Assembly (NCBI RefSeq): GCF_028368995.1
Contig: NZ_JAQNDL010000002.1
Location: 1,056,001 to 1,120,000, forward strand
DNA: 64,000 nucleotides
Source: Nannocystis bainbridge
Lineage (GTDB): Bacteria; Myxococcota_A; Polyangia; Nannocystales; Nannocystaceae
Direction: 5' to 3'
Shown: one piece after another, positions 1-64,000 of the stretch
Layout: every line of letters begins with the position of its first letter
Numbering within the stretch: the first letter of the stretch is position 1
Made by a program: the position numbers and the translations under genes
Notes under the pieces: generated by a model
What the model saw: only the letters and a program-made list of their open reading frames with translations
Databases searched by the model: none
Told to the model about the DNA's origin: nothing

Positions 1-576
1 GCGCGCGGCGGCGGAGGCCTTGTTGAGCAGGTCGAGCTTGTCGGCGCCCTTGGGCCGCGGGTGCAGCACGGGGTCGAAGCGCTTGCGCAGCTCGGCGACC
101 GGCTGGCCCTCGTCGAACACGGCCGAGCGCAGCTCGGTGAGGACCTCGGGGGCGTGCGGGCGCGGAGGCGCGCGGCGCGAAGGGGCAGGCTCGTCGTCGG
201 CGGGGTCGTTGGCGGGGCCGTCGCCGATCGCGCGCGAGAAGTAGTCGATCGCCTCGACGGTCGGGATCGTGCGCGCGACGCCGTCCCACTCGAGGACCTC
301 GGGGGCGTGCCGCTGCACGGTCGAGTAGCTGACGGTCAGCTTGTCGACGGTGGCCTTCTTGAGCGTGAGCTCCTGGGCGCAGTAGGCGTGGAAATCTTCG
401 TAGCCCCAGCGCTCGTAGGCCCGACCGGCGCGGACCTTGATGAGCGCCTCCGCGAGCTCGATCCACGAGCGCTTGAAGCGCTGGGTCCGCCGCACGACCT
501 CGAGCCGCTGCGCGTCCCCGCCGGTCCGCTCGAGCAGCTCGGCGAGGTCGTCGATCTTCCTGGTTCCCTTGGACAC
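1..576 (-). CDS. Conserved hypothetical protein, runs off the left edge of the window
   Basis: Not in the ORF track because it is truncated. Manual translation from GTG at 576 (AGGAG RBS upstream) gives MSKGTRKIDDLAELLE...RFKRSWIELAEALIKVRAGRAYERWGYEDFHAYCAQELTLKKATVDKL..., with high-GC3 codons. Confidence 0.7.
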   Translation of the reverse strand, partial: MSKGTRKIDDLAELLERTGGDAQRLEVVRRTQRFKRSWIELAEALIKVRAGRAYERWGYEDFHAYCAQELTLKKATVDKLTVSYSTVQRHAPEVLEWDGVARTIPTVEAIDYFSRAIGDGPANDPADDEPAPSRRAPPRPHAPEVLTELRSAVFDEGQPVAELRKRFDPVLHPRPKGADKLDLLNKASAAAR

Positions 577-623
577 CGGGGCTCCTATATCACCCGGGCC
601 GCGCCCTTTGGTACCGTGGCCGG

Positions 624-2459
624 GTGGCCCCGGACGCACACGCGCTGCCGACGCTGGCCCCGCAGACGCCGGCGGAGCCGCACCCGGTGGTACGGCTGAC
701 GCGGACGGCCCGGGCGGACTGGCAGCCGGCGGAGGCCGATCCCCCGCTGCAGGCCGGGGCGGTGATCGACGGTCGCTACCGGGTGGTCGCGGTGATCGGC
801 GAGGGCGGGATGGGCCGCGTCTACGAGACGGAGCACCTGTTCCTGCGCCGCAGGCTGGCGCTCAAGCTGGTCCGCCGCGATGCGGGCACCGGCGAGGCGG
901 CGGCGCGGCTGCTGCAAGAGGCGGTGCTGGCCGGGAAGGTGCCGCACGCGACGGTGGTGCCGGTGTTCGACTGCGCCGCGCTGCCCGACGGCCAGGTCTA
1001 CGTGGCGATGGAGCTGCTGCGCGGCGAGAGCCTCGAGGAGGCGCTGATGCGGCCGCAGCGGGCGGAGGCGGTGCTGCGCTGGCTGGCCGAGGTGGCGCGC
1101 GGGCTCGGGGCGGCCCACCGCGCGGGTATCGTCCATCGCGACGTTAAGCCGGCCAACCTGTTCCTGGCCCGCGCGAACGATGGTTCGGTGCAGCCGCGGA
1201 TCCTCGACTTCGGGATCGCCAAGCTGCTGCCGGGGCTGGCGGGCGAGGCCGGGGCGGCGGTCCAGACGCAGGCCGGGGCGCTGCTGGGGACGCCGTTCTA
1301 CATGGCGCCGGAGCGGATCCGCGGCGAGACGGGCGACGGCAGCGCGGACCTCTACGGGTTCGGGGTGATCCTCTACGAGGCGCTGACCGGGCAGGTGCCG
1401 TTCGTCGGCGAGGGCTTCATGGAGATCGTCGGCCGTCACCTGCGCGAGCCGCCGCTCGACCCGCGGCAAGCGGCCCCGCAGCGGCGGATCCCCGACGCGC
1501 TGGCCGAGCTGGCGCTGGCGCTGCTGCGCAAGGATCCGCAGGCGCGACCGCAGGGCGGCGAGGCGGTGGCGGCCGCGCTGCTGGCGGTGCTCGGGGACGA
1601 CCGCGCGGCGGTGGAAGAGTTGTGGCTGGGGGCGGAGGCGCCGGTGTCGGTGGTGGCGGCGACGCAGGCGATCGAGGAGGGGTCGACGCAGCGGCTCGCG
1701 GGACAGGTCTTCGAGGACATGTCTGAAGGGGCATGTCTTAAAGATGGTGTCTCTGGGGACATGTCCTCGGGGGCGAGTCGCGCGAGCGAGCCGTCGTGGG
1801 CCAGCGCGACGGCGGCGACGCTGCCGCCGGGGCTGCGGGGGGCGGAGGCTTCCCGGCATGAGATGTCCCCGGGGACAGGTTCATCCCGGCGCGCGGAGAT
1901 GGCCGCGGAGACAGGTTCGATGGCCGGCGTCGCGAGCGAGATGTCCTTGGAGACAGGCTCAGGCTCGCGGTTCGGGGCCGGGACGGGGCCCGACGAGCCG
2001 GCGCGATCGGACATGGCCTCGCAGCCAGGTCGAGCGGCCGGCAGCCTGCGGGCCGCGGCGCTGGTGCTGGCGTGCATGGCGGGGGGACTGGTGGCGTGGG
2101 TGTTGATGCCGCGCGAGCAGGCCGGCGAGGCGGCCGAGGTGCCGGCCCGGACGGTCCCGATTCCGCCGCTGCCGGTCGCATCGCCAGGGCGGGGCGCGAC
2201 CCGGATGGAGGCCGCCCTGGAGCCCGAGGCCGGGGCGACCGATTCTTCGCCAGAGAGCCTCACGAACGGGTCTGCGGGGCCGGCGACGGAGCCCGCGGCC
2301 GCGGTTACGACGAGCGCCGGGGCCGAGCCCGAGGCGAAGGCGGCCGATCCGGCGCCGGTGAAGAAGCGACCCAGGAAACCGCCGCGCAAAGCTGGTACAA
2401 CCGAGCCAGGTCCGCGCGAATCGGGGCCGAAGATCAAGACCGATGTCTACGACGAGTGA
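624..2459 (+). CDS. Eukaryotic-like Ser/Thr protein kinase with TM segment and low-complexity tail
   Basis: GEGGMGRVY, LALK, HRDVKPAN, DFG and GTPFYMAPE motifs; hydrophobic segment ALVLACMAGGLVAWVLM. Confidence 0.93.
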   Translation: MAPDAHALPTLAPQTPAEPHPVVRLTRTARADWQPAEADPPLQAGAVIDGRYRVVAVIGEGGMGRVYETEHLFLRRRLALKLVRRDAGTGEAAARLLQEAVLAGKVPHATVVPVFDCAALPDGQVYVAMELLRGESLEEALMRPQRAEAVLRWLAEVARGLGAAHRAGIVHRDVKPANLFLARANDGSVQPRILDFGIAKLLPGLAGEAGAAVQTQAGALLGTPFYMAPERIRGETGDGSADLYGFGVILYEALTGQVPFVGEGFMEIVGRHLREPPLDPRQAAPQRRIPDALAELALALLRKDPQARPQGGEAVAAALLAVLGDDRAAVEELWLGAEAPVSVVAATQAIEEGSTQRLAGQVFEDMSEGACLKDGVSGDMSSGASRASEPSWASATAATLPPGLRGAEASRHEMSPGTGSSRRAEMAAETGSMAGVASEMSLETGSGSRFGAGTGPDEPARSDMASQPGRAAGSLRAAALVLACMAGGLVAWVLMPREQAGEAAEVPARTVPIPPLPVASPGRGATRMEAALEPEAGATDSSPESLTNGSAGPATEPAAAVTTSAGAEPEAKAADPAPVKKRPRKPPRKAGTTEPGPRESGPKIKTDVYDE

Positions 2460-3117
2460 GACTCCCCGGTGCCAGCGCCCGCGTGCGGCGGGCTGGCGAC
2501 GCGCGCTGGTCGGCGCTCTCGTGTTCGCGCTGGCGCGGCCGGCCGCGGCGGCTCCGGGAGCGCCCACCGAGGCGCCGGCGACGGTCGATGCTGCGCTGGC
2601 CGCCGGCGACCTGGGGACCGCGCGGGCGCTGGCCGAGCAGGCCCGGGCGGCCGACCCGAGCGCCGACAACTGGCGCCGCGAGGCCGAGGTGTGCCAGCGC
2701 GTGGCCGACTACGTGTGCGCGCGGGCGGCCTGGAAGGGTCACCTGGCGGCGCTGCCGAAGGGGGCCGATCGCGCGTCGGCGGAGGCGCAGCTGGCTGCCC
2801 TCGAGGACATGTCCCGGGGGACAGTCGAGGACGAGGCGGCGTCGACCCACCGCGCCGGGCTCGACAAGGCCCGCGCCGACAAGGACGGGGCGGTGCGCCC
2901 GAAGCCGGCGATCGCCGAGGGTCCGAAGCCGGGGCCGGTGAAGCGCGAGCGGATCGTGAAGAAGTGGTACTTCTGGGTGACGACGATCGCGATCGCGGCG
3001 GCGGCCGGGGCGATCACGGGCATCGCCATCCAGGCGGCCCGCGACGAGCGAACCGACGATCTGGACGAGCGGGCTCGCCTGCGGTTCCAGCCGGAAGGCC
3101 TCGGGCTGCGGTTCTGA
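2443..3117 (+). CDS. Exported TPR-like helical protein, kinase-associated
   Basis: Signal-like ALVGALVFALARPAAAA, TPR-like helices, KKWYFWV plus hydrophobic stretch, C-terminal GLGLRF; overlaps the kinase stop. Confidence 0.7.
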   Translation: MSTTSETPRCQRPRAAGWRRALVGALVFALARPAAAAPGAPTEAPATVDAALAAGDLGTARALAEQARAADPSADNWRREAEVCQRVADYVCARAAWKGHLAALPKGADRASAEAQLAALEDMSRGTVEDEAASTHRAGLDKARADKDGAVRPKPAIAEGPKPGPVKRERIVKKWYFWVTTIAIAAAAGAITGIAIQAARDERTDDLDERARLRFQPEGLGLRF

Positions 3118-3135
3118 GGACGAAAGCCCCGGATG

Positions 3136-3341
3136 CCTGGCGCAGAGACGTCGGGCTGGTGGCGAGCCCGAGAGCTTGGCGTCGAAGCCGCGAGGGCCGG
3201 CCGCCGGATGTCCCAAGGGACAGGTGATGCGCGGGACCTGGCGCAGAGACGTCGGGCTGGTGGCGAGCCCGAGAGTTTTGCGTCGAAGCCGCGAGGGCCG
3301 GCCGTCGGATGTCCCAAGGGACAGGTGATGCGCGGGACCTG
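3136..3341. repeat. Tandem direct repeat, 101-bp unit x2, intergenic
   Basis: CCTGGCGCAGAGACGTCGGGCTGGTGGCGAGCCCGAGAG... begins at 3136 and 3237 with few mismatches; each unit contains TGTCC-CAAG-GGACA. Confidence 0.9.
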
Positions 3342-3492
3342 CCGGGACGCTGCCGAGGTTGTGGCTGTCTTTAGAGACAGGCGAGCCACCACGGTCGTTC
3401 GTGGTCCGACAGGGGGCGCGAGGGACAGCCCGCGGCTGGGGTGATCTTGGGCGCCGCGTGTGATCGAACCGACGCGGCGCGGTTTCGTGCCG

Positions 3493-4581
3493 CTAGTAGA
3501 CGGCGCCGTGGAGGGTGAGGCGCAGCCGCTTGAGCGAGAGGGCGCCGCTGCCCCCGGACGCGAAGACGCGCAGGCCCTGGAACTCGTTGTTGCCGACGAT
3601 GCAGGTGCCGAGGTCGACGCCGGCGCTGTGGATCGACCAGTCGTTGGCCATCGAGCCGGTCGAGCCGCACTTGTTGAGCTGGTTCTGCACGGTGAAGATC
3701 ACCGACGAACCGACCGAGTAGCTGCGGCCCTGGGCGCACACCGTCGCGTGATCGTAGGTGAGGCCGCCGATGCCGAACATGATCTGCAGGGCGCCGTTGC
3801 CGTCGACGATCGCCGCGGTGCCGATCTGGTCCTCGTCGACCTCGACGTTTTGATAGATGTCCCACACCTCGGGCCACGACTCGCCCTGCGGCGCCCACTC
3901 AGCCTCGCCCCAGCCCGGCGTCGGCGAGTAGGTCCAGTCGGGGTTGGTCGAGGTGAAGGCGCTCTCGTAGTCGATCTCGAACCAGACGCCGTCGGACGCG
4001 AAGCCGCACGGGTCGCTGGCGGGCATCGGCGTGGGCGTGCAGTCGTTCTCGCAGCCGTCGCCCGGGATCTTGTTGCCGTCGTCGCAAGCCTCGCCGCCTT
4101 CGACCTCGCCGTCGCCGCAGACCGGCGGGGCGGGCGGTCCGCACAGGCCGGCCTGGCACTCGAGGCCGGGGGCGCAGGCGTCGCCCCGACCGCAGGGACA
4201 ACCCTCCTGTCCGATCGGACAGGGTTCGCCGGTGGTGCCGTCGCCGGTCGTGGTCGTGGTCGTGGTCGTGTCGGAGGCGGCTGTGTCGCCGCCGCTGTCG
4301 GTCGCCTCGCTGCCGCTCGCGGGCTCGCTGGCGCCCGTGGCGTCGGTGGCGTCGGTGGCCGTGGCGTCGGTGGTCGCGGCGGAGGTCGCGTCGCTCGCCG
4401 CGGTCAGCGACCCGGCTGACGTGGTCGGCGCGGGCTCGGAGGTGCCGGTCCCGGTCGGCGCAGGGTCGGTCGAATTCGCGGCCGTGACGGACGTGATGCC
4501 GGCGGAGGCGGTGGTGGTGGGGTCCGAGGGATCGCCGCAGGCGGCGAGGAGCAGGAGCGGTCCGAAGCGACGGAGGCGCAT
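3493..4581 (-). CDS. Lipoprotein with Thr/Ser-rich linker and Myxococcus cysteine-rich (DUF4215-like) repeat
   Basis: MRLRRFGPLLLLAAC lipobox; CGDGEVEGGEACDDGNKIPGDGCENDC repeat; beta-rich C-terminal domain. Confidence 0.82.
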   Translation of the reverse strand: MRLRRFGPLLLLAACGDPSDPTTTASAGITSVTAANSTDPAPTGTGTSEPAPTTSAGSLTAASDATSAATTDATATDATDATGASEPASGSEATDSGGDTAASDTTTTTTTTGDGTTGEPCPIGQEGCPCGRGDACAPGLECQAGLCGPPAPPVCGDGEVEGGEACDDGNKIPGDGCENDCTPTPMPASDPCGFASDGVWFEIDYESAFTSTNPDWTYSPTPGWGEAEWAPQGESWPEVWDIYQNVEVDEDQIGTAAIVDGNGALQIMFGIGGLTYDHATVCAQGRSYSVGSSVIFTVQNQLNKCGSTGSMANDWSIHSAGVDLGTCIVGNNEFQGLRVFASGGSGALSLKRLRLTLHGAVY

Positions 4582-4809
4582 GGTCGACGAGGATAGTGGG
4601 TGGCTCGGGGGCCGCCGAGGGGTCCGATGCAGGGTTTGCATCAGAGGTCGACCGAGCGGCGCAGCACTTTGGTCGCGCGCAGCGGGTCCATGCTACGTTG
4701 GGTCGCACGACGACACGCGGGCGCGGGCCCGATCCCGCGCACGGGACTTGTTTGAGGGCCTTCGGGCCCGATCGCTTCAGGGGCCTGAGTTCGCCACCGC
4801 ACCGAGGGC

Positions 4810-6666
4810 ATGATGCCGGTTAAGAGATCCATCCCCGCATCCGGGACAGACGCCCTGATCGGCCAGACGATCGGCAGCCACTACACCCTGCAGCGCGTCC
4901 TGGAGCGGGGACCGCGGGTGCTGGCGTTCCTCGCCACGCACCGCACCATGCACCGCACCGTCGTCATCCAGGTGCTCGCGGCGGCGTGGGCCGACGGGAC
5001 GCCGGCGGCGGCGCGCTTCGACGAGCAGGCCAAGGCGCTGGCGGCGCTCGAGCACCCGAACATCGCCGCGGTGCACGACCACGGGCGCGAGCCGGGGCGC
5101 GTGTGGATCGCGGTCGAGTACGTCGAGGGCGAGACGCTGGGCGACTACGTGCGCCGCATGGGTCGACTGCAGCTCGAGGGTTTCGTGCCGATCGCCGCGC
5201 AGGTGCTCAAGGGCCTCGGCGGCGCGCACGTGCGGCGCATCGTGCACGGCGACCTGAACGCCAGCCAGGTGATGCTGGTCGAGGAGCAGGGGCGCGCCAA
5301 CTACGTCAAGCTGCTCGACCTCGGGATCGCGGCGCTGCTCGAGGCGCCCGATGACAGCGACGAGGAGGCGCCGATGGTCGGCGAGCCGGCCTACCTCGCG
5401 CCCGAAGTCATCATGAACGCGCCGGCCGACGCGCGCTCCGACGTGTACGCCGTCGGGGTGCTGTTCTATTACATGCTCAGCGGTCGGCTGCCGTTCGAGG
5501 GCGACAGCCCGCGCGACGTGCTGCACAAGCACGTCAACGCCAAGCCGACGCCGCTCGAGTCGGTGCTGCCGGCGGATCACGGCGTGCCCGACGAGCTGAT
5601 CCACCTGGTCCACGACTGCCTGGCCAAGAACCCCGACAACCGGCCGACCGACGCCAACGAGATCGTCGAGCGGATGATCGATTGCGTGCCGGCGGCGATG
5701 TTCCGCCTGCCGGTCGCGGCGCCGCGCAGCCGCGTGGGCCAGGGCAACGTGTCCCGAGGGCCAGGTCTCGGCGACGCCGAGGCGGCCCAGGACCGGGCCC
5801 GTTCGGCGACGTTGGCTGCCGCCGTCGAGGCCAGCGGCGCCCGCCCGATCCCCGTCGTCGAGGCGCCGGCGAGCGTGGTGGTCCACGAGCCGCCCAGCTC
5901 CAGCGGCAGCTCCGGCTGGATCTTCGCCCTGCTGGCGATCGTCGGCGTCGGCGTCGGCGTGTACTTCTATCTCGAGAGCCAGAAGGTGCCGCAGGTGCCG
6001 CCGGTAGCGATGCCGCACGAGGCGCCGCCGCAGCTGGCCGCCGGGCTGGCCAAGGCGCAAGAGTTCGAAGCCGCCGGCAGGTTGCAGGAGGCGCTCGCGG
6101 CCTACGAGGTCGTGCTGGTCACCGACCCGACCAACGCCCAGGCCAAGGAGCGCCAGGCTGCCCTGAAGGCCATGATCGCCGAGGCGGAGGCCAAGGGCCA
6201 GCTGCCGCCGGACACGAAGGTGGAGACGCCGCCGGACACCAAGGTCGACGGGCCGCCGGATACGAAGGTCGACGCGCCGCCCGAGACGCCGCCGGACACG
6301 AAGGTGGAGACGCCGCCGGACACGAAGGTCGAGACCCCGCCGCAGCCCGTCGGGCCGGTGGCGTTCGCGGTCGAGGCGACGCCGAAGGCCGAGGTGTTCG
6401 TCGACGGCGAGTTGAAGGGCAAGACGCCGCTGACGCTCGAGCTGTCGCCCGGACCGCACAAGATCGAGCTCAAGGCCAAGGGCTTCGACACCCACACCGA
6501 GACGCTCGAGGTCGCGGCCGACGGTCAGAAGGAGCTCAAGGCCAAGCTCAAGCGGGCCGACCGCAAGACCTTCCGTGACGAGGAGAACGCGGCCTCGGAG
6601 GACCTCGACCCCGAAGAGGGCGTCGGCACGAACATCGAGATCACCCGGCCCAAGAAGGGCGGGTGA
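4810..6666 (+). CDS. Ser/Thr kinase-like protein (probable pseudokinase) with TM, TPR and PEGA domains
   Basis: HPNIAAVHD, HGDLNASQV, DLG, YLAPE and SDVYAVG motifs; TM WIFALLAIVGVGVGVYFYL; PEGA-like AEVFVDGELKGKTPL...GPHKIELK. Confidence 0.88.
   Translation: MMPVKRSIPASGTDALIGQTIGSHYTLQRVLERGPRVLAFLATHRTMHRTVVIQVLAAAWADGTPAAARFDEQAKALAALEHPNIAAVHDHGREPGRVWIAVEYVEGETLGDYVRRMGRLQLEGFVPIAAQVLKGLGGAHVRRIVHGDLNASQVMLVEEQGRANYVKLLDLGIAALLEAPDDSDEEAPMVGEPAYLAPEVIMNAPADARSDVYAVGVLFYYMLSGRLPFEGDSPRDVLHKHVNAKPTPLESVLPADHGVPDELIHLVHDCLAKNPDNRPTDANEIVERMIDCVPAAMFRLPVAAPRSRVGQGNVSRGPGLGDAEAAQDRARSATLAAAVEASGARPIPVVEAPASVVVHEPPSSSGSSGWIFALLAIVGVGVGVYFYLESQKVPQVPPVAMPHEAPPQLAAGLAKAQEFEAAGRLQEALAAYEVVLVTDPTNAQAKERQAALKAMIAEAEAKGQLPPDTKVETPPDTKVDGPPDTKVDAPPETPPDTKVETPPDTKVETPPQPVGPVAFAVEATPKAEVFVDGELKGKTPLTLELSPGPHKIELKAKGFDTHTETLEVAADGQKELKAKLKRADRKTFRDEENAASEDLDPEEGVGTNIEITRPKKGG
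6205..6342 (+). repeat. Coding tandem repeat of about 24 bp encoding PPDTKV(E/D)x, five copies
   Basis: CCGCCGGACACGAAGGTGGAGACG-like units; protein PPDTKVETPPDTKVDGPPDTKVDAPPETPPDTKVETPPDTKVETPP. Confidence 0.85.
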
Positions 6667-6717
6667 GCCGCGACGACCTGTCCCGAGGGGCAGGTGGTAC
6701 GCGACCTCGCGCGGCCC

Positions 6718-8280
6718 TCAGTCGCTGCGCAGCACGACGAAGCGCAGCGACTCACGCTCGCCGCGGTGCTCGTAGAGCAGCACCGCCGCCGGCCCGAGCG
6801 TGGCCGTCGTGTCCTCGACCGCCCAGTTGCCCTCGACCGTCAGCGCGGCGGTGAATTCAGGGCGGCGGTACACGGTGAAGCGCGGCGGCTCGCGGGCGGC
6901 GACGAAGCCCGCGCCGATCCACTGGATCCCGGGGATGTCCTTCGGGACAGTTTGTAGCAGCTTGCCGTCGCGCGCCAGCAAGCCGAGCTCCGGGCCGCCC
7001 GTGCGCACGTAGCCGTCGCCGGCCGGGTCGCGGGTGAGGGCCTGGTCCTTCGCCAGGGTGTGCTCGTGCAGGGTGGCGCCGTCGCGCAGATCGAGCCATG
7101 CGTGGGTCGGCGTGCTGGCGTAGGCGAGCATGTTCGTGGCCTCGGCCGGGGCGAGGGCCACGCGGTCGGGCGGCAGCTCCCGACGCCAGCGCTGCTTGCC
7201 AGTGGTGACGTCGCGCAGCTCGACCGCGAGGGTGCGCTCGGACAGGCGACGCACCAGCAGCTTGCCGGGCGCGACCACGCGAGCGTCGGTGCTGTACGAG
7301 TCGTCCGCGCCGGCGAGCTTGGCCCGCCATCGGACATGTCCTGTAGAACATGTCCATGCGACCATGTCGTGTTCGTCGACCGACCAGCACACGTCGGTCG
7401 CCACGTCGCCGCCGACCGGGCGGTACCGCTGCACGGCGTCGGACAGCGCGGGGCGGCGCCACAGCACCTTGCCCTGGTCGTTGACCGCGAGCGCCTCGTA
7501 GGCGTCGTCCATCGGCTGGCTGCGCTTGACGCCGAGCAGGTAGCGGCCGCCGAGCCGCCCGAACAGCCGGGGTGCACCCAAGCACATCACGTTGTGCTCC
7601 GACTGGAAATCGTCGTGGAGGTGGAGCTCGCTGCCTCGCCAGAACCCGCCGATCGGCGCCCCGGTGTCGCAGCGGAACAGCCGCCGCGTGCAGGTGCAGG
7701 CGGCCGAGCAGGCGGTGAGCGCCGGATCGTCGGCGGCGGTGCGGCCCGCGTCGGCGAAGCCGTGCACGATCTCGAGGCGGCATGCGTCGGCCCCGTTGTG
7801 GGCGCCCGCCCGGTGGGTAGCGATCACGGCGCCGCGGGCCGTGTCGACCGCGATCAGGTCGGAGCCGGCGTGCAGGAGCACGCGATCGCCGACGGCGTAG
7901 AGGGTGTGTCGGCCGCGTGGCTCGGCCTGGGCCTCGAGGCGCCACAGCTGGGCGCCCGTGCTTGCGTCGAAGGCCCGCAGGTGGCGGAAGTCGTCGTCGA
8001 GCACGATCACGCGATCGGGCAGGGCCACGGCGGCCCAGCCGCGCACGTCCAGGGCGACGCGCACGCCGGGCGCGGGCGTCAAGACGGAAAGCGGGGCCGG
8101 CGTCGGCGCGGCGGCGACCGGGTCTTTCGGACCGGTCTCTTCGGGCATGTCCTCGGGGACAGCAACCGAGGCCGCGGGGCCCGGCTGCGGGGGCGCCGTC
8201 CTGGGGGCACAAGCGACGACCACGAGCAGGACGATCGAGCGACGCACCGCTCGAGCGTGCCCGACGCCGGCGAAATTCAC
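6718..8280 (-). CDS. PQQ-type/BamB-like beta-propeller repeat lipoprotein
   Basis: Lipobox-like IVLLVVVAC; repeated AFDASTGAQLWR, AVNDQGKVLWR and DVTTGKQRWR blades. Start is 8280 (GTGA overlap) or 8247. Confidence 0.78.
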   Translation of the reverse strand: MNFAGVGHARAVRRSIVLLVVVACAPRTAPPQPGPAASVAVPEDMPEETGPKDPVAAAPTPAPLSVLTPAPGVRVALDVRGWAAVALPDRVIVLDDDFRHLRAFDASTGAQLWRLEAQAEPRGRHTLYAVGDRVLLHAGSDLIAVDTARGAVIATHRAGAHNGADACRLEIVHGFADAGRTAADDPALTACSAACTCTRRLFRCDTGAPIGGFWRGSELHLHDDFQSEHNVMCLGAPRLFGRLGGRYLLGVKRSQPMDDAYEALAVNDQGKVLWRRPALSDAVQRYRPVGGDVATDVCWSVDEHDMVAWTCSTGHVRWRAKLAGADDSYSTDARVVAPGKLLVRRLSERTLAVELRDVTTGKQRWRRELPPDRVALAPAEATNMLAYASTPTHAWLDLRDGATLHEHTLAKDQALTRDPAGDGYVRTGGPELGLLARDGKLLQTVPKDIPGIQWIGAGFVAAREPPRFTVYRRPEFTAALTVEGNWAVEDTTATLGPAAVLLYEHRGERESLRFVVLRSD

Positions 8281-8606
8281 ACCCGCAGACCGCGGCCCCG
8301 GCGATAGCCCTGACACAGGGCGCTGCCGGCCTCGACGCTGCGGCACGGCATCGGCCGCTCGCGATAGATCTCGCAGCGCACGCGCCCGCCGATCCGCCCG
8401 CGCAGGGCCACGCAGCGGCCGTCGGGGTGGAGCCGCAGGTGCGCCGTGCCCTCGTCGTCGCGGACCACGAGCTTGCGCACCAGGTCCGGTCGACGCCACA
8501 GCGGCGCCGCGGGATCGATCTCGATGTAGTGGGAGAACCCCTCGGCGATGTTCTCCGGGGTGTTCTGGCAGCAAGCGCCGCAGCTGAGGCAGTCGTAGTA
8601 AGGCAC
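8277..8606 (-). CDS. YkgJ-family CxxCxxCC cysteine-cluster protein
   Basis: DCLSCGACC ... GRCVAL ... RCEIYRERPMPCR; this is the real 3' end of the spurious 8277..11915 ORF. Confidence 0.88.
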   Translation of the reverse strand: MPYYDCLSCGACCQNTPENIAEGFSHYIEIDPAAPLWRRPDLVRKLVVRDDEGTAHLRLHPDGRCVALRGRIGGRVRCEIYRERPMPCRSVEAGSALCQGYRRGRGLRV

Positions 8607-8611
8607 GGTCG

Positions 8612-8806
8612 TCAGCCTCGCTCCGCAGCGCGGGAAACGGCGGTCACGGGGGCGCGCGCGCTCGCAGGCGCGACCTCGGCCGTCTCGCCGCGGCAGCACT
8701 CCTCGAGGTTGGTGCCGCAGCGGACGCACTGGCCGTGGCCGTGGACCCACACCAGCGCCAGCGGTTGGCCGCACCACGGGCAGCGCCTGTCGCACACCGA
8801 TTGCAC
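8612..8806 (-). CDS. Small putative Zn-ribbon protein
   Basis: CPWCG...VWVHGHGQCVRCGTNLEECC; co-oriented and adjacent to the YkgJ-like gene. Confidence 0.6.
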   Translation of the reverse strand: MQSVCDRRCPWCGQPLALVWVHGHGQCVRCGTNLEECCRGETAEVAPASARAPVTAVSRAAERG

Positions 8807-8897
8807 GCGCGCACCCTAGCGTCGTCGCGCAGGCTTGTCGACCCGCTGGCGGCCGGGTCCGCGCCGCGCGCCGCGGCGTGTGGCAAGCTGCCGGGGC

Positions 8898-9329
8898 ATG
8901 CCGGCCTTCGTCGATCACTACCGGGTCCTGGATGTCGCGCCGTCCGCGTCGGAGTCGCAGATCCGTCAGGCTTTCCGCCGCGCGGTGCACCGGCACCACG
9001 CCGATCGCCACCCCGACGACGCGTCCGCGAGCGAGCGCATGCGGGCCGTCGTGACGGCCCGCGACGTGCTGTGCGACCCGCAGCTGCGGGCCAGCTTCGA
9101 CCGCGCGCGGGCCGGGCAGGGCGCCGCCCGGGCGCCGGTCGATCCGCTGTTTCAGGCGGCCGCCCGCGCGTGGGGCCAGGCGCCGCCGCCGAACCCTCCC
9201 GCCCCGCCCGTACAGGCTCACGGCTGGGGCGCCGCCCTGGCCGGCGCGGCCGGCCTCGCCGCCGCGTTCGGGCTGTCGCTGCTGGCGGCCGCGGGCGTGG
9301 CGAAGATCCGGTCTCGTTGGGCGCCGTGA
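8898..9329 (+). CDS. J-domain (DnaJ-like) protein with C-terminal hydrophobic anchor
   Basis: DHYRVLDVAPSASESQIRQAFRR...HHADRHPDD...RDVLCDPQLRASFD; hydrophobic C-terminus. Confidence 0.8.
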   Translation: MPAFVDHYRVLDVAPSASESQIRQAFRRAVHRHHADRHPDDASASERMRAVVTARDVLCDPQLRASFDRARAGQGAARAPVDPLFQAAARAWGQAPPPNPPAPPVQAHGWGAALAGAAGLAAAFGLSLLAAAGVAKIRSRWAP

Positions 9330-9342
9330 TATCTGGCTCTCG

Positions 9343-9520
9343 GGACATGTCCCGGGAGCATGGGATGAGATGCCCGAAGACACATGTTTTTCAAGACATG
9401 TCCTTCGGGACATCGGCCGAGCCTCGGAGTGGCATGGCCGATCGGACATGTCCCCAAATTCATTAAACATGGAGCCGGCGATCGACGTGTCTCTCGGGAC
9501 ATGTCCGATCGCGCATGCCC
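9343..9520. repeat. Intergenic array of 14-bp-phased GGACATGTCC-like palindromes
   Basis: Decamers at 9343; 9366/9380/9394/9408; 9430/9444; 9483/9497/9511. Confidence 0.85.
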
Positions 9521-9674
9521 GCGAACGCCTGTTCGGGTGACCCGGCCGGACCTCGCGCGGCCCGCTGCAGCCCCGGTCGCCCGGCGCGCCCGCCGGAGCG
9601 GCACGCGCGGCCGAACGGGGCCATTCGGCAGCATATTTCCCCGGCGCGCGGCCCCGCCCGTATAGTGTCGGCCA

Positions 9675-11866
<2,192 letters not shown>

Positions 11867-11867
<1 letters not shown>

Positions 11868-12013
11868 CGGCTGTCCCCGAGGATAGGATGACATGTCCGA
11901 AGATGCAGGTCGCACGGCCTGTACCTTCGGACATGTCGACGATCATGGGGCGATGCCGCCGGACCGCAGGGCAGAGCACCTGCGCCTTCGCACATGTCCC
12001 TGGATGCATGGGG
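11867..12013. repeat. 14-bp-phased GGACATGTCC-like array between convergent genes
   Basis: Decamers at 11889/11903, 11915/11929 and 11976/11990/12004. Confidence 0.75.
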
Positions 12014-12035
12014 CCGGGCGCCCCGCGACGCCCGC

Positions 12036-12863
12036 TCAGGCGCGGCGGACGGCTCGCGCGTTCGGTCCGGACACGCGCGGCGCCTTCGGGGCCAGCAGGG
12101 TCGCCTGAATCAGCGCCGCCGCGGCGAAGCAGCTGAAGGCCAGGGCGCCGATCAGCTTGGCGGGCGTGTCGGTCAGGTCGGTCTGCGCGGTCTTGTGGCT
12201 GGCGACCAGCCACACGTCGACGACGAGGAAGGCGGCGCCGCCGAACGCCATCAGCAGGTAGGGCAGGGCGATGCTGCCGCCGGCGATCGGGCGCAAGATC
12301 CACACCAGGTAGAGGCCGCCGGCGAACACGATCGCGTCGGACAGCGTGCTGACCCCGCTGGTGATCGCGCCCGCCCACGCATCGCCGGTCGACGGCATGC
12401 CGCGGCTGGCCAGCTCGACCACGTTGTAGGCGATGAACGCCAGGCCGGCGAGGGCCAGCGAGCCGATGACGAGGACGGCGCGGGCGCGCGCGCCACCTGT
12501 CCGTTCGGACAGCAGCTCCGAGCTGCCGAGCACGCGGCCGAAGCCGATGATCGAGCCGGCGAAGAAGATGTTGCCGAGGATCAGGAGGATGTTCTGCAGC
12601 TGGATGCCGGCGAGCGACCAGCCCTGCCAGGTGGAGATCCGGATCAGCGGCACGACGGCGAGCGACAGCAGCAGGACCGTCCACGGCCGCCGCGGCGGAT
12701 CGCCGGCGCTGAAGCGGAACACCACCAGGGCGCTCATGGCGACCACGAACACCTCGAGCCCGCGCTGCCAGGCGTCGCCGGCGGCGAACAACACCTCGGC
12801 GGCGTAGCGCCCGCCGACGGCGATCAGGCAGAACAGCAGACCCAGCCCGCGCGGTGCGTTCAC
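12036..12863 (-). CDS. Multi-pass membrane protein (about 8 TM)
   Basis: Successive hydrophobic helices from VNAPRGLGLLFCLIAV; GTG start overlaps the upstream stop. Confidence 0.75.
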   Translation of the reverse strand: MNAPRGLGLLFCLIAVGGRYAAEVLFAAGDAWQRGLEVFVVAMSALVVFRFSAGDPPRRPWTVLLLSLAVVPLIRISTWQGWSLAGIQLQNILLILGNIFFAGSIIGFGRVLGSSELLSERTGGARARAVLVIGSLALAGLAFIAYNVVELASRGMPSTGDAWAGAITSGVSTLSDAIVFAGGLYLVWILRPIAGGSIALPYLLMAFGGAAFLVVDVWLVASHKTAQTDLTDTPAKLIGALAFSCFAAAALIQATLLAPKAPRVSGPNARAVRRA

Positions 12864-13114
12864 GACGCTTCCTCCGCGCCGAGGTCGGCGAGCACGCGGA
12901 CCGTCACCTCGTTGCCGATCAGCGTGCGGAGCATCGGCCGCAGGGTGGTCTGGGCCAGCTCCAGATCGTCGATTCCGAGCTCGGCGGCGTCCTTGCCGGC
13001 CCGCTTGCAGATCATGGCCAGCGCCCGCTTCGCCGTGTGCGGACCCAGCAGCGGGGACAGCACGCTGACGACGCGCTCGGCGAGAGGACCATCGATGGGC
13101 TGTACAGGCGGCAC
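12860..13114 (-). CDS. Small helical hypothetical protein
   Basis: 84 aa (...VVSVLSPLLGPHTAKRALAMICKRAG...LRPMLRTLIG...), translationally coupled to the membrane gene. Confidence 0.7.
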   Translation of the reverse strand: MPPVQPIDGPLAERVVSVLSPLLGPHTAKRALAMICKRAGKDAAELGIDDLELAQTTLRPMLRTLIGNEVTVRVLADLGAEEAS

Positions 13115-13251
13115 AATCGACGCTCTGGGGAGAGGCGCCGATCACGGCGCCCACGGTTCAAGCAGCTTATCGCACCTTGTCGTCGCGCGATCACCGGGGT
13201 CGACAACGGATCACGACTCGCGCGCATCGCTGTTGTGAGATTGATTCGTGA

Positions 13252-14829
<1,578 letters not shown>

Positions 14830-14835
14830 CCGCGT

Positions 14836-16380
<1,545 letters not shown>

Positions 16381-16425
16381 CGCCCGGTGGCCGCGGGCCG
16401 GCCGCTCGGCTATCGTGGTCCGACC

Positions 16426-17553
16426 ATGCGCGTCCCTCATGACGACGGTCCGCCGCCGCCTCCGCGGTCACCCAAGGGTCGCAAGCGGCCGGGCGGGCCG
16501 GCACCCGAGGCTGGCGCATCGGACATGTCGCAAGAGCCAGCTCGCGCCGCGCTCTCGCCGGTCAGCGCGGAGGCGGGCGAGGGCGTGTCGCTGCGGCCGC
16601 AGAGCCTGGCCGAGTACGTCGGTCAGGCCGCGCTCAAGCGCAAGCTCGAAGTGTTCGTCCGCGCCGCCCGCGGGCGCGACGAGCCGCTCGACCACACCCT
16701 GCTGCACGGCCCGCCCGGCCTCGGCAAGACGACGATGGCGCACATCCTGGCCCACGAGCTCGGCGTGCGCCTGCACCTGACCTCGGGGCCAGCCATCGAG
16801 CACAAGGGCGTGCTCGCCGGCCACCTCACCGCCCTGGGCCCGCGCGACGTGCTGTTCATCGACGAGATCCACCGGCTCGCGCCGACGGTCGAGGAGAGCC
16901 TCTACTCGGCCATGGAGGACGGGCGCATCGACCTGCCGGTCGGCGAGGGCAACCGCGCGCGCACGATCGGCTTCGAGCTGGCCCCGTTTACCCTCATCGG
17001 CGCGACCACCCGCACCGCGCTGTTGAGCGGGCCGCTGCGCGACCGGTTCCAGATCATCGAGGCGATCGAGTTCTACGGCGACGACGAGCTGGCCGCGATC
17101 GTGTGCCGCACCGCGTCGATCCTCGGCATCCTGGTCAGCGGCGCCGCGGCGCTCGAGATCGGCCGGCGCTCGCGCGGCACCCCGCGGATCGCCAACCGCC
17201 TGATCCGTCGCGTCCGCGATTTCGCCCAGGTCCGGGGCGCGCGCTCGATCGAGCTCGCCGACGCGACCGCGTCGCTGCTCGAGCTCGGGATCGACAGCGA
17301 GGGCCTCGACATGCTCGACCGGCGCTTGATGACGATGATCGTCGAGAATTTCCGCGGCGGCCCGGTCGGCGTCGACGCCGTCGCGGCCAGCCTCGGCGAG
17401 CCGCGTGACACCCTCGAGAGCGTGGTCGAGCCGTTCCTGCTGCAGCGCGGCTTCTTGCTCCGCACGTCACGCGGGCGCGTCGCCACCCTCAAGGCCGCGC
17501 GTCACCTCGGCCTCGAGCTCCCGCCCGGTTGGCAGGGCGCGCTCGATCTGTAG
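16426..17553 (+). CDS. ruvB: Holliday junction branch-migration helicase RuvB
   Basis: LRPQSLAEYVGQ, GPPGLGKTT, FIDEIHRL, GATTR, RGTPRIANRL, EPFLLQRG; start uncertain (16387 or 16426). Confidence 0.96.
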   Translation: MRVPHDDGPPPPPRSPKGRKRPGGPAPEAGASDMSQEPARAALSPVSAEAGEGVSLRPQSLAEYVGQAALKRKLEVFVRAARGRDEPLDHTLLHGPPGLGKTTMAHILAHELGVRLHLTSGPAIEHKGVLAGHLTALGPRDVLFIDEIHRLAPTVEESLYSAMEDGRIDLPVGEGNRARTIGFELAPFTLIGATTRTALLSGPLRDRFQIIEAIEFYGDDELAAIVCRTASILGILVSGAAALEIGRRSRGTPRIANRLIRRVRDFAQVRGARSIELADATASLLELGIDSEGLDMLDRRLMTMIVENFRGGPVGVDAVAASLGEPRDTLESVVEPFLLQRGFLLRTSRGRVATLKAARHLGLELPPGWQGALDL

Positions 17554-17674
17554 GCACGGCGCTCGTCGGCGAGCCGCGGCACGAAGCACGGTTCGTGTCG
17601 CAAGAGACATCGCAGCGTTCGCCGTCGCGCGCCTCTGACCGCCATGTAGGGGCTGGTCTCGCCACGCGCTCACA

Positions 17675-19257
17675 ATGGGTCTGAGCGCCCCCAGCGCCGC
17701 GCCACGTGTTATTTTGGCGAGCGAGTGGGTGGGGACCGGCATCACCGGCCTCACGAGCGAGGGCACGGTCGCCACGAGCGACGACTCCGAGACCGGAGAG
17801 ACGCAGGGCTCGGGCTCGGCGACCGCGAGCGGGACGACGGCGCCGACCACCGGCACGCCGACTTCGACCACGCGGGCACCACCGGTAACCTGACCGATGG
17901 GACATCCGAGAGCACGAGCCCAGGCACGACTCAGGGCGTCACCGACAGCACGACGACCACCGGGCTGCCGCCGGGCGTGTGCGGCGACGGCGTGCTCAAC
18001 CCCGGCGAGGGGTGCGACGACGGCCCGAACAACGGCCCCGACGCCGCGTGCAGCGAGGAGTGCATCCTCAACAGCTGCGGCGACGGCACGGTCGATCCGG
18101 GCGAGACCTGCGACCTCGGGCCCGACAACGGCCCCGACAACGGCTGCTCGGAGACCTGCGACATCCTGCCGACCGCGTGCGGCAATCAGGAGGCCGAGGC
18201 CGAGCTGATCCCGAAGCCGGTCGACATCATCATCATGATCGACAACTCGGGCAGCATGGGTAACGAGATCGTCGGCGTTCAGGACAACATCAACGTCAAC
18301 TTCGCCCAGATCATCGAGGGCAGCGGCCTCGACTACCGCGTGATCATGGTGTCTCGCTTCGGCAACGACAGCGCCGAGAGCGTGTGCATCGAGGCGCCGC
18401 TCGGCGGGATCCCGCAAGGCGGCTGTAACAACCCGCCTGCCCAGCCGATCAACGGCGAGCGGTTCTTCCACTATAGCGTGGAGGTCGGCAGCCACAACTC
18501 GTGGTGCCGCCTGCTGCAGACGCTGAACGGCAACACCAAGGACGAGTTCAACCTCGCGCCGATGGGCTGGCAGGAGTGGCTGCGCCCCGACGCGTTCAAG
18601 GTGTTCCTCGAGCTGACCGACGACGGCGTCGAGTGCTCGTACAACAACATCAGCTACGACGACAACAACAACGTCAACAGCGGCCTGACGGCGGCCACCA
18701 AGTTCGACGAGCGGCTCATCACCGTGGCGCCGCAGCACTTCGGGGCCTCGATCGAGGCCCGTAACTACAAGTGGTACAGCATCGTCGGGATGGCCTACAA
18801 CAACCCGCCGGAGCAGCCGTACTCGGACATGGACGCGATCGTGACCGGCAAGTGCCCGACGGCCGCCGACAACGGGACCGGCTACCAAACGCTGAGCAAC
18901 ATGACCGGCGCGCTGCGCTTCCCGCTGTGCGACACGAGCAAGTACGACGTGGTGTTCCAGGCCATCGCCAACGGCGTGGTCGCCGACGCCAAGATCGCCT
19001 GCGACTTCGAGATCCCGCCGCCGCCCGAGGGCAAGACGCTCGACGAGGACTCGATCGTCGTCGAGTTCACGCCCTCCGGTCAGATGAACCCGCTGCTGCT
19101 CGGCAAGGTGCCTGGGCTCGATCAGTGCGACCCGATGTCGTTCTACGTCGAGGGCGGCAAGGTCATCCTGTGCCCCGACGCGTGCACCCTGGCGCAGGAC
19201 GACAAGGACGCGACCCTCAAGGTCGAGTTCACCTGCGACCCGCTGATGCCGCTGTGA
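17675..19257 (+). CDS. Secreted-type vWA-like protein with Cys-rich repeats; apparent frameshift near 17871
   Basis: CGDGVLNPGEGCDDG repeats; VDIIIMIDNSGSMG MIDAS-like motif; the Thr/Ser linker is split between ORFs 17675..17893 and 17725..19257. Confidence 0.75.
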
Positions 19258-19260
19258 GCG

Positions 19261-20103
19261 TCACGCGGCGGGCGAGGCCGCGTGCAATTCGACCTCGCCG
19301 ACGAAGGCGACCCGCGCCGGACCGGTCATCGTGATCGAGCCGCCGGCGCGGTCCTGTCGCAGCACCAGCGGGCCGCCCGGCAAGCGCATGACGACGTCGC
19401 GGGCGTAGGACGCGAGCCCCTCGGCGATCGCGGCGGCCAGGGTGGCGCACGCCCCGGTCCCGCAGGCGGAGGTGATCCCGCAACCGCGCTCCCACACCCA
19501 CAAGGTGACGCTGCCATCCGGCTCGAGGCGCGCGAACTCGACGTTGGTGCGGCCCGGGAACTGCGAGTCGCGCTCGACGAGCGGGCCTTCAGTGCGCGCG
19601 AGGGCCTCGGGATCGTCAGCGCTCACGAACGCGATCGCGTGCGGGTTGCCCATCGACACCGCCGCGAACGAGCGCCCGCCGACGCGGCGCGGGCCGAGCA
19701 GGTCGGGCGGACCCATGTCGATCGCAACCTGCCCCGAAGGACATGTCCCGGGGTGGAACTCGCGGACCGAGCACGGCCTGGGACCGGCGTCGGTGTCGAT
19801 CACGAGCTCGCGCGCGGCCCCGGCGACGACCAGGGCGACGCAGCGGAGACCGTTGCCGCACATCTCGGGGCGCGAGCCGTCGTGGTTGACGACGATCATG
19901 GTCGCCGCGGCCTCGGGGCTGCACGGCGGACCGACCACCAGGATCCCGTCACCGCCGACGCCGAAGCGACGATCGCAGAGGGCAGGGGCCGCGTCGCGCA
20001 GTCTGGTCACCAGAGCGTCAACGACCGCCGGGGAAGCATCCCGGCGGTCGATCAGCAGGAAATCATTGCCGAGGCCCTCGACCTTGGCGAAGCGCACCAG
20101 CAT
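19261..20103 (-). CDS. dapF: Diaminopimelate epimerase
   Basis: KVEGLGNDF, EMCGNGLRC, SMGNPH, NVEF, WERGCGITSACGTGAC. Confidence 0.96.
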   Translation of the reverse strand: MLVRFAKVEGLGNDFLLIDRRDASPAVVDALVTRLRDAAPALCDRRFGVGGDGILVVGPPCSPEAAATMIVVNHDGSRPEMCGNGLRCVALVVAGAARELVIDTDAGPRPCSVREFHPGTCPSGQVAIDMGPPDLLGPRRVGGRSFAAVSMGNPHAIAFVSADDPEALARTEGPLVERDSQFPGRTNVEFARLEPDGSVTLWVWERGCGITSACGTGACATLAAAIAEGLASYARDVVMRLPGGPLVLRQDRAGGSITMTGPARVAFVGEVELHAASPAA

Positions 20104-20106
20104 CGC

Positions 20107-20862
20107 TCAGAGCTCGGGCGCCGGCGTCGGGGCAGGAGCCTCGGCGGCGGGCTCGTCACCGGCCGGAGCGGCCTCCGGGGCGGGCTTGGGCTTGCGGGGC
20201 GCCTTGGGGGCGGCCTTCTTGGGCGCCGGGGCGGCCGGAGTGCCCGACTCGGCGGGCGCAGCGGGGGTGGGGTCCGCATCCGCTGCGGGAGCCGGCTCGG
20301 CCGGAGCAGTCGCGGGGGCCGCAGCGCCGGGGTCGGCCGCAGCCGGGGTGCCGGTGTCGGCCGCGGCCGCGCCGGAGTCGGCCGCCGGGGTCGGCTCGGC
20401 CGCGGCACCGGAATCGGCCGCGGGAGCGTCCTCGGGCGGCGCTGCCGGCTCCTCGGCGGCCGGCGGGGTCACGGGCTCGGTGGGCACCGGCTCACCAGCG
20501 GGCGCCGCGTAGGCCTCGAGGTTGACCGGGTTGGGTCCGATCGCCTCCCAGTTGACCTCTCCGGAGGCGTCTTCCTCTGCGGGCGCGGTCTCCTCGCTGC
20601 GCTCTTGCAGGCGCTGCGAGCCGGAGTGGCTGCCGGCGTACGCGAGGAACATCGCGAAGACCATGAAGCTCCCCGCGCAAAACTGCGTAACCTTTGCCAA
20701 AACGTCGGAGCTGCCGCCGCCGCCGAAGACGCTCTGGCTGGCCCCGCCGCCGAGCGCCGTGCCCATGCCGCCGCGCCCTGCTTGCAGCAGGATGACCAGC
20801 ACCATGAACAGGCAGACCAGGATGTAGATGACCGAGATGATGGTGACGATGATCTCGAACAT
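20107..20862 (-). CDS. secG: Preprotein translocase subunit SecG with long Ala/Pro/Glu-rich C-terminal extension
   Basis: VILLQAGRGGMGTALGGGASQSVFGG...LAKVT; conserved position after tpiA. Confidence 0.92.
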   Translation of the reverse strand: MFEIIVTIISVIYILVCLFMVLVILLQAGRGGMGTALGGGASQSVFGGGGSSDVLAKVTQFCAGSFMVFAMFLAYAGSHSGSQRLQERSEETAPAEEDASGEVNWEAIGPNPVNLEAYAAPAGEPVPTEPVTPPAAEEPAAPPEDAPAADSGAAAEPTPAADSGAAAADTGTPAAADPGAAAPATAPAEPAPAADADPTPAAPAESGTPAAPAPKKAAPKAPRKPKPAPEAAPAGDEPAAEAPAPTPAPEL

Positions 20863-20874
20863 GGGGGACTCGGT

Positions 20875-21666
20875 TCAGCTGGCCTCGGCGACGAGCCGGA
20901 CGATCTGCAGGAAGGCTTCGGCCTCGAGCGAGGCACCGCCGACGAGGAATCCGTCGACGTCGCCCGCGGCCATCAGTCCGGCCGCGTTGCCGGGCTTCAC
21001 ACTACCACCGTACAGGATCGATCTGTCGGCGCCCGTCGCGCCATGATGCTCGGTGAGCCAGGACCGGATCCGCTTGTGCATCGCGCCGACGTCGCGGGCA
21101 CTGGCGGTCTTGCCGGTGCCGATCGCCCAGACCGGCTCGTAAGCGAGGATGAGGCGGTCCTGAAACAGCTCAGGATCGACTTCAGCGAGTGAGGCCGAAA
21201 GCTGCGAAATCACGAAGTTTTCGTGCTCGCCGCTCTCGCGCACCTCGAGCCCCTCTCCGACGCACAGCACGACCCGCAAGCCGGCCTGCAGGGCGCACTG
21301 GACCTTGCGAGCGATGAGCGCGTCGTCCTCGCGGAAGTGGGTCCGGCGCTCGGAGTGACCGAGGATCGCCCCGTGCGCGCCGACATCGGCGAGCTGGCCC
21401 GGGCCGACCTCGCCGGTGAAGGCACCCTCTTCCTGGGCGGCGCAGTTCTGGCCGAACAGGTAGAGCGGCCCGGCCGGGCGGCTCCACGGGGCGAGGGCGT
21501 CCAGGGCCACCAACGTCGGCGCGACGCCGATCTTGGTGCGCACCGGGCCCTCGAGCAGCTCGGCCGGGATGCCCTCGACGATATCCGTCGCCAGCAGCTC
21601 CGCGGTGCCGCGAAACAGGTTCTGCTTCCAGTTGCCGATCGTCCAGCGAACTCGTGCCACGTTCAC
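20875..21666 (-). CDS. tpiA: Triosephosphate isomerase
   Basis: [41 protein letters not shown]. Confidence 0.97.
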
Positions 21667-22892
21667 GCGCTCCGGCCGGTGAGCAGGACCTCGAGGCCCG
21701 GCAAGCTGCCGGACTCGATCATCTCCAGCGAGGCGCCGCCGCCGGTGGAGATGTGACTGATCTTGTCGGCCGCCCCGCTGTCCTGCAGGGCCGCGACGCT
21801 GTCGCCGCCGCCGACCACGGTAAAGCCGCCGCAATCGGCAACCGCCCGCGCGACCGCGAGGGTGCCGTCGGCGAAGGCCGAGTTCTCGAACAGCCCCATC
21901 GGCCCGTTCCAGAACACCATCTTGGCGCCGAGGAGGGCCGTGCGGAACCGCGCCGCGGTCGCAGGGCCGATATCGAGGGCCATCTCGCCGTCGCCGAGCT
22001 TGTCGCTCTCGACCTGGATGACGCGGGCAGAAGTGGCCTTGGTGCCAGCGCCGACGCGCAGGTCGGTCGGCAGCAGCACCCGGACATCGCGGGCCTTGGC
22101 GCGGGTCACGAGGCTCTTGCAGTCGGCGAACCGGTCGGGCTCGTGCAGCGACGCGCCCACGTCCACGCCGGTGGAGGCGAGGAAGGTGTTGGCCATCGCC
22201 CCGCCGATCAGGATGCTGTCTCCCGGGCGCAGGCGATCGAGGGTCGCCAGCAGGACCGGCAGCTTGTCGCTGACCTTGGCGCCGCCGACGACCATCACGA
22301 ACGGGTGCTCGGGGTGGTGAATCACGCGGCCGAGCGCCTCGACCTCGGCAGCCAGCAGCAGGCCCGCGGCCTTGTCGGCGAGCAGGCCGGGCACGCCGAC
22401 GATCGACGCGTGGGCCCGGTGCGACGCGCCGAAGGCGTCGTTGACGTAGGCGTCAGCCAGCGAGGCGAGCGCCTGGGCGAACGCCGGGTCGTTGCGCGTC
22501 TCGCCCGGGTGCCAGCGGAGGTTCTCGAGCAGCACGATCTGCCCGCTGCGCGTGTCGTGCACCAGCTTGGTGACGCCGTCGCCGATGACCTCGTCGGGCA
22601 GCCGAACCTCGCACTCGAGCAGCTCGGCGAGGCGAGCGCCGACCGGCTCCATCGAGTACTTCGGGTCAGGTGCGCCGTCGGGCCGACCGAGGTGCGAGCC
22701 GAGGATGAGCCGGGCGCCGCGCTCCTGCAGCTTGCGAAGGGTGGGCAGCGTGGCCCGGATCCGGGTGTCGTCGCGGACCTGGCCGTCCTTCAGCGGGACG
22801 TTGAAGTCGACGCGAACGAACACCCGACGGTTGCCGACGTCGAGACGATCGATCGTGTTGAGCGCGAGCGGGGCGTCTGCGGTAGTCGCCAT
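21663..22892 (-). CDS. pgk: Phosphoglycerate kinase
   Basis: [53 protein letters not shown]. Confidence 0.98.
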
Positions 22893-23013
22893 GGCGGACC
22901 CATACCGACCCTCCGCAGGCAAGTCCACGCCGACACGCGTGAGTTCTCAGGGCGCCGTCAGGGGCCAGGCGGACGACGGCCCCGACATGCGAACGAAAAT
23001 GCGTCGGGCCCGC

Positions 23014-23232
23014 TCACTCGGCGGCCCAGCGAGCATCCGTCGCCTCGCGGACCTGACGAAGATCGTGGCTGACGAGCTCGAGCAGCTCCGACGACAGCGC
23101 GACGATCTGCTCGGGGGTGTAGCCTTGCTCCCGCATCTGGCGGAACAAAGAGCGGGCCAGGATGCTGAGGGCGCGGCGATTGTCGGCGCGGGATGCCCCC
23201 TCGGGCGACGGAACTTGAGCGACTGGAATCAT
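23014..23232 (-). CDS. Small conserved hypothetical helical protein
   Basis: 72 aa MIPVAQ...RALSILARSLFRQMREQGYTPEQIVALSSELLELVS; AAGGA RBS upstream. Confidence 0.65.
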   Translation of the reverse strand: MIPVAQVPSPEGASRADNRRALSILARSLFRQMREQGYTPEQIVALSSELLELVSHDLRQVREATDARWAAE

Positions 23233-23477
23233 GCGGCGTCCTTCTCGGCCAGGCCCCCTGCAAGCCTCGGGCGGGGTCCGGAGCATATGCCGCCAGCGCG
23301 AAAGAAGAGTCAATATTGGCGCACGGTTAGGCGAGTCACGACCCGCGGGCCGAAGCGCGGTCTCGCAGCCCATGTGCACCTGGATGCACGCCGAATGCCA
23401 CCGCGTGCTCCTCGGCGCGTGCACCTCGGTGCACAGCGCGTCACGATCTGCACCCCGCGCGTGGGCGCGCCGGGCGA

Positions 23478-23840
23478 TCAGTTGGCAGCCGGCGTCGGCA
23501 GGTTGATCTGGCCGAACAGGATCTTGAGCAGCACATCGAACCGCTGCCACACGTCGGGCGTCGGCTGCGAGAACGCGACCCCGACCTGGTACTTCCCCTC
23601 GGTCGGGGTCAACCACAGCACCTGCCCGAGCAGCGGCAGAGGCTCGCTCATGCCCCACTCGAAGACGAGCCGCAGGTGCGCGGTGACGTTGATGCCCGCG
23701 CCGACCGGATCGCCGATGACGCAGCACAGGCCCGCCTCGGTGATGTCCCGGATCCGCCCGGAGATCCGCGAGCGACCGGTGTCGAGCTCGACGGCGAGGT
23801 CACAGACAAAGCGATCGTTGGCGGGCCGCGCGGCGCTCAC
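23478..23840 (-). CDS. Stand-alone PilZ-domain protein
   Basis: DRFVCDLAVE...GRIRDITEAGL...GQVLW...YQVGVAF PilZ pattern; the RxxxR motif is degenerate. Confidence 0.8.
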   Translation of the reverse strand: MSAARPANDRFVCDLAVELDTGRSRISGRIRDITEAGLCCVIGDPVGAGINVTAHLRLVFEWGMSEPLPLLGQVLWLTPTEGKYQVGVAFSQPTPDVWQRFDVLLKILFGQINLPTPAAN

Positions 23841-23854
23841 GACCGCGGAGCTTA

Positions 23855-24442
23855 TCAGAAGCGAAGGCCGGTGAGGCCGGTCAGCACGGCCTCGATCTCC
23901 GCCACCCGCACCCGCCGACCGATCGCCTCCTGACCGTCGCGGGCCGGGAGCAGGGCGATCTCGAGCAACAGTTGCTGCCGCTCGAAGTAGAGCTGGGTGA
24001 CCGCCACCAGCACCCGTTCGCGCTCGGCCGCCGCGTCGAGGACCGCCCGGGCCGCCCGCAGCTCGTCGGGGTTGAAGACGAGACGGCCGAGATCCCAGGT
24101 CGCCCGGACCCTCGCCCCGCGCCCGGCCCCGAGGTCCTGCTTCAGCGCGTCGGCCGTGCCCGCGGCCTGGTCGAGCTGGTAGTCGCGGTCGATCGTCTGA
24201 TCGTACTCGCCCTGCACGCTCGGCAGCGCGGCCGCGGCCCTGGCCCGGGCCAGCAGTCGCCGACCGCTCTTCGGCCCGAGCGCCAGCCGCTGCGTCACTG
24301 CCTGCTGGACCTCCGCGATCGTCGGTCGCGCGGGCAGGGCCGCCAGCGCGCGCTCGAGCGCCGCCGGCTCGGGCACCGGCGCGGGCGGAGGCGCCGGCGC
24401 GAACAACAACGCCGAGAGGAGGAGTGAACCGAGCACACTCAT
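23855..24442 (-). CDS. Exported protein with TolC/OEP-like half-repeat features
   Basis: Signal peptide; ARARAAAALPSVQ...VRATWDLGRLVF...VTQLYFERQQL...LTGLTG. Confidence 0.65.
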   Translation of the reverse strand: MSVLGSLLLSALLFAPAPPPAPVPEPAALERALAALPARPTIAEVQQAVTQRLALGPKSGRRLLARARAAAALPSVQGEYDQTIDRDYQLDQAAGTADALKQDLGAGRGARVRATWDLGRLVFNPDELRAARAVLDAAAERERVLVAVTQLYFERQQLLLEIALLPARDGQEAIGRRVRVAEIEAVLTGLTGLRF

Positions 24443-25203
24443 CGGACCTCTCCTCCGCACACGATCGCCGCGAGGGCGTCGCGCTCCTGGGCGGCCAGGG
24501 GCCCGCGGCTGCGCGTCGGCGGGAGGTCGCGCAGCTGCGGGCGACGGGCAGCGTGCAGCTCGTTCCACGCGAGCTGACGCCCGACCCACCGCGCCGGATC
24601 GAACGCGACCCCGAGGCTGGCGATGATGGAGGTGCTGGTGGTCGCCTCGGTCGCCGGGCCGACGCCGCGACGCGCCTGGGCCCGCAGCTCGACGCTCACG
24701 AAGAGATCGAGGCCGCTCGGGCGCCGCGACCGGGGCAGCGCCGGGCCGCGGACGCACTGACCCGCGGGCAACGGGCAAGGGGAGGGCATCCAGGCCCACG
24801 CTCCGTGAGCGTGGGTCGGGACGTGTCCGCTGGGGCTGCACTCGATCGCGGCCAGGCGTTCACGCGGATCGATCGATGCGTCGACGGGTTGCAGCGATGG
24901 TTCGCCGCGAATCAGCAGGAAGGTCGCGTCGTCGGCCCCGCGCACCACCGCGGTGGCGGCATCGAGGAACGCGGCCCGGGCATCGCGCGGATCGGGCGAA
25001 CCGGGCGGAAGATCGACGCGCTGCCAGCAGGCAGCGTCGGGAGGGCCGCGACGGCTGCCGTCGTCCCAGCAGATCCACAGGGCCGAGTGGACCGCGCCGA
25101 GCCAGGCCCGCGGGGCAGCGCTGCCGCCGTGCAGCAGGAGCGGCGGCGGCTCGAGGGCGCCAGGCGGCGCGAACAACAACAAGAGAGCGAGGACAGGGGT
25201 CAC
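24439..25203 (-). CDS. Exported hypothetical protein, Cys-containing
   Basis: VTPVLALLLLFAP signal-like start; stop overlaps the ATG of the downstream gene. Confidence 0.55.
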   Translation of the reverse strand: MTPVLALLLLFAPPGALEPPPLLLHGGSAAPRAWLGAVHSALWICWDDGSRRGPPDAACWQRVDLPPGSPDPRDARAAFLDAATAVVRGADDATFLLIRGEPSLQPVDASIDPRERLAAIECSPSGHVPTHAHGAWAWMPSPCPLPAGQCVRGPALPRSRRPSGLDLFVSVELRAQARRGVGPATEATTSTSIIASLGVAFDPARWVGRQLAWNELHAARRPQLRDLPPTRSRGPLAAQERDALAAIVCGGEVR

Positions 25204-25296
25204 ACGGTGAGGTCGTTCGCCGCGGGCTCGCTCTTGCACCGCCGCGAAAAAAAATCGGCGCTGCAAAATTTCGGCGGCTGCGAACGACCTCTCCCT

Positions 25297-26205
25297 GTGC
25301 ACCCCGTCTGCCTCTCGCTGTCGCTCCTCTTCGCCGCCCCACTCGCGCCGATCGATGTCGGCCCCGGCCTCGCGCCGCCGCCTCCGGGTCCCGGCTTCCA
25401 CTTCATCGACGCCGGCCAGGGCTCGTCGCTCCTGGTGGTCGGCCGCGAGGGTCAGGTCGTGATCGTCGACGCCGGCCCGCCCGCGGCGAGCGAGCCGATC
25501 CTCGCCGCTCTGGCCGCGCACGAGCTCGCGGCCGTCGATCTCTGGCTGTTCTCCCACTTCGACAACGACCACATCGGCGGCTTCGTCCGCGCGCTCGCAG
25601 GGCCCGACAACCTCCCCGGTACGGACGACGATCTCGAGCTGCGCGAGCGCTGGGATCGCGGCCTCGAGGACCGACCCGACACGCCCGCGGCCATCCTTTA
25701 CGAGGCAGCCGCTGCGCCTCGGCAGACCGCGCGCGCTGGGGACCGCTGGGACGCGCCAGGCCTGTCGGTCCGCGTCGTCGACGCGGCTTCGCCGCCCGAG
25801 CGCGCGGCCGAAAACGAGCGAGGCCTCGCCCTGTGCATCGAAGTGGAGGACCTGAGGCTCCTCGCTCCAGGCGATCTCCCGTTCTTGCAGGTCGAGGCTG
25901 CTGCAAGGGCATGCGGGCCCGTCGACGTACTGTGGACCAGCCATCACGGGAGCCGCTCCGGGATCTCTCAGGCCGTTTTGGCCGCAGCGATGCCCTCGCT
26001 GGTCGTCATCTCGGCCGGCGGCGACAATTCCTACTGTCACCCGCACCTCGAGACCCTGTCTTTGCTCCATTCCCACGCCGTGTGGGTGACAGACCTCGCC
26101 GGAGCGTCGCCGCACGGTCCCTGTCCGGGCCTGGCGGCCGTTTGGGGCCCCGAACATCGCGTCGCGCTGGCCGACGTATGGTTGCCGGCGGGCGGGGCCG
26201 ACTGA
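25297..26205 (+). CDS. ComEC/Rec2-like metallo-beta-lactamase-fold hydrolase, exported
   Basis: FIDAGQG, VDAG, SHFDNDHIGG, PGD, HHGS, ISAGGDNSYCHPH. Confidence 0.85.
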   Translation: MHPVCLSLSLLFAAPLAPIDVGPGLAPPPPGPGFHFIDAGQGSSLLVVGREGQVVIVDAGPPAASEPILAALAAHELAAVDLWLFSHFDNDHIGGFVRALAGPDNLPGTDDDLELRERWDRGLEDRPDTPAAILYEAAAAPRQTARAGDRWDAPGLSVRVVDAASPPERAAENERGLALCIEVEDLRLLAPGDLPFLQVEAAARACGPVDVLWTSHHGSRSGISQAVLAAAMPSLVVISAGGDNSYCHPHLETLSLLHSHAVWVTDLAGASPHGPCPGLAAVWGPEHRVALADVWLPAGGAD

Positions 26206-26281
26206 CCTCTGGGCCATGGATGGGCCTGCTCCGGCGCGCTGTGGTGCTGGCTCGGCATACGCTGTTACACTGGCGCCGCCC

Positions 26282-26827
26282 GTGCGGCCCTCCAGCTCCC
26301 CCCAGGTCCTTCTCGGCGTCGCCCTCGTCTCCATCGTGGCCACGGGGTGCAGCGGTTGGGTCGGCTACGGCAACACTTACTACAAGCGTCGCGAGACGTC
26401 GGTCGCCCACGAAGCCACGTACAGCTTCGGCAACCCCGGCTCGGCCTGGCGCCCGCTCTCGCAAAAGGGCACCCAGGTCGCGTGGTACAATGATGGGCTC
26501 GACGCCGTCATCGTGCTCGACAGCCAGTGCGAGATGCACGGCGACAGCTCGCTCGAGCAGTTCACCGACCACTTGCGCATCGATTTTCGTGAGTGGGAGG
26601 TGCTGTCGCAGGACAAGGTCAGCCTGGTCCAGCGCGACGCGGTCCACACCGTCGTGATCGCCTCCATCGACGGGGTCGTGAAGACCCAGATGGAGATCTA
26701 CGTGGTCAAGAAAGACGGCTGTCTGTTCGACCTCGAGTACCTCGCGCCGCCGCGCAGCTTCGAGAGCGGACGCGGCGATTTCGCCAAGGTCGTCAAAGAC
26801 TTTACCTTCCCGACCCGGGGCGGGTGA
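26282..26827 (+). CDS. Lipoprotein, first gene of the mla-like operon
   Basis: VSIVATGC lipobox; GTGA overlap with mlaE. Confidence 0.8.
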   Translation: MRPSSSPQVLLGVALVSIVATGCSGWVGYGNTYYKRRETSVAHEATYSFGNPGSAWRPLSQKGTQVAWYNDGLDAVIVLDSQCEMHGDSSLEQFTDHLRIDFREWEVLSQDKVSLVQRDAVHTVVIASIDGVVKTQMEIYVVKKDGCLFDLEYLAPPRSFESGRGDFAKVVKDFTFPTRGG

Positions 26828-27609
26828 GCGTGCGCAGACCGTTCGAATACATCGGTGAAGCGATCCGCGGCGGCCTGGACTGGGCGGGCGGCATCTCGCT
26901 CCTGCTGGGGCGGTCGCTCATCCGCGGCGTGCAGCGGCCGTGGGGCATCTACGACGTCTTCTCGCAGATCGTCGCCCTCGGCATCCGCAGCCTCCCGCTC
27001 TCGACCCTGATGGGCGTGTTCGTCGGCATGGCGCTGACGTGGCAGTTCGGCGAGGCGTTGATGAGCTTCGGCGCCAAGAATGCCGTCGGGTCCGCGGCCG
27101 CGCTCGCGCTCGTACGCGAGCTGGTGCCGACGCTGATGGCGCTCACGATCGGCGCCAAGATCGCGACTGGCGTCACCGCCGAGCTCGGGTCGATGAAGGT
27201 CTCGGAGCAGATCGACGCCATCGCCTCGCTCGGCGCCGACCCGATCAAGAAGCTGGTGTGGCCGCGCCTCGTCGCCTCGACGGTCACGCTGCCGCTGCTC
27301 AACATCTACGGCAACGTGCTCGCGCTGATCGGCGGCGCCTTGATCGCCGACGTCGTGTTCGACGTCCCGGCCGAGTACTTCTACGAGACGTACATCGACG
27401 AGCTGTACCCGATGGACTACATCTCGGGCCTCGTAAAGTCGTTCACGTTCGGCCTGCTGGTCGGCCTCATCGGCTGCTACCAGGGCTTTCAGACCAAGTT
27501 CGGCACCGAGGCCGTCGGCATCTCGACCACCAACACCGTGGTCGCCACCAGCGTGGCGATCATCGTGTTCGACTTCGTGCTGACGACGATCTTCCTGCCG
27601 GTCGGATAG
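26824..27609 (+). CDS. mlaE: MlaE-family ABC permease
   Basis: LVRELVPTL, AELGSMKVSEQIDAI, DPIKKLVWPR, VGISTT. Confidence 0.93.
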   Translation: MSVRRPFEYIGEAIRGGLDWAGGISLLLGRSLIRGVQRPWGIYDVFSQIVALGIRSLPLSTLMGVFVGMALTWQFGEALMSFGAKNAVGSAAALALVRELVPTLMALTIGAKIATGVTAELGSMKVSEQIDAIASLGADPIKKLVWPRLVASTVTLPLLNIYGNVLALIGGALIADVVFDVPAEYFYETYIDELYPMDYISGLVKSFTFGLLVGLIGCYQGFQTKFGTEAVGISTTNTVVATSVAIIVFDFVLTTIFLPVG

Positions 27610-27615
27610 TTCGCC

Positions 27616-28374
27616 ATGGCGCCGATCATCGAGCTCCGCAACGTCTACAAGCGCTTCGGCGACAACGTCATCTACGAGGACATGAGCTTCGCCGTCGAGG
27701 CCGGCGAGACCTTCACGATCATCGGCGGCAGCGGCATGGGCAAGAGCGTGTGCCTCAAGCTGATGATCGGCCTCTTGCCCTACGAGGCGGGCCACGTGCT
27801 CTACCGCGGCAAGGAGGTCGGCGAGATGGACGCCGAGAACCTCCGCGAGCTGCGGCGCAACGTGGCGATGGTGTTCCAGGGCGGCGCGCTGTTCGACTCC
27901 ATGAGCGTGTTCGACAACGTCACCTACGCGCTGCGCGAGCACACCAAGATGTCGGACCAGGAGATGCTCGAGCGCGCGCGCGAGTGCCTCGACATGGTGG
28001 GTCTCGGCTACGACAAGGAGATCCTCTACCGGATGCCCGCCAGCCTCAGCGGCGGCATGCGCAAGCGCGCCGCGCTCGCGCGCTCGATCGCCATCAAGCC
28101 CGAGGTGATCTTGTACGATGAGCCGACGACCGGCCTCGACCCGGCCAACATCGAGCGCATCGGCCACATGATCCGCAAGCTGCAGAAAGAGCTCGGCGTG
28201 ACCAGCATCGTCGTGACCCACGACATGCCGATCGCGTGGAACTGCTCGAACCGCGTGGCGATGTTGTGGCAGCGGAAGTTCCCGTACATCGGCACGCCGG
28301 CGGAGATCCAGGCCAACCCGGCGCCCGAGGTCCACGAGTTCATCAACGGCATCTATCACGAGGACCAGGACTGA
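27616..28374 (+). CDS. mlaF: MlaF-family ABC ATPase
   Basis: GGSGMGKS, FQGGALFDSM, LSGGMRKR, LYDEPTTGLDP, VTHD. Confidence 0.93.
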   Translation: MAPIIELRNVYKRFGDNVIYEDMSFAVEAGETFTIIGGSGMGKSVCLKLMIGLLPYEAGHVLYRGKEVGEMDAENLRELRRNVAMVFQGGALFDSMSVFDNVTYALREHTKMSDQEMLERARECLDMVGLGYDKEILYRMPASLSGGMRKRAALARSIAIKPEVILYDEPTTGLDPANIERIGHMIRKLQKELGVTSIVVTHDMPIAWNCSNRVAMLWQRKFPYIGTPAEIQANPAPEVHEFINGIYHEDQD

Positions 28375-29726
28375 TGGCCAACCGCAAGAACGAAGCCCGC
28401 CTCAACCTGATCGTCGGCATGTTCGTGCTCGGCCTCGGCGCCGCCGGGGTGCTGTCGATCTTCATCATCGGCCAGGGCAAGGGCACCTGGAAGGAGAAGG
28501 GCCTCGTCTACGCCGACTTCCGCCAGGTCTCGGGCCTCAAGAAGGGCAGCCCGGTCCAGCTCGAGGGCATCGAGATCGGGGTGGTGCAGGACCGCGAGTT
28601 CGTCGAGCTCGAGTACCCCTGCAACCCGCTGACCGAGGACCGCGGCCGGTTCGGCCAGGAGCGCACCGATGACTGCGACCGCACGATGTTCTGCGCGCCG
28701 GAGGGCAAGTGCGCCGAGCTCGAGGCGTACTCCTTCAACAAGGATCTCCACCCGCCGTGCGAGGAGGACTCGCAGTGCAGTGAGACCGAGGTGTGCGTCA
28801 CGCAGGAGTTCCGCCGCCGCTACCGCCGGGTGTCGTGGACCGGCAACACGGGCGTGTGCGACGGCTTCACGACCGACCACAAGCGCATCCGCGTGACCCT
28901 CAGCGTGTTCGCCGACAGCCTGCGGCACATCCGCGAGGACAGCCGCGCGACGGTGTCGCAGAACGGCCTGCTCGGCGACCAACTGGTCCAGATCTCGGTC
29001 GGCCGCGGCGCGCCGATCCCCTCCGGCGGCCGGATCCAGACCACGCCGTCGCTCATCGAGGAGCTCGACAACGTCAAGGAGCGCGTCGACGGCGTGTTCG
29101 GCAAGGTCGAGGAGACGATCGGCGGCATCGCCGAGCTCGCGTCGGCGATGGGCGACGAGAAGACCATCCGCAACGTCCAGGGCCTGCTCGCCAACGTCAA
29201 CGAGGTGTCGCGCCAGATCGCCGAGGGCAAGGGCCTCGTCGGCGCGCTGCTCAACGACGACCAGTACGTGCGCGACTTCGGGGCGACGCTCCGCAGCGTC
29301 CGCGACACCGCGCAGAACCTCAACGGCTTCGTCGCCAAGGCCAAGAGCAGCATGACGAAGATCGACGACAACCTGCAGCCGCTGGTCGACGACGGCCGCA
29401 AGGTGATGTCGGACGTGTCGACGGTCATCAAGGACCTCAAGGACCCGAACAACCGCAGCTTGCTCGCCAAGGTCGTCTACGACCCGAAGGGCGAGATGGT
29501 GAAGGACCTCGAGGAGACGCTCGACAACGTCAGCAAGGTCGTCTCTACCATCGAGAAGGGCGACGGCACGCTCGGCAAGCTGCTCAAGGACCCCAAGGCG
29601 TACGACGACCTGGTGAAGATCCTCGGCAACATCGAGCGCAACAACACCATCAAGAAGCTGGTCCGCTTCGTCGTCGAGAAGGACGAGGCCGCCAGCTCGG
29701 CCGCGCCCACCGCCAAGCCGAAGTGA
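28374..29726 (+). CDS. mlaD: MlaD/MCE-family protein with an 8-Cys insertion and long helical tail
   Basis: N-terminal TM; GLKKGSPVQLEGIEIGVV...NGLLGDQLVQIS MCE motifs; GDGTLGKLLKDPKAYDDL tail. Confidence 0.9.
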   Translation: MANRKNEARLNLIVGMFVLGLGAAGVLSIFIIGQGKGTWKEKGLVYADFRQVSGLKKGSPVQLEGIEIGVVQDREFVELEYPCNPLTEDRGRFGQERTDDCDRTMFCAPEGKCAELEAYSFNKDLHPPCEEDSQCSETEVCVTQEFRRRYRRVSWTGNTGVCDGFTTDHKRIRVTLSVFADSLRHIREDSRATVSQNGLLGDQLVQISVGRGAPIPSGGRIQTTPSLIEELDNVKERVDGVFGKVEETIGGIAELASAMGDEKTIRNVQGLLANVNEVSRQIAEGKGLVGALLNDDQYVRDFGATLRSVRDTAQNLNGFVAKAKSSMTKIDDNLQPLVDDGRKVMSDVSTVIKDLKDPNNRSLLAKVVYDPKGEMVKDLEETLDNVSKVVSTIEKGDGTLGKLLKDPKAYDDLVKILGNIERNNTIKKLVRFVVEKDEAASSAAPTAKPK

Positions 29727-29839
29727 GCCCGGGTGCGCCCGCGTAGGGCGCCGGTGACGTGCTCCGAAGCCTATGCGCTCGGGGGCATGTCTGCGAGGAC
29801 ATGCCGGGACCACGGGCCGCGCTCGGTCGACTCTCGCAG

Positions 29840-29956
29840 GATCATGCCCCTGAGGTCATGCCCCTGAGGTCATGTCCCTGAGGTCATGTCCCTGAGGTCA
29901 TGCCCCTGAGGTCATGTCCCCGAGGTCATGTCCCTGAGGTCATGTCCTTGAGGACA
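29840..29956. repeat. Tandem array of a 14-bp unit (GGTCATGYCCCTGA), 8 copies
   Basis: Units start at 29840, 29854, 29868, 29882, 29896, 29910, 29924 and 29938; a related pair lies at 29783/29797. Confidence 0.95.
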
Positions 29957-30899
29957 GCGAGGGCCGGACCGTGTGGTCGATGAACGCGGCGATCTCGTCG
30001 GCGATCTCGAGCGGGTACTCGGCCGGGAGCGCGTGCGTGGCGGCCGGGTAGACCTTCCACTGCGCGCGCGGGATCTGGGCTACCAGGGCTCGCATCGTCG
30101 CCAGCGGGACGAAGTTGTCGCGCGCTCCGGCGACCACCAGCGTCGGCACGGCGATCGTGGGCAGGACGTCGGCGGCGCTGTGGCGCTGGGCCTCGTCGAC
30201 GACCGCGAGGAACAGCTCGGGGTTCATCGCCGCGATGCCGCGCATGTAGAGCTCGAGGTCGGCGACCTCGATGCGCTCGGCGTTGACCTGGCCGCTGCGC
30301 AGGCTGATCTCGCGCGAGAGCGGCGAGGGCAGCCACTTACGCCAGGTCCGGGTCGTCACGTCGCGGGCGATCCGGGTGGCCGCGAGGGCCAGCGGAAGCA
30401 GGCGGCGGAAGTTCTGCGTGCCCTGGAAGCTGTCGAGCACGCGGCCGCTGGGGCCGGCCAACGAGAGCAGGCCGGCCACGCGTTCGCGGTGCCGTCGGTA
30501 CAGCTCCAGCGCGACCGGGAACCCCATGGAAAAGCCCACCGCGACCACCGGGCCGATGCCCAGGTGGTCGCACGCGGCCGCAGCGTCGTCGGCCAGCGTG
30601 GGGATGCTGAGCCGCCACGGCCGCGGTGGGTCGGGGGATTGGCCGTGGCCGCGATAGTGCATGAGCGCAACGCGCCGCCCTTCACTGAGGAGCGGCACGA
30701 TGCGTTCGAAGGCCCAACCTGCGCAGCCGAGGCCGTCCAGGATGAGGATCGCGGGAGGTGGGGCGTCCTTGGGGCCGCTCACGAAAAGCCGAACCGAGGC
30801 TCCATCGTCGCGCCGGAGGCGAAGCGTGAGCGGCCCGGCCGCCAAGGGGTCGGGGGCGCGGTTATTCGTTCCGCCCGCGCTCGTCATCCGGGGCGTCAT
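29940..30899 (-). CDS. Alpha/beta-fold hydrolase
   Basis: DGLGC, YRGHGQS, GFSMG nucleophile elbow, GARD, ATH. Confidence 0.88.
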   Translation of the reverse strand: MTPRMTSAGGTNNRAPDPLAAGPLTLRLRRDDGASVRLFVSGPKDAPPPAILILDGLGCAGWAFERIVPLLSEGRRVALMHYRGHGQSPDPPRPWRLSIPTLADDAAAACDHLGIGPVVAVGFSMGFPVALELYRRHRERVAGLLSLAGPSGRVLDSFQGTQNFRRLLPLALAATRIARDVTTRTWRKWLPSPLSREISLRSGQVNAERIEVADLELYMRGIAAMNPELFLAVVDEAQRHSAADVLPTIAVPTLVVAGARDNFVPLATMRALVAQIPRAQWKVYPAATHALPAEYPLEIADEIAAFIDHTVRPSLSSRT

Positions 30900-31071
30900 C
30901 CGCGAGTTCGTTGACGCTGGGGTACTTCATGATGTCCTTGCGGGCGATCTTCCAGGCCTTCTGGACGATCCAAGAAAGCGAGCGGTCCTGGCGGTTAGCC
31001 TCCTCCTGGATCTCCTTTAACATCTGTTCGGGGAAATAGAGTGACTGCTTGCGCTTGTCCGAGCTAGCCAT
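30862..31071 (-). CDS. TIGR04563-like (MXAN_4361/4362 family) small ribbon-helix-helix protein
   Basis: DKRKQSLYFPEQMLKEIQEEANRQDRSLSWIVQKAWKIAR; GGAG RBS upstream. Confidence 0.85.
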   Translation of the reverse strand: MASSDKRKQSLYFPEQMLKEIQEEANRQDRSLSWIVQKAWKIARKDIMKYPSVNELADDAPDDERGRNE

Positions 31072-31127
31072 GCCGATGTGGTCTCCGCTGGTGAAAATCG
31101 CGGAATTTAGGGTAGGCTTCGCGGCGT

Positions 31128-32036
31128 TTGGCTGTCAACCGCGAGCATGACGCCGACCACGGCGCGCCGGGGCTGGAAGAGGGGACAAATCCAGGGGCGG
31201 AAGGCGCACTCGCCGCCGGGGATCCGCGCGTTTTCGGGCGCCTGCGACCGGTCGCGGGCCGACCGGACTCGAGCGTGGAAGAGGCCTCCGGCGGCGAGGC
31301 CGAGAGTGGCACGGATGGGCGTTCTGCACGTGCGCAAGCGCGGCGGGAGCAGCGACGCGGGCTCATCCTGGCGGCCGCCACTCAGGTGTTCAAAGAGAAG
31401 GGCTACCACGCGACGTCGGTCGGCGACATCATCGATGGCGCCCGGATCGCGCGTGGCACTTTCTATCTGTATTTCACCAGCAAGCGCGAGATCTTCGCCG
31501 CTCTCTCGGCGGGGTTTTTGGCGGTCATTCGTGGCAGCGTCCGCAAGATCTCGCTCGACCCGAACGAGGGCGAACCGCTGGCCCAGATGCGGGCCAACTT
31601 TCGCCGTGTGATCCACACCGTGCTTCAGCACGAAGATCTCGCGACGATCGTGCTCCGCGACGACGCGCTCGATGCCGAGGCGCGAGCCCAACTCGATCTC
31701 TTCTACGAGCAGGTGATCGGTCTGATCGGACAGGCGGTCCGCGTGGGTAGCCGCCTCGGGATCGCGCGCGAGTGCGACGAGACGATCATCGCCGTCAGCG
31801 CTCTCGGGGCTCTGAAAGAGATCCTCACCCGCATGCTCGCGGGACGGCGCGCGACGTCGACCGCGGTTCCTGCGCCCGGGGCCGAAGCGAGCGAGCCCGC
31901 GGCCGTCACGGGTGGTCCAGACGAGACCGCAGTGGCCTCCGAAGTGACGCCCGCGCCCTTCGCCGATCCGGATCGGCTCGCTGACGAACTCTTGCGCTTC
32001 TTTGTCCGCGGGGTGTTTACCCAGGACACTCGCTAA
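31128..32036 (+). CDS. TetR/AcrR-family regulator
   Basis: ILAAATQVFKEKGYHATSVGDIIDGARIARGTFYLYFTSK; start uncertain. Confidence 0.9.
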   Translation: MAVNREHDADHGAPGLEEGTNPGAEGALAAGDPRVFGRLRPVAGRPDSSVEEASGGEAESGTDGRSARAQARREQRRGLILAAATQVFKEKGYHATSVGDIIDGARIARGTFYLYFTSKREIFAALSAGFLAVIRGSVRKISLDPNEGEPLAQMRANFRRVIHTVLQHEDLATIVLRDDALDAEARAQLDLFYEQVIGLIGQAVRVGSRLGIARECDETIIAVSALGALKEILTRMLAGRRATSTAVPAPGAEASEPAAVTGGPDETAVASEVTPAPFADPDRLADELLRFFVRGVFTQDTR

Positions 32037-32152
32037 GCTACCCTGCCGCCCCAATTTCGCAGTCCGCCCTGGACAACCTGCGAAGCCGGGCGCCACACTG
32101 CCTCACCGGGGATCTCTTCGGTGCGCACCCCATAGAGGACGGAGTCGTCACG

Positions 32153-32527
32153 ATGGCCTTGACGAAAGCTCAGAACGAGAAATTCCGCGCGATGCTGCTC
32201 GAGCGGAGGAACGCCCTCATCAGTCAGGCGCAGCGTACGCTCGAGAGCGACATGGTGTTGTCGCCCGACGATCGCTTCGACGAGGTCGACCAAGCGTCCA
32301 GCGAATACATGCAGGCGTTCAGCTTCCGCCTGCGCGGGCGCGAGAAGTTCTTGATGGAGAAGATCGACCTCGCGCTCCGCAAGATCGACCAGAACACCTA
32401 CGGGACCTGCGAGGAGTGCGAGGAGCCGATCTCGCTCAAGCGCCTGCAAGCACGGCCGGAGACCCCGCTGTGCATTCAGTGTAAAGAGGCGCAAGAGAAG
32501 GAAGAAGCGGTCTACGCCGAAGAGTGA
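32153..32527 (+). CDS. dksA: DksA/TraR C4 zinc-finger protein
   Basis: DEVDQA coiled-coil tip; YGTCEECEEPISLKRLQARPETPLCIQCK. Confidence 0.9.
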   Translation: MALTKAQNEKFRAMLLERRNALISQAQRTLESDMVLSPDDRFDEVDQASSEYMQAFSFRLRGREKFLMEKIDLALRKIDQNTYGTCEECEEPISLKRLQARPETPLCIQCKEAQEKEEAVYAEE

Positions 32528-32536
32528 TTCGCGACG

Positions 32537-33412
32537 ATGGCGCCCGAGCTGTTCACTCTCCCGGGCCTCGGGTGGGCCATCACGTCCTACGGACTCGCGG
32601 TCGCCGTCGCGCTGGTGACCGCGTGGCTGGTGTCGCTGCTGCTGGCCCGCCGCGACAAGCTGCCCCCCGAGGTCCTCGGCACCGTATTCGTGCTGTCGGC
32701 CATCGCTGGGCTGCTCGCCGCGCGCGCCGGTCATCTGCTGCAGCAGGGGCAAGGGCTCGAGCTGTCGCACCTGCGCTCGCTGCCGGCCGGCGGCCTGGCG
32801 GTGTTCGGCGGGCTGTTCGCGGCGCTGGCGGTGGCAACGATCGGTTGTCGGCGCTTCCAGGTGCCGACGCTGGCGTGGCTCGACTGCTGGGCTCCGGCCG
32901 TCGCGCTCGGCGGGGTGATCGAGCGGGTCGGGGCGTTCTTCGCCGGGGCTGATTTCGGCATGTACGTCGGGCCAGGTGACTTGGGACATGGCCTCGGGGT
33001 CACGTACCCCGCCGGCTCACCGGCGTTCCTGCTGCACACGGCGGCGTTCCCTGGGCTGCCCGGGCTCACCGAGACGACGTCGGCGCCGGTGCACCCGGTC
33101 CAGCTGTACCTGGCGGCCACCTGCGTGGTGGCGGCGGGCGCGGGCTTCTTGTTGCGCCGGTTCCGTCGCTTCTCGGGCCAGCCGCTCCTCGCGGTCGCGG
33201 CGGTGTTCCTGCTCGGCCGCGCGGTGGTGTTCGAGCCGCTGCGCTTCGACGCGTCGCCGCTGACGCTCGGGCCGCTCCGGCTGCAACAGGTGTCGGGGCT
33301 CGGGCTGCTGCTGGCGGTCGCGGTCGCGTGGTGGATGCTGTCCGCCCGCGCGGCGGCGCAACCGAAGCTGGCGCGCCAGTGGGAGGGGGGCCCGTGGACG
33401 CCTCGCGCGTGA
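32537..33412 (+). CDS. lgt: Prolipoprotein diacylglyceryl transferase-family protein (divergent)
   Basis: SYGL, GGLAVFGG, ERVGAFFAG, VHPVQLY, EPLR; multiple TM helices. Confidence 0.8.
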   Translation: MAPELFTLPGLGWAITSYGLAVAVALVTAWLVSLLLARRDKLPPEVLGTVFVLSAIAGLLAARAGHLLQQGQGLELSHLRSLPAGGLAVFGGLFAALAVATIGCRRFQVPTLAWLDCWAPAVALGGVIERVGAFFAGADFGMYVGPGDLGHGLGVTYPAGSPAFLLHTAAFPGLPGLTETTSAPVHPVQLYLAATCVVAAGAGFLLRRFRRFSGQPLLAVAAVFLLGRAVVFEPLRFDASPLTLGPLRLQQVSGLGLLLAVAVAWWMLSARAAAQPKLARQWEGGPWTPRA

Positions 33413-34062
33413 TCCGTCCGCCGCCGATCCCGGTAGTGGTGATCCACGGGGCCCTGCGTTCGCGCGTGGGCCTGTGGCCGGTGGTCCGCTACCTGGAGAA
33501 CCGCGGCTTTCAGGCGGCCGCCTTCGGCTACGCGACCCGCACCGACAGCCTCGAGCGCCACGCGGAGCGGCTCGAGCAGTTCCTCACCACCTGGCTCGAA
33601 GGCCAGAAGGTGCCGACGCTCGGGATCCTGACCCACAGCATGGGCGGGCTGGTCGCGCGGGCGTACCTGGCCCGGCCGGGAGCGGCCGAGCAGGCGCACC
33701 GGCAACGCGTCGCCATGTTGGCGCCGCCGAACCAGGGAGCGGCGCTGGCGGCCCGGCTGCGGGGCTTCAAGCCGTTTCGCTGGCTGTACGGCGCGGCGGC
33801 CGAGGTGCTGCAACCCGATCGCGCGGCCATGCTGCCGCCGCCGCCCACGAGCGCCCAGGTGCTGATCCTGGCCGGCGGCAAGCGCAAGGGCGAGCGCGGC
33901 TACTCGCGCTGGATCGCCGGCAACAACGACGGCCTGGTCGGCGTGGCCGAGACGGCGCTGCCGGGGATCGATCCGGAGCTGATCGGCGGGGCCCACAGCG
34001 TGCTGCAGTGGCGCCCCTCGGTGCTGGCCCGGGCTGCGGAGTTCCTGGCCGCGAACGAGTGA
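33409..34062 (+). CDS. Alpha/beta hydrolase (lipase/PGAP1-like)
   Basis: IHG, THSMGGL, LAPPNQG, NDGLV, AHS. Confidence 0.85.
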   Translation: MIRPPPIPVVVIHGALRSRVGLWPVVRYLENRGFQAAAFGYATRTDSLERHAERLEQFLTTWLEGQKVPTLGILTHSMGGLVARAYLARPGAAEQAHRQRVAMLAPPNQGAALAARLRGFKPFRWLYGAAAEVLQPDRAAMLPPPPTSAQVLILAGGKRKGERGYSRWIAGNNDGLVGVAETALPGIDPELIGGAHSVLQWRPSVLARAAEFLAANE

Positions 34063-34066
34063 GCCA

Positions 34067-34118
34067 CGACCTGTCGCGGAGGACATGCCTCTCCGGACAT
34101 GTCCTGAGGGGCATGGAA
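34067..34118. repeat. Four 14-bp-phased GGACATGTCC-like decamers between convergent genes
   Basis: Decamers at 34067, 34081, 34095 (perfect) and 34109. Confidence 0.85.
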
Positions 34119-34135
34119 CACCGGAGCTCGCCGCG

Positions 34136-35167
34136 TCACATCGGCAGCGGCGGGGCGCAGGTCGAGACGCCGGCGCCGACGATCCGGACCGGGGCCTGGG
34201 TGAGCAGGGTGAGCGCCTGGTCGCTGTCGTCGCTGTTGTCGAAGTCGAGGTGCCAGACCTCGCTGTTGGTGACGAAAGCGCCGGTGGAGGTGAAGAGGTA
34301 GAAGTCGCCGCCCCACCAGGCGAACGCGAACGCGCTCTCGCTCTTGAGACCGGGCAGCGGCAGCACGTCGATCACGGCGCCGGTGTCCTTGTCGTACTCG
34401 GTGAGGATCGAGGGCGCTAAGCCCTGGAACGCGAACAGCCGGCCGGTGCCGGTGCCGGTGAGCTCGCCCCAGGCGTAGTCGATGCCGGCGATCGTCGAGA
34501 GGACGAGGGACTGCGGATCGATGACGCCGAGCGCTCCCACGTCGGGGCCCTGGAGGTCGGGCGAGATGCCGGAGTGGGCGTAGAGCTTGTCGCACGGGTC
34601 GTTCAGGCTGTTGGCGACGAAGGCCATGCCGAACTGCGGGAACATCGGGTTGTCGGGGGTGAACCCGGGATCGAGGCACTTCACGGGGTCGCTGGCGTCG
34701 TTGAGGTCGACGGTATAGAGGTCGCCGTTCCAGTACTGAATCCAGGCGCGGCCCTTGCGACTGACGCCCATCGAATAGGTGTCGACCATGCCGCCGCAGT
34801 GGATGTCGGCGATAAAGGCGAACTCGCCCGACTTCGGATCGAAGCTCCACAGCGAGCCGACATCGGAGAGGACGTACACGAGCTCGGTGCCCTCGGCGCA
34901 CGGACAGCCGACCTCGGGCTCGTTGTCGGCGCCGGTCATCTCGATGCCGGTGGTGGTCGGCTGGTCGCCGCTGTCCCAGCCGCTGCCGCCCGGACCCCCG
35001 GTTCCGCCGTCGGTCGCGGAGACGAAGCCGTTGGCGTCGTTGCCGTCACCGTCGCCGTCGTCGTCGTCGTCGAAGTCGCCATCGTCGTCGCCGCCGAACA
35101 GAGGGAAGGGACAGGCAGGGAGGAGCGAGACGGTGACGAGGAGCCCAAGAAGGCGGACGCTGCGCAT
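34136..35167 (-). CDS. Lipoprotein with acidic linker and putative beta-propeller
   Basis: MRSVRLLGLLVTVSLLPAC lipobox; C-terminal FAFAWWGGDFYLFT...IVGAGVSTCAP. Confidence 0.8.
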   Translation of the reverse strand: MRSVRLLGLLVTVSLLPACPFPLFGGDDDGDFDDDDDGDGDGNDANGFVSATDGGTGGPGGSGWDSGDQPTTTGIEMTGADNEPEVGCPCAEGTELVYVLSDVGSLWSFDPKSGEFAFIADIHCGGMVDTYSMGVSRKGRAWIQYWNGDLYTVDLNDASDPVKCLDPGFTPDNPMFPQFGMAFVANSLNDPCDKLYAHSGISPDLQGPDVGALGVIDPQSLVLSTIAGIDYAWGELTGTGTGRLFAFQGLAPSILTEYDKDTGAVIDVLPLPGLKSESAFAFAWWGGDFYLFTSTGAFVTNSEVWHLDFDNSDDSDQALTLLTQAPVRIVGAGVSTCAPPLPM

Positions 35168-35653
35168 GATGTCGACGATAGCGAAGATCGCGGTGCGGGC
35201 CCGTAATCGGCCGTCTGGGGCCGCCTGGCGGCGGTTCTCGCGGGCCCGGGTCCGACGGCGGTCCGCCAGCGCCCGCGCGCGTACGACCGCCGGCCGCGGG
35301 GCCGTGATCGCCGACGCGCGCGCGTCACCTGTCCCAAGAGATCGGCCCGCTCCGCGCGTCTCGATCGGCGACGCCGTGCATGGCGAAGATCCGGGCGTCA
35401 CCCCCGCCTGTGCCAAGGGCCAGGTGAAGATCGGCCTCCGCATGTGACCCATGGCACCTGGCCTCAAGACCCTGGCGCTTGGGGCATGCCTGAAGGTTCC
35501 GGTGCGCGGCCGGGCGCTGGCGCCGGTCCCGAAGGACAGGTCCCAGAGGTCCTGTCGCTGGGGCCGGGTTCCCCCATGAGTTATCTCCATTCGGTGACTG
35601 TTCTAAGGGCCAGGAATCATGTGTCATCGTCTGACTCTCCCAATCCACCACCA

Positions 35654-36055
35654 ATGAGCGACGGGACCATGGACGAAAACGAAGTTGCACAAGAGATCGG
35701 CAAGCGCATTCGCCAATGGCGAATGAATACGCCGCCTCCGAAGACGCGCCGCAAGCGGCAGAACGAGACGGGCTGGCGCCCGCACATGACGATCGAGGAG
35801 CTTGCGAAGGCCACCGGCCTGACGGTCACCACCGTCAACAAGCTCGAGCTCGGCTACAAGGCGCCGCGGATCGAGTCGCTGCTGCTGCTCTCGCAGGCCT
35901 TCGGGTGCGATCCCAGCGAGCTCCTGCCGAAGACGAAGCACCGCAACACCGGCAAGTCCGAGCTGCTCAACGAGCTGTCCGCGGCGGCGACGCAGCTGGG
36001 CGCCAAGCAACTCCGCGAGCTCATCAAGCAGGCCCGCGGGATGGAGCCGGGCTGA
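35654..36055 (+). CDS. XRE-family HTH regulator
   Basis: IGKRIRQWR...MTIEELAKATGLTVTTVNKLELG...PRIESLLLLSQAFGCDPSELL, with a basic insertion before helix 2. Confidence 0.85.
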   Translation: MSDGTMDENEVAQEIGKRIRQWRMNTPPPKTRRKRQNETGWRPHMTIEELAKATGLTVTTVNKLELGYKAPRIESLLLLSQAFGCDPSELLPKTKHRNTGKSELLNELSAAATQLGAKQLRELIKQARGMEPG

Positions 36056-36139
36056 AGGCCCGCCCGGTGGCCGCGGTCCGCACCGCGGCCGCCACCCGTC
36101 CGTCCGGTCGAGAACCGGCGAGACTCTCGATGTGGGGGC

Positions 36140-36168
36140 TTGCGGCCGGGAGCGAGGAAGGCTATAAG
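36140..36168 (+). promoter_or_regulatory. Sigma70-like promoter for the tRNA
   Basis: TTGCGG-N17-TATAAG followed by a GC-rich discriminator, 17 bp upstream of the tRNA. Confidence 0.6.
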
Positions 36169-36185
36169 GCGCCTCCACCCGCTGC

Positions 36186-36257
36186 GGGCGCGTAACTCAG
36201 CGGTAGAGTGCCACCTTCACACGGTGGAAGCCATAGGTTCGATCCCTATCGCGCCCA
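36186..36257 (+). tRNA. tRNA-Val (CAC), CCA not encoded
   Basis: Acceptor GGGCGCG/CGCGCCC, D arm ACTCAGCGGTAGAGT, anticodon stem CCACC-TTCACAC-GGTGG, T loop GGTTCGATCCC. Confidence 0.96.
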
Positions 36258-36284
36258 TAAGACAATCAGCCAAGTTCATGGCCC

Positions 36285-36316
36285 CGAGAGCCGCCGCAAG
36301 GCGGCTCTCGTCGTTT
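36285..36316 (+). terminator. Hairpin, probable terminator after the tRNA
   Basis: CGAGAGCCGCC-GCAA-GGCGGCTCTCG followed by TCGTTT. Confidence 0.65.
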
Positions 36317-36488
36317 GGTCGCTCGATCATCCGGAGTGAGTGACGCGATCGCCGCGCGATGGGGAACCGCGAGGTGCTGACAGTGCGCTCGCCGGTGTGG
36401 CGCGGACGAGAGGCGAGCGTGGTCCGGGGATGCGCGTGGGAATCGCGCGAGTCCGGGGCGAGAGGCAGGAGCGCCGGAGGGCCAGACG

Positions 36489-36794
36489 TCAGCGACGGCG
36501 CTCGCGTGCCTCGGCGCGCGCGTCGATCGCGTCCTTCGCTTCCTTGAGGCCGACGCCGTGGACCTCGCGGAAGCGCTTGATCGCCTCGATCTTCTGATCG
36601 TCGCGCAACAGTCGGTCGAGCTCGGCCTCGAATGCCGACAGCGCCGGTCTGGACGCCTGGGTGAACTCCCAGCGCAGAGCTTCGACCGCGGCGCGGGCGG
36701 CCAGCAGGGTGCCGCCGTGGCGAGCGCGATGGCGGCGAATGGCCTCGATGGTCGCGCCGTGGCGGACGAGCTCGCGGATGTCGGCGTCGGTCAC
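36489..36794 (-). CDS. Small protein with two ribosomal L7/L12 C-terminal-like motifs
   Basis: TIEAIRRHRARHGGTLLAARAAVE and KIEAIKRFREVHGVGLKEAKDAID. Confidence 0.75.
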   Translation of the reverse strand: MTDADIRELVRHGATIEAIRRHRARHGGTLLAARAAVEALRWEFTQASRPALSAFEAELDRLLRDDQKIEAIKRFREVHGVGLKEAKDAIDARAEARERRR

Positions 36795-36803
36795 CCGTCG
36801 ATC

Positions 36804-37529
36804 CTACGCGGGTCGCCGGCGACGGAGGAGGAAAACCACGGCGAGGCCCACGGGCGCGGCCGCGAGGACCAGCCACGGCCAGCGCGGGCGCGCGGGCGCA
36901 GGCTCGGGGATCGCGATCGGCTGCGCCGCCGGCTTCGATGCGGCTCCGGGCTCCGGGGTCGAGGTGGTCGCGAGTTCGGGTCGGCGGATGGTCAGCGCGG
37001 ATCTGCGCCGGTGCGCCACGAAATCGAGCTCGGGGACACCTGGCTGAGAGGACATGTCCTGAAAGACAACATGGCCGAGGAGCCGGTGGCCGGGGGCGAG
37101 GCGGCCGAGCAGCGGGAGGCGGAGGGTGAAGGCGTCGAGCGGGCCGGGGCAGGCGAAGCCGACCGCGACGGAGAGGCCGTCCTCCTCGACGAAGCTGATC
37201 TTCTCGACGGTGCCGGGGCAGGCGGCGGTGTCGCGGAAGATGTGGATGCCCGTGAGGACCTGCTCGCTGAGCAATGTCTCGACGGACAGGAGCTCGAGCT
37301 CGTCGAGCTGCCCGCTGCGATCGGCGTCGGCGCCTGGCACGAGCTCGACGATCTCGGGACGGGCGAACACCAGCTCGGCGGTGATGCGCGCCCCGGCGAC
37401 CCGGAGCTCGGCACGCGAGAGGCCGCGCTCGTGTGCGTGCGCGAGGGCGGGGGCGGCGATGCCGACGATTACGACGGAGATGGTTCGGAGGAGGCGCGCG
37501 ATTCCAGGGGCGAGCGTGGTGCGGAGGCG
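36804..37529 (-). CDS. Exported protein resembling the N-terminal domain of HupE/UreJ-associated proteins, with C-terminal TM anchor; start unresolved
   Basis: Signal ...VVIVGIAAPALAHA-HERGLS; DADRSGQLD EF-hand-like loop; Cys pair; PGHR; C-terminal TM plus RRRR. No clear in-frame start codon nearby. Confidence 0.6.
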   Translation of the reverse strand, partial: RLRTTLAPGIARLLRTISVVIVGIAAPALAHAHERGLSRAELRVAGARITAELVFARPEIVELVPGADADRSGQLDELELLSVETLLSEQVLTGIHIFRDTAACPGTVEKISFVEEDGLSVAVGFACPGPLDAFTLRLPLLGRLAPGHRLLGHVVFQDMSSQPGVPELDFVAHRRRSALTIRRPELATTSTPEPGAASKPAAQPIAIPEPAPARPRWPWLVLAAAPVGLAVVFLLRRRRPA

Positions 37530-37828
37530 GCAGGGGCTCGATCGCTCGCGCTCGTGGGATGCTGGGGAGATGCGAGCTCGGTGGTTTCGGCCGGTGCGAG
37601 CGAGCCCGCGAGCGCGGCGCTCGGGAGCGTCGCGGAGGCGAACCGGCGCGCCGATACCTTCGACCTGTGACCCCCGGGCTGCCTTGATAGCGCCGACGTT
37701 GCCGAGGTGTTCCTGCAGCAGGCGACGGAGGCGGCCGGGGCGAGCGAGCACGAGGCCATGGGACGCGAGCGACGGCGACCGTGCAAGCGGGACTTTCGCG
37801 GTCGGGCAGGGCCCGCTAGCCTGTGCGG

Positions 37829-38530
37829 GTGACCGACGAGCCGCTGAGCTTGACCAAGGTGACGGCGTCGATCGGCGGAGCGCTGCTCGCCGCGTCGTTC
37901 TTCCTGCCGCTGGTGGACATGCGGGCCGGCGGCTCGGCGGCGGGAGACGTGTTCGGGGTGGAGTCGATGCGCCGCCAGATCGAGGGCTCGCGCGAGTTCG
38001 AGAGCGTGAAGCCGCTGATCGCTCCGGCGCTTCAGCAGCTCGAGGCGTTCGGCGCGGGGCCAAGCCTGCGCAACCTCTCGCGCCTGGTCGTGGCGACGAA
38101 GGAGATCGTCGACACGGTGGTGGCCACCGGGCTGGCGCCGGCCGAGGCGAAGGTGGCCTCGACGGCGCTCGGCGCGACGCGGCTGCTCTTATGGTTGGTG
38201 CCGCTGGTGGGGGCGGTGCAAGCGGTGCTGCCGCTGCTGACGCGCTTTCGCGGCTACGCCGGCTTCTTCGGCCTGCTGGCGCGGTTCGGCTTCGGCCTGG
38301 TGTTCGTGACGCTGGCCCTGATCCCGCTGCTCGGGGCCCCGGGCGCGCGCCCGTTCCTCGGGCTCGCGGTCTATGCGGCCCTGTTCGGGGGCGGGCTGAT
38401 GATGGCGAGCGGCATGTTGGGAGTGAGCCGCGGCAACTTCTTGCTGGTGTTCGCGGCCCAGGCCGGGGTGCTGGCGGCGGTGGTGTTCGGGCTGCGGGCG
38501 CTGGTCGAGGCCGGTCAGCGCGCGCTGTGA
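37829..38530 (+). CDS. Membrane protein of unknown function
   Basis: N-terminal ALLAASFFLPLV and about 4 further TM helices. Confidence 0.72.
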   Translation: MTDEPLSLTKVTASIGGALLAASFFLPLVDMRAGGSAAGDVFGVESMRRQIEGSREFESVKPLIAPALQQLEAFGAGPSLRNLSRLVVATKEIVDTVVATGLAPAEAKVASTALGATRLLLWLVPLVGAVQAVLPLLTRFRGYAGFFGLLARFGFGLVFVTLALIPLLGAPGARPFLGLAVYAALFGGGLMMASGMLGVSRGNFLLVFAAQAGVLAAVVFGLRALVEAGQRAL

Positions 38531-38545
38531 GTCCGAAGGTCTCGG

Positions 38546-38611
38546 GGACATGTCGAAAAGGGCATGTCTCCGGGGGCATGGTCGATCGGGCATGTCCTCG
38601 GGGACAGCAGT
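38546..38611. repeat. Five 14-bp-phased GGACATGTCC-like decamers
   Basis: Decamers at 38546, 38560, 38574, 38588 and 38602. Confidence 0.88.
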
Positions 38612-39245
38612 ATGGAGAGCTGGTGATCGCCGGATGCTGCGGTCTCTTGCAGTGGTGGTCGCGGGTAAGTGTTTGGTGATGGCACGTGCATGCGGGCGCC
38701 TGGGTCGGCGTGAAGGCGCTCGCGGGGAAGAACTGCGGGATCGCGGCGCTGACGGGGGCAACTTCGTCCGTCGTTCGAGCGGCGCTCCGACCGATGGATC
38801 GGCGTCGCGCCGATCTCGAAGATGGACCGCCGAGGTCGTGTGGGATGGTGACCGCGAGTCCGCACAGGTAGTCGGCGCTCAGGTGCTCGCCGATCTGCGC
38901 CCGGGTGGACGATGCGGCGTCGTGTCGAGGAGAAGATGGATCGGGCTCGCGCCGATTGGATGCCGAGGCCGGGGGCGCGCAGGCTGGAGCGAGCGAGCGG
39001 CGGCATGTGGGTGTGCGGCCCGGGTCGGCAGTTCGCGCCAGTGGCTGCGCAGCCGGGAGGTCGAGGGCGTGCGCGGTCCGGTGGGCGGATTCCCTGGCGA
39101 GGACGCGAAAGGGCTGTGGGCGAGCTCGGCGAGGCGTGTATGGCGCCGGGCTGGTGCGTGACCCCGCCGGTGAGGACGAGCCCGCGGGTGGCCGCGTCGG
39201 CAGGCTAGCACCGGGGCGTGGCGTGCGGGCATACTCGCAGGCGCG

Positions 39246-42200
39246 TTGACCGATCCCACGAAGGCCGCCGAATCCGATGCGCAGGGGCTGCGCGATGCGT
39301 TTCACCAGCACTTCGGCGTCGTGCGAGCCGCCGCCCGTCTGTTCGGGATCCCGTCGTCGTTGCTCGACGACGTGGCCCTGCAGACGTTCGTGATGGCCCA
39401 CGGGCGCGGCGAGGACTTGCAGCAGCTGGCGATCGCCCGCTCGCGGCTGGTCACGCTGACGCGGCGAGTGGCCGAGTGGTACCGCGAGGAGATGCCGCCG
39501 GCGACCGTCGACGTGCCGGTCGAATTTCCCGGTTCGGATGTGCTGGCGCGGTTTGTCGGGGGTCTGGCGCCGCAGGCCCGCGAGGTGTTCGTGCTGGCGG
39601 AGCTCGGCGGTCTGCGGGTCCCCGAGATCTCGGCAGAGCTCGGAGTCGGCTTCGAGGCGGCGCGAGCCCAGGTGGTCGAACTGGTGCGGGACTTCGCGGC
39701 GGCGACGGCTGCGGCCGGCGCCGAAGAGGTGCTTCACGACCTGGTGCGCGTGCTCGATCCGCCGCCTGTCCAGCGCGAGCTGCAGTTCGCGGCGCTGGAG
39801 GCCCGGCTGGCGCCGCGGTCGCTGACGCCGGAGGGGGCCGAGCCGGCGCATTCGCAGTGGATCATGCCGATCAGCCTCCGGCGAGCCTCGAGCGGGGCGA
39901 TGCAGGCGGCAGAGCCGGCCGCGGAGGCAGGTGCTTCGGGACAGGTCGGCCCGCTGGCCGCGGGGACTAATGCTTCGGGACAGGTGGCGGTCGAGGGCTC
40001 GCTGGCCGCGGGGACAGGTGCTTCGGGACAGGTCGGCTCGCTGGCCGCGGGGACAGGTGCTTCGGGACAGGTCGACTCGCTGGCCGCGGGGACAGGCCCT
40101 TCGGGACATGTCGTCGGGGGGGCCGGTGCTTCAGGCGATATCCTCGGCTTGAGCCCGGGAGGGCTGGTGGGCGGGGCCGGCGGGACGCCGGGCGGGGCCG
40201 GTGCGGAGGCCCAGGATGGTGCTCCGGCAGGATCGGGCGCGAGTGGACAGCTGGCCGGAGGGACAGGTGCGGCGCCGGGGTTGGCACCGCCTCCGCCGAT
40301 CGGCGGGCAGGGAGTTCAGGGCGCGGAGGTCAATAGCGGGTCCGTGCTGGCCGCGCTCGCGCAGATGACCGAAGGGACAGGTGCCGTCGGGCACGGCCAG
40401 GGTCTGCCGCCTGGGGGCGGGCCGATGGCCGCCGGCCCAGGGGGGGCGCCGGCCGGAGTCGGTGCGGTTGCGCAAAACCCCGCGTGGCCTGCTCCGGGCG
40501 CGAGTGGTCAGGTAGCAGGAGGGACAGGTGGGGCGCCCGCCTGGGGACCGCCGCCCGGGCTCGGGGGTAGCGGGCAGAGTGCTGGTTCGCCGGGTGCTGC
40601 CGCTCCGGGTGGGGCGAGTGGGCAGATGGCCGGAGGGACAGGTGGTGCGCCTGCCTGGGGTCCGCCGCCCGGGGTCGCCGGGAGTTCGCAGAATGCTGGC
40701 TGGCCGGCTCCGCCCGGATCGGGAACTCCGGCGAGTGGGCAGATGGCCGGAGGGACAGGCGGTGCGCCTGCCTGGGGTCCGCCGCCTGGGGTCGTCGGGA
40801 ATCCGCAGAATGCTGGTTGGCCGGCTCCGCCCGGACCGGGGACTCCGGCGAGTGGGCAGATGGCCGGAGGGACAGGTGGTGCGCCTGCCTGGGGTCCGCC
40901 GCCAGGGATTGGCGGCAGTCCGCAGAATTCTGGTTGGCCGGCGTCGCCGCCAGGCGTGGGCGGGGCGGTCGCGGGTTTGTTGCCGCCCGGTCCGGGGGGA
41001 CAGGGCCCTGCGGGGAGCTGGCCTGCGCCTCAAGGCAACGGTCCGGCCGCGGCGCCTGCGGTGAGCGGGCCTTTGGCCGGAGGCCCGGGTGCGGTTTCGG
41101 GGTTGCCGGGCGTCGGTGAGCCGCCGCTCGGTTCAGGGCCAGTATCGCCAGTTTCTCCCGCTCCCGGAGCCTGGGGACCGCCGCCGGGGGGGTTGCCGAC
41201 CGGCGCGGCGCCCGGGAGTTCGGGTGCAGCGCCCGCGCCTGGGCAGGGCAGTCCGGTTTTGGGAGCGACGGCGCCGATCTTCGGTGGTTTGCTCGCGGGT
41301 TCCGGGGTGCCGTCAATGCCTGTCGGGACAGGTCCTTCGGGCCAGATGGCCGGGCCGGGGATGGCTCCGGAGGCAGGTCCCTTGGGACATGCGCCGACCG
41401 GGTTCCAGCCGCCGGCCGGACCGGGGATGGCTCCGGGGACAGGTCCTTTGGGGCATGTGCCGACCGGGTTCCAGCCGCTGGCCGGACCGGCGATGGCTCC
41501 GGGGACAGGTCCTTTGGGGCATGTGCCGGCGGGGCCGCAACCCGCGCTGGCGCCGGCCGGGAACTCAGGGGTGGAGCAGGGTGGGGTGATGTCCCCGGGG
41601 ACAGGTCCCTGGGGACAGGTTCCCTCGGGGCCGCAACCAGCGTTGCCGCTGGCGGGGCATTCGGAGCAGGGTGGAGTGATGGCCCCGGGGAGAGGTCCCT
41701 GGGGACAGGCTCCTCCGGGGCCGCAACCAGCGCTGCAGCCGGCTGGGCATTCGGGCGCGGAGCAGGGGCAGATGGCGCCTGGGACAGGTCCCTGGGGACA
41801 GGCTCCTGCGGGGCCGCAGCCGGCGCTTCCGCCCGGACAGGCGGCGGGGATGGCTCCCGGGACAGGTCCTTGGGGACATCCAGCGGGGTCGCAACCGGCG
41901 TCTGAACCGGCGGCGGGGACCGGACCTTGGGGACATCCCGCGGGGCCGCAGGTGGCGCTGCCGCCGGCGGGGCATTCGGGCGCGGAGCCGGGGAGTGGGA
42001 TGGCCCCGGGGACAGGTCCCTGGGGACATGCTCCCTCGGCGCCGCAGGCGGCGCTGCCACCGGGACAGGGTGCTGGCATGGCTCCGGGGACAGGTCCCTG
42101 GGGACAGGTGCCGCCCGGACCGGCGCCTGGGGCGGCGTGGGGGCCGCCCGGTCCGGTCCCGGCGCCTGGGCGCCAAGCTGCCCCGCCGAAGCGGTCGGGC

Positions 42201-43010
42201 TCGATCGTCGCCGACCTCGACGTACCCGAGCGCGACCTCAATGAACGTCCGCGGCGGCTCGTGCCCGGATCGATGGCGCTCGTGCTGGTTTGCTTGCTGG
42301 TGCTCGGGATCGCCGGGGGCGGCGGATACCTCGCCTGGGAGCGGTCGCAGGCGCAGCCGACGCTCGAACCGACGGTCGAGCCCGAGGCCGTGACGCTGCC
42401 GCCGGTCGAAGGGCCCGAGGCCGCGCCCGTGCCGGTCGATCCCGCCGTGCCGGGGGCGACGACGTCGACTCCGACGGGCACGTCGCCGGGCGCGACACCC
42501 GGCACGACGCCGACCACGTCACCGGGCACGACGCCGGGCAAGACGGATCCGGCGCCGACGAAGACGGGCACGACGCCGACGACCAAGCCTCCGAAGACGA
42601 AGTCCGAGTCCGGCAGCTCCACGCCGAAGAAGCCGCCGGCCGAGAAGACGGGCTCGAGCTCGAAGACGGGCTCGGGCGGCACCAAGAAGGCCGATCCGGC
42701 CGAGGAGCTGGCCAAGCGCAAGGACCAGGCGGACGCGGCAGATCCGGGGCGCGTGCTGGTCGAGCTCGAGTATCTCAGCGCGATCGACAAGGCGCTCAAG
42801 GCCGGCAACTGGGCCCAGGCGCTGGCCTACATCGATCAGCACGACAAGGAGCTGCCGGGCGGGCAGTTGGTCGACAAGTTCGACGAGCGGCGGATCCGGG
42901 CGCTGTGCGGGATGGGTCGGGCGAGCGAGGCGCAGGCCAAGGTGACGCAGATCCTGGCCAAGCGCCCGAGCTCGAAGGTGAAGACGGCCCTGGCCGAGTC
43001 CTGCAAATGA
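39246..43010 (+). CDS. ECF sigma-like domain fused via a very long Gly/Pro repeat linker to a TM and TPR-like (anti-sigma-type) C-terminus
   Basis: Region-2-like FHQHFGVVRAAARLFGIPSSLLDDVALQTF; region-4-like LAPQAREVFVLAELGGLRVPEISAELGV; TM ALVLVCLLVLGIAGGGGYLAW; C-terminal ALAYIDQHDKELPGGQL...RIRALCGMGR. Confidence 0.75.
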   Translation: MTDPTKAAESDAQGLRDAFHQHFGVVRAAARLFGIPSSLLDDVALQTFVMAHGRGEDLQQLAIARSRLVTLTRRVAEWYREEMPPATVDVPVEFPGSDVLARFVGGLAPQAREVFVLAELGGLRVPEISAELGVGFEAARAQVVELVRDFAAATAAAGAEEVLHDLVRVLDPPPVQRELQFAALEARLAPRSLTPEGAEPAHSQWIMPISLRRASSGAMQAAEPAAEAGASGQVGPLAAGTNASGQVAVEGSLAAGTGASGQVGSLAAGTGASGQVDSLAAGTGPSGHVVGGAGASGDILGLSPGGLVGGAGGTPGGAGAEAQDGAPAGSGASGQLAGGTGAAPGLAPPPPIGGQGVQGAEVNSGSVLAALAQMTEGTGAVGHGQGLPPGGGPMAAGPGGAPAGVGAVAQNPAWPAPGASGQVAGGTGGAPAWGPPPGLGGSGQSAGSPGAAAPGGASGQMAGGTGGAPAWGPPPGVAGSSQNAGWPAPPGSGTPASGQMAGGTGGAPAWGPPPGVVGNPQNAGWPAPPGPGTPASGQMAGGTGGAPAWGPPPGIGGSPQNSGWPASPPGVGGAVAGLLPPGPGGQGPAGSWPAPQGNGPAAAPAVSGPLAGGPGAVSGLPGVGEPPLGSGPVSPVSPAPGAWGPPPGGLPTGAAPGSSGAAPAPGQGSPVLGATAPIFGGLLAGSGVPSMPVGTGPSGQMAGPGMAPEAGPLGHAPTGFQPPAGPGMAPGTGPLGHVPTGFQPLAGPAMAPGTGPLGHVPAGPQPALAPAGNSGVEQGGVMSPGTGPWGQVPSGPQPALPLAGHSEQGGVMAPGRGPWGQAPPGPQPALQPAGHSGAEQGQMAPGTGPWGQAPAGPQPALPPGQAAGMAPGTGPWGHPAGSQPASEPAAGTGPWGHPAGPQVALPPAGHSGAEPGSGMAPGTGPWGHAPSAPQAALPPGQGAGMAPGTGPWGQVPPGPAPGAAWGPPGPVPAPGRQAAPPKRSGSIVADLDVPERDLNERPRRLVPGSMALVLVCLLVLGIAGGGGYLAWERSQAQPTLEPTVEPEAVTLPPVEGPEAAPVPVDPAVPGATTSTPTGTSPGATPGTTPTTSPGTTPGKTDPAPTKTGTTPTTKPPKTKSESGSSTPKKPPAEKTGSSSKTGSGGTKKADPAEELAKRKDQADAADPGRVLVELEYLSAIDKALKAGNWAQALAYIDQHDKELPGGQLVDKFDERRIRALCGMGRASEAQAKVTQILAKRPSSKVKTALAESCK

Positions 43011-43077
43011 GCGCACCCGGGACGCGAGGGGCAGCTCGCCGCGCTCGCGTCCCGATGGTGGTCGGTGGGCATGGGCG

Positions 43078-43290
43078 TGATATGTCTTTCGGGACATGTC
43101 CGTTCGGACTTGTGAAGTCCGAGCAATGGTGGCAACGGATATTGTCCCGAAGGACATGTCCTTGAGGATATGTGCACGCCCGGCGAACTCGCGAGATGGA
43201 CATTGTGTCCGGGCCGCTGAGACTGGCTGGAATGCTCCGCTCGTTGCGATGGCGAGGACAATCTCCAAAGATGTCCTGAAGGACAGGCCA
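43078..43290. repeat. 14-bp-phased GGACATGTCC-like arrays in an intergenic region
   Basis: Decamers at 43078/43092/43106, 43138/43152/43166 and 43267/43281. Confidence 0.85.
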
Positions 43291-43471
43291 CTCGAGATCG
43301 TTGCAACGATTGCCGGCTGCCCGGCGCGCTCGGTGCCAGGGGAAACGCGGCCTCATTCTGCCCCGCGGGCGCCTGCAGGGCCCGTAGCCCGAGCAAAGCC
43401 TTGGCCCGCGCAGGCTGCCTCGCATGGGACGCCGTGCTCGACCAGCGCGAGCAAGGTCGGCAGACCGGCCA

Positions 43472-43640
43472 CCGACAGGGGGGCGGCCGTCCTGGCCGAG
43501 GTGACGCGGCGTGACCTGGGGAGCCCAAGGTCGGCTTCGACGCGCTCACGGCCGACAGGGGGGCGGCCGTCCTGGCCGCGGTGACGCGGCGTGACCTGGG
43601 GAGCCCAAGGTCGGCTTCGACGCGCTCACGGCCGATGGGG
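43472..43640. repeat. Tandem direct repeat, 80-bp unit x2 plus a partial third
   Basis: CCGACAGGGGGGCGGCCGTCCTGGCCG(A/C)GGTGACGCGGCGTGACCTGGGGAGCCCAAGGTCGGCTTCGACGCGCTCACGG at 43472 and 43552. Confidence 0.92.
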
Positions 43641-43813
43641 GACGGCTCCGCTACGCCGCGATCGAGGCCAGGTTTGCGCCGTCTCGCATCTCGTCGCGCC
43701 TCACGATGCGCGCAGGCATGAAGTCGGATGAAGCTGCTGTCACAGCCCAGGGCGTGACGGCTCGATCAGCTTTCATGGTGTCGGCGTCGGCGGTCGCCGC
43801 TGCCTCGAAAGAC

Positions 43814-43846
43814 AAAAATCGGAGCCGCGCGGACGCGGCTCCGATT
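43814..43846 (-). terminator. Rho-independent terminator of the S1-domain gene
   Basis: AATCGGAGCCGCG-CGGA-CGCGGCTCCGATT stem, with an A-run on the left (U-tract on the minus strand). Confidence 0.8.
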
Positions 43847-43863
43847 GCGTGAGGCGGCAGCTC

Positions 43864-45129
43864 TCAGGCGCGGCGGCGGGTGGCGGCCGGCTTGGCGTCG
43901 CTCGGATTGTCGCGGCTCTGGGCCGGCTTGGCGTCGGGCAGCTTGCCCTGGAGGTCCTTCATCAGGTCGCCGAGGCTACCGAGGCCCTTGCTGCCGCCGG
44001 CGCCCTTCTTGGCCTCCTTGGCGAAGGTCTTGTAGGCGGTGCGCTCTTCGGCCGCCGCGACGCCCTGGATGCTGAAGCGGAGCTTGCCCTCGCCGCCGCC
44101 GCGGCCGAGCATCACGACTTCGACGTCCTTGCCGACGGGGAAGGCGCGCCGCGGATCGGCGTTGGGCGGCAGGCCGAGCTCGCTGAGCGGCACCAGGCCG
44201 CGACCGGCCTCGGTGTCGACGAACACGCCGAAGTTGGTGACCTGGCCGACCTTGCCCGCCAGCACCTGCTCGGTAGCGGCGGAGGTGGTGGGCTCGCTCG
44301 TCTGATCGGCCGACTTCATCGACAGGCTGATCTTGAGGTCGGTCGGGCTGGTGCCGCGCGGCTCGACGGCCAGCACGCGCACCTTGACCGACTCGCCGAT
44401 CTTGATCACGTCGTCGATCTTGTCGACGCGGCCGTGGCCGAGCTCGGAGATGTGGATCATGCCCTCGATGCCGCCGAGGTCGACGAAGGCGCCGTAGGGC
44501 TGGATCGTCTGGACGATGCCCTCGAGCTCGGCGCCGACGACGAGGCGCTCGCGCACCGCCTTGGCCTGGTTCTCGCGCTCGTCCTTGAGGACGGCCTTGC
44601 GCGAGACGATGACCGAGCGGCCGCCGTCGCGGATCTCGATGACCTTGAAGAACTGCTTGGTGCCGACGAAGCGCTCGAGGTCCTGGGCGAAGCCGAGGTC
44701 GACCTGCGAGGCGGGGCAGAACGCGCGCACGCTGCCGAGCTCGACCTCGAGGCCGGCCTTGACGGCCTTGGTGACGGTGGCCTCGACGGGCACGCCGCTC
44801 TGCAGCGCGAGGTCCAGCGACTGCGTGTCGATGCCGCCCCTGCCGATGGCGACGACCAGCTGGATGCCGCCCGACACGGACGCGACCGTGGCGCGCAGCT
44901 TGTCGCCGATCTTGACCTTGAGGTTGCCTTCTTTGTCGAGGAGCTGGGCGCGTTCGATCCGCCCCTCGCTCTTGGCACCGATGTCGAGGAACACGCTGTC
45001 GGCACCGATCTCGACCACCGGACCCTCGACGAGCTGTCCGGGGCGCACGCGCTTGCTCAGCCTGGCGCGCGTCTGCGCACCCTGGGCTTCAAACATCGCG
45101 GCGAAGTCTTCATCTTGCTGCTGGGCCAT
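43864..45129 (-). CDS. S1 RNA-binding-domain protein (RpsA-like, about 4 S1 repeats)
   Basis: DFAAMFE, FLDIGAKSEG, RAFCPASQV, YGAFVDLGGIEGMIHISEL, FGVFVD; shorter than a 6-domain RpsA. Confidence 0.88.
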   Translation of the reverse strand: MAQQQDEDFAAMFEAQGAQTRARLSKRVRPGQLVEGPVVEIGADSVFLDIGAKSEGRIERAQLLDKEGNLKVKIGDKLRATVASVSGGIQLVVAIGRGGIDTQSLDLALQSGVPVEATVTKAVKAGLEVELGSVRAFCPASQVDLGFAQDLERFVGTKQFFKVIEIRDGGRSVIVSRKAVLKDERENQAKAVRERLVVGAELEGIVQTIQPYGAFVDLGGIEGMIHISELGHGRVDKIDDVIKIGESVKVRVLAVEPRGTSPTDLKISLSMKSADQTSEPTTSAATEQVLAGKVGQVTNFGVFVDTEAGRGLVPLSELGLPPNADPRRAFPVGKDVEVVMLGRGGGEGKLRFSIQGVAAAEERTAYKTFAKEAKKGAGGSKGLGSLGDLMKDLQGKLPDAKPAQSRDNPSDAKPAATRRRA

Positions 45130-45219
45130 GGGGGGCCAAGCTTGGCAAAGCCGACCTCGCGGGACAAGTGCCGGGGCCTCACAAGACGGCGGCTTCGGGG
45201 CGCGCCGTGAGCCACGCAC

Positions 45220-46686
<1,467 letters not shown>

Positions 46687-46808
46687 TCGTCGACTGACTC
46701 GGGAGTGTATCGCCTCGGCGGCCACGCCACCATCGGCGCGTGGAGTAGGCTCAATTTCGCGTATCCGGGCGAATCCACGGCGGTGGGGGCGAGCGGCGGC
46801 GCCGCCTC

Positions 46809-47804
46809 TCAAATGCCGTGAAAGCTGATGAAAGGGTCGGGCGGGTCGCTCTGGCCGGCCTTGAGGTCGAGGTGCAGGTGATTGGCGTGTGCCCGGTCGT
46901 GATCCGGTGTAAGCAGGGTATGTACGAGCCCGCCCTGGGCCGCGACGCAGACCAGGCCGAGGAGGAGCTCCGAGGCCGGCGCCCCCGAGGCCGGCGTGGC
47001 GCCGGGCCCGGTCTCCCGCGGACCCGGGCAGCGGCGCAGCTTCCGGCGCGGATAATGATCCTCGACCGTGGCGGCGGGGTCGCTGCCCCGCCGCAGCGCG
47101 TAAAGATCGAGCGCGAGGCCGAGGTTGTGCTGACTCTTCGGCTTCTGCTGCACGATCTTGCCCCGGCGCAGGGCGGAAAAATACTGCACCTCGGTGACGC
47201 CCCGGGCGTGCAGCCACTCGGCCAGGGGCACCACGGCGGCGACCAGGCGACAGTCCCAAATCGCGTGGGCGTCGCGCTCGAGATCGGAGCTCCACGGGAT
47301 CGTGAAGGCGACGCCCGCGATCGGGCCGCGCAGACGCACGGGGATCGCGACCTCGGGCGCTTCGTCGCGACGGAGCACGGCGAACTCGACCTCGCGCTCG
47401 CGCAAGTAGTCGTGACAGCGGGCGGCGTTCATCGCCATCAGCGCGGTCGCGTCGACGCCCGGGGTCGGGCCCGCGGGCGGCCACGCGGGCGGCGGCGCGC
47501 GCGACGGCTCGGGGCTCGCCGGCGCGGCCGGGCGGGGGCGGGGACGCGACGCGCTCGGCCGCGGTTCCGTCTGTCCCTGAGGACCTGTCTCCTTGCACCT
47601 GGCGCTTGCGACCTGTACCAGAGCGCGATTGCCCGCGTAGCCGCTCGGGCAATCGGGCGGGCGGACGGCGGGCAGGCGCCAGCGCGGGGCGTTCGACCAC
47701 CCGACTCGCCCGCCGGCGGCGTCGGCGTTGGTGGGCACGAGCAGGGCGCCGAGCAGCACGACCCTCAAGGTAGTCCTCCAGGCGCCTTTGTATGCCGATG
47801 TCAT
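46809..47804 (-). CDS. Extensin-like C-terminal domain protein, exported
   Basis: Signal peptide; PVRLRGPIAGV, DCRL, SQHNLGLALD, TPDHDRAHANHLHLD. Confidence 0.8.
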   Translation of the reverse strand: MTSAYKGAWRTTLRVVLLGALLVPTNADAAGGRVGWSNAPRWRLPAVRPPDCPSGYAGNRALVQVASARCKETGPQGQTEPRPSASRPRPRPAAPASPEPSRAPPPAWPPAGPTPGVDATALMAMNAARCHDYLREREVEFAVLRRDEAPEVAIPVRLRGPIAGVAFTIPWSSDLERDAHAIWDCRLVAAVVPLAEWLHARGVTEVQYFSALRRGKIVQQKPKSQHNLGLALDLYALRRGSDPAATVEDHYPRRKLRRCPGPRETGPGATPASGAPASELLLGLVCVAAQGGLVHTLLTPDHDRAHANHLHLDLKAGQSDPPDPFISFHGI

Positions 47805-47906
47805 ACCTCGCAGGATTGTGAGGCAAGCCGCGACCTCAAGCAAAAAAAACCCAGCCCGGGGCTCTCAGGTCGGGGCTAGGCTGACCGTCGAGGTCGCCCG
47901 GAAGCC

Positions 47907-50900
47907 ATGCCCAGCGTCGATCCTAAGCAAGAGACCCCTGTAAACCCGGTTTCAAACGGAGAAAATGGGCGCTACGCCGCGCACCACAAGATCCGCGTCG
48001 TGACGGCCGCCGCCCTGTTCGACGGCCACGACGCCGCGATCGGGGTGATGCGGCGGGTGCTCCAGTCGGGCGGCGCGGAGGTGATCCATCTCGGACACAA
48101 CCGCGGGGCCGAGGAGGTCGTCGACGCGGCGATCCAGGAGGATGCGCAGGCGATCGCGGTCAGCTCGTATCAGGGCGGCCACATCGAATACTTCAAGTAC
48201 ATGGTCGACCTCCTGCGCCAAAAGGGGGCCGGTCACATCACTGTGTGGGGCGGCGGCGGCGGCGTCATCGTCCCGCGCGAGATCGAGGAGCTGCACGCGT
48301 ACGGGGTGCAGCGCATCTTCAGCCCCGAGGACGGGCGGCGCCACGGGCTCACCGGGATGATCGACATGATCCTCGCGGGCGCCGATTTTGCGACCGCGCC
48401 GGCCGATCCGCTGGCGGAGTTCGCGGCCTTGCGGGCGCCCGGGGCGCTGACGGCCGCCGATCACAAGAGTCGGCTCGCGCGCCTGATGACGGCGGTCGAG
48501 GCCGCGGTCGCGGCCGGCGGCGAGCAGCCGCTGCTCGACGCGCTGCGCGCCGACGACGGCAAGGCGAGTGCGCCCGTGCTCGGCATCACCGGCACCGGCG
48601 GCGCCGGCAAGTCGTCGCTCACCGACGAGCTGCTGGCGCGGCTGCTGCGGGACCACGCCGATCGCCGGATCGCAGTGGTCTCGGTCGACCCGACGCGGCG
48701 GCGCACCGGCGGCGCGCTGCTCGGCGACCGCATCCGCATGAACGCGCTGCGCGACCCACGGGTGATGATGCGCAGCCTGGCGACCCGCGCGGCCGGGGTC
48801 GAGCTGTCGCGCGCGACCGACGACATCGTGCGGCTGCTGCAGCGCGTCGGCTACGATCTGGTGATCGTCGAGACGTCGGGCATCGGTCAGGGCGACGCCG
48901 AAGTGACGCGAATCGCCGACCTCTGCCTTTACGTGATGACCGCCGAGTACGGCGCACCCAGTCAGCTCGAGAAGATCGAGATGCTCGACGTGGCGCAATT
49001 CATCGCCATCAACAAGTTCGAGCACAAGGGCAGCAAGGACGCCCTCCGCGACGTCCGCAAGCAGGTCCGGCGCAACCGCGACATCCCGTATTCGCTGCCC
49101 GACGAGCAGTTGCCGGTGTTCGGCACCGTCGCCAGTCGATTCTTCGATCGCGGCGTCAACGGGCTGTACGCGGCGCTGTGCGGGGCGCTCAGCGAGCGGC
49201 GGCCGGACGCGCCGTGGTCGTGCTCGATCCCGGCGGAGCTGCGCGCGCCGATCTCGGACATCAGCGATTTGATCGCGTCGGAGCGCCAGCATTACCTGGC
49301 CGAGATCGTGCGCCAGGTCCGCGGATACAAGGCGCGGGTCAAGCGGCAGGTCCAGCTCGCGCGCGAGATCGGGGCGCTGACGACGGCCCAGCGGCTGCTC
49401 GCCGACGAGGCTGATTCACCGGCGTTCGCCCGCAAGCTCGAGGAGCTGCGCGGCCAGCTCGACTCCGACACGCGGCGGGCGCTCGAGGAGCTGCCGAAGC
49501 TGTTCGCGGCCTACCGCGAGCCGGAGTTCGTGGTGAAGATCCGGCAGTCGACCGTGCGCTATCCGACCCAGGTGCAGACGCTGTCGGGCACCCAGCAGCC
49601 GCGCGTCGCGGTCCCGCGCGACGACGAGCCGGGCGCGCTGGTGCGGTTCGGATTGCTCGAGAACCTGCCGGGCTACTTCCCGTTCACCGGCGGCGTGTTC
49701 CCGTTCAAGCGCGAGGGCGAGGACCCCAAGCGGATGTTCGCCGGTGAGGGCGGGCCGGCCCGCACCAACGAGCGCTTCCACTATTTGTCGGCGGGCGAGC
49801 CGGCCAAGCGGCTGTCGACGGCCTTCGACTCGGTGACGCTGTACGGCTGGGACCCCGACGAGCGGCCGGACGTGTTCGGCAAGATCGGCGAGAGCGGCGT
49901 CAGCATCTGCACGCTCGAGGACGCCAAGCTGCTCTACAGCGGCTTCGACCTGTGCGATCCGGCGACGTCGGTGAGCATGACGATCAACGGACCGGCGCCG
50001 ATCCTGCTGGCGTTCTACATGAACACCGCGATCGATCAGCAGGTCGAGCGCGAGCAGCAGAAGCTGGGCCGCGCGGTCACCGAGGCCGAGCGGACCGCGA
50101 TCGCCGATCGCACGCTGCAGGTCGTGCGCGGCACGGTGCAGGCCGACATCCTCAAAGAGGACCAGGCGCAGAACACCTGCATCTTCTCGATCGAGTTCGC
50201 GCTGCGGATGATGGGAGACATCCAGCAGTACTTCATTCAGAAGAAGGTGCGGAACTACTACTCGGTGTCGATCAGCGGCTATCACATCGCCGAGGCGGGG
50301 GCGAACCCCATCACCCAGCTGGCGTTCACGCTGTCGAACGGGTTCACGTTCGTCGAGTACTACCGGGCCCGCGGCCTCGGCATCGACGACTTCGCGCCCA
50401 ACCTGAGCTTCTTCTTCTCGAACGGCCTCGACAGCGAGTACACGGTCATCGGCCGGGTCGCGCGCCGGATCTGGGCCATCGCCCTGCGCGACCTCTACGG
50501 CGCCGACGAGCGCAGCCAGAAGCTGAAATATCACATCCAGACGTCCGGCCGTTCGCTGCATGCGATGGAGATCGACTTCAACGACATCCGCACGACGCTG
50601 CAGGCGCTGTTCGCCTACTACGATCACTGCAATAGCCTGCACACCAACGCCTACGACGAGGCGATCACGACGCCGACCGAGGCGAGCGTGCGGCGGGCCA
50701 TGGCGATCCAGCTCATCATCACCCGCGAGCAGGGCCTGGCCAAGACGGAGAACATGCTGCAGGGCAGCTATATCGTCGACGAGCTGACCGAACTGGTGGA
50801 AGAGGCGGTGCTCGCCGAATTCCTCCGACTCGACGAGCGCGGCGGAGTGCTCGGCGCGATGGAGCGACAATACCAGCGAGGGAAGATCCAGGACGAAAGC

Positions 50901-51233
50901 CTGCTCTATGAACAGCGCAAGCATTCGGGGGATCTCCCGATCATCGGTGTGAACACGTTCATCAACCCCAACCGGACGGGTGACGAGGAGGCTGCCGGCC
51001 TCAACCTGACGCGCGCGAGCCACGCCGAGAAGACGGCTCAGATCGACCGTCTACGGGCGTTTCAGGCCCGAAACGCCGAGGCGGCACCGGCGGCGCTCGA
51101 GCGGCTGCGACAAGTCGCGTTGTCGGGTGGCAACACTTTCGCGGCGCTTATGGAGACTGCACGAGTCTGCAGTTTGGGACAGATCTCCAGGGCGTTGTTC
51201 GAGGTTGGCGGCGAGTATCGTCGGTCGATGTGA
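47907..51233 (+). CDS. icmF: Fused isobutyryl-CoA mutase/GTPase chaperone
   Basis: B12-binding LFDGHDA, GITGTGGAGKSS MeaB-like GTPase, RMFAGEG, RLSTAFD, GTVQADILKE, SLHTNAYDEA. Confidence 0.96.
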   Translation: MPSVDPKQETPVNPVSNGENGRYAAHHKIRVVTAAALFDGHDAAIGVMRRVLQSGGAEVIHLGHNRGAEEVVDAAIQEDAQAIAVSSYQGGHIEYFKYMVDLLRQKGAGHITVWGGGGGVIVPREIEELHAYGVQRIFSPEDGRRHGLTGMIDMILAGADFATAPADPLAEFAALRAPGALTAADHKSRLARLMTAVEAAVAAGGEQPLLDALRADDGKASAPVLGITGTGGAGKSSLTDELLARLLRDHADRRIAVVSVDPTRRRTGGALLGDRIRMNALRDPRVMMRSLATRAAGVELSRATDDIVRLLQRVGYDLVIVETSGIGQGDAEVTRIADLCLYVMTAEYGAPSQLEKIEMLDVAQFIAINKFEHKGSKDALRDVRKQVRRNRDIPYSLPDEQLPVFGTVASRFFDRGVNGLYAALCGALSERRPDAPWSCSIPAELRAPISDISDLIASERQHYLAEIVRQVRGYKARVKRQVQLAREIGALTTAQRLLADEADSPAFARKLEELRGQLDSDTRRALEELPKLFAAYREPEFVVKIRQSTVRYPTQVQTLSGTQQPRVAVPRDDEPGALVRFGLLENLPGYFPFTGGVFPFKREGEDPKRMFAGEGGPARTNERFHYLSAGEPAKRLSTAFDSVTLYGWDPDERPDVFGKIGESGVSICTLEDAKLLYSGFDLCDPATSVSMTINGPAPILLAFYMNTAIDQQVEREQQKLGRAVTEAERTAIADRTLQVVRGTVQADILKEDQAQNTCIFSIEFALRMMGDIQQYFIQKKVRNYYSVSISGYHIAEAGANPITQLAFTLSNGFTFVEYYRARGLGIDDFAPNLSFFFSNGLDSEYTVIGRVARRIWAIALRDLYGADERSQKLKYHIQTSGRSLHAMEIDFNDIRTTLQALFAYYDHCNSLHTNAYDEAITTPTEASVRRAMAIQLIITREQGLAKTENMLQGSYIVDELTELVEEAVLAEFLRLDERGGVLGAMERQYQRGKIQDESLLYEQRKHSGDLPIIGVNTFINPNRTGDEEAAGLNLTRASHAEKTAQIDRLRAFQARNAEAAPAALERLRQVALSGGNTFAALMETARVCSLGQISRALFEVGGEYRRSM

Positions 51234-51325
51234 GGACTGAGGATGCAGGTCAGGTGGGATGAAATTGCCTGTGACTGTGCAAATAGATTCCATCGTGTCC
51301 AAAGTCTTGTGCTAGCCTGGACGCC

Positions 51326-51877
51326 ATGTCCAAGTACGACGTGTCCCTGGTGTCCGCGGTCGAAGGCCGCAAGCGCCAGATCCTCGTGGATCTGCTGCGC
51401 CAGAACTCCGAGCTGACGCTCGGCGAACTGCATCAATTGTCGAAGGGCGAGCTCGGAAAGCTCCTCAGCTCGATCACCGTCCAGGAGCTCCTCCATGGCG
51501 AGAGCGGCGCCCGCGAGTCCGCGTCGATCGAGCCCGCGCGCGGCGGCCGTCCCGGCAAGCCCGGTCGCAAGCCGGTGGCGAAAGCGCCCGAGGCCAAGTC
51601 CACCAAGGAGACCGCCGCGCCCGCCAAGTCCGGCAAGGGCGCCAAGGCTGAGCCCGCTGCCGAGGTGAACACGCGCACCCCGACGGGCCGCGATGCGTTC
51701 GACAAGGGCGTGCTCGAGGTGCTCAAGAGCATCGGCGGTCCCGCCGGTGCCGGGGAGATCCAGCGTCGCGTCGGTGGCACCAACATGCAGGTTCGTTCGG
51801 CGGTCAACCGCCTGATCGAGGCCGGCCAGGTGACCTGGACCGGCAAGGCCCGCGGCACCCGTTATCGCGTCGCCTGA
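51326..51877 (+). CDS. Putative DNA-binding protein: helical N-terminus, Lys/Ala/Pro linker, C-terminal winged HTH
   Basis: GAGEIQRRVGGTNMQVRSAVNRLIEAGQVTWTGKARGTRY wHTH pattern; AT-richer upstream region. Confidence 0.78.
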   Translation: MSKYDVSLVSAVEGRKRQILVDLLRQNSELTLGELHQLSKGELGKLLSSITVQELLHGESGARESASIEPARGGRPGKPGRKPVAKAPEAKSTKETAAPAKSGKGAKAEPAAEVNTRTPTGRDAFDKGVLEVLKSIGGPAGAGEIQRRVGGTNMQVRSAVNRLIEAGQVTWTGKARGTRYRVA

Positions 51878-51996
51878 GCACGACGGTTCTTTGGCATCGC
51901 TGGAGCCGGTCGCACAGTCGCCAAGAGCGACCGCGCGATCGGCTTCGTCGCGACCGGCGTTGCGCAGATCGTTGCACAGGTCCCACCGGGCCGAGG

Positions 51997-52932
51997 TTGC
52001 GCTACGCTGCCGTTGTGGGACGCCCGACCCGAACCTCCGTCCAACTGTCCACCCTCGCCGCAATCGTCGCCCTGGCGGCCGGCTGTTCGCGTGAGCCCAA
52101 GGGCGCGACCGCGGGCGTGGACTCGACCACGACGACGACGCAGACGAGCTCCGGCAGCGAGACTTCGTCAGCCACGAGCCCGACCAGTACGACGACTTCG
52201 ACTTCGGAGGCCCCGCCGACGACGACGATGGGGGTCGACGACATGGGCAGCGTCGGTGGTCAGTGCAACCTGTTCATGCAGGACTGCCCGCTCGATCAAA
52301 AGTGCACGGCGTGGAACGAGGACGGCGGGCCGTTCCCCAACGGCACCCGCTGCGTGCCGGTCGACCTCAATCCGGCGCTGCCCGGCGAGGACTGTGTGGT
52401 CCCGGGCAAGTTCGGTGACGGCATCGACAACTGCGCTCGCGGCTCGATCTGCCTCGACCTCGAGAACACCGGCAAGGCGACGTGCGTGGCCTACTGCACC
52501 GGCAACATGGACGCGCCGAATTGCCCGAAGCCCGAGGACCGCTGCGCGTTCCTGTTCGAGCCGACGGTCCCGGTGTGCTTCAGCAAGTGCGACCCGCTGC
52601 TGCAGGACTGCAGCCCCGGCGAGACCTGCGTGCCCAACGAGGCCGCTCTCGGCGCCCCGCACTTCGTCTGCATGCCGCGCGTGTTCCCCGACCTCGGCAA
52701 GTACGGTGATTCATGCTACGCGCTGTCGGGCTGCGATCCGGGCAACCTCTGCATCTTCGGCGAGAATCTGCCGAGCTGCAAAACCCCGTACTGCTGCTCG
52801 GTGTGGTGCGACCTCGAATCGCCGGACTCCTGCCTCGACTACGATCCGACGCTGAGCTGCGTCCAGTGGTTCCAGGAGGGCGGGGCGACGCCCGGCTACG
52901 AGAACGTCGGCATCTGCGGCATCATGCAGTGA
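51997..52932 (+). CDS. Cys-rich lipoprotein with Thr-rich linker
   Basis: LAAGC lipobox; CNLFMQDCPLDQKC and CDPLLQDCSPGETC repeats; ends NVGICG. Confidence 0.82.
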   Translation: MRYAAVVGRPTRTSVQLSTLAAIVALAAGCSREPKGATAGVDSTTTTTQTSSGSETSSATSPTSTTTSTSEAPPTTTMGVDDMGSVGGQCNLFMQDCPLDQKCTAWNEDGGPFPNGTRCVPVDLNPALPGEDCVVPGKFGDGIDNCARGSICLDLENTGKATCVAYCTGNMDAPNCPKPEDRCAFLFEPTVPVCFSKCDPLLQDCSPGETCVPNEAALGAPHFVCMPRVFPDLGKYGDSCYALSGCDPGNLCIFGENLPSCKTPYCCSVWCDLESPDSCLDYDPTLSCVQWFQEGGATPGYENVGICGIMQ

Positions 52933-52936
52933 CGCG

Positions 52937-54049
52937 TCACGGCGCCTCGATCGCCGCCGGCGTGCAGTCCGGCGGCGCCGTGCGCGGGTTGCAGCGCGAC
53001 GGCATGCCACCCGGGATGGCGAACACGTAGTCGTACTTGTCGCCGCCGGGCGGCGGATAGTCGGTGCTGATGAAGTGCGCGCCGCTGGCCAGCGCCGCCG
53101 CGCCGCGCGAGAGGTCGCCGGCGCTCGGCTCGATGTTGTCGGCGTCGGCGCGGGTGCGCACGAGGTGGCCGGCCGCCACCGCGGCGTCGATGCGCGCGGC
53201 GTCGCCGACCGGATCGTTGAGCGAGTGGACCGCCGCGAACGGCAGCGTGAGGTCGCCGAACGCGTCAGGGAACAGGAGCCGCCCCGCGGTCCCGCCCGCC
53301 GTGTAGGCCTCACGCCACTTGCCGCCGTCGTGCAGGACCAGCAGCAGCTTGCCGCGCGCGTCGTCGATCGCCGGCCAGCCCCCCGCGGCCACGCCGTCGC
53401 GCAGATTGGCAGCAGCACCCTGGACGTCGTCGGGCACGATCAATCGCTCCTCGGGCCAGATCGACAGGACCTGTGATTCGAGGGTCGCCAGCAGCTCCTG
53501 GGCGGCGGGCGGATCGAACGCGCTCTTGAGCTCGAGCATGACGTAGAGCGGGTGATGCGAGGGATGTCCTTCGGACCATGTCCTCAAGGTCATCAAGCAG
53601 TCGACCAGGGTGGGGCAGGTCGAGGCGGTGTCGAGCAGGTCGATGTGATAGACGGCGATCGGCTCGCCGACGCCGGTAAACCACAGATCGAGCTCGAACT
53701 TGCGGACGCCCTGATCCCCGAGCTGCTGGTCGAGCGGGAGATGGGTGTAGTCCCACTCCTTGATCAGACTGCCAGGCGACAGGTGATAGCTGTTGTGAGT
53801 CCCGAGCGCCTGGAGCTGGTGCAGCCGCAGGCGGCCGTCCGGGGCGTCGCCGGTGGTGGTGGTCGGCGCGGTCCCACCGGTGCCGGTGCTTGTGTCTCCG
53901 GTGGTGCCGGTCGAACCGATGATGCCGGTCGAACCGGTGGCGCCGGTCGAACCAGTGGTGCCACCAGCGCCGTCGGTGGTGGCGCCGGCGGGCGCGCTGC
54001 AAGCGGCGAGGGTGCACACGATCCAGCCCAGCGACCCGAGGCGCGTCAT
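52937..54049 (-). CDS. Ca-dependent phosphoinositide phospholipase C-like lipoprotein
   Basis: LAAC lipobox; GTHNSYH, GVRKFELD, VYH, HLVRTRAD, SGAHFISTDY. Confidence 0.85.
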   Translation of the reverse strand: MTRLGSLGWIVCTLAACSAPAGATTDGAGGTTGSTGATGSTGIIGSTGTTGDTSTGTGGTAPTTTTGDAPDGRLRLHQLQALGTHNSYHLSPGSLIKEWDYTHLPLDQQLGDQGVRKFELDLWFTGVGEPIAVYHIDLLDTASTCPTLVDCLMTLRTWSEGHPSHHPLYVMLELKSAFDPPAAQELLATLESQVLSIWPEERLIVPDDVQGAAANLRDGVAAGGWPAIDDARGKLLLVLHDGGKWREAYTAGGTAGRLLFPDAFGDLTLPFAAVHSLNDPVGDAARIDAAVAAGHLVRTRADADNIEPSAGDLSRGAAALASGAHFISTDYPPPGGDKYDYVFAIPGGMPSRCNPRTAPPDCTPAAIEAP

Positions 54050-54067
54050 GCCGCGATCGTACCGACG

Positions 54068-54808
54068 TCAGTACACGCAGTCGAGCGTGGCCTCGTGGAC
54101 CAGCGATAGCTCGACGCCGCCGCTCTCGAAGGTGAGGTCGAGCCGGTAGGGCTGGTTGCAGAAGCCGCAGCCGGGGGTCGGCGCACCCTTCTGTTTCATC
54201 TGCTCCTGCGCGAGCGTCTGGCCGGCGCCGACAGGGCCGCTCTCGTCCGGGAGCACGGTGATGTCGTGGACGCTCGGCACGTCGTCCGGAGACAGGGTGA
54301 TGGTCGCCTTCGTCAGCTCGGCCGAGCCCGTCGCCAGGCCCTGGCTATTGTCGTAGACGACGGTCCACCAGGCGAGGATGCTGTCAGGATCGACGATGGG
54401 TTGGCAATTGGCGTAGAGGAGGACGTCCTTGAGCTCGAGCGCCAGCGGCTCACCCACGGGCGCGTCGGTCGTCGAGCTGTCCGAAGTGCCAGACGAGGTG
54501 GTGTCGACCTCGGTGGTGCTGCCTTCGGTGGAGGTGGTCGCCACGCCTGTGTCAGTGGCGTCGGTCGTGCTGGTGCTGGTCGTCGAATCGGCGGTGTCGA
54601 TGCCGGTGGTCTCGCCCATGCTCTCGCCGGTCGAATCGGTGGAGGTGGTCGTGGTGCCGGTGGTCGGGCCCGTGGTCGGGCCGGGATCGGTGGAGCCGCC
54701 GGTGGTGGTGTCGGTCGAGGCCCCGGTGCCGGTCGAGGCGCTGCCGCTGTCACCGCATGCGGTGCCGAGGATGACGATGAATAGGCCAAGGTTCGCGCGG
54801 AGTTTCAT
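54068..54808 (-). CDS. Lipoprotein with Thr/Ser-rich linker
   Basis: MKLRANLGLFIVILGTAC lipobox; small C-terminal domain with four Cys. Confidence 0.78.
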   Translation of the reverse strand: MKLRANLGLFIVILGTACGDSGSASTGTGASTDTTTGGSTDPGPTTGPTTGTTTTSTDSTGESMGETTGIDTADSTTSTSTTDATDTGVATTSTEGSTTEVDTTSSGTSDSSTTDAPVGEPLALELKDVLLYANCQPIVDPDSILAWWTVVYDNSQGLATGSAELTKATITLSPDDVPSVHDITVLPDESGPVGAGQTLAQEQMKQKGAPTPGCGFCNQPYRLDLTFESGGVELSLVHEATLDCVY

Positions 54809-55009
54809 GCCCGCGGAGGGTGGCAGCGCGAACCGGGCCGGGCAAGCGCACACCCCGAGCACCGTCGTTCCGCGGGAGATCGCCCCGCGTCCTCAAGCGC
54901 GCATCGACGCACTCGATCGGCGTCTCCGCGTGTGTAAGCATGAGCCCCGCCTCCGCGTTTGCATAGCGTTTCCGCTCCCCCCTTCACCCGAATGTGAATC
55001 GAGCGCTCC

Positions 55010-58000
55010 ATGCGTGACCACAAGCGACAGATCCGGCGCACGGCCCCGGCAGGCCTCTTCGCCGCGATGTTCTTCCTTCCGTCTTGCACCCCCAAGACTC
55101 CGCCGCCCGCGAACGAGACCGACACCACGCGGGAGACCGCGCAGACCCCGAAGCTCGACCTGTGGGCGGGCGTGCCCGCGATCGAGCCCGAGGACAGCGA
55201 CATCGCCGCCGAGTTGACGCCGACCCCGGGGCCGAAGCCGCCGCCGAGCGTGAGCGAGAAGATCGAGCTGCCGTTCCCGCCGCCCGCGCCGCCGAGCAAG
55301 CAGACCCAGGATCTGGCCCAGGAGGGCCCCCTGAAGGTCCTCCGCACCAGCCCGACCGAGAAGGCGCCCGGGCTCGTGGGCTCGGTCAGCGCGGTGTTCA
55401 ACCAGCCGATGGTGCCGCTGGCCTCGATCGACGACCTCAAGCTCGAGCGCTCGCCGCTGACCATCGAGCCGCTGCCGCCGGGCAAGTTCCGCTGGCTCGG
55501 CACGCAGATGATCGCGTTCGAGCCCGAGGGCCGCATGCCGTACTCGACCACGTACACGGCCAAGGTCGTGGCTGGCGAGACCTCGACGATGGGCACCAAG
55601 CTGGTCAAAGAGGTGAAGTGGCAGTTCACCACGCCGTCGCTCGAGATCGAGTCGTTTTCGCCCGGTGAGTACGAGTTCGCCACGCTCGATCCGGTGCTGG
55701 TGCTGCGCTTCAACCAAAAGATCGATCGCGACAAGCTGCTGGCCGCGATGCGCGTGAAGGGCGGGGCCGCGAGCTTCACCCAGGTCGCGCCGGAGCAGTG
55801 GGACACGCTGCCCGAGCCGTACCGCTCGCAGGCCAAGCAGGGCCCGCAGGAGCGCGTGCTCGTGCTGAAGCCGACCACGTCGCTGACCGCCAACACCCTC
55901 TACAACCTCGAGATCCCGCCCGGCGTGTACGGCGAGGGCCCGAACCCGAGCAAGGCGATCAAGCTCAAGCTGCGCACCTACCCGCCGCTGACGCTGAACG
56001 GCCCGCGCTGCTCGTCGGACTACTACTGGGAGTGCAACCCGATGGCCGGGCTCACGGTCAGCGCCTCGAACGAGCTGCTGACCGATCCGGGCGCCGAGAA
56101 GAAGGTCAAGGTCACGCCCGAGGTCCCCGACCTCAAGGTCACCGTGGCCGGCAGCATCCACCTGGCCGGCAAGTTCCGCGGCCTCGGCACCTACACGATC
56201 GAGGTCGAACCTGGCCTGAAGGACATCCACGGACAGGAGCTCAAGGCGCCGTACCGCAAGACGGTCACGCTGCCGGCGCTCGACGCCTCGCTGCAGTGGG
56301 CCGACCGCCCGGTCGATCCCGCCGTGCTCGAGCCGAGCCACTCCGGTCAGCTCGATCTCAAGGCGACCGGCCTGTCCTCGGTCGAGGTCCGCGCGCGCGC
56401 GTTCGAGCCGAGCGAGCTGCGCAAGGTCCTCGTCGACCGTCACGTGCGCTACGACGGCGAGTGGCCGGACTCGCTCAAGACGCCGACGTGGGACAAGCTG
56501 TTCGACGTCAGGGAGTCGCGCGTCGAGGCCGCGACCGTGTCGCTCGACGCCAGGGCGCTCGGCGCCGGCAACGGCAAGTTCGTGCTGCTCGGCGCGCGCT
56601 CGAACGCGATCGGCGACAGCAACTGGCGCTATCGTCAGTCGCTGACGCAGGTGGTGCAGGTCACCCGCCTCGGCGTGACCGCGGCGCTCGACAGCGACAG
56701 CGGCGTCATCCTCGTCACCGACATCGAGACCGGCGAGCCGCTGTCCGGGGTCGAGCTCGGGCTCCACAACATGTCGCTCGACTCGGCGGCGTGGTCGGGC
56801 ACGTCGGGGCCCGACGGCCTCGCCGAGCTGAAGCACGGCACGCAGTACGACCAGCCGTACATCCTCGCGCGCTACCAGGGCGAGGTCGCGTACGTCCCGC
56901 TGCAGCAGACGGCCGACAACTCGTGGGGCTCGTGGATGCACACGAACCGCGAGGACGAGCCGCGGATCTTCTTCTACACCGATCGTCAGCCGTACAAGCC
57001 GGGTGAGACGGTGCACCTGCAAGGGATCGTCCGCGAGGAGACGCGCGGCCCGGCCGGCAAGGTCCAGCTGTGGCGCCCCGACACGCCCGCCAGCTACACG
57101 GTGAACGGGCCGCGCGGCCACGAGGTCGCCAAGGGCGAGCTCAAGATCGGTCAGTTCGGCACCTTCAGCGTCGACATCCCGATCCCGGCCGACGGCGACA
57201 CCGGCAGCTACAGCCTGCAGGTCAACTCGCCCGGGGGCCTGTTCTCGAGCGAGCGCTCGTTCTACCACGCGTTCGAGGTCCAGCAGTTCCGCGCGCCCGA
57301 GTTCGAGGTCAAGGTCGAGCGGCCGGCCGCGGCGCCGCTGCTCTACGGCGACACGCTGCAGGCCGAGATCAAGGCCAGCTACTTCCACGGCGCGCCGATG
57401 GTCGGGGCCGAGGCGACCTACACCTTGCGGCGGCAGGACTCGCCGTACCGCCCGCCGGGCAGCGAGAACGAGTCGTTCACGTTCGGCAAGGGCGGCCAGG
57501 AGTGGTGGTTCGGCGGCGGCGATTTCGGCCACTTCGAGGGCGGCGGCGGCCTTTACCGCGGCAAGGGCTTCCCGGGCTCGTTCGGCAACGACATCCTGGT
57601 GCGCCAGGGCAGCGGGCAGACCGACGCGCGCGGCCTGCTCGCCGTCACTCACTTGCTCGCCGCGGTCGAGACGCCGTGGGGCCAGAAGACGCCGGTGCCG
57701 CCGGCCGGGCCGAAGTCGGAGGAGCCGCCGAGCGCCTCGACGTACACGCTCGAGGCCGCCGTCGTCGACGAGAACCGGCAGTCGATCGCCGGCCGCTCGA
57801 CCTACGTCGTCCACCCCGCGAGCGAGTACGCGGGCGTGCGCGCCGATCGCTCGGTGTATCGCGCCGGTGAGCGCGCGCGGCTCGAGGCGGTCGTCGTCGA
57901 CGTCGAAGGCAAGCGGGTCAGCGGGCGCGATGTCCAGGTCAAGCTGGTGCGCAAGGAGACCTCGCGCGCCGCGGTGCAGGAGAACGGTTCGTGGCAATAC

Positions 58001-61000
58001 AAGTACGAGACGGTCGACGTCGAGGTCGGTAACTGCGCGCTGGTCTCGGCCGAGGCGCCCGTCAATTGCGAGCTCGTGGTCGACAAGGCCGGCAGCTACG
58101 ACATCCGCGCCCTCATCAGCGATCCGAAGGGCAACAAGTCGCTGTCGAAGCACCCGTTCTACGTCTACGGCGAGGACGCGGTGGTGTGGCAGCAGGACCA
58201 GCACCGCGTCGACATGGTGCCCGACAAGCGCACCTACGAGCCCGGCGACAAGGCGACCGTGCTGGTGCGCTCGCCGTTCGACAAGGCGCGCGGCCTGGTG
58301 GTCGTCGCCCGCGAGGGCATCGTCTCGCACTACCCGATCGAGGTGAAGGGCGGGGCGGCGACGATCGAGGTGCCGATCGACGAGGCGCAGATCCCCAACC
58401 TGCGCGCGTCGGTGCTGCTGGTGCGCGGGCGCGTCGAAGTGCCCGGCGCGCCGCCCGGACAGGACCTCGGCCGCCCGGCCTTCGCCGTCGGCCACGTCGA
58501 CCTCAAGGTCGCCGCGACGCGCAAGAAGATCGCGCTCGAGGTCGTGCCGGAGAAGACCGAGGTCGCGCCGAAGGACACGCTGAAGCTCACCCTCAAGGCC
58601 AAGGACTTCGGTGGTGCGCCGCAGAAGGCCGCCGTCGCGGTGATGGTGGTCGACGAGGGCGTGCTGAGCCTGATGGGCTTCCAGACCCCCGACCCGCTGG
58701 CGTTCTTCCACCACGACCGCGACCCGGGCGTCAGCCTCTACGACATGCGCCAGTTCCTGGTCGCCAAGAAGGACGCCGAGCCGCCGGTTCCCGTGCCGGA
58801 GGCGCAGCAGAGCGTCCCGGCCGACGCGCTGGGCGACACCGGCCTCGGCATGCGGGGCACCGGCGCCGGGGGCGGCGGCTACGGCAGCAGCGCCGGCTTC
58901 CTGGGCGGCATGGCCGACAAGGCCGGGGCGCCGCCGCCGGCCATGCCGATGGAGGCGGCCGAGGAGCGCAAGGAGGCCGAGGCCAGCAACGTGATGCAGA
59001 AGAACAAGCGGCAGGCCACGTTCACCACGACGCTCGACACGACCGTGGCGATGAACCAGCCGATCTCGCTGCGCTCGCTGTTCGCGACCACCGCTTACTT
59101 CAACGCCGAGGTCGCGATCGACGCCAGCGGCGAGGCGACGGTCGAGATCCCGATGCCGGAGAACCTGACCAGCTTCCGCGTCATGGCGGTCGCCGTCGAC
59201 CCCGACCAGGCCGACCGCTTCGGCTCGGGCGAGGCCAGCGTCAAGGTGCGCAAGCCGATCATGCTGCGGCCGAGCCTGCCGCGGTTCGCCAACTTCGGCG
59301 ACAAGTTCGAGGCCTCGGTGATGGTCGACAACCAGACCAGCGAGCCGCAGGCGATCCTCGTCGGCACGCGCGGCAGCAACGTCGTCGTCTCGGGCGAGCC
59401 GACCGTCGGCGTCGAGATCCCCGCCGGCGAGTCGCGCGAGGTCCGGTTCCCGATGGCGGTCGATCGCGTCGGCACCATGCGCCTGCAGTTCGCCGCGCTC
59501 TCGAACGGCGGCCGCGACGCGACCGAGCTGGCGCTGCCGGTGCACTACCCGGCGACGCGGCAGGCGTTCGCCGACTACGGCGTGACCGACGGCAGCATCG
59601 CCCGCACGCTCAAGGTCCCCGACGACGCGCTGCCGGCGTTCGGCGGGCTCGAGGTGAGCATGAGCTCGACGGCGCTGACCGGCCTCGAGGACGCGGTCGA
59701 TTTCCTCGTCGGCTACAAGTACGAGTGCACCGAGCAGCTGGCCAGCCGCTTGCTGCCGATCTTCGTGCTCGGCCCGGTGCTCGAGCAGTTCCCGATCGCC
59801 AGCGTCAGCGACCTCGTCAAGCGGCAAGCGCTCGGCGCCGCCGGCGTGGCGCGGATCCAGTCGCGGCAGAACTGGGACGGCGGCTTCCGCTTCTGGGACG
59901 AGGCGGCCCGCAGCTCGCCGTACCTGACCGCGTGGGTGACGTTCGCCTGGCTCGAGGGCAAGGCGGCCGGCTTCAAGGTCGACGACAGCGCGATCGACCG
60001 GGCGATGAACTACCTCGACAACTTCGTGCGCAACGGCGAGGCCACCCCGTGGGGTCGCTTCTACGATCACACCAGCCGGGCCTTCGCGCTGTGGCTGATG
60101 AGCCGCGACGGGCGCGGCAGCGACCTGTTCGAGCGCGTGTACGCCAAGCGCAAGGAGATGCCGCTCTACGCCCACGCGCTGCTGCTGTCGACCGCGCACC
60201 GCTACGGCATGACCGGCTCGCGCGACGCGCTGCTGCAGGAGTTCCGCTCCAAGGTGGTCGAGAACGCCAAGACGGCGCACTTCGCCGAGAGCAAGCGCGA
60301 GGGCGACGACAGCTACGGCCTGCAGGTGCTCATGCACTCGAACGTGCAGACCGACGCGATCGCGCTGATGGCCCTGCTCGAGGTGGCCGAGGCCGACCCG
60401 CTGCTGCCGAAGGTCATGGCGGGGATCCTCGACGACCGCGACCCGAAGAAGGGCGGGCAGTGGGGCACCACCCACGCCAACGCCTGGGCGCTGCTGGCGG
60501 CCAGCCGCTACTTCACCACCATCGAGAAGGACGTGCCCGACTACGTCGCGCGCGTCTGGCTCGACAGCGCGTTCGCCGGCGAGCGCGCCTTCAAGGGCCG
60601 CAGCATGGCGGTGGTCGAGCAGCAGATCCCGATGAGCAAGCTGATCGAGCAGAAGCCGCGCGAGCTGCTGCTGAGCAAGGACGGACCGGGCCTCCTCTAC
60701 TACCGGCTCGGGCTGCGCTACGCGCCCGCCGACCTGGCCATGAAGGCCGAGTCGCAGGGCTTCACCGTGCACCGCAGCTACGAGCCGCTGGCGCAGGGCG
60801 GCGACAAGCCGGACCCCGAGTCGGTCAAGAAGCTCGAGGACGGCACCTGGCAGATCAAGGCCGGCGCGCTGGTGCGCGTCAACCTCACGCTCGTCGCCAA
60901 GGACCGGGCCAACTACGTCGTCGTCGACGACCCGCTGCCGGCCGGCTTCGAGGGCCAGAACGCCAAGTTCTCGACCACCCTGCGCGACGTGCAGGGCGGC

Positions 61001-61279
61001 GTCGAGAGCCAGTCGGTCGACAGCAACGTGCCGTTCTTCGGCGAGCTCGGCGGTTGGTGGTGGTGGCGCCCGTGGTGGCGCTTCAGCCACACCGAGATGC
61101 GCGACGATCGCATGCTGCTGTTCGCCGACCACCTGCCGGCGGGCGTCTACACGTACAGCTACACCGCCCGCGCGACCTCGATCGGCGACTTCAGCCTGCC
61201 GCCCGTGCGCGCCGAGGCGATGTACATGCCCGAGGTGTTCGGCCACGGCGCCTCGACCAAGGTGCGCGTGGTCGAGTGA
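55010..61279 (+). CDS. Bacterial alpha-2-macroglobulin-family lipoprotein
   Basis: Lipobox LPSC; YTDRQPYKPGE (MG2), PDKRTYEPGD, VVDEGVLSL, MPENLTSFR, LRPSLPRF, thioester CTEQ, DPLPAGFE, AEAMYMPE. Confidence 0.95.
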   Translation: MRDHKRQIRRTAPAGLFAAMFFLPSCTPKTPPPANETDTTRETAQTPKLDLWAGVPAIEPEDSDIAAELTPTPGPKPPPSVSEKIELPFPPPAPPSKQTQDLAQEGPLKVLRTSPTEKAPGLVGSVSAVFNQPMVPLASIDDLKLERSPLTIEPLPPGKFRWLGTQMIAFEPEGRMPYSTTYTAKVVAGETSTMGTKLVKEVKWQFTTPSLEIESFSPGEYEFATLDPVLVLRFNQKIDRDKLLAAMRVKGGAASFTQVAPEQWDTLPEPYRSQAKQGPQERVLVLKPTTSLTANTLYNLEIPPGVYGEGPNPSKAIKLKLRTYPPLTLNGPRCSSDYYWECNPMAGLTVSASNELLTDPGAEKKVKVTPEVPDLKVTVAGSIHLAGKFRGLGTYTIEVEPGLKDIHGQELKAPYRKTVTLPALDASLQWADRPVDPAVLEPSHSGQLDLKATGLSSVEVRARAFEPSELRKVLVDRHVRYDGEWPDSLKTPTWDKLFDVRESRVEAATVSLDARALGAGNGKFVLLGARSNAIGDSNWRYRQSLTQVVQVTRLGVTAALDSDSGVILVTDIETGEPLSGVELGLHNMSLDSAAWSGTSGPDGLAELKHGTQYDQPYILARYQGEVAYVPLQQTADNSWGSWMHTNREDEPRIFFYTDRQPYKPGETVHLQGIVREETRGPAGKVQLWRPDTPASYTVNGPRGHEVAKGELKIGQFGTFSVDIPIPADGDTGSYSLQVNSPGGLFSSERSFYHAFEVQQFRAPEFEVKVERPAAAPLLYGDTLQAEIKASYFHGAPMVGAEATYTLRRQDSPYRPPGSENESFTFGKGGQEWWFGGGDFGHFEGGGGLYRGKGFPGSFGNDILVRQGSGQTDARGLLAVTHLLAAVETPWGQKTPVPPAGPKSEEPPSASTYTLEAAVVDENRQSIAGRSTYVVHPASEYAGVRADRSVYRAGERARLEAVVVDVEGKRVSGRDVQVKLVRKETSRAAVQENGSWQYKYETVDVEVGNCALVSAEAPVNCELVVDKAGSYDIRALISDPKGNKSLSKHPFYVYGEDAVVWQQDQHRVDMVPDKRTYEPGDKATVLVRSPFDKARGLVVVAREGIVSHYPIEVKGGAATIEVPIDEAQIPNLRASVLLVRGRVEVPGAPPGQDLGRPAFAVGHVDLKVAATRKKIALEVVPEKTEVAPKDTLKLTLKAKDFGGAPQKAAVAVMVVDEGVLSLMGFQTPDPLAFFHHDRDPGVSLYDMRQFLVAKKDAEPPVPVPEAQQSVPADALGDTGLGMRGTGAGGGGYGSSAGFLGGMADKAGAPPPAMPMEAAEERKEAEASNVMQKNKRQATFTTTLDTTVAMNQPISLRSLFATTAYFNAEVAIDASGEATVEIPMPENLTSFRVMAVAVDPDQADRFGSGEASVKVRKPIMLRPSLPRFANFGDKFEASVMVDNQTSEPQAILVGTRGSNVVVSGEPTVGVEIPAGESREVRFPMAVDRVGTMRLQFAALSNGGRDATELALPVHYPATRQAFADYGVTDGSIARTLKVPDDALPAFGGLEVSMSSTALTGLEDAVDFLVGYKYECTEQLASRLLPIFVLGPVLEQFPIASVSDLVKRQALGAAGVARIQSRQNWDGGFRFWDEAARSSPYLTAWVTFAWLEGKAAGFKVDDSAIDRAMNYLDNFVRNGEATPWGRFYDHTSRAFALWLMSRDGRGSDLFERVYAKRKEMPLYAHALLLSTAHRYGMTGSRDALLQEFRSKVVENAKTAHFAESKREGDDSYGLQVLMHSNVQTDAIALMALLEVAEADPLLPKVMAGILDDRDPKKGGQWGTTHANAWALLAASRYFTTIEKDVPDYVARVWLDSAFAGERAFKGRSMAVVEQQIPMSKLIEQKPRELLLSKDGPGLLYYRLGLRYAPADLAMKAESQGFTVHRSYEPLAQGGDKPDPESVKKLEDGTWQIKAGALVRVNLTLVAKDRANYVVVDDPLPAGFEGQNAKFSTTLRDVQGGVESQSVDSNVPFFGELGGWWWWRPWWRFSHTEMRDDRMLLFADHLPAGVYTYSYTARATSIGDFSLPPVRAEAMYMPEVFGHGASTKVRVVE

Positions 61280-61365
61280 CCGCACGCCGCGGCGGCCCCG
61301 TCGGCGATGTGTTTCGCCGGCGGGGCTGGTCGCGGCCGCCACCTCGTGTAACCATGGGGAGGACG

Positions 61366-62217
61366 ATGACCGCGCCGCGCTCGCTCGTCCTCCTCCTCGC
61401 GCTCGCCGCTTGCGGCGCGCACGGCCGCGGCAAGCAGGCCGCCGCGCCGGGCGCCCGTTCGTCGTCGGCGGACAAGCTGTTCGACGACACCAGCGTCGAG
61501 AGCCGCACCGGCGGCGGCAGCGGCAGCGCCCAGGCCCCGATCCCGCGCTGCGGCCCGCGCGACTCCTATCAATACGTCGCCCGCGATTTCCGCTGCCCCG
61601 GCGGCGGCAACCCGTTCGACGGCGACGCGGCCGCGGCCGCCGACGCGCGCGCCGGCAGCCTCGGGCCCGACGACCGCGGGCACATGGTCGACGTGTACGA
61701 AGTGCCATGTCCCAAAGGCAAGGTCGAGGTCTTCGTCGACATGTACGGCTGCCCCGAGATGGAGGCCCAGCTGGCGCGCGACCGCAACCTCGCCGATCCG
61801 CTCGAGCTCGACGTCCACTTCGCCGCCGGTCGCTACGACGAGGTCCGGACCCGCTGCATCGCCCTGGCCGACGCGGCCCAGAAGCGCGGCAGCAGCGACG
61901 AGGCCTCCTCGCTCAGCATCTACCACTGCGGGATCTTCACCCCCGCGCTGCTCGTGCGCGCCGGCCTCTCCGATCAGGCAGTGTCCGCCGCCGGTCAGAC
62001 CTGCCAGTCGTACCCGCCGGTGTCGCCGCGCAGCAGCGTGCGCGTCGAGGTCCTGGTCGGCATCGTCGACGCCATCGCCCGCATGTGGGCCGGCGACAAG
62101 GTCCCGGCGCGCGAGGGCGGCGACCGCCTGGGGGCCCTCCTGCCGCAGCTGCTGCGCGCCTGCGACGTCGAGGCCGACACCTTCATGCGCGCCTTCGAGG
62201 CCGCCGGCGGCGAGTGA
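61366..62217 (+). CDS. Lipoprotein of unknown function
   Basis: LLLALAAC lipobox; GGAGG RBS; Cys-containing domain ...GHMVDVYEVPC...FVDMYGC. Confidence 0.78.
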   Translation: MTAPRSLVLLLALAACGAHGRGKQAAAPGARSSSADKLFDDTSVESRTGGGSGSAQAPIPRCGPRDSYQYVARDFRCPGGGNPFDGDAAAAADARAGSLGPDDRGHMVDVYEVPCPKGKVEVFVDMYGCPEMEAQLARDRNLADPLELDVHFAAGRYDEVRTRCIALADAAQKRGSSDEASSLSIYHCGIFTPALLVRAGLSDQAVSAAGQTCQSYPPVSPRSSVRVEVLVGIVDAIARMWAGDKVPAREGGDRLGALLPQLLRACDVEADTFMRAFEAAGGE

Positions 62218-62235
62218 CCGGCGCTCGCGGGCCGC

Positions 62236-63510
62236 TCACTTGCGCGGGCGCTCGCTCGCCGCGTCGGGCACCCACTCGAGTGTCTCTTGGGACATGTCGA
62301 TGAGGGCATGTCCGAAAGTTCCTTCGAGCTCGGCCCGCAGCGCGCGCGCCAGCGCCTCGTAGTGGGCGACCTCGTTGTAGAGCTGGGCCGAGATCCGGAT
62401 CAGCCGCTGCGGCGGGGCCGGCCACCACGGCACCGGCACCTCGATGCGGTGGCGCGACAGCAGCGCGTCCTGCAGCGGGTCCGACGTCAGCGGCGTCACC
62501 ACCTGGCCATCGGGACCTGGCGGAAGGGACAGGCTCGCCAGGCTGCCCAGCATCGCCTCCGGGGCCGGCAGCGCCGCGCCGATCGCCTTGGCCACGAGCT
62601 TGCGGCCGGCGCACGCCAGCGCGTGGTTGCGCGCCTGCACCTCGGGCCAGCCGCCGGGCAGCATCTCGCCCATCTCGCGCAGGGCCGCGGGCACGCACAG
62701 CCACGGCGACGGGTCGGCGGTGCCGGTCCAGTCGAACTCGGCCTGCAGCCGCGAGCCCGCGCGCGGGTCGTTGAACCCGTGGCTGATCACGGCCGGGTGG
62801 ATCGGCTCCTGACGGTCGCGGCGGACGTGCAGGATCGCCGCGCCCTTGGGCGCGCACACCCACTTGTGGAGGTTGCCGGTGTAGTAGGCCGCGCCGATCG
62901 CGTCGAGGTCGAGCGGGACCATCCCGGGCGCGTGGGCGCCGTCGACCAGGCAGTCGACGCCGCGCTCCTGCAGCGCCGCGACGATGCCGGCGATCGGCAG
63001 CAGCAGCCCGGTCGGGCTGGTCACGTGGTCGACCAGCGCCAGCCGGGTGCGCGGCGTGACCGCGGCGAGGACCGCCGCGATCGCCTCGTCGGGCCCGCTG
63101 ATGGGGAAGGGCAGGGCGGCGGTGACCACCTTCGCACCTGTCCGATGGGCCACGTAGCGGGCGGCGTTGTTGCAGGCGTTGTAGCCGTGCGAGGTGATCA
63201 GCAGCTCGTCGCCGGGGCTGAACTCGAGCGAGCGCAGGATCGCGTTGACGCCCTCGCTGGCGTTGCGCACGAACACCAGGTCGCGCGGATCGGCGCCGAC
63301 GAACGCGGCCGCCGCCTCGCGCGCGGCCGCGAGCGGGGCCTGCAGATCGCGGAGGAAGAAGCGCACGGGCTGCCGCTCCATGCGCCGCCGCAGCTCGTCC
63401 TGGACCGCGAGCACCGCCCGGGGGCACGCGCCGAAGCTGCCGTGGTTGAGGAACACGACCTCCGGATCGAGGGTCCAGCGGCTCCGGAGCTCGGCGGCGA
63501 CGGGCGACAT
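62236..63510 (-). CDS. Class V PLP-dependent aminotransferase (isopenicillin N epimerase/cysteine lyase-like)
   Basis: FLNHGSFGACP, DHVTSPTG, DGAHAPG, GNLHKWVCAPKG, FDWTGT, RISAQLYN. Confidence 0.92.
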   Translation of the reverse strand: MSPVAAELRSRWTLDPEVVFLNHGSFGACPRAVLAVQDELRRRMERQPVRFFLRDLQAPLAAAREAAAAFVGADPRDLVFVRNASEGVNAILRSLEFSPGDELLITSHGYNACNNAARYVAHRTGAKVVTAALPFPISGPDEAIAAVLAAVTPRTRLALVDHVTSPTGLLLPIAGIVAALQERGVDCLVDGAHAPGMVPLDLDAIGAAYYTGNLHKWVCAPKGAAILHVRRDRQEPIHPAVISHGFNDPRAGSRLQAEFDWTGTADPSPWLCVPAALREMGEMLPGGWPEVQARNHALACAGRKLVAKAIGAALPAPEAMLGSLASLSLPPGPDGQVVTPLTSDPLQDALLSRHRIEVPVPWWPAPPQRLIRISAQLYNEVAHYEALARALRAELEGTFGHALIDMSQETLEWVPDAASERPRK

Positions 63511-63560
63511 CCCCGATCCTTACCACGCCCGTCGCGGCGCATCCTCATTATACTGGCCGG

Positions 63561-64000
63561 GTGCTGCGTCGCGTCGTCGAGCCGATCTTCGGGGTCGCGT
63601 TACGGATCTTCTTCCGCCGGATCGAGCTCGACGGCCTGTCGCGCGTGCCCGCCGACGGGCCGGTGATGTTCGTGCTCAACCACCCCAACGCGCTGATCGA
63701 TCCGGCCTTCTTGCTGTGCCTGTCGCCGCGCCCGGTGGCGTTCCTGGCCAAGGCCCCGCTGTTCAAGACACCTGTCCTCGGGGCCATCGTGCGCGCGTTC
63801 GACTCGATCCCGGTGTACCGCCGGCAGGACGAGGGCGGCGCGCGCGTCGACAACGGCGACACCTTCCGTCTCGCGCGCGAGCTGCTGTTGCGCGGCCGCG
63901 CCATCGCCATCTTCCCCGAGGGCACCTCGCACTCGGATCCCGACCTCAAGCCGCTCAAGACCGGCGCCGCGCGCATCGCTCTCGGGACCGGCCTCGAGGA
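63561..64000 (+). CDS. PlsC-like glycerol-phosphate acyltransferase, runs off the right edge of the window
   Basis: Manual translation: ...GPVMFVLNHPNALIDP...FLAKAPLF...IPVYRRQD...IAIFPEGTSH...LKTGAARIAL. Confidence 0.88.
   Translation, partial: MLRRVVEPIFGVALRIFFRRIELDGLSRVPADGPVMFVLNHPNALIDPAFLLCLSPRPVAFLAKAPLFKTPVLGAIVRAFDSIPVYRRQDEGGARVDNGDTFRLARELLLRGRAIAIFPEGTSHSDPDLKPLKTGAARIALGTGLE

Follow-up and report, generated by a model that had tools for sequence, protein, structure and literature searches.

The window, meaning the whole 64,000-nt stretch analysed here, comes from Nannocystis bainbridge (GCF_028368995.1, NZ_JAQNDL010000002.1, positions 1,056,001-1,120,000, forward strand). Copies of a short palindrome, whose core unit is the 14-bp TGTCC-YNNR-GGACA, lie in its genes and in the gaps between them, at the following sites among others (strand given where one is assigned):

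1701..1961: units at 1748, 1864 and 1942, all within the low-complexity C-terminus encoded by ORF 624..2459 (+), a Ser/Thr kinase
3209..3323: the same single unit (TGTCCCAAGGGACA) twice, once in either half of a tandem duplication of 101 bp
6679..6692: one unit between the convergent genes 4810..6666 (+) and 6718..8247 (-), whose gap measures 51 bp
9343..9511: full decamers and units, loosely clustered in the long gap 5' of 9675..11867 (+)
11872..11938: units in the convergent gap that follows 9675..11867 (+), the first of them 4 nt past its stop
29766..29956: two degenerate units followed by eight 14-bp units, together the window's longest array
34067..34113: a phased run of three to four units that takes up the 73 bp between the convergent genes 33394..34062 (+) and 34136..35452 (-)
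38546..38606: array of about four units, the first 16 nt past the stop of 37823..38530 (+)
39917..42110, plus strand: many unit pairs within ORF 39246..43010, in its repeat region rich in Pro and Gly
43078..43285: a single unit and two arrays of 2 units, ahead of 43864..45129 (-) in a convergent gap
62276..62313: decamers in phase at the 3' terminus of gene 62236..63510 (-), placed in its last codons by the crude gene call

An earlier note on this DNA had described the palindrome as window-wide. Indeed, the window contains 14 exact copies of TGTCC-N4-GGACA where 0.02 would be expected, none of 100 dinucleotide shuffles having more than one copy, and GGACATGTCC with up to one mismatch occurs 42 times against 2.0 expected (largest shuffle, 6). 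When a unit is defined as TGTCC-N4-GGACA with at most one core mismatch, the window contains 63 units at 50 loci, a higher number than the roughly 30 clusters of the earlier note. Its positions hold wherever they were checked (1715/1757, 1864, 2805, 3209, 4208, 6936, 7332/7346, 8143, 9343-9497, 11889-11990, 12498, 19739, 29868-29943, 32984, 34095, 35534, 37050, 38546/38588, 40104-42088, 43092/43152, 47572, 53579 and 62290/62304), and its symmetric variant TGTCT-TTAG-AGACA was located at 3366-3379. At the gathering score, Rfam 15 matched a tRNA alone in the window (36186-36257), with no match at the palindrome units.

The pair of units at 3209..3323 lies where two genes of the crude calls, 2521..3117 (+) and 3493..4581 (-), converge. 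The unit at 6679..6692, which folds as an 8-bp hairpin, sits 12 nt past one stop and 25 nt ahead of the other. The array at 29766..29956 occupies the gap where an MlaD-domain gene (28374..29726, +) converges on one for an alpha/beta-hydrolase (29940..30899, -). TRF delimits its 8-unit part to 29842-29953 (period 14, 8.0 copies, 93% matches), and the hydrolase stop codon, 29940-29942, falls within the last array junction, minus strand GGACATGA. Six of six close species also have an array here, with differing unit numbers and spacers. The units at 43078..43285 begin 68 nt past the stop of ORF 39246..43010. The cluster at 9343..9511 is a minority, 5'-side locus, and its units are not all in the same register.

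Two of the stretches listed in the earlier note (1701-1955 and 39925-42110) lie within real ORFs and are protein-coding repeats, which it had not remarked; the periods of their unit pairs range from 36 to 117 bp and are always divisible by 3. The kinase ORF carries its Pkinase domain at aa 52-315, and the units of its tail encode M-S-P-G-T-G-type peptides, with a TRF period of 36 bp. Besides a weak sigma-70 region-4 match, the sigma-like ORF 39246..43010 has a C-terminal domain, a TM helix and a Pro/Gly-rich linker. Its units encode GTGPWGQ- and MAGGTG-type peptides via the rare codons ACA, GGA and GGT, its repeat periods are 39, 66, 78, 90 and 117 bp, and its peptide repeats were also found in an ORF of a relative.

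Anatomy of the unit and its arrays across the genome

In the 11.05-Mb genome scanned (five contigs; completeness 90.5%), TGTCC-Nk-GGACA occurs 1,987 times at k=4, 16 times at k=3 and 5 times at k=5, and 0-32 times at each of the other k from 0 to 30, an N18 echo excepted. In the opposite arrangement, GGACA-Nk-TGTCC occurs 956 times at k=0 versus 11 at k=1, a junction spacing of zero. Adjoining units therefore follow one another without a linker, and arrays take the form (GGACATGTCC-N4)n, with a CATG each 14 bp. The palindrome reaches about 20 bp (ACATG-N10-CATGT, 1,472 times), and outside the 1,987 units conservation ends about 3 bp on either side, apart from a 14-bp echo. Enrichment is limited to the N4 inverted pair, lone GGACA being close to the expectation from base composition (11,418 versus about 10,000). 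This is the only dominant palindrome family of the genome that is not codon-periodic.

With at most one mismatch, 6,245 units were found at 4,967 loci, about 0.57 units per kb, and 4,007 of these loci hold a single unit. Successive units are 14 bp apart 485 times, 28 bp 274 times, 42 bp 165 times and 56 bp 58 times, with tallies of 0 to 4 at 16-20 bp. In intergenic gaps, a CATG-to-CATG distance of 14 occurs 3,225 times, compared with about 50 at neighbouring distances, and chains of at least three CATG at exact 14-bp steps number 801, compared with 0-8 at steps of 12, 13, 15 or 16. These data substantiate the 14-bp phasing described earlier, and both signals that the earlier note had proposed to look for, an excess at k=4 and a 14-bp autocorrelation, are very large. 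Nor is the motif confined to the window, as all five contigs are populated (35-201 units per full 250-kb bin, without trend along the contigs). Loci are irregularly spaced (gap CV, 1.21), and one 44-kb stretch of lower G+C is motif-free.

Spacers are biased as the earlier note had read them, Y-N-N-R, with C or T at position 1 in 78% and A or G at position 4 in 76%. The commonest spacer accounts for 107 of the 1,987 exact units. Neighbouring units have differing spacers in 452 of 485 pairs and share one in 17, indicating that arrays are not recent copies, though their phase is exact. Together with a genome lacking any RAYT gene and units lacking a GTAG or CGTC tag, this bears out the claim that the units are not copies of one mobile element.

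The two half-sites vary almost independently of each other. At pair 3/12, single breaks (381+314) far exceed the 146 C-G doubles, showing that it is the sequence that is conserved, not pairing. Independence predicts 60 such doubles and background about 26 more; among 786 neighbour units, C/G at this pair was seen 49 times, with about 45 expected. Overall, compensated doubles reach 1.3-2.4 times the independence expectation, and the odds ratio at flank pair -1/+14 is about 2.8. Spacers located 3' of co-directional genes are strand-symmetric (TTCG 76 versus CGAA 60; GNRA 59 sense versus 62 antisense). The sense strand shows a small excess of G-U over A-C, 706 to 558.

Gene-end placement, constraint and range

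All positional figures depend on a crude GC3-based gene caller (7,118 genes, 79% coding), which missed some genes and over-extended some ORFs. On these calls, units occur in 683 of 1,316 convergent, 980 of 3,893 co-directional and 243 of 1,324 divergent gaps. A unit starts between -16 and +60 nt from the stop of 1,565 of the 7,118 genes, and many begin within 30 nt of the stop codon. In long co-directional gaps, 240 of 941 units lie in the first tenth, next to the upstream stop. This placement at gene 3' ends and in convergent gaps is new here and is the main positional fact that the earlier note had missed; it also lets the motif mark gene ends in hard-to-annotate genomes. Not all genes are alike in this respect. 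Of the most codon-biased set, 22 of the top 25 genes have no unit, and carriage is 0.27 in the top 2% versus 0.42 in decile 9, which speaks against the units being strong insulators or terminators. Carriage is also lower after genes whose codon usage is atypical, at 0.25-0.28 for the lowest deciles. Only 5 of 102 tRNA genes have a unit within 60 nt downstream, and many end in ordinary hairpin-plus-T-tract terminators. At protein-gene ends, hairpin-plus-T-tract sites are barely above background (149/984 convergent versus 119/977 divergent gaps).

Constraint was measured against one species of about 91% nucleotide identity, 48% of 186 intergenic units being aligned. Intergenic identity was 0.854 in the core, 0.637 in the spacer and 0.673 in the flanks. 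Inside genes, third-codon positions were identical in 366 of 403 cases in the core (0.908) versus 87 of 123 in the spacer (0.707). The core is thus under purifying constraint, even at synonymous codon positions. Exact units within genes number 765, whereas 10 shuffles of synonymous codons gave 17-24 (mean, 20.2). Units in genes occur in all three frames (436/274/61). Gaps bearing units here were also unit-bearing in the relative in 52 of 69 cases, compared with 3 of 110 unit-free gaps. Presence disagreed in 17 gaps in one direction and in 3 in the opposite direction; of 12 such gaps displayed, at least 10 show a degenerate phased remnant in the 'empty' species, not a clean empty site.

The earlier note had suggested a survey of relatives. 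An 18-mer of the motif was found in 10 of 10 Nannocystis genomes searched, with 180-369 copies in six large assemblies (369 versus 186 in the two species compared), and more thinly in two sister genera (6/6 and 3/3 genomes), while 41 genomes of 13 further genera of the family gave no match. Sister genera manage without the motif, which is therefore no general necessity; it is a strong genus signature for binning or typing Nannocystis DNA.

A putative DNA-binding dimer and its rivals

From this anatomy, copy number, position, conservation and range we infer binding by a protein, its cooperativity and a role for the bound arrays. We favour, with confidence falling just short of even, the view that the units are double-stranded DNA sites for a putative dimeric protein bound side by side. 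The rigid N4 and zero-junction spacing, the near-independent half-sites and the strand-symmetric spacers fit such a dimer. A candidate sequence-specific protein would recognise the sites on double-stranded DNA, one dimer per unit, with adjacent dimers in a constant 14-bp register, in which three units make 42 bp, close to four turns of the helix. The cores would be preserved chromosome-wide, in genes via codon choice, by selection or by a drive specific to the sequence, and sites would accumulate where they are tolerated or useful, right after stops and most of all between convergent genes. As to their role, our guess would be a gene-end boundary or nucleoid organisation, like that proposed for REP/BIME. 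A more specific version is possible but more doubtful: a dedicated protein-DNA system of Nannocystis and two sister genera, in which a dimer would polymerise in 14-bp register on arrays at about 40% of transcription-unit ends, forming bidirectional gene-end boundaries all over the chromosome (roadblocks, topological barriers or nucleoid anchors), with selection on the sites strong enough to shape in-gene codon choice. Should a protein indeed bind the arrays, myxobacteria would have a new and abundant factor that organises the chromosome or marks gene ends, and a map of its roughly 5,000 sites would be at hand. We know of no bacterial sequence-specific gene-end marking by phased protein arrays, and a literature search found no published description of the motif, which the earlier note had likewise not recognised.

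The genes beside 174 divergent-gap loci yielded no candidate for the binding protein. The extended unit CATGTCC-N4-GGACATG contains ATGT-N8-ACAT, given as the PadR-family operator pattern in an excerpt of PMC4517056. A PadR-family binder was rejected, as PF03551 had no match in the genome (13 candidates scored; family found in 14 of 14 controls) and the units avoid divergent gaps, whereas PadR sites lie in promoters. A p53-type binder was also discarded, no p53-type domain being found in the genome.

An unlikely alternative is that the units act in RNA, as UGUCC-N4-GGACA hairpins, longer with their CAUG flanks, in 3' untranslated regions. There they would protect mRNA 3' ends from exonucleases, aid termination or engage an RNA-binding protein that recognises hairpins, in line with proposals for REP. 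Their location right after stops, between convergent or co-directional genes and rarely in divergent gaps, agrees with this, such 3' placement being read as a sign of RNA function in a passage of a REP survey (PMC3733652). Arrays also fold as RNA better than shuffles in six of six tested (z -1.6 to -6.7). The modest excess of compensated doubles, a residual symmetry correlation, and the slight G-U excess may reflect an RNA-level contribution, and the near-background frequency of hairpin-plus-T-tract sites at protein-gene ends leaves room for another 3' signal. However, the loop length of 4 is kept about 100-400-fold more rigidly than hairpin stability demands, the loop shows no sense-strand preference for stable tetraloops, and pair-breaking singles outnumber compensated changes. 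A lone 5-bp stem is weak, yet most loci are single-unit, and the CATG flanks are common to adjacent units, so that the extended stems of neighbours compete. Moreover, codon choice keeps the motif within genes, and tRNA genes rely on ordinary terminators. An intrinsic (Rho-independent) terminator was rejected, since no T-tract follows the unit at positions +14 to +43 and the stem sequence is fixed.

We give still less credence to an uptake-signal-like or 'self' marker under molecular drive, whereby a transformation receptor, a recombination protein or a defence protein prefers motif-bearing DNA, so that the motif spreads to an equilibrium density and survives best where harmless. The density of about 0.57 units per kb, with units on all contigs, the clade specificity, the in-gene units kept in all three frames by codon choice, the inverted pairs concentrated after genes, and the scarcity after atypical-codon genes and absence from the lower-G+C stretch are all compatible with it, as are match qualities that differ between species genome-wide at shared loci (the 18-mer counts and discordant gaps above). 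Genes for ComEC, DprA and a ComEA-type protein (HHH_3) are present, but competence genes occur equally in 10-11 of 14 control genomes. The fixed-N4 inverted pair is obligatory, GGACA alone not being enriched, and drive leaves unexplained both the strict 14-bp arrays of unrelated units and the units close to the upstream stop in long co-directional gaps. Non-autonomous mobile DNA of REP/REPIN or MITE type, spread by an unrecognised transposase, is quite improbable. It would account for the REP-like traits of the units, which are palindromic, numerous and located outside genes on the 3' side, and for unit numbers that vary at the same locus among close species, and some REP classes (CGTC type) also have no known transposase according to a passage of PMC3733652. 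Against it, Y1/RAYT (PF01797) had no match in the 90.5%-complete genome (3 candidates scored; family found in 6 of 14 control genomes), and GTAG lies within 12 bp of 34 of 1,987 units versus 36 of 1,987 control places (CGTC, 241 versus 329). Spacers are unrelated between copies, conservation is absent outside the unit, a 14-bp insertion would break the frames of genes that nonetheless hold exact units, and the loci are old, being common to species or leaving degenerate remnants. MITE or IS ends, which are conserved terminal inverted repeats of a longer element with a target-site duplication, were discounted: none of the 12 displayed orthologous gaps that were discordant showed a clean insertion, and outside the unit there is no information apart from its 14-bp echo. 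Least credible is a functionless minisatellite growing and shrinking by replication slippage after genes. The nearly identical units at 29842-29953 and the unit numbers varying between close species are what slippage would produce, but this reading is contradicted already by a core conserved while spacers and flanks diverged, by in-gene motifs kept against codon bias and by the rarity of shared spacers; the 4,007 single-unit loci also count against it.

Comparison with known systems

By location, gene 3' ends, the closest kin of the units are REP/BIME elements, which the units resemble in this respect and not in anatomy. In excerpts of PMC2817692 and PMC3733652, REP/BIME are likewise species- or genus-specific short palindromes of hundreds to thousands of copies in regular composite arrays, and the latter places them mostly 3' of genes, in convergent and co-directional gaps, with few in genes. 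The same sources describe BIMEs as binding sites for several proteins (PMC2817692), E. coli REPs as DNA gyrase targets and the REP end tag as a GTAG or CGTC tetranucleotide (PMC3733652). By contrast, the Nannocystis unit is 14 bp (18-20 with flanks) instead of 20-40 bp, its spacer is free where the REP loop is copied, it has neither tag nor RAYT, and its arrays keep one strict register with zero linker in place of alternating orientations with linkers. It is also maintained in genes by codon choice. The case bears on old REP questions, whether such repeats act as DNA or RNA and are selfish or useful, in a setting where transposase-driven copying, the usual REP explanation, does not apply and sequence constraint is directly measurable.

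Phased operator arrays bound cooperatively by small dimers include the 8-bp metboxes of MetJ, the 7-bp heptads of omega protein and the ParR/parC iterons, all few per genome and located in promoters or centromeres. They share with our arrays short symmetric or repeated boxes that abut in a single exact register, the outer ones being degenerate, the anatomy that would be expected of side-by-side cooperative binding; the Nannocystis arrays differ by their 14-bp period and their roughly 5,000 loci at gene ends. The analogy to parS, matS and SBS/NBS drawn in the earlier note fails on copy number and distribution, as those systems comprise tens of sites in ori, ter or non-ter domains with a known dimer, whereas these loci spread over five contigs with no ori/ter or macrodomain restriction. 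DUS of Neisseria and USS of Pasteurellaceae are asymmetric 9-12-mers working as single copies. They too are clade-specific short motifs found about once per 1-2 kb over the whole chromosome, in tolerated frames within genes, thinner in atypical DNA and often as inverted pairs right after genes, but here the inverted pair at fixed N4 is obligatory and forms phased arrays. HIP1 (GCGATCGC) of cyanobacteria is, similarly, a hyper-abundant short palindrome kept in coding and non-coding DNA of one clade. It is an 8-mer of different sequence and organisms, without the arrays, fixed phasing or marked gene-end preference seen in Nannocystis.

Rickettsia palindromic elements are 100-150-bp insertions. 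Like these and in-gene REPs, as outlined in part of PMC3733652, the units in the kinase tail and the 39917-42110 linker are repeat DNA read through as extra peptide of proteins that are otherwise normal, a case of repeat DNA recruited as protein linkers. The Nannocystis units differ in being 14 bp long and occurring in all three frames, and single in-gene units must have arisen by point changes.

Spacing and register of the palindrome

The window (contig C3, positions 1056001-1120000) holds 14 exact copies of TGTCC-N4-GGACA (0.02 expected), the 14-bp palindrome hereafter called the unit, and 42 copies with at most one mismatch of the decamer GGACATGTCC (2.0 expected), a degenerate palindrome with CATG in its middle that lies at unit junctions. 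Both motifs had been described in an earlier note made without database searches, and both are borne out. With at most one mismatch in the core, that is, in the two half-sites flanking the N4 spacer, the window carries 63 units at 50 loci. Across the whole Nannocystis genome (11.05 Mb, 71.5% G+C, five contigs), the spacing k=4 accounts for 1,987 copies of TGTCC-Nk-GGACA and every other k between 0 and 30 for 0-32, except for k=18, whose 379 occurrences represent the next unit of an array. The reverse arrangement, GGACA-Nk-TGTCC, peaks at k=0 (956), k=14 (638) and k=28 (275), with about 4-50 at other k. When one mismatch is allowed, 6,245 units have an N4 spacer, compared to 101 to 272 for spacers of N3, N5 or N6. 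Unit-to-unit steps are 14 bp (485), 28 bp (274), 42 bp (165) and 56 bp (58), so that the excess at k=4 and the 14-bp autocorrelation that the earlier note had anticipated are both present.

The same register is displayed by CATG itself. In intergenic gaps, 3,225 CATG pairs lie 14 bp apart versus about 50 at adjoining distances, and exact 14-bp chains of 3, 4, 5, 6, 7, 8, 9 and 12 CATGs number 328, 213, 159, 75, 22, 2, 1 and 1, respectively; chains of at least three at steps of 12, 13, 15 or 16 bp number at most 8 each. When all 5-Nk-5 palindromes in the genome were scanned blind, the unit family, in four overlapping registers, was the only dominant one without codon periodicity. Its consensus is (A)CA/TG-Y-C-C-Y-N-N-R-G-G-R-CA/TG(T), slashes marking the unit edges, with near-invariant TG and CA and a spacer that is free save for a Y..R bias. 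CATG is not under-represented in the genome (ratio 1.24), and CTAG is scarce, its 1,509 occurrences being 0.20 of the 7,649 that trinucleotide counts predict.

Confinement of the motif to the window, which would have spoken against a genome-wide system, was not observed: all contigs are similar, with 35-201 units per full 250-kb bin. Density is flat along the contigs, which are not closed, and shows no trend of the kind an origin-to-terminus gradient would produce. Loci are not regularly spaced as expected of a structural lattice, the gaps between them having a median of 1.6 kb and a CV of 1.21. Contigs C1 and C2 each have a 171-aa gene at their extreme end (C1:4535731-4536243 and C2:3032952-3033464); the two agree in length, codon score and 267-bp downstream gap, which suggests repeated sequence or assembly overlap at the contig ends.

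Placement at gene ends and within genes

Genes were called with a crude third-position-G+C (GC3) caller of our own (7,118 genes, 79% of the genome covered), which overlooks genes and makes some ORFs too long; the figures of this section are therefore approximate. The 4,964 classified loci fall in called genes (2,164), convergent gaps (1,004), co-directional gaps (1,443) and divergent gaps (353). Convergent gaps account for 18% of gap length but for 36% of extragenic loci and 48% of extragenic loci with at least two units; for divergent gaps the shares are 27%, 13% and 7%, respectively. Units are borne by 683/1,316 convergent, 980/3,893 co-directional and 243/1,324 divergent gaps, and the disparity is sharpest between 100 and 200 bp, with 217/347 convergent versus 14/264 divergent gaps. 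In co-directional gaps of at least 300 bp, 240 of 941 loci lie within the tenth adjoining the upstream stop. A unit starts between -16 and +60 nt from the end of the stop codon in 1,565 of the 7,118 genes, with peaks at -3, where the TGA itself forms the first TGN of the unit, and at +2/+3; many short convergent gaps are occupied by units from stop to stop. CATG chains of at least three are 93% extragenic (convergent 383, co-directional 320, in-gene 53, divergent 44).

Units are mostly absent from genes with the strongest codon bias: 22 of the first 25 have none, and the top 2% of genes carry them at 0.27 compared to 0.42 in decile 9. This argues against a strong terminator or insulator role for the arrays, as does the lack of the motif in sister genera. 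The tRNA genes provide a further reference. Many stand-alone ones (C1:362009, C1:1004619, C1:2430673 and C3:221884, for example) lead into a G+C-rich hairpin and a T-tract ending in TTTGG, and among 102 aragorn calls just 5 are followed by a unit within 60 nt. The window contains one such gene:

Window 36186-36257, + strand: tRNA gene (Rfam RF00005, 68.8 bits; tRNA-Val by aragorn), with a hairpin and TTTGG tract rather than units downstream

The organism thus possesses canonical hairpin-plus-T-tract terminators, and the arrays are of another kind. No trade-off between units and ordinary terminators was detected (no anticorrelation, odds ratios 1.0-1.5) with a simple hairpin-plus-T-tract finder whose matches at protein-gene ends barely exceed the divergent-gap background. 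Elsewhere, about 28 tRNA genes are densely packed within 2.6 kb (C2:2556665-2559233), in what looks like a tRNA island of the mobile-element or phage kind; the nearest units lie 2-4 kb away on its upstream side and 8-11 kb away on its downstream side.

The longest stretch of the genome without units is the following:

C2:741520-785869 (44 kb): 26 called genes, 69.5% G+C

It encodes ordinary transport and metabolic functions, including a sulfatase, an RND efflux pump, a P-type ATPase, PPDK and HypF. Nine of the ten proteins scanned have Pfam family matches. The stretch bears no clear mark of a prophage and may be more recently acquired DNA.

Within genes, units occur in all three frames (436/274/61), in slightly Pro/Ser/Ala-rich surroundings, and units that follow each other at 14 nt cannot share a reading frame. 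Those in the window encode peptides of the MSPGTG-, MAGGTG- and GTGPWGQ-type, using the rare codons ACA, GGA and GGT. Three features of the window illustrate this:

Window 1701-1955: units in the tail of a Ser/Thr kinase, a real ORF with its kinase domain at aa 52-315
Window 39246-43010, + strand: 1,254-aa ORF in which aa 100-134 weakly match sigma-70 region 4 (E 1.2e-4, short of the Pfam cut-off)
Window 39917-42110: units in the Pro/Gly-rich linker (about 730 aa) of ORF 39246-43010

Both unit-bearing segments are repeat DNA read as protein linker; read-through of palindromic repeats inside genes is described for REPs and RPEs in PMC3733652. Beyond its sigma-70 match, the 1,254-aa ORF runs through the Pro/Gly-rich repeats of about 730 aa and a TM helix to a segment rich in Lys, Thr and Pro that carries a conserved C-terminal domain; a 1,333-aa ORF in a relative has the same peptide repeats. 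The product of the window ORF may be of the sigma/anti-sigma-like kind, anchored in the membrane, with a linker of unusual length. Two non-coding tandem duplications also lie in the window, one at 3136-3341 (101 bp, 2.0 copies, 97% identity) with one unit per copy, and one at 43472-43646 (80 bp, 2.2 copies, 95% identity) without units.

Conservation of the core and proposed recognition as DNA or RNA

A congeneric genome (about 91% nucleotide identity) was compared over a 400-kb segment collinear with the window and its surroundings. Its spacing profile is the same: 65 units have the k=4 spacer, and other spacings number 0-1 each. Among 186 extragenic units (48% alignable), identity is 0.854 in the core, 0.637 in spacers and 0.673 in outer flanks, against 0.847 for aligned gap DNA overall, although the aligner may pair non-orthologous units of such a repeated motif. 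These values show that a consensus core is retained at a locus while spacers turn over. Gaps with units in one genome mostly have them in the other (52/69 unit-bearing versus 3/110 unit-free gaps), and in at least 10 of 12 discordant gaps displayed, the "empty" side keeps a degenerate CATG-phased remnant. The array at window 29766-29956, at the 3' end of a hydrolase gene, is kept in 6/6 close species with differing unit numbers and spacers. Called genes contain 765 exact units, whereas ten shuffles among synonymous codons yield 20.2 on average (range 17-24); for decamers the corresponding counts are 307 and 33.5, so the excess withstands the codon-preserving background proposed earlier. In 116 in-gene units, third-codon positions of the core are identical in 366/403 cases (0.908), compared to 87/123 (0.707) in the spacer and a genomic baseline of 0.859. 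The comparisons therefore indicate that the core is constrained at the DNA (or RNA) level and not at the protein level.

Several observations bear on which of the two would be recognized. An RNA-level, REP-like role draws support from the folding of the arrays (z -1.6 to -6.7 in 6/6 tested) and from their gene-end position, taken by REP surveys as a sign of RNA function (PMC3733652). However, the N4 spacing is far stricter than hairpin stability needs, which favors recognition as DNA, and changes in the two half-sites are nearly independent, pair-breaking singles exceeding compensated doubles. At pair 3/12, singles number 381 and 314 versus 146 C-G doubles (60 predicted by independence, background about 26); in 786 units adjoining an exact unit, compensated C/G changes number 49 versus about 45 expected, and the residual symmetry excess is a modest 1.3-2.4-fold. 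Downstream of co-directional genes, spacers show no strand preference (TTCG 76 versus CGAA 60; GNRA 59 sense versus 62 antisense), G-U exceeds A-C on the sense strand by only 706 to 558, no T-run follows the unit, and units have no Rfam match. We consider an RNA-level role unlikely. Public sequences covering the stretch are metagenome and metatranscriptome contigs only, and lack of cover over a part of it carries no meaning. One contig from a relative's RNA library, at window 27000-31500, joins the two convergent genes through 61 letters where the genome studied here has a gap of 228 bp, which shows a length difference, not transcription.

Spread by copying fares worse. Spacers of adjacent units are unrelated in 452 of 485 pairs (17 identical, 14 reverse-complementary) and the register is exact all the same, indicating that the units of an array are not recent copies and leaving a functionless minisatellite barely credible. 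The high copy number would fit an unrecognised mobile element only very improbably, since nothing is conserved outside the unit, neither a GTAG nor a CGTC tag accompanies it, and no RAYT/Y1 transposase gene was found in the genome. A larger, REPIN-like inverted-repeat organisation was likewise rejected, reverse-complementary spacers not being enriched (14/485 at 14 bp, 6/855 at 61-120 bp). Drive resembling that of uptake signals is doubtful; competence genes are present but do not discriminate.

The anatomy would be best explained if dimers of a protein lined up side by side on double-stranded DNA. This reading draws on the fixed half-site spacing, the zero linker, the exact register with unrelated spacers, the near-independent half-sites, the strand symmetry and the core kept even at synonymous sites. 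Putative dimers would occupy successive units in fixed register, and bound arrays, because units sit at gene ends, might serve as boundaries or act on topology, as has been proposed for BIMEs. That the arrays are a new protein-DNA system marking gene ends is a tentative proposal that we hold to be possible rather than probable. The earlier note had proposed such a protein; the anatomy fits, but the search for the protein was fruitless. The likeness to the p53 half-site (RRRCATGYYY) is a coincidence, with no PF00870 match at E up to 1. The extended unit also fits ATGT-N8-ACAT, the PadR-family operator pattern given in PMC4517056, but the genome has no PF03551 match. An autoregulated binder was sought by ranking 174 loci in divergent gaps below 700 bp, and no recurrent DNA-binding candidate emerged from reading the genes beside the top 45.

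Comparison with known systems and phyletic range

No description of the motif was found in the literature searched (subscription journals and supplements lay outside reach). The unit family resembles REPs and BIMEs in position and abundance but departs from them in every anatomical criterion tested, namely length, a copied loop, a GTAG/CGTC tag and a RAYT. Uptake sequences and HIP1 have genome-wide features in common with it but a different form; cooperative operator arrays have its form but differ in number and place. We rate it as belonging with the high-copy extragenic palindromes.

A 28-mer of two units was found in 9/10 other genomes of the genus and in 0/10 genomes of ten other genera. 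The 18-mer CATGTCC-N4-GGACATG occurs in 10/10 other genomes of the genus, with 369 copies in the genome studied here, 180-266 in five large assemblies and 2-50 in fragmentary ones. The survey of related myxobacteria, also proposed earlier, gave a divided answer: the 18-mer is present in a second genus (6/6 genomes, 1-43 copies) and a third (3/3, 2-5 copies), but in 0/41 genomes from 13 more genera in the family. Sister genera therefore include many that live without the motif, and 140-kb samples, which are small, from two motif-free genera revealed no analogous palindrome family. Among 16 loci fetched from the two sister genera with the motif, 5 lie just 3' of stop codons and 6 in genes, the other 5 being on contigs where the GC3 caller fails.
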